In this document: one piece after another, positions 1-21,001 of the stretch | Layout of the letters: each line of letters opens with the position of its first letter | Numbering within the stretch: the first letter of the stretch is position 1 | DNA from: an uncultured virus (IMG/VR IMGVR_UViG_3300047157_000150) | Taxonomy: Duplodnaviria > Heunggongvirae > Uroviricota > Caudoviricetes | Strand: one strand, 5' to 3' | Length of the DNA: 21,001 nucleotides | Virus record (IMG/VR): IMGVR_UViG_3300047157_000150 | The notes under the pieces: generated by a model | The model's database searches: none | The model's input: only the letters and a program-made list of their open reading frames with translations | Told to the model about the DNA's origin: nothing | Made by a program: the position numbers and the translations under genes

Positions 1-180
1 AGAACTCAAGGAGTATTACGAACACTAATGAAAAGAATTGGTGAAAAGCAAGACCAATTTACAGAAGATGAGGGACATGATGAAGCCTTTGAAGATGGTA
101 ATACTTTATTTTATGCAACTGTCGGTGGATTGATTGATAAAATTAGTGAAGCCTTAGCGGTAAGGGAGGAATATACATGA
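1..180 (+). CDS. Partial hypothetical protein (5' truncated by window edge)
   Basis: Frame 1 is open from base 1 (RTQGVLRTLMKRIGEK...ALAVREEYT) to TGA at 178-180, overlapping the next ATG (ATGA). Confidence 0.7.
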   Translation, partial: RTQGVLRTLMKRIGEKQDQFTEDEGHDEAFEDGNTLFYATVGGLIDKISEALAVREEYT

Positions 181-644
181 GTTGGGAAAATATATTAAAG
201 GTGCGAACTAATGAAGAAACACCTGAAAGATTACACGGTCAAGATACCTTTTTAGTCAACGATGATATATACAGACAAGCCGGAGGTAGAATATTAGGAG
301 AAACCGAAGGTGATAGATTTATGGATATTGAAGATATTGAAGAAGCGATAGGTAGAAAATTAACAATTAGAGATTTTAAAAACCATCATTTGAATTGGAA
401 AAGCAATACTAATAAAACATTATTGGATAGAGTTGGTGGATTTAGAGGTCAACAACAATTAGCAGAAAATCAAATTGCAGAAATGCTCGATGACCTGCAT
501 AGAGGAAAACCCGTTGATTCACCCCGAATGTATTTTAATATTTTTAAGGTTTTTATGGAAATATTCGGAGATACATCTCGTCTTATCGAAGAAGTAAGAT
601 TTGCTTTAAGAACATATATGGATATTCATAGTATAAGGGGTTGA
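177..644 (+). CDS. Hypothetical protein with N-terminal WxxILK tag (MSWENILK)
   Basis: 155-aa ORF with AGGGAGGA RBS just upstream and ATGA coupling; no recognisable family. Confidence 0.8.
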   Translation: MSWENILKVRTNEETPERLHGQDTFLVNDDIYRQAGGRILGETEGDRFMDIEDIEEAIGRKLTIRDFKNHHLNWKSNTNKTLLDRVGGFRGQQQLAENQIAEMLDDLHRGKPVDSPRMYFNIFKVFMEIFGDTSRLIEEVRFALRTYMDIHSIRG

Positions 645-648
645 TAAT

Positions 649-855
649 ATGACATGGCAAAATATACTTAAACTTGATTGGCGTGAAATGCTTGATTCTT
701 ATATTACGGAAGACAGTTTATTTGAAAACATTTATAAACATCTTACGAACAGTCTTGGTTATAACGCACCATCGCAAGATGAGGTTATCGACTATTTAGA
801 AGAGAATTACGAAAGACATAAATTATGGACAAACTTATGGAGTGTGAAAGAATGA
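649..855 (+). CDS. Small acidic hypothetical protein with WxxILK tag (MTWQNILK)
   Basis: 68-aa ORF starting 4 nt after the previous stop; GGGGTTGA upstream. Confidence 0.8.
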   Translation: MTWQNILKLDWREMLDSYITEDSLFENIYKHLTNSLGYNAPSQDEVIDYLEENYERHKLWTNLWSVKE

Positions 856-1097
856 CATGGAAAGACGAGATTAAAAAACGAAGTTTAATGACAATGGGGC
901 CGAGGGATTTTATTACAGCAACTCTATTTCACGATTACGGTATTACACAAGATGTAATTGAAATGGTTGTAGACAAGATTCTATTCTTTAACGCCAGCGA
1001 AGACCAATTACAAAGAGCAATGAGCCGAGCAAGTAGGGAGAAAATTTCCCCCCTTCGTGCTTTAAGTTTAATTATGATGGAAGAAAACCCCGTTTAA
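852..1097 (+). CDS. Hypothetical protein with tag variant (MTWKDEIKK)
   Basis: Start moved from 825 to ATG 852, which overlaps the previous TGA (ATGA) and places the shared motif at the N-terminus. Confidence 0.75.
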   Translation: MTWKDEIKKRSLMTMGPRDFITATLFHDYGITQDVIEMVVDKILFFNASEDQLQRAMSRASREKISPLRALSLIMMEENPV

Positions 1098-1112
1098 AAT
1101 TAGGTGATTATT

Positions 1113-1337
1113 ATGACATGGAAAGATATTGTAAAACAACAAGACCTTAGCGATGCCCAAAAGAGAAGTTTATCGGAAGGTGTTAAGAAAACAGGTGTTT
1201 GTCCAAGATGTAAAGAAAGTGTTGTTCTATACAGTATGTGTCCATTAAACTTGAAAGAATATCCAGCAAGACCAAGTTGCCCTATGAAGCAAAAGGAACA
1301 ATCACGAGCAAGGGGATTTCCAACAAAATTAGACTGA
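1113..1337 (+). CDS. Small Cys-rich, putative zinc-binding protein with tag (MTWKDIVK)
   Basis: AGGTGA RBS at 1102-1107 precedes ATG 1113; contains CPRC...CPL...CPM. Confidence 0.75.
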   Translation: MTWKDIVKQQDLSDAQKRSLSEGVKKTGVCPRCKESVVLYSMCPLNLKEYPARPSCPMKQKEQSRARGFPTKLD

Positions 1338-1346
1338 GGGATTAAC

Positions 1347-1574
1347 TTGTGGTTCGATACATTGCGTAAGAAAAGTAAGTCTCGCCGCAAGAAGGGTTCA
1401 AAACAGGCTAAGAAAAAAGGCAGAAAGAAAAAGAAATCCAAGACCAAGAAAGACGCTTGTTATCGCAAAGTAAGAAGTCGTTATAAAAAATGGCCTTCTG
1501 CCTACGCTTCCGGTGCTTTAGTCCAATGTCGTAAAAAGGGTGCGGCTAATTGGGGTAATTCAAAAAAGAAGTGA
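1347..1574 (+). CDS. Very basic small protein (Lys/Arg tract plus DACYxKV...WPSAYASGALVxCR module)
   Basis: TTG start after a GAGGGA RBS; begins MWFDTLRK (tag variant). The C-terminal module resembles one I recall from marine phage hypothetical proteins (unverified). Confidence 0.75.
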   Translation: MWFDTLRKKSKSRRKKGSKQAKKKGRKKKKSKTKKDACYRKVRSRYKKWPSAYASGALVQCRKKGAANWGNSKKK

Positions 1575-1578
1575 TAAC

Positions 1579-2478
1579 ATGTGGCGGGAAATACTCAAGG
1601 AAGAATCCAAATGGATGAACAGTCTTTCTGCGAGTAAGCAAAAACTTCTCGATTCCGAACCTTCTTTTGAAGTAGACATTCCTAAACTTTCATTTCCCGA
1701 TAACGAAGAGGAACTACCAAAGGTTCTAAAAATCATGGAAGGTCAAGACTTAGATAAAAAAACTATTAACGACTTAGATAAAAATAACCATAAGATGTTG
1801 CTCGACATTGTTGGTGAAAAAATGTCCGAATGGGAAGATTTTATAGAAGATGTGGACATTCATACCATACGACTTAAAATGAAATACGGTAGAAAGCGAC
1901 CATATGAAATCTCGGATAAAATTAAGTCTGTGACAAATACAGACGATACACCTTCTTTTCCAAGCGGCCACGCTATTGAAGCACATGCGTTGGCTAAAGT
2001 TCTCGGTGAGAAATACCCCGATAAGAAAAAAGAACTTAATACTATGGCAGATTCAATTTCTCTCTCCCGTGTTCAAATGGGAAATCATTACCCAAGTGAT
2101 ATAGAAGCAGGTAAAAAGGTAGGACTTATGCTTGCCGATGCGTATTTGGATATTTCTAAATCTTGGGAAGATATTTTACAAAAGAAAAGTAAGGCTCGTC
2201 GTAAAAAGTCTTCTAAGAAATATAAGAAGAAAAAGCGTCGAAGTGGCGATAACTTTAAGAGAGAGAAGTCAGAAGGCTTACATGGGTGGTTCTCTCGAAG
2301 AGGTGGAAAGGAAGGTAAAGGAAAGAAAACACAGGGAGGATGGATTGACTGTTCTTCATGTGGAAAGAAAAACGGACCTAAACCTTGTGGAAGAAAAGAC
2401 GCTTCAAAGGGTAGAAAGAGAAGATGCCGCCCAACTTGTGCGGCTTGTAAAACTTACAAAAGGAGGAAGGGAAAATGA
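1579..2478 (+). CDS. PAP2-superfamily (acid phosphatase/vanadium haloperoxidase-like) domain fused to a basic Cys-rich C-terminal domain
   Basis: All three PAP2 motifs are present: K-x6-RP (KMKYGRKRP), PSGH and SR-x5-H-x3-D (SRVQMGNHYPSD). Start moved to ATG 1579 (MWREILK; GTGA upstream). Confidence 0.85.
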   Translation: MWREILKEESKWMNSLSASKQKLLDSEPSFEVDIPKLSFPDNEEELPKVLKIMEGQDLDKKTINDLDKNNHKMLLDIVGEKMSEWEDFIEDVDIHTIRLKMKYGRKRPYEISDKIKSVTNTDDTPSFPSGHAIEAHALAKVLGEKYPDKKKELNTMADSISLSRVQMGNHYPSDIEAGKKVGLMLADAYLDISKSWEDILQKKSKARRKKSSKKYKKKKRRSGDNFKREKSEGLHGWFSRRGGKEGKGKKTQGGWIDCSSCGKKNGPKPCGRKDASKGRKRRCRPTCAACKTYKRRKGK

Positions 2479-2822
2479 CTTGGCAAGACATATTAAAAAG
2501 GGGTGGAGGTCGAGTAAAAGTTAATATGTCTCTTTTTAGAGAAGCCCTCGGAACCGCTTCGGCTTCCCTAAACACATTTACTCTTCCGGAAATTTTACCA
2601 CTTGCACAAGAATTATATAAAGAGTATTTACTTAGGGATGGCATTTATACTAATGCTACCCATGCCGAGCGTCATGCTACAACAGTTTTTAGAACCCGTG
2701 GTAGAGCCGCGGGATTTTTTGGTAGGATTATTAATAATCTAGGGGTTCATCGTCATACTACCCGAAGAAAAAAACTACCATCGGGAAAAAAAGAAACTAT
2801 TTACGAAAGAGTGGAGGGATAG
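2475..2822 (+). CDS. Basic hypothetical protein with tag (MTWQDILK), possibly nucleic-acid binding
   Basis: 115-aa Arg-rich ORF with AGGAGG upstream and ATGA overlap. Confidence 0.8.
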   Translation: MTWQDILKRGGGRVKVNMSLFREALGTASASLNTFTLPEILPLAQELYKEYLLRDGIYTNATHAERHATTVFRTRGRAAGFFGRIINNLGVHRHTTRRKKLPSGKKETIYERVEG

Positions 2823-2825
2823 AAA

Positions 2826-3323
2826 ATGAATTGGAAAAATAGCCTAAAGAAAACTCAATCTAAACTTCCTATAAATTTAGAATCTACTCCAAAGAAAGTA
2901 CAACCACCTATTCCCGAAGAAACAAAAAATATCCCAAAAAATAAACAATCGAAACTTCCCGAAGAATTAACGCAGGGGGCCACCGTTTCTACAATTCCGG
3001 CAGAAAAATGGGGGGAAGAAGTTCCTGAAGAAAAACCGCCGGAAGAAGACAATACAACAACACAATCAAATGTTAAGAATTTTACTAAGTCGGAAGTTAG
3101 TGATACCGATTTAAGAGCAGATGTAATTAAAGAACTTGTTGAAGGTCTAAAAAAATTATTAGAACTTATCAAGGGAATGGATTTAGTCGCACCAAATATC
3201 CCCATGGGGGTTAAGGGTAATCTTGAAACAGAAATCGCAAGTCAATATTCTACTTTAATGGGTTCTTGGGATGAATTAAAGGACATAATGTATAAAATCC
3301 AATATCAATTACAAAACGATTAA
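2826..3323 (+). CDS. Hypothetical protein with tag variant (MNWKNSLK); Pro/Glu-rich N-half, helical C-half
   Basis: 165-aa ORF with GGAGGG RBS upstream; short internal repeat QSKLP occurs twice. Confidence 0.8.
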   Translation: MNWKNSLKKTQSKLPINLESTPKKVQPPIPEETKNIPKNKQSKLPEELTQGATVSTIPAEKWGEEVPEEKPPEEDNTTTQSNVKNFTKSEVSDTDLRADVIKELVEGLKKLLELIKGMDLVAPNIPMGVKGNLETEIASQYSTLMGSWDELKDIMYKIQYQLQND

Positions 3324-3325
3324 TC

Positions 3326-3340
3326 AATAAACTATAAATA
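3326..3340 (+). promoter_or_regulatory. Putative archaeal-type promoter (A-rich BRE plus TATA box TATAAATA)
   Basis: AATAAAC-TATAAATA lies in one of the few intergenic gaps (3324-3373), about 34 nt upstream of ATG 3374. Confidence 0.5.
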
Positions 3341-3373
3341 CCCCATTCCTCTAACAGGTAAATAGGGATTCAT

Positions 3374-3559
3374 ATGAGTACAGAAGAAAAAATAGAAGAT
3401 GCCGCTGATATTGCTGAGGACATTGTAGAATTAGCAGAAGACTTAGGGCTTATTTCTGAAGGCCAAGAAAAAAAATATAAGGCTTTAATTCAAAAAATCT
3501 TGCCTACTTTGGCAGGTGTCATAGGTGGCGCAGTTACAACTTACATGATGCTTAAGTGA
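3374..3559 (+). CDS. Small acidic protein with C-terminal hydrophobic (putative transmembrane) segment
   Basis: 61 aa; acidic N-terminus and C-terminal ILPTLAGVIGGAVTTYMML. Confidence 0.75.
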   Translation: MSTEEKIEDAADIAEDIVELAEDLGLISEGQEKKYKALIQKILPTLAGVIGGAVTTYMMLK

Positions 3560-3564
3560 TGTAA

Positions 3565-5262
3565 ATGGACCAATTGCGTTTAGATAGTGTGCGTAAGGAG
3601 TTAAGTCCTGTTCGTAAAGAAATTTCTACTACCTATCAAGATAGGTTAAAAAAACTTAGTGTTAGAAATATGCTTTTATTTAAAGTAGAATTTATAGACG
3701 GTTTAGAAAGGGGCGGTACTTTTTATAACTATGTTGAGGAAGTTAATGAAACCAGAAAGGAGTTTAATAGACCTCCCCACGACATTAGTAAAATTAAATC
3801 ACTAGCGGAAAAAACCTATAATCGCTTATACCCGGAGTCTTATGAAAGGGTATTAAATTTAAAATATAACGATAGTCAATTTTTTAGTGATAGAATTAAC
3901 GGTGAAGAACCTTCACAATGGGTGGAAGGTAATATACAGGAAATTTATGAAGAAACTCTTAGGGGTAATTTTTTCCCTTTAGTTAATAGTATGAATATAA
4001 TTGGTACTTACTCTTCTTCTTCACAGAGTAAAAAATCAAAGTTTACTAATAAAATTAAAAATTTATTTTCACTTATTACACCGGACAATGAAAGGTGGAA
4101 TAAATTAGATAAAAGTGACATAGATACTCAAGTCTTTTTTACCTCTTTACAAAAAATACACAAAGAGAAAGAAAGGGTCTTTCAGGTAAAGCCTGAAAAA
4201 GTGAGAAAAATTTTCAATACCCCTCTAGGTAATGAAGAAATTGAAAACATAGTTAAAATATACGCCCATCTAATAAATAGAACGGATAAAAAATTAGATA
4301 GTCCATTGGTGTACTTTATAGGTGATGGAAAAAATCTTGTGGTTAAAACTCTTTTTTTGAATAAAATTTTAAACTTAGATTCCGAATCAGGTTCCGACGC
4401 AATAGAAACTTTAGTTTCTAATATTTTAACTTACAAAGACCGAGGGAAAAAAAGAGTTGGTGTGGGTCAATCCTTAATAACAAGAAGAAGTACCTCGGAA
4501 TGGGCATCTTCTTATTTTGATAAATTATTAAAAATAACTGAAAACGAACCCGTGGATTTAGTGACAGAATTTTCAATAGGTAATATATTAGTTTCTTCAG
4601 AAAGAGATGAAAATGGTAAATTTATTTTATTACAAGGTGCTAAAAAAGAAGCCGAGGATTATTTAATGACTGAGAGTAAAAAACCAAATACTTCAGAAAA
4701 TCAAGAATTTAGTAAATGGAAAAGTAGTTTAGCAATACCGGAAGCAGATATTAAAAACATAGCGACAAGGGATATGCCTAAAGACATGGGTAGAATTTTA
4801 GAACTTTTTACAGTTTATACAAGTCTTACAGACGAACCGCTAATAGTGCCTCCAAATTACACCCCTTCTATACTAGATACTAATTCATCAAATATCGAAC
4901 AAAAGACCCTACAATTATTGAATATTATTTCTTTTGCTTCAAGTTTTTCTAATGAAGGTATGGCAAAAATAAATGCAACCCTGCCTTTAATTTCTAAAGA
5001 CCCCGATGATACACCTAGAACTTATTGGTTTGAATTAAAGGAACAAGATTACCAACAATACAGTAAAGATTTAGAAGAAGGGGTTGAAATGCTATTAGAG
5101 TCTTTACCATTAAAAATAAAAAATATTATTGTAGAGGCACTTTTAACATTAGAGGCTGAAGAAATCGAATCTAAAGGAAATTATATAATGGTAAATTATG
5201 ATGGAGATAAATTAAATCCTCATGAATTTTTAAAGATGATGTTAATAAAGGTGGTAAGATGA
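3565..5262 (+). CDS. Large hypothetical protein (565 aa)
   Basis: Long uninterrupted ORF; no motif recognised. Confidence 0.85.
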   Translation: MDQLRLDSVRKELSPVRKEISTTYQDRLKKLSVRNMLLFKVEFIDGLERGGTFYNYVEEVNETRKEFNRPPHDISKIKSLAEKTYNRLYPESYERVLNLKYNDSQFFSDRINGEEPSQWVEGNIQEIYEETLRGNFFPLVNSMNIIGTYSSSSQSKKSKFTNKIKNLFSLITPDNERWNKLDKSDIDTQVFFTSLQKIHKEKERVFQVKPEKVRKIFNTPLGNEEIENIVKIYAHLINRTDKKLDSPLVYFIGDGKNLVVKTLFLNKILNLDSESGSDAIETLVSNILTYKDRGKKRVGVGQSLITRRSTSEWASSYFDKLLKITENEPVDLVTEFSIGNILVSSERDENGKFILLQGAKKEAEDYLMTESKKPNTSENQEFSKWKSSLAIPEADIKNIATRDMPKDMGRILELFTVYTSLTDEPLIVPPNYTPSILDTNSSNIEQKTLQLLNIISFASSFSNEGMAKINATLPLISKDPDDTPRTYWFELKEQDYQQYSKDLEEGVEMLLESLPLKIKNIIVEALLTLEAEEIESKGNYIMVNYDGDKLNPHEFLKMMLIKVVR

Positions 5263-7856
5263 ATATTATAAGTGAAGATGAATTTGGAACTATGTTGGAG
5301 AATTTTTTCAACGAACTTCCTAAAAAGAGAAGTGGGAATAGACCGGATTTTACCTCTATTGATAATATGTTTAAAATTGATTTTTATGGAAGTATGAAAA
5401 GAAGAGGTGAAAAAAATAATGTTAAAACACCTGAAGAAATGCTAAAAGTCGTTGCGTTGATAGACTTCGGTACTGAACTTCCTAGTATTAGTGTTGGAGA
5501 TAGACAAGTATTTACCGCTAGAGATTCAATTAATTTATCTACGGGTTATAAATTTGCTGAACAAGTTTTAAAGTTATTAAAATTGTCTGACGAACAAATA
5601 AACCAAATAGGTGCTCAAGGCGGGGAACAATTTATTAACGAATTGTCGAGTATAGAAAATCTTGAATATGTAAGAGACTATCCCGAAATAGAAACATTTT
5701 TACAGAAATTAGTAAGTGCTTTAGGTGAAACTAAGGAAGCCCCTGAAATTGAAGTTGACAAAGACTTAGATAAAATTATTCAATTTTTTAGAAAATTCGA
5801 TTTAGATGATAAGAATGATAGAGAGGGTATTTATAAATATTGGGAAGAAACAGACACTTTATTCAATTCTCTTGATAATATAAGTCTCCCTATTTATATG
5901 GATAATTTACAATTTAGAGATGTATTTGGTATAGACGAAGAAACCGGCAAACCCAAAAAGGTTGACCTACAATCAATACAAGACAATCAAGGAGATGACC
6001 GTGAATTAGAAAAATTAGTAAATAATCTTCTAAAGAAGAATATTAAAATTCCTAAATTTACAGTTACATATAAAGGTAATCCTTCGATGGAACAGTTTGA
6101 AAATAAAGTCACCTTAATTAAGTTAGCAAATGAGTTTATTAAACCCATTTTAGGAAATACTGCTAACTACGAAAGGTATTTTGAAGAAGCCGAAGATGTT
6201 AACATGAGAGAAGAAAGGCAATATTCCGAAACAGACACAGGTGTTGAAAGTACGCAGGGTGCTTCTATGGATATATCTGTAAATACTTCCGAAAGTGTAT
6301 TAGAAGATATAAGAAAAATAAAAAGAATAGGCGACCCCCTTTCCCTTCTTAGTGCTTATAATAAAGGTGGATTTTATATTAGTGAAAATCTTGCAGAACA
6401 GTTAAGAGAAATGATTGAGAAAGAACTAGAAAGTGTATTGACTAATGTGAGGCCAGAAATTATAGAAAGTAGATTGATTAAAATTAGGGCCTTTACTGAG
6501 GAATTAATTACTGATTTAGTAAATCGAGATAGTTACACATTTTCTATTATAGATGATTCAAAAAATAAATACTTTTTAAATAAATTAGAAGGAGAGGATG
6601 GTCGCTTTATATTTAACTTAGAATACTATCAGTTAGAATTTAAAATGGGTACTCCTGCCACCGTCGAATTTACAAAAATGGAAAAACCCGTATCATCATA
6701 CATTCAGTATGTTGATGAAGTAAATAAAATGGCTAAGGATTTATTTAAAATTATTGAAAGTGGAAAAAATATTTCTAATCCTACTAAATTTAATAGAAAT
6801 CGAGCAAGAGGTAGTATGAAGGGTAGCGCACAAACAACACTTACTCAAGGTAGAAACTACCCGCCAATAGCAGGTAAATTTGCAGAAGCAAACCCTGATG
6901 ATGTTGGACAGCAATTAGTATTTATTTACGATGAACTTGTTAGAATAGTTAACGGTTATTACTATGAAGCGATGGATGCAAGAATGTTTTTTAAGACAGA
7001 TGCTCCCGACTTTACAAGAGATAAAAATTATAAGAAAATTATTTCTCTTTCTACCAAATCAAGAAAATCTGTATTATCGGGAATGCAAAGAAGAATCACC
7101 ACTACAAGTAATATCCCAATTACAAAGAAAGATTTAATTTCTCTTAATGAATTTTTTGATAAAATAAAATTTTATAGTAGACTTTCAAGTGTAGATGCTA
7201 AAAAATATTTTGAACAAGTTCAACCTATCTTTAGAGATTTATATATGGCAGATTTAGTAATTGGTGATGATGAGAATAAAAGAAATATAGTTACTGACAT
7301 AACCAAGAAAATTAAAAATTCATTGGGTGGATTAATGTTTAAACTCTTGACTTCTGCCGGTACTTTTAATACTGAAATAAATTTAGATGAACAGGTAAAG
7401 GTATTTGGAAAACCTCTCGGTTCATATAAAGAAGCAAATGTTGATTTTTCAGAATTGCAATTGTTTGACATTTTAGAAGACGAAGACTTTATACAGTATT
7501 CCTTAGAATCCGGAATGGATAGAGAGCGTAAAAAATTAATTAATACTATGAAAAATAACCCATTGAGAGTTAAACAAGAAATGGGTGATGTGGAAAATAT
7601 GTATAAATCCTACTTAGAGGCATTAGATTTGATAAGGGATAAGGATAGTCAATTAATATATAAGGCTTATTTAGAAACAGAAAATGTTGAACATATGGAG
7701 TATGTATTAGATTTAATCGCTAAAGAAGATAGAATAGATTTGTATGCTCGTGATGTAGAAGGTATCGTAAATTCTAATTCATCCTTTAATAGTTTATCTG
7801 TTATTTTTGGAGTAAGCACTGATGTTATTTACAAGGTTAAGGGGCTATTTAGATGA
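5259..7856 (+). CDS. Large acidic hypothetical protein (865 aa), possible HTH-like C-terminus
   Basis: Long ORF with AGGTGG RBS and ATGA overlaps at both ends. The C-terminus SFNSLSVIFGVSTDVIYKVKGLFR has an HTH-like pattern (weak). Confidence 0.85.
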   Translation: MNIISEDEFGTMLENFFNELPKKRSGNRPDFTSIDNMFKIDFYGSMKRRGEKNNVKTPEEMLKVVALIDFGTELPSISVGDRQVFTARDSINLSTGYKFAEQVLKLLKLSDEQINQIGAQGGEQFINELSSIENLEYVRDYPEIETFLQKLVSALGETKEAPEIEVDKDLDKIIQFFRKFDLDDKNDREGIYKYWEETDTLFNSLDNISLPIYMDNLQFRDVFGIDEETGKPKKVDLQSIQDNQGDDRELEKLVNNLLKKNIKIPKFTVTYKGNPSMEQFENKVTLIKLANEFIKPILGNTANYERYFEEAEDVNMREERQYSETDTGVESTQGASMDISVNTSESVLEDIRKIKRIGDPLSLLSAYNKGGFYISENLAEQLREMIEKELESVLTNVRPEIIESRLIKIRAFTEELITDLVNRDSYTFSIIDDSKNKYFLNKLEGEDGRFIFNLEYYQLEFKMGTPATVEFTKMEKPVSSYIQYVDEVNKMAKDLFKIIESGKNISNPTKFNRNRARGSMKGSAQTTLTQGRNYPPIAGKFAEANPDDVGQQLVFIYDELVRIVNGYYYEAMDARMFFKTDAPDFTRDKNYKKIISLSTKSRKSVLSGMQRRITTTSNIPITKKDLISLNEFFDKIKFYSRLSSVDAKKYFEQVQPIFRDLYMADLVIGDDENKRNIVTDITKKIKNSLGGLMFKLLTSAGTFNTEINLDEQVKVFGKPLGSYKEANVDFSELQLFDILEDEDFIQYSLESGMDRERKKLINTMKNNPLRVKQEMGDVENMYKSYLEALDLIRDKDSQLIYKAYLETENVEHMEYVLDLIAKEDRIDLYARDVEGIVNSNSSFNSLSVIFGVSTDVIYKVKGLFR

Positions 7857-8581
7857 AGAAGGCTTGGGAAATACTAAAGCGTGTGGATATTCGTAATGCT
7901 GAGGAATACGAAAGGGCGTCTTCGGATGATAGAAGAAAATGGCATAATAGACAGACTAGGGCCTATGAAGTAAGATTAAAACAATTACAACGAACTCATA
8001 ATGTCACTAATGAAGAATCACCGATGTATAAAGAAATGGTAGAATTACAGGAATTGTATAGGTTCCATAAAAGACAAATATATAGGCTGAGAGGGAAAGG
8101 GAGAAACCATAAGGATTTCTATTCCTTAGAATTAGAAACTAATAGAAGAAAACATAAAGGCAATGTCACTCCACAAGGCAATCCTATGCCATACACGGAA
8201 CTGTCACAAGATGTTTATGAAACATTATCGGATAGTGAAAAGATAAAATATCATCATAGTATGTACCATAAAACAGAAGGAGAAGAAAAATTATTTCATA
8301 GTAGAATGTATAGCCGTCTTAGACAAAAAAGTCAACACCCTACCTTTGCTTCCTTAAAACATGGTGGAAAATCTGTTTTAGGATTAACAACCACAAAGGA
8401 AGAATACTATAATATGGATGATATAGATAGGCGTAAATTTCATAATCGTATGAGGTCAAGGGCAGCAAGAAATAATAATTTAGAATTAGTGCGGTTTCAC
8501 AACAGACAATATAATAGATTAAGAAGAAATAGTAGCCTACCTGTATTCTATTCACCCGAACACGAACAGGAGGAACAATAA
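7853..8581 (+). CDS. His/Arg-rich protein with three internal repeats, tag variant (MKKAWEILK)
   Basis: Repeated EEY-x7-R(K)-[WYF]H and FH-x-R-x2-3-RL...F(Y)S units; lies immediately upstream of terL. Confidence 0.8.
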   Translation: MKKAWEILKRVDIRNAEEYERASSDDRRKWHNRQTRAYEVRLKQLQRTHNVTNEESPMYKEMVELQELYRFHKRQIYRLRGKGRNHKDFYSLELETNRRKHKGNVTPQGNPMPYTELSQDVYETLSDSEKIKYHHSMYHKTEGEEKLFHSRMYSRLRQKSQHPTFASLKHGGKSVLGLTTTKEEYYNMDDIDRRKFHNRMRSRAARNNNLELVRFHNRQYNRLRRNSSLPVFYSPEHEQEEQ

Positions 8582-9996
8582 TGGATTTACTCACAGAAAT
8601 GGATATGAAAGCCTCCGATGGTAATTTTGAATATTTCTTTACAAAAATTCTCGGAATGGAAATGGCAGACTTTCACCGTGATTGGCTACAATCAGTTCAC
8701 GACACACAAAGAACTGTAATCATTTGTTCCCGTGACCACGGAAAGTCTGTATTCTTTCACTCTTGGTGTATCTACCAATTAATTTTTCAGCCTCCACCAT
8801 ATCAAATGATTTACATTTCATCAAACCAAAAACAGACAATGGTTCACATGAAAGATATTGACCGAATGTTCACAAACATTCCTGCCCTAAGAAAATACAA
8901 ACCTAAAGCAGGTTGGGCTGTCGGTTCAATGAGATTAACAAACGGGAATGAAATACTTGAGCGTTCCGTTGGTTCACAGATTCGTGGACTTCACCCTCAA
9001 GAGATTATTATTGACGACCCTATGAAGGAGTTCTCCGTAGCCGCTATACAGCGAGTTACAGATTGGTTTTGGGGTGACATGATTCCTACTCTCCACCACA
9101 CCGCTACTTTACGGATGGTCGGCACACCTTTCACATATACTGATATATTCGCCGCATTGGAGGAAAACCCTGAATATGATGTGCAACGCTATCCAGCAAT
9201 AAATCAAACAGGTGATGCTCTTTGGCCTTCCCGTTGGGATATAGATTCTTTAGAAAAGAGAAGGCGAGAAATCGGTTCTTCTAAGTTTACAAGAGAATAT
9301 CTTTGCATACCAATTTCATCCAATACGATGTTATTTGGAAAGGAATTTATCGACAAGTCTAAAGACCGTACAAGTAAGTTGTCTTATCATGGTAATACTG
9401 AGGCATTCAAATACTACATTGGTTACGACCCTTCACTTTCAGCAGACGGCGACTACACAGTGATGATGGTTATAGAAGTAGATGAAGATATGAATAAAAA
9501 GGTGGTATGGATGGTAAGAGAAAAAAATATGGATTTTCGTTCACACATCACACGCATTACAGACCTTTGTGAAAGATATAAACCCGAAGTTGTAATGATT
9601 GAAACTAATACATTTGCCAAGTCTTTTGCTATGGAACTGCGTGATATATCTGATTTTCCTGTTAAGGAATTTACTATGCACCGTAAGAAGAAAGAAGAAA
9701 TTATTCTTAACTTGCAAATGAATTTAGAAAATGATAAAATTATATTACCCTATGCGGATGAAAAGGCAAAGGCTGTTTCGGATTCAATTATACAAGAACT
9801 TGAAGCATTCGGTATTAGCAGTACGGGAAAAATTGAAGGATTAGGCGCACACGATGATATTGTTATTGCGCTCGCATTGGCTAATCACGCCACAAAGTCT
9901 TTTAATGATGCTTTCATAGACATAGATGGAGGGGGCTTATTTGGAAGTCCCTCAAGGCAAGATTTCGGAGGTGGTATATATGGAATTAATATGTAA
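8581..9996 (+). CDS. terL: Terminase large subunit (Terminase_6-like ATPase plus RNase H-fold nuclease)
   Basis: Walker A-like SRDHGKS, Walker B IIIDD, coupling motif VGTP, nuclease acidic motifs IGYDPS...DYT and HDDIVIALALA; GGAGGA RBS. Confidence 0.93.
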   Translation: MDLLTEMDMKASDGNFEYFFTKILGMEMADFHRDWLQSVHDTQRTVIICSRDHGKSVFFHSWCIYQLIFQPPPYQMIYISSNQKQTMVHMKDIDRMFTNIPALRKYKPKAGWAVGSMRLTNGNEILERSVGSQIRGLHPQEIIIDDPMKEFSVAAIQRVTDWFWGDMIPTLHHTATLRMVGTPFTYTDIFAALEENPEYDVQRYPAINQTGDALWPSRWDIDSLEKRRREIGSSKFTREYLCIPISSNTMLFGKEFIDKSKDRTSKLSYHGNTEAFKYYIGYDPSLSADGDYTVMMVIEVDEDMNKKVVWMVREKNMDFRSHITRITDLCERYKPEVVMIETNTFAKSFAMELRDISDFPVKEFTMHRKKKEEIILNLQMNLENDKIILPYADEKAKAVSDSIIQELEAFGISSTGKIEGLGAHDDIVIALALANHATKSFNDAFIDIDGGGLFGSPSRQDFGGGIYGINM

Positions 9997-11356
9997 GGAA
10001 GATGAAATTGACACAAATGAACTTCGTAGAAAGTTGGAAGAATTAGACCAAGCACAGCGAGAAGCAAAACAAAAGAAAGAAAATTTGTTAGGGGAAATTA
10101 AACTTAGCCAATGGCTTCCGTATCAGTCATTTGACGAAACTGAAGTAATTAAAGATATTTCTAAAATTTATTCAGTTAATCTAACTGATGCGAGAAATAT
10201 GCTTTCCTCATTTCCCGAAGAACCTCTTATTGATAATAAGTCTATACCGGACATTGTTAAAGATTTAAGAAATATGCGTAGAAAATTAAAGGGTGACACA
10301 AGAATGAAAATGAGTAAAACTATTGACCATCTTATCAATGCTTATGGTGACCATTTGAATAAGTGCATTGATTCTGTATATTGGCTTTCTCCGTATAAAT
10401 CAGCAGTTAAGATGCTTACTCCCGATTTAGTCACATTGAGGAAATTAGAACATATTAAGGATGGAAGTCAACGCCAAGAAATTATTGACAATTTGGTTAA
10501 AATGTGGGAAGCCGATATTTTTAAGAATGAATTAGATTATGGTAAAGAATATGCTGATTACACAAAAGTATTCAAGGAAAGTAAAAAAAGCATCAGGTCC
10601 ATTTTAAAAGAAATATCTCATCAGGCAATTCGCAAGTCAAGGCAGGAAGTTTTGGATAATTTAATAATTAAAACAATTTGTAATAATCCCGGTATTTCCA
10701 GCAACGCTATTCATTCTATGATGCCTAAAAGTTATCATCGTTCTACTACTCCTCAGACTATTTCTAAAATGCTAAGAAAAATTAATGCTACCAATGTAAA
10801 CGGAGATTATTACATTCTTAGTGATGAAATTAAAAAGGACCTTTATGGATATGTAGCAGGGTTTATTGACTCGGATGGTTATATTACTATGGATTCGTCT
10901 TATTCTCCCCGTGTTGGTATGATTGCCACAGGGGATAGAGGTAAGAGCATTTCTTTCAAGAAATGGAAAAAGAACTTAAAATTGGTCGCCTACACTTAGA
11001 CCAAAAGGTAGGGGAAAATAGCCGTAGTCAACATAGGTTAAATTTTTATAGCCAAAATGATATTACAAAACTATTGGATGAAGTGCCTACCTCATCTAAG
11101 AATGAAAAAGGAACAAGGGCGACTTTTACAAGAAGCCATCAAGATTAAAAAATTCTATAAAAAAGAACCGTGGGCAAAGGATAGAATGGTAGAAATTTTT
11201 AAACTTATTAAGTGGGAAAATTGGAAGGACGCTCGTAATCAAGGTGCTGTTGAGTTTGAAAAATATGACATACAAGTAGACAACATTTCAAAATATAAGG
11301 ATAATTGTAAGTGGGAATTGATGAACGAAATGGATTCTATTGTTAAGGAGGAATAA
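9980..11356 (+). CDS. Multi-domain protein: helical N-terminus, winged-HTH-like segment and single-motif LAGLIDADG domain (frame broken near 10945 and 11080)
   Basis: GGAGGTGG RBS precedes ATG 9980. YVAGFIDSDG is a LAGLIDADG motif. ORFs 9926-10999, 10963-11148 and 11057-11356 join into a continuous LAGLIDADG fold (...RLNFYSQNDITKLL..CLPHLRMKKEQ...). Confidence 0.8.
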
Positions 11357-11358
11357 AT

Positions 11359-13054
11359 ATGGGACTAAGAGATAGATTTAGAACAGTTGATTAGAAGAAG
11401 AACACCTATCCCTGTTGAAAAGGATGTTTACAATTTAGGTATTCAAGAGCGTAGATTGCCCCAGCATTACGCAGGGCGTTATCTTTATGATACTGCTAAA
11501 AACTCAACTGTTGTAAGAACTTGTTTAGTTCAACTTAAGAATGAAGTTTTTCGTAGAGGTTACGAATGGAAGAAGGCTTTTGACCTAAGAAGTGTAATTC
11601 TTGTGGATATGAACACCAAAAAGACTGTTGATGAATGTATGAATTGTGAGGTCACAAGATTTAAGAAAGCCAAGTTATAAACAAAAGGTTTACGCTGAAA
11701 ACTTTTTTAAGAACCATGTAAATGAATCTCATCAATTATTTATTGATGTTCTTAAAGGAATTGGAAACAGACTTAAATGTAATGGATGATGCCTTTTTAA
11801 TTCTTAGTTAAAGGATTACTTTTTAGAAGAAGACGGGTGAAATTGCCATGTCTAAAATTAACGAAATTTATAGAGGCGACCCAACGACTAATGTTTATTG
11901 AAGTTGATGAAGATGGTGATAGAGGGCATTCAAGATATACTTGCATTACACATAGAGATTTTATCTGAAGATAAGATATGAAAAGTGTGGCATATGTGGT
12001 AGCTAACTTACACCCCATTGAATTTACCAATAAAACTTCTCAGGATGAACAACATTATATTACGGGTGAGGTAGTGCATTTTAGTAAATACTCCCCGTAC
12101 AAGATTGTACGGCCACCCTCCAGTTTTAACACTTGTTTAATCATGTATTTACTTTATCAGGCTATGGAAAACTTACATCAGCACTCTCATACACAAAAAT
12201 GAGAACCCCTAGAGGTATTCTTAGCAGTACAAACAAATAACATGGAATCATTAGTAAAGTATTGGAAAGGTGTGAAGGAAAAGTTAGAGCGTGACCCCCA
12301 CTATGTACCTATTATGGGTATTGAAAGTGACAGTGGTTCTCGTGAAAGTTCTGTTGAATGGGTTCCTTTCATGAATACTATTAAGGAAATGGACTACATA
12401 ACTGCCGTAAAGGATGATTTGCGTACTCGTATTTCTTCGCTTTCTACGGTGTGAGTAATGTATTCACTGGCAGATACTACAACGGGTGGAGGTCTAATTC
12501 AACGAAGGTATGCAGATACTAGTTACTAATCGTGCAGTTGAAATGGCTCAAAATGTCTACAATAAATATCTATTCCCATTCCTAATGGACCAATTCGGTA
12601 TCACTGATTGGAGAGGTTCAACTACTTAGAAGTTCGAGGAAGAAGATGAAATGGCTGTTATGAGAAGAAGGGAAATGGAAATTAATCTTGCGGTTCAAAT
12701 GAAAAATCTTGGCTTTGAGGTTGATATGAACGAAGATGGAGATTTCGTCTTTAAGAAATTCCCCGCTAAGGAATTAATTGATGTTGAAGTTAGATAGTAA
12801 TGAGGGTGAGATGTTAGACAGTATACCCCTATGCGGGAACTAATATTGACGCTTCACAATTAGGGCAACTTCAAGAACAAGCCTTAATGAGCTGGTCAAT
12901 ACTAAAGGCCCAAGTAGCAGGAGAAGTTTCTGAAAAAACTGATTATATATCAAAACCAAGAATGTCTTCCCCACCTGATAAAAGGTTTAGTGGATTACCC
13001 GGTAAGGCTGGAAATAAAAATGTAGATAAAAGAACTGAGAGGCGAGTAGGATGA
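11359..13054 (+). CDS. Portal protein (heavily frameshifted in this sequence)
   Basis: AAGGAGGA RBS and ATG at 11359. Joined frames give portal-like segments (DLNVMDDAF, EVVHFSKYSP..LYG.PP, PRGIL, I..FYGV, VTNRAVEMAQ, YLFPFL). Located downstream of terL; ends ...VDKRTERRVG-TGA, overlapping the next ATG. Confidence 0.75.
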
Positions 13055-15717
13055 TTTACAAGGGATTGATGGGTAGAGAAGAAGTAAGGGACCTTTTGAC
13101 AAAATTCCCTAATATTAGATGGTATCAAAAGTATGAAGGTAGTTATTATAACAATGGGCAGTTTTTAAAAGAAGATGAATTATTAGAAATAGATATGTCT
13201 GCTCAAACTTACAATGAAATTATGAGTATTGACAAGCCTGAAGTAGGTGATAAAAATTCGACGGAAATTTTAGATTTAACTTCTTTTGGGCAGGGTAGAA
13301 TGATAACTGATTATAAAATATCAGGTATGGGTTCAACTTCTAATAATGTTATTAACTATTTAAAAAAACAAATAGATATGGTAGCGACACCACAAGGTTA
13401 TTACTTTATAAATTTATTTGGAAAAAATCTAAATGAAATTCAGTTTAATGAAAAACTACAAAATTTAACTATGAAGGTAAGGCCCGACAGAAATTCTACT
13501 TATGCTAATAATAGGAATGATATGCCTTATAGAATACAGGATAGAAATAAAAACGATAAAGAAATGCAATTTTTAAGAATTACGGGATTAGCAAATATAT
13601 CATTAAGTGTGACAAATCGTTATGACGGAGAATTAGATACCCATTTTTTAATTTTTAAACCCTCTTCTAATGCTTATGGTTTTGAAATCGAAGCGAGAAG
13701 TTTTTATAGAACAAAAATGAGACTTAATAACTTACAAAAAAGAAACTTGAATATTGAACCATTGAATAGTGAATATAGTTGGTTGGAAAAATACCAATTA
13801 AAAGCGATTTCAGGAGTTGAGTATGATATTAACGCAGGTGATTTTACAAAATTTTTAAATCCCGAAGCATTTAATTTATTTAGTAGATGGTTAAGAAAAA
13901 CAATAAATAAAAGAATGGGTAATAAACAAGTTTTTCAAATTTATACACTCAATAAAAATAAAATTGAAAAAAACCCACCTCTAGGAATAAAGGTAGACAA
14001 CGCATTTTTAAATCATGTTTTTACTCCAACGATGACTCCTACGGGTACACGATATGAAAGGTCTCCTAGTTTAGAATCTTTTCTTACTCGACCTTTAAAA
14101 GTACCTCCAAATAAACCCGAAGTTTTAGTTAATCTTGTAAAAGAGGGTTTTCAAGAATTTTTTACCAATACTAGAAAATATAGACCATTGGGCAGGGAAT
14201 TTTTTACAGATAAAAAGTTTGCTGAAGGTAGGTCTAATTTATTCTCAACACTAAGAGCAAAAATTAATATTTTTATGGGTTCAAGAACTACTCATTCAGG
14301 AAAACAAATGAGACCTGTTAGAAATAAAGACGGGAATACAACAATTGGTGATACTCGTAAAATTAATAAAAGGCTTATTGAATTACCACAAAATATTAAA
14401 GACATAGTAACTTTGATGAATAATAAAGCAATAGACTTAGTTCCAATTAAGGATTTACGAGAGGTGTCGAAATATTGGCCTAATTGGGTAGAAGAACAAT
14501 TTGGCGACTCAACCTCAGATGAAAAGGGTTTTGTTATAGGGAACTTTAATTCTATGCAAAGAGTTGAGAATTTTCAACGAGTTGGTTTATTACCCGAAGA
14601 CGACGCTGAAATAGGTGAGAATGCCTTTGCATTTACACTTGCTTATGAAATGGGTTCATTTAGAAGTGTATATATTTTTTATGTAGATTTAATTAAAAGA
14701 GAAATTACAGTAGTTAAGGCCGGTGTTAAAGATGATACTAATGTTTTTACTAGTCAATTTCAAGATTATGATTTAAGGGTCGATTTAATAAATGCAATTA
14801 ATAGAACACTTAGAGAACCTGAAGGAAAGGCATTTGGTGATTCTTCGAGATATAGAGGAAACTACAGATACATGTCAGGTAGCCCCGAACAGCAAGCAAC
14901 AGCCTTTGCTGCTCAATTACATAAAAACCCAAGTTGGGTTAATAACTCTAATGTAGTCTATACTAGCAAAATTACAGGTGATATAGCATCAGGAAAGGTT
15001 GGAGGCTCTACTATATACTACGGCCCAGACCAAGCATCTTATTTTATATTCCCTTACAGTGCGTTCTATCACGATAGACATGGACACGGTTTAGATAGAG
15101 CAAATTTATGTTTAACTCCTATTACACACCCATTCGGAAATCAATTTTACCTATATATTAAAGAAATAATAAACAACATACCGAGAAACACAAAATTAGA
15201 TAAAATTATACCTAAAGAGTATAGGATGAATGAAGAATTAGGCGACTACACACGAAAAGAAAGTTTAGAACAAGTAATAATATATCGCTGGGCTGAGAAA
15301 TTGATGGGTAGTAAGCCACTTAACGAAAGTTTGGGTGAAATGCTGAAAGAACTTGCCTTAGATTGTTTAGAAAAATATCCTCCGGTAAGCATAGGAAGCC
15401 CAAGATGTATTCATCTAGGTGAAAGCAAGGCTCCAGCCACCGATTTTGCGGCTCTTTTTGGAAGTAAGATTAGCGGTGACAATCCCTTCCCTATAAATCC
15501 TAATGTTCCAGCGATGGGGGGCGTTCCCAGATTTGATGCACCGCAAGCATATAATACTGATACATTAAATTTCACAGTTAAGGAAGTCGCAGTAATACAT
15601 TCACAATATTTTAACGCAATGTCTGTTGAAGAAATGACAGACCTTACTAATGAAGTATATAGAGAATACTTTTCAAAAAATAAACCTAATGTACCAACAT
15701 TGGCACAACACGGATAA
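13051..15717 (+). CDS. Large hypothetical protein (888 aa)
   Basis: Intact long ORF coupled to the portal stop by ATGA; no recognisable family. Confidence 0.85.
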   Translation: MIYKGLMGREEVRDLLTKFPNIRWYQKYEGSYYNNGQFLKEDELLEIDMSAQTYNEIMSIDKPEVGDKNSTEILDLTSFGQGRMITDYKISGMGSTSNNVINYLKKQIDMVATPQGYYFINLFGKNLNEIQFNEKLQNLTMKVRPDRNSTYANNRNDMPYRIQDRNKNDKEMQFLRITGLANISLSVTNRYDGELDTHFLIFKPSSNAYGFEIEARSFYRTKMRLNNLQKRNLNIEPLNSEYSWLEKYQLKAISGVEYDINAGDFTKFLNPEAFNLFSRWLRKTINKRMGNKQVFQIYTLNKNKIEKNPPLGIKVDNAFLNHVFTPTMTPTGTRYERSPSLESFLTRPLKVPPNKPEVLVNLVKEGFQEFFTNTRKYRPLGREFFTDKKFAEGRSNLFSTLRAKINIFMGSRTTHSGKQMRPVRNKDGNTTIGDTRKINKRLIELPQNIKDIVTLMNNKAIDLVPIKDLREVSKYWPNWVEEQFGDSTSDEKGFVIGNFNSMQRVENFQRVGLLPEDDAEIGENAFAFTLAYEMGSFRSVYIFYVDLIKREITVVKAGVKDDTNVFTSQFQDYDLRVDLINAINRTLREPEGKAFGDSSRYRGNYRYMSGSPEQQATAFAAQLHKNPSWVNNSNVVYTSKITGDIASGKVGGSTIYYGPDQASYFIFPYSAFYHDRHGHGLDRANLCLTPITHPFGNQFYLYIKEIINNIPRNTKLDKIIPKEYRMNEELGDYTRKESLEQVIIYRWAEKLMGSKPLNESLGEMLKELALDCLEKYPPVSIGSPRCIHLGESKAPATDFAALFGSKISGDNPFPINPNVPAMGGVPRFDAPQAYNTDTLNFTVKEVAVIHSQYFNAMSVEEMTDLTNEVYREYFSKNKPNVPTLAQHG

Positions 15718-15735
15718 GTAAAAGGAGAGATAAAT

Positions 15736-15951
15736 ATGAGTAATATGATAAGAAGAAAATTAGATGAAGCAAAAAAACAATTGGCAGACCTTGAGCGAAA
15801 GGCTAATAAACCGGAACCTACGCCTAAGAAAACTGTGGACTTAACAATGAATGTTCCCGAAGTTCCTCCGGATAACTTTGAGGCAGACCCTGTTATCCCC
15901 GGAATTATTAAACCCGGCCCAAAAATGTCCAAAAAATTTAGACAGGTGTAA
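15736..15951 (+). CDS. Small protein with N-terminal coiled coil and Pro-rich C-terminus
   Basis: 71 aa with AAGGAGA RBS. Confidence 0.8.
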   Translation: MSNMIRRKLDEAKKQLADLERKANKPEPTPKKTVDLTMNVPEVPPDNFEADPVIPGIIKPGPKMSKKFRQV

Positions 15952-15953
15952 GT

Positions 15954-17913
15954 ATGTGGGAAACAATTCTAAAGAGGAAGTATTAAGCCCAACGCTACTC
16001 TTGAAGATATTGAAATTAAATTAAGACAGGCTATACAAGTTCCTGTTTTAGAACAGGTTGTTTCTTCAAATAAAATTGCACTTGATACCTACCCAAACTC
16101 TAAAGCATATAAGGAAGAAATTCAAGAATTAAGAAAAAAAATTAAAGAAGATGAAAAAACCATAGAGGCTTACAAAAAATCAAATCCTTTCGTAGCCTTT
16201 GGTGGAAAGGGTAATATTAAAATTGATGAAGATAAAAAAATTATTGATGATGGTTACGGGAGAAACGAATTTTATCCGATATACGCTTTACCATCGGGTA
16301 AAAGGCCGGGTTTAGGAGGGGAAAGTGGAAAGAAAATAATAGACCCCGAAACACCTCTTACGATAGAAGAAGCGGCTCTACACTATAAGAAAGAAATAGT
16401 TGATTACGATGAAGTAAATGTTAATAGGGTTATGCCTGATGATAAACCTTATGATGCACCTTATGGTCAAAAGGTAGAATCTAAGGATATTGAACCTTCT
16501 AAAGATGTTAAAGATTTAGAAGAAGCAAAGGATAGATTATATTATTATGAAAATATAATTGAAGATAGAAGAACTTCTAATGATGAAGCGATGATTTTAA
16601 GACTTCGTAGTGAGATAAAGGAATTAGAATCACAAATAATTGAAGATGTTGAAACAAAAACATCTCTTAGGGTAGAAGAATCAAGGGCTTTACCGTTAGA
16701 TGCTACTACTTTAAATCAAATATACGAAGTCCTTTATCCAAGAAGTGAGGAAGAAATAAAAACAATTTTAATTGGACTTGGGCAATATTTAAACAATCTT
16801 CCTACCCCAATAGATGTTGAAAAACTTCTAAAACCTTACGAACTTAAAAGAATAAAAGAAATTATTGAGTCTGTACCGGATGCAATAAATAACCCTGTTG
16901 ACAATTATATAAGAAATTTAGTTTCAATGGTAAAGAGTAGAAGAGATAAAACTCTTGGTGTTATTAAGTCAATTAAATTAAATAGACCTAATAAAAAAAT
17001 CCCTGCTATGATTAAAGTTGTAAAAAGTGGAAATATTACAATAAATCAAGCAAATGCAATTTTACCCTTAACTCACGATTTTACTGATAATGATTTTAGT
17101 AAATTTCAGACTTTTATGGAAGCAAATTACTCCCCTATACCAAAGGTAAGTAATAAGAATTTATTTATGAAAAGGTTAACAACTGATATTTACGGGGCAA
17201 CCGGAGTACCTACAAATGAAGAACTAAGAAGTGCTGGGGGTAGTGCTGGTGTTGACCAAATATCTCTAAATTACATGATTGAATGGCTTTTGATAGATAA
17301 TAAACTTGAATCGGAATTAAGAAAAATACTTACAGTAGCCGGACAGCGTTTATCCCCTAAAGAAAGAGTAAGAAGAATTTCTAATTTATTGAATAGTGCT
17401 AAATATAAAAATAAAAATTTCATACCACTTATGCAGAAATATATTTTTGACGAGTCTTCAAAAAATCTTCTCACTGAAAAACAAGTAAAGGAGGTAGAAG
17501 AATTATTGTCTGTTAAAATAGATGGTAAAAGTATTCTTACACATCTTTTATCGGTTATAGACACTAAGTTTATAGTTCCTTCTAAACCTAAAGTAAAGAC
17601 ACTAAAGGATAAAATTATGTCTAAAATGTCATTAGAAAAGGCAGATATATCTTCTCTCCCACCAAAGAAGCGAAGAGAAGTAAAGGCCCTACTTCAAAAC
17701 GCCCATCCAACGGAATACTTTGGTGAAGATTACCTTCGTTTGGGCAAAGTTATAAATATAATTGACGGTTTAGCGGAAGATGAAGAGGCTGAACTCTTAG
17801 AAAAATTGGGCGTTAAAAATTTACAGATGGTAAAGACAGCCGCATCACTAAGAAAGAAATATGAAAATCTATACAAAAAACTATACGACATGGTATATGA
17901 TGAGGAGGAATAA
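15954..17913 (+). CDS. Large hypothetical protein (about 650 aa) with tag MWETILK; one frameshift near 15975
   Basis: ATG 15954 follows an AGGTG RBS and reads MWETILKRKY-stop. The frame of ORF 16432-17913 is open back to 15973, so a single indel joins the two. Confidence 0.75.
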
Positions 17914-17915
17914 AA

Positions 17916-18152
17916 ATGGAAGAAGAAACAACAGTTGAAATTTTAGAAATATTGAAGGCCCTATCCGATAAGGTTAAGGATTTAGAAAGAAAATTAGCAG
18001 ATTCGGACACGGCAATTATGAAGGCTGGATTTGTTCGAAGTCCAAGACCGAGTGCAAAAACCCAAGCAGGTGTACCTAATGGTGATGTGATTTCAAAAAT
18101 GGATTGGAGTGATTTAGACTCACTTGTTAAAAATTTGGAGGGAACAATATGA
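17916..18152 (+). CDS. Small coiled-coil protein, possibly scaffold-like/head assembly
   Basis: 78 aa with GAGGAGG RBS; heptad N-terminus, IMKA site and C-terminal ISKMDWSDL helix. Function is inference. Confidence 0.75.
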   Translation: MEEETTVEILEILKALSDKVKDLERKLADSDTAIMKAGFVRSPRPSAKTQAGVPNGDVISKMDWSDLDSLVKNLEGTI

Positions 18153-18574
18153 GTAAAAAAGAAAATATGATAGCCGATAACGCAGATATGGTAGCAGCAG
18201 ACGCTTTAACACAATTGACAGAACTTACAGTTTTATTGACTAATGCTTTAGGTTATGAACCAGCAGATGCTCAAAAAAATGAAAATGCTGGAAAGAAGGT
18301 AAATGTTGAACGCTTGGCGGCTAAACCAATTACAAAGGAACAGAAACTGGTTAAGAGAAATTATGAAAGTAAGTTAATGCCGGAAAATATGACATACAAA
18401 GCAGAACCGGACCAAGAAGAGATACGCATTGAATCCGAAGGTAATGCAGAAGATTCACAAGATAAAGATGCTGAAGCCGCATTGGAAACAGCACTTGGAA
18501 AACTTAAGCGTCTTCGTCATACATTGACAATAAATGAAGATGCCGCTTTAACCCCAAGTGATGAAATGGTGTGA
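18149..18574 (+). CDS. Acidic hypothetical protein (141 aa)
   Basis: GGAGGG RBS and ATGA overlap; contains LVKR and TYKA sites. Confidence 0.8.
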   Translation: MSKKENMIADNADMVAADALTQLTELTVLLTNALGYEPADAQKNENAGKKVNVERLAAKPITKEQKLVKRNYESKLMPENMTYKAEPDQEEIRIESEGNAEDSQDKDAEAALETALGKLKRLRHTLTINEDAALTPSDEMV

Positions 18575-18579
18575 GGGTA

Positions 18580-20674
18580 ATGTTTTTTACTCAATTCGAT
18601 AGCGTGGTAAAAAATGTTTCTTCGCTAACAAATATGGTTCGTGCTACATTTCTAAGTGCGAGAGATAACCCGAAGGCATACGAAAAGGATTGGCAAAAAT
18701 TAGTCATGGAACTTAGAGAATTATTAAAAGACCCTAAACTTAAGGAACAGTTTCCTGATATAGATGATAGCGTATTATTTTCGGATGATTCTTTTTCAGT
18801 TAATAATGAGAAGGCTGGCAGTTTATTTGGTTTTTTTAATAATAAATCTTCACCTGCTGTTTTAGTTAAACAAGATAAACCTGAAAAATTCGTTGAACCT
18901 AATAAACCAATGTACCGTATATTTGAAATAGACGACATGAAGGAAATTAAAGGGCTTACTTCGGAATATGTTGTTCAAGAAAAGTACGATGGCCTACGAA
19001 TACAGATTCATAAATTCGATAACAAAGTTAAAATATACACATTTAATGCAAAGGACATTACAGATAAAATGTCCCAGTGTGTCAAGGTATTGGAAAATCG
19101 AGTTTTTCCTAATTGTATTTTAGATGCCGAGGCCGTGATGTATAAAGATGGTGAAGCATTAGTTCGAGCAGAAACACTCGCACATATAAATAGAAAAATT
19201 ACGGAAGAGGCAGATATTAAAGCACATGTATTTGATATTATGTATTTTGAAGATAAATCAGTTACCTCGGACAAATTAGAAGAACGCTTGATGATTCTTA
19301 TGAAAAACTTTTCAGCAAATGCAGATGAATATGTTTTATTTCCTAATAAAAATAATACAAGGGATGCAGACTCTTTATCCGAAATTGAAGAATACGCTAT
19401 GGATATTATGAATAATCCAGCATCCGAGGGTGTTGTAATTAAGGATGCTAAGTCTTCCTATGTTATAGGAAAAAAGAAAAACCCTAAGTGGATTAAATGG
19501 AAAAAATTTGTTGACTTAGATGTTATGGTTTTGGATAAAAAGGAAAATAAAAATGGAACTTTTGGTTATACTATGGGTATTGGCCCTGTTGAAGAAGAAT
19601 CTATCAAGGCTGTGGAAATTAATGGAGACTATTACATGAATGTCGGAAAGACTACAAATACTAAAAAAGATGTTGAGGTAGGAACTATTATTCGTGTTAT
19701 GGCTGATGAAATTATGGGTAATCCTAAAAAGGGATTCTCTTTATTTAATTCTAAATTTCACGAAATACCTGAAGTAAAATTACCGGACAAATTAATTACT
19801 CTTGAATTTTTAACAACCGGTGGAAAGAAAAGTCTTGGGGATTACAAGATTGAAGCCCTTACAAAGTCCTATGAAATTACAGACGGCATACACGGAGTTG
19901 CTAAATTAAACACAGAACTTGATTTAACAGGATTTATTTTTCACGGATTTAAAGACAATAACTTAATGTCTAAAAATGCCTCCTTAGATATAGATTTTTG
20001 GAAACAGGAACTAAAAGATGCTTATGGGAAGGATAATGGTAGATTTTTTGTATTTGTTAAGCAATTACTTGTGGACTATGGAACTTTGTCTGCCAATGAT
20101 ATTTTTAATAGAGTGGTTAAACATGACGCTAAAATGGTAAATAGACTTTTTGGTAGATGATGCAAAGGCAGAAGGTAAGATGAAGGACCGTTTAATGAAG
20201 GCCGGAGAAACATTATGGCATTGAATATTCATGCTGGAAAATTTAATCACAACGACGATATATTAAACAAGGCTGAATTAAGAAAGGGTAAATTTGAACT
20301 TTGGATTACAAGTGATAATTACTTACATTTTGTAATTGTTTATCAAGGTAAGAAAATGACTTGGGAAATTAAGGTAAGCGGTGATGAACAAATTTATGAC
20401 TTCTTAGGCGAGGCTGGTAAATATCCGTGTAAGCAAGTTAGAACTCCCGATGCAGAAACATTAATCGAAAGAGGACCACTAGTTTTAGGCGCACAAAGAA
20501 AGGGCTACCATGAATATATTTTAAACGGTAAGGAAGTTGAAACCAAAATACATTGTAGATATTTACCTGTTGGGGGGTAAAGAAATGTGGCTCGCTTGGA
20601 CAGGCTATGAAACAAAACCTGCCCCTAAGTCAAGTGATTCTGGACTAATAAATATCTATGAAGATGATTCTTAG
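18580..20674 (+). CDS. lig: ATP-dependent DNA ligase with N- and C-terminal extensions (frameshifts near 20157, 20215-20230 and 20575)
   Basis: Motif I EKYDGLR, III ILDAE, IIIa VFDI, IV EGVVIK and V WIKWK, followed by an OB-like region. ORFs 18571-20160, 20215-20580 and the tail MWLAWTGYE...DDS-TAG (20674) join by single-base indels. Confidence 0.88.
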
Positions 20675-20684
20675 GATTAGATAC

Positions 20685-20694
20685 CTTAATATAG
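20685..20694 (+). promoter_or_regulatory. Putative TATA-like element for a leaderless protease transcript
   Basis: CTTAATATAG lies in an intergenic gap about 24 nt before ATG 20717, with no SD motif before that ATG. Confidence 0.4.
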
Positions 20695-20716
20695 TCCTTA
20701 GAATACAGAACCTATT

Positions 20717-21001
20717 ATGCAATTAGAAACTCCTATGTTTGGTAATGAACCAAATAGCGGCGGAGAACTTATAATTCTTAAGTCAAATAACGAATGTGTT
20801 ATTGCTGGCTACGCATCAGTTGATGTAGTGGATAAGCAAAATGACAAAATTACATTAGGTGCAATTCGTGAAGCGGCTGATAAATTTATGAAGCAAGACC
20901 GTTATAGAAATGTAATGATTACACATTCAAATGTTCAGGTCGGAGAGGTTGTAGACCAATATACAGATTCCAATGGTAAAGTCCTAAAAACAGGCGTTGA
21001 T
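20717..21001 (+). CDS. Prohead (capsid maturation) protease, HK97/peptidase S78-like, 3' truncated by window edge
   Basis: Not in the ORF track. Manual translation gives MQLETPMFGNEPNSGGELIILKSNNECVIAGYASVDVVDKQNDKI...VMITHSNVQVGEV; the IxGYAS..VD..ND and H...VG patterns are typical of this family. Confidence 0.85.
   Translation, partial: MQLETPMFGNEPNSGGELIILKSNNECVIAGYASVDVVDKQNDKITLGAIREAADKFMKQDRYRNVMITHSNVQVGEVVDQYTDSNGKVLKTGVD

What the first reader, a model, noticed from the sequence alone, without database searches (positions are those of the whole stretch)
177..15974. Shared N-terminal 'WxxILK' peptide tag on about 10 unrelated proteins: candidate capsid-cargo address system
Seen: starts read MSWENILK (177), MTWQNILK (649), MTWKDEIK (852), MTWKDIVK (1113), MWFDTLRK (1347), MWREILK (1579), MTWQDILK (2475), MNWKNSLK (2826), MKKAWEILK (7853, one residue shorter) and MWETILK (15954). 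Similarity stops right after the Lys and the bodies are unrelated (phosphatase, Cys-rich protein, basic proteins, repeat protein). Codons vary synonymously (TTA/CTT/CTC/CTA, AAA/AAG), pointing to protein-level selection. TerL, portal, ligase and protease starts lack the tag. Known: T4 internal proteins carry a short N-terminal capsid-targeting sequence removed by prohead protease gp21. Inference: an analogous amphipathic tag loads diverse cargo into the prohead and is cut at the Lys, delivering a variable payload on infection.
Basis: partly seen in the sequence, partly recalled or inferred. Interest (0 to 1): 0.9.

Follow-up and report, generated by a model that had tools for sequence, protein, structure and literature searches.

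The report
Shared address tag on magrovirus proteins
Ten otherwise unrelated genes in this piece of an ocean archaeal virus start with the same eight-residue peptide, which echoes the tail of the virus's own head scaffold and so probably labels a fast-changing set of small proteins for loading into the capsid, though loading has not been shown.

Summary
All ten claimed starts exist: six are canonical M-x-W-x-x-I-L-K and four are variants. The gene at 15954 is cut short by a one-base insertion that relatives lack. The tag is lineage-wide. In 80 related viral loci, 188 tagged ORFs fall into 90 unrelated body families. Codons for I, L and K vary as in gene bodies, so selection acts on the protein. 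In two complete ~91-96 kb relatives, 24 of 68 and 14 of 62 genes on the head/tail strand carry it, against 0 of 47 and 0 of 59 on the replication strand. It is absent from 185,579 prokaryote genomes except for two lone hits.

Split and fused gene forms show one tag per polypeptide, and an internalised tag decays. The protease-scaffold ends in a conserved M-S-W-x-E-h motif in all 47 distinct sequences seen. A 78-aa head protein in the window carries the same motif.

Best reading (about 0.5): a scaffold-mimicking capsid-loading label, working like the phage T4 capsid-targeting sequence. Cleavage after the Lys and delivery into the host are unsupported inference. This scan has reported the same tag on other magrovirus DNA at least nine times. 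I found no mention of it in the three magrovirus papers I searched.

The parts
1..180 (+). 3' end of an eleventh tagged gene; its start lies outside the window
   Evidence: Identical to the C-terminus of a 119-aa G001 protein that starts MKWQDILK
177..644 (+). Tagged gene, 155 aa, MSWENILK; the tag sits on a disordered leader
   Evidence: AF2 gives residues 1-20 pLDDT below 50 and a folded body. All 15 aligned homologues keep the tag.
649..855 (+). Tagged gene, 68 aa, MTWQNILK
   Evidence: The tag is invariant in 6 of 6 family members, down to 56% identity.
852..1097 (+). Tagged gene, 81 aa, variant tag MTWKDEIK
   Evidence: The start overlaps the previous stop by 4 nt.
1113..1337 (+). Tagged gene, 74 aa, four-Cys zinc-ribbon-like, MTWKDIVK
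1347..1574 (+). Tagged, very basic protein (pI 11.3) with a TTG start and variant tag WFDTLRK. It carries a 40-aa Cys-basic domain shared with T4-like cyanophages.
   Evidence: Relatives start MWFDTLRK or MWFDVLRK with ATG.
1579..2478 (+). Tagged soluble PAP2-type phosphatase, 299 aa, MWREILK, fused at its C-end to a basic Cys-rich module
   Evidence: Pfam PAP2 49.2 bits against a cut-off of 27.2; maximum KD19 0.56
2161..2181 (+). Relic internal tag SWEDILQ at the fusion joint inside the PAP2 gene
   Evidence: In L032 the same module is a separate gene that starts MTWQDILRKK
2475..2822 (+). Tagged gene, 115 aa, MTWQDILK
2826..3323 (+). Tagged gene, 165 aa, variant tag MNWKNSLK
7853..8581 (+). 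Gene just upstream of TerL, 242 aa, shortened variant MKKAWEILK
8581..9996 (+). Large terminase, untagged (context)
   Evidence: phrog_38 E 2.1e-53; Terminase_6C
15954..17913 (+). Large tagged head-module protein, MWETILK. Its frame is broken after 10 codons by one extra base near 15976. The N-terminal tag and the C-terminal ~90 residues are conserved; the middle is variable.
   Evidence: A contig from an RNA library lacks the base.
17916..18152 (+). 78-aa scaffold-like head protein with the C-terminal motif KMDWSDLDSLV (nt 18099-18128)
   Evidence: The same motif type ends the protease-scaffold.
20717..21001 (+). Start of the prohead protease-scaffold fusion, cut by the window end. Its C-terminal M-S-W-x-E-h motif lies outside the window.
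   Evidence: Peptidase_S78_2. The full G001 protein scores 47.5 bits on Peptidase_S78 against a cut-off of 21..

Best explanation
The window comes from a roughly 91-96 kb tailed archaeal virus of the magrovirus kind. M-x-W-x-x-[IV]-[LI]-K is a modular, protein-level address label placed at the N-terminus of each member of a large, fast-turning-over set of small soluble accessory proteins, and of one large head-module protein. I read it as a capsid-loading tag. It imitates the conserved M-S-W-x-[DE]-hydrophobic peptide near the C-terminus of the virus's own protease-scaffold and of a small second scaffold-like protein. In other tailed viruses that is the part that docks on the inner face of the coat protein. 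Tagged proteins would therefore be drawn into the assembling procapsid.

Shown: the tag exists, it is selected as protein, it is one per polypeptide, it is restricted to one strand and module, and the scaffold motif is conserved. Inferred: binding to the procapsid, retention in the virion, release into the next host cell, and any cleavage after the Lys.
For: (1) Unrelated bodies share the tag. 188 tagged ORFs from 80 loci plus the window form 90 BLASTP families, 62 of them seen in one locus only. Only 2 of 89 representatives pass a Pfam cut-off (PAP2 and pentapeptide repeat). Only 3 of 93 hit any PHROG at E<=1e-5.

(2) Selection acts on the protein. In 78 families the codons are Ile ATA 45 / ATT 35 / ATC 3, Leu TTA 34 / CTA 13 / CTT 9 / TTG 3 / CTC 2, and Lys AAA 99 / AAG 17. 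All are close to body usage.

(3) There is one tag per chain. Fused basic-domain+PAP2 proteins carry a single N-terminal tag, while the window's split genes 1347 and 1579 each carry their own. A tag that became internal through fusion has decayed, M to K and K8 to Q.

(4) In the 155-aa protein the tag lies in a 20-residue low-confidence leader outside the fold.

(5) Placement is specific. 24 of 68 and 14 of 62 + strand genes are tagged, against 0 of 47 and 0 of 59 on the replication strand (p 6e-7 and 6e-5). Tagged genes abut TerL with gaps of at most 50 nt, follow the portal, and are inserted in the tail module.

(6) The scaffold carries an echo of the tag. An ORF ending at the capsid gene was found in 76 of 76 loci examined, and all 47 distinct C-termini hold M-x-W-x-[DEQ]-h about 12 residues from the end, down to 41-46% capsid-protein identity. 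Its Ser is coded TCN in 34 of 34 cases, whereas the tag's Ser is AGT in 45 of 53. The likeness is therefore at protein level and is not copied DNA.

(7) The tagged proteins are all soluble: 0 of 90 families have a membrane-like segment.

(8) The tag is virus-specific. The MSWEDILK-coding pattern gives 2 lone hits in 185,579 prokaryote species genomes, against 90 stretches in viral contigs. Of the 80 viral loci fetched, 67 hold two or more tags on the strand that bears them and none hold any on the opposite strand.

(9) Known precedents exist. The T4 capsid-targeting sequence sits on diverse internal defence proteins (PMC3012670, passages). The P22 scaffold C-terminus binds the coat N-arm (PMC9965877, passages).
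Against: There is no direct evidence that any tagged protein is in a virion, binds the capsid protein or is cut.

The likeness to the scaffold motif is short. The tag's Met is simply the start codon, and L7-K8, the most invariant tag positions, are not in the scaffold motif. With a tag PSSM, the G004 scaffold tail scores only -4.0 bits, well below every true tag.

A third of one strand's genes (24 of 68) is far more than known cargo sets.

The main tagged block is the first part of the + strand array, right after the divergent control region, which is where early host-takeover genes would also sit.

A tagged gene sits directly before TerL, a usual place for a small terminase.

Orthologues can lose the Trp (G001 MQEKILK) or the whole tag (P0082, the first gene of its block).

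In the 68-aa protein the tag is modelled as the start of the first helix and not as a free leader.
Confidence: 0.5

Rival explanations
1. The tag is a protein-level address label read by something other than the procapsid. The tagged block would be an early host-takeover or anti-defence set. Its members would be recognised by one common partner, such as a chaperone, a protease acting as a timer (a degron), or a viral compartment.
For: The main block is made of small, fast-changing orphan genes at the start of the + strand array, next to the divergent control region. The number of tagged genes is large (24 of 68). Invariant L7-K8 are not explained by scaffold mimicry.
Against: This does not explain why the protease-scaffold and the 78-aa head protein keep M-x-W-x-[DE]-h at their tails in all 47 distinct sequences. 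It also does not explain why tagged genes sit after the portal and inside the tail module.
Confidence: 0.22
2. The tag docks on the scaffold or procapsid, but the tagged proteins are assembly helpers or competitors that leave with the scaffold. They are not a payload delivered to the next cell.
For: The resemblance to the scaffold is the same as for the best explanation. Scaffolds themselves leave or are degraded (established knowledge of tailed-phage assembly).
Against: Ninety unrelated, mostly lineage-specific families (62 seen in one locus) is not what assembly factors look like. The set includes very basic DNA-binder-like proteins and an enzyme.
Confidence: 0.1
3. The conservation is a nucleic-acid signal. 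It would be a translation-initiation or re-initiation context, a site for a translational regulator, or a recombination joint for swapping gene cassettes.
For: Codon 2 is under nucleotide constraint. Ser is AGT in 45 of 53 cases, against 34% in gene bodies (p 9e-11), and the usual residues S, N, T and K all have A-starting codons. The genes are packed with 4-nt overlaps.
Against: Codons 6-8 use synonymous codons as freely as gene bodies do. Untagged genes in the same tight array (TerL and the two large proteins) start without the tag. A Trp codon is not expected from an AT-rich initiation context. The scaffold motif uses a different Ser codon family.
Confidence: 0.05
4. The tag is a relic of common descent. 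All tagged genes would be diverged paralogues that kept only their N-terminus.
For: Local paralogue runs exist. Nine consecutive G004 genes share the tag plus NIQISSQRTSSKDYV.
Against: The tag sits on proteins of independent origin, including a PAP2 phosphatase, a pentapeptide-repeat protein and a cyanophage-type basic domain. It also appears de novo at a gene split. Keeping eight residues alone would still need selection.
Confidence: 0.05

Closest known systems
Capsid targeting sequence (CTS) of phage T4 internal proteins
   Same: A short N-terminal peptide is the only thing shared by a diverse, fast-evolving set of proteins. In T4 it encapsidates them into the scaffolding core, and many of them counter host restriction (PMC3012670, passages).
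   Different: The sequence is different. The host is an archaeon and the protease is of the S78 (HK97) type. The scale is far larger, with 14-24 genes per genome and 90 families in 80 loci. The tag echoes the scaffold's own tail. Removal by the protease and packaging are shown for T4 but not here.
N-terminal packaging signal of phage P1 DarB (Dar anti-restriction system)
   Same: The N-terminal 30 residues are sufficient to send a foreign protein into the capsid, and the cargo acts against host defence (PMC9024508, abstract and passages).
   Different: P1 has one signal on one protein, loaded in a stepwise order. It is not a consensus octapeptide on dozens of proteins.
[quoted passage not shown]
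   Same: A short peptide at the scaffold's C-end docks on the coat protein's N-arm inside the procapsid (PMC9965877, passages). Fusing cargo to it loads virus-like particles (PMC9962691, search listing and abstract only).
   Different: In P22 the use for cargo is man-made, and the peptide is a C-terminal helix-turn-helix. Here a natural N-terminal copy is proposed, and binding is untested.
C-terminal capsid-targeting tail of the HK97 maturation protease; encapsulin cargo-loading peptides
   Same: Short terminal peptides that take a protein inside an HK97-fold shell (recalled from memory; no paper was read here).
   Different: In those systems each peptide serves one or a few dedicated proteins, not a large variable repertoire.

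Membership tests
T4-type capsid targeting sequence system | Short N-terminal peptide shared by otherwise unrelated proteins of one virus | tested here: met
   10 genes in the window; 90 families in relatives; no body pair with E below 0.5
T4-type capsid targeting sequence system | The peptide ends in the prohead protease's cutting site and is removed | tested here: inconclusive
   Four conserved h-h-[KR] columns in 50 protease-scaffold sequences (reference residues 22, 59, 104, 175) all lie within or at the edge of the S78 domain match at residues 23-177. They may simply be strands of the fold. The capsid protein has no propeptide to compare with.
T4-type capsid targeting sequence system | Tagged proteins are present inside virions, and the tag is sufficient to load a foreign protein | not testable with these tools
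   There is no cultured host and no virion proteome. The closest cultured capsid relative, HVTV-1 (26% identity), showed neither tag nor motif in the 15 head-region genes read.
T4-type capsid targeting sequence system | Sequence likeness to the T4 peptide itself | not tested
   No T4 sequence was fetched. The claim made here is 'works like', not homology.
Scaffold-type coat-binding peptide | Conserved peptide at the scaffold's C-end | tested here: met
   M-x-W-x-[DEQ]-h in 47 of 47 distinct protease-scaffold tails, and in the 78-aa head protein
Scaffold-type coat-binding peptide | The tag matches that peptide | tested here: inconclusive
   They share M, a small or polar residue, W, x, an acidic or amide residue, and a hydrophobic residue. 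They differ at positions 7-8. The tag PSSM gives the scaffold tail -4.0 bits.
Scaffold-type coat-binding peptide | The peptide binds the major capsid protein | not testable with these tools
Magrovirus (tailed virus of Poseidoniales archaea) | Genome of about 90-100 kb with a head module akin to haloarchaeal siphoviruses and its own replication module | tested here: met
   Relatives with 72-97% identical TerL are 90.8 and 95.6 kb with a divergent replication strand. The nearest cultured capsid proteins are halovirus proteins at 26-28% identity, as the founding paper describes (PMC5434244, passages). No named magrovirus record was available to compare, and host assignment was not tested.
Peptidase S78 prohead protease | Pfam gathering score | tested here: met
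   47.5 bits against a cut-off of 21 for the full G001 protein. The window holds only its first 95 residues.

The most novel reading that the evidence does not exclude
Magroviruses run a general-purpose protein-delivery system. Any polypeptide given the eight-residue N-terminal tag docks, by imitating the scaffold tail, on the capsid protein inside the procapsid, and the S78 protease frees it after the invariant Lys. A quarter to a third of the late-strand genes would then travel in the virion and act in the next archaeal cell before any viral gene is expressed. That would be the largest natural capsid-cargo repertoire known.
Probability: 0.3. Interest if true: 0.85.

Novelty: new variant of a known kind. 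Interest (0 to 1): 0.75.

Why it matters
These are viruses of one of the most abundant archaeal groups in the surface ocean, and nearly all of their accessory genes are orphans. A readable label sorts those orphans into one functional class and makes that class countable in metagenomes. If the label loads capsids, it would be the first cargo-addressing system described for archaeal viruses. It would show that scaffold mimicry is a natural way to recruit cargo, and not only an engineering trick. It would also offer an eight-residue handle for loading foreign proteins into HK97-fold shells. The split and fusion cases give a rare natural demonstration that an address tag is kept per polypeptide and decays once buried.

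Tried and rejected
**Complex prediction.** I submitted the capsid protein alignment (A2, 41 sequences) with the 68-aa tagged protein (A1). Nothing was folded.

**ESM Atlas.** The search with the large tagged protein gave a best score of 0.80 to unnamed viral clusters, so it is a lead only.

**Foldseek.** Searching the 155-aa model against the PDB gave no match at E<=0.001. The cargo's function stays unknown.

**RNA libraries.** Three runs hold 6-9% of the sampled words, as short contigs only. They show that relatives' sequence is present in RNA libraries, but they cannot show timing or expression level.

**Halovirus HVTV-1.** It has the same head-gene order, but the 15 head-region genes read show no N-terminal tag and the protease tail has no M-x-W motif. 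A cultured virus therefore cannot serve as a stand-in.

**A possible eleventh motif in the portal.** MSWSILK near 12887 is an artefact of local indels in the window; relatives read MSGQSKGQ there.

**The 'structural protein' label.** A cyanophage homologue of the basic domain (S-E7) carries this label. The source paper's main text calls the gene cluster a hypothetical protein, and the supplement sequence file held as text labels it the same way. I do not count it as evidence.

**Hydrophobic-hydrophobic-Lys sites as protease cutting sites.** These cannot be told apart from strands of the fold.

**Whole-genome look-up.** No genome is held for this window.
Full report
**What is in the window.** The 21-kb window is one co-directional gene array at about 33% G+C. 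It encodes a large terminase (8581-9996; phrog_38 E 2.1e-53), an ATP-dependent DNA ligase (18571-20160) and the start of a prohead protease (20717 onward). No whole genome is held for it.

The nearest record, G001 (36.9 kb), aligns over the whole window at 96.7% identity with 93 gap positions. TerL relatives of 67-100% identity occur on 80 viral contigs, several of them 88-96 kb long. Two are rated complete: G002 at 90.8 kb and G004 at 95.6 kb with terminal repeats.

Three things fit the published description of magroviruses (PMC5434244, passages). The genomes have this size. They have a head/tail strand and a divergent replication strand. The nearest cultured capsid proteins are halovirus proteins at 26-28% identity. 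I could not compare the window with a named magrovirus record.

Six are canonical and four are variants: 852 has E at position 6, 2826 has S at position 6, 1347 has a TTG start and T-L-R-K, and 7853 has one residue fewer between W and I-L-K.
- In six frames the loose motif occurs 13 times, 8 of them exactly at + strand ORF starts.
- The DNA pattern occurs 6 times against 0.59 expected, and no shuffle out of 100 reaches 6.
- The ten bodies share no BLASTP similarity below E 0.5.
- Composition after the Lys is unconstrained: at positions 9-12 no residue exceeds 16 of 81 families.

Two corrections apply. The ORF at 15954 stops after 10 codons. The 646-codon open frame behind it is shifted by one base. 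Close relatives read MWETILKRNIKPNATL... straight through for 811-829 aa, G001 is intact, and a contig in an RNA library lacks one base at 15976. So the window carries a one-base insertion, either a sequencing error or a mutation. Also, the cut ORF at 1-180 is the tail of an eleventh tagged gene.

**The tag is lineage-wide and sits on unrelated proteins.** In the 80 TerL loci (975 kb), W-x-x-[ILVM]-[ILVM]-K occurs 266 times in six frames. Of these, 180 are on the TerL strand within three residues of a Met, 62 are elsewhere on that strand and 24 are on the other strand.
- 188 tagged ORFs of 30 aa or more cluster into 90 families when compared from residue 13 onward. 62 families were seen in a single locus.
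- The consensus in 81 families is M, then S 45 / N 13 / T 10 / K 8, then W 81, then E 29 / K 26 / Q 10, then D 37 / N 20, then I 69 / V 9, then L 58 / I 18, then K 79 / R 2. The search pattern forced the classes at positions 3 and 6-8, but it also allowed F, T, M and R, which are rare.
- Only 2 of 89 representatives pass a Pfam cut-off, namely PAP2 and pentapeptide repeat. One 30-aa representative was left out of that search.
- Only 3 of 93 hit a PHROG at E<=1e-5, all of unknown function.
- Median length is 106 aa. 69 of 90 representatives are 150 aa or shorter. 21 have pI of 9.5 or more and 25 have pI of 5 or less. None has a membrane-like segment. For comparison, 5 of 44 and 7 of 48 untagged + strand proteins do; this is not significant within one genome.
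- The tag reaches a deep clade: a contig whose capsid protein is 45% identical carries 4 strict tags.

**Selection acts on the protein.** Across 78 families the Ile, Leu, Lys, Asp, Glu, Asn and Thr codons of the tag are used about as in gene bodies (p 0.02-0.7). Codon 2 is the exception. Ser is AGT in 45 of 53 cases against 34% in bodies (p 9e-11), and the favoured residues S, N, T and K all have A-starting codons. Position 2 therefore mostly reflects a start-site context.

**There is one tag per polypeptide.** The PAP2 family supplies natural experiments. Among the best 120 of its 287 relatives, 60 start with the tag. Another 13 show it behind a longer called start, and many others are called from a Met inside the tag.
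- In eight relatives the basic Cys domain and PAP2 are one protein with a single N-terminal tag. In the window they are two genes (1347 and 1579), and the second gene has MWREILK where the fused forms have a linker.
- The window's PAP2 gene has in turn absorbed a downstream basic module that is a separate tagged gene in L032. The now-internal tag reads K-SWEDILQ, having lost both the Met and the invariant Lys.
- A tagless orthologue also exists, as the first gene of its block.
- AF2 places the tag of the 155-aa protein in a 20-residue stretch of pLDDT below 50 outside a confident body. In the 68-aa protein it begins the first helix.

**Where tagged genes lie.** In G004, 24 of 68 + strand calls of 50 aa or more are tagged, against 0 of 47 on the replication strand. 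In G002 the figures are 14 of 62 against 0 of 59 (these are crude ORF calls, with calls under 50 aa dropped). This answers the test 'equally common on replication genes'.

Most tagged genes form one block that leads into the terminase. In the window, genes from 177 to TerL are separated by at most 50 nt, five of the junctions overlap, four of them by 4 nt. Other tagged genes lie just before TerL, just after the portal region (the large protein at 15954), inside the tail module (three genes in G001 and G002) and at the end of the array.

**The tag is virus-specific.** The commonest coding form of MSWEDILK gives 2 lone hits in one genome each of 185,579 prokaryote species. Neither is from Poseidoniales. 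It gives 90 stretches in viral contigs. Of 80 viral loci fetched, 67 hold two or more tags and 59 hold three or more, with a median of 4 per 5 kb or less. All tags in a locus lie on one strand and none on the other.

**The scaffold echo.** The protease (Peptidase_S78, 47.5 bits against a cut-off of 21) is fused to an acidic, coiled scaffold region.

I examined 76 of the 79 capsid-gene loci; three were dropped because the capsid match starts at the locus edge. In all 76, the ORF that ends at the capsid gene was found. All 47 distinct C-termini carry M-[SDTNE]-W-x-[DEQ]-[AVIL] about 12 residues from the end, amid variable sequence, down to 41-46% capsid identity. A second head protein, the 78-aa product of 17916-18152, ends in KMDWSDLDSLVKNLEGTI and has the same motif.

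The motif's Ser is TCN in 34 of 34 cases, against AGT in the tags, so this is not copied DNA.

In P22 the last scaffold residues dock on the coat N-arm (PMC9965877, passages). By analogy the tag would dock cargo on the capsid protein. The capsid N-arm is well conserved: 11 of residues 4-20 are at least 90% conserved, with invariant D13 and E15. Pairing of these with the tag's Lys is only my conjecture.

The likeness is limited. The tag's Met is the start codon, L7-K8 have no counterpart in the scaffold motif, and a tag PSSM gives the G004 scaffold tail -4.0 bits while true tags score 12-30.

**Cleavage.** Nothing here supports cutting after the Lys. Four conserved hydrophobic-hydrophobic-[KR] columns exist in 50 protease-scaffold sequences, but all lie within or at the edge of the protease domain match. 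The capsid protein has no propeptide. That HK97's protease cuts after a Lys is my recollection only.

**Verdict.** The tag is a real, modular, protein-level address label, and I found it undescribed in the papers I could search. Full-text search for magrovirus plus N-terminal returned 3 papers, none about the tag. Word searches inside PMC5434244, PMC11706807 and PMC10160649 found no N-terminal motif, leader or tag. Their supplements were not read.

Capsid loading by scaffold mimicry is the best-supported mechanism, at about 0.5. The main rival is a label for another reader on early genes. This scan has already reported the same tag on other magrovirus DNA at least nine times. New here are the split/fusion evidence, the Ser-codon contrast, the second scaffold-like protein, the screen of prokaryote genomes, and the indel explanation for 15954.

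Noticed in passing
window 11042-13054: The portal gene is broken into at least six frames here, but it is one intact ORF of 553-556 aa in G001 and G002 (the weak Phage_portal match, 32.3 bits against a cut-off of 39.1, was scored on G001's). With 93 gap positions against G001 over 21 kb, and G001's own TerL broken, this looks like indel-prone sequencing and not decay.
   Followed up: partly
window 1452-1571 (residues 36-75 of gene 1347): This 40-aa Cys-basic domain (...WPSAYASGALVQCRKKGAANWG) is 69-86% identical in the 40 listed of 365 matching phage records, nearly all T4-like cyanophages; all 365 are at least 60% identical. It is a module shared between bacterial and archaeal marine viruses. 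In cyanophages it lies in a long, basic, multi-module protein of a mobile cassette.
   Followed up: partly
window 18571-20160: An ATP-dependent DNA ligase (103.7 bits) sits inside the head module, between the scaffold-like protein and the protease. In G001 the ORF is 699 aa with a C-terminal extension of unknown function.
   Followed up: no
window 13051-15717: An 888-aa protein with no Pfam or PHROG match lies between the portal and the large tagged protein. Halovirus HVTV-1 has a 'head assembly' protein and a 1313-aa protein in the matching place.
   Followed up: no
window codon 2 of tagged genes (e.g. 180-182, 652-654): There is a strong preference for an A-starting second codon (AGT for Ser in 45 of 53 cases, against 34% in gene bodies). 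This suggests a +4 A start context in this virus or its host.
   Followed up: partly
G004 (L085/L081) about 83.8-89.6 kb and 5-679: A run of at least nine paralogous genes (167-806 aa) shares the tag plus NIQISSQRTSSKDYVxPDE, showing local amplification within the tagged block.
   Followed up: no
window 3374-3559: This untagged 61-aa acidic protein has a hydrophobic C-terminal segment (KD19 1.58; weak match to a PHROG annotated hemolysin, E 6e-4). It is conserved, ahead of two large untagged proteins, in G001, G002 and G004.
   Followed up: no
G009 (L180), 184.7 kb record: A viral record twice the usual size carries 10 strict tags in two groups about 94 kb apart. It may be a concatemer or two related genomes joined in assembly.
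   Followed up: no
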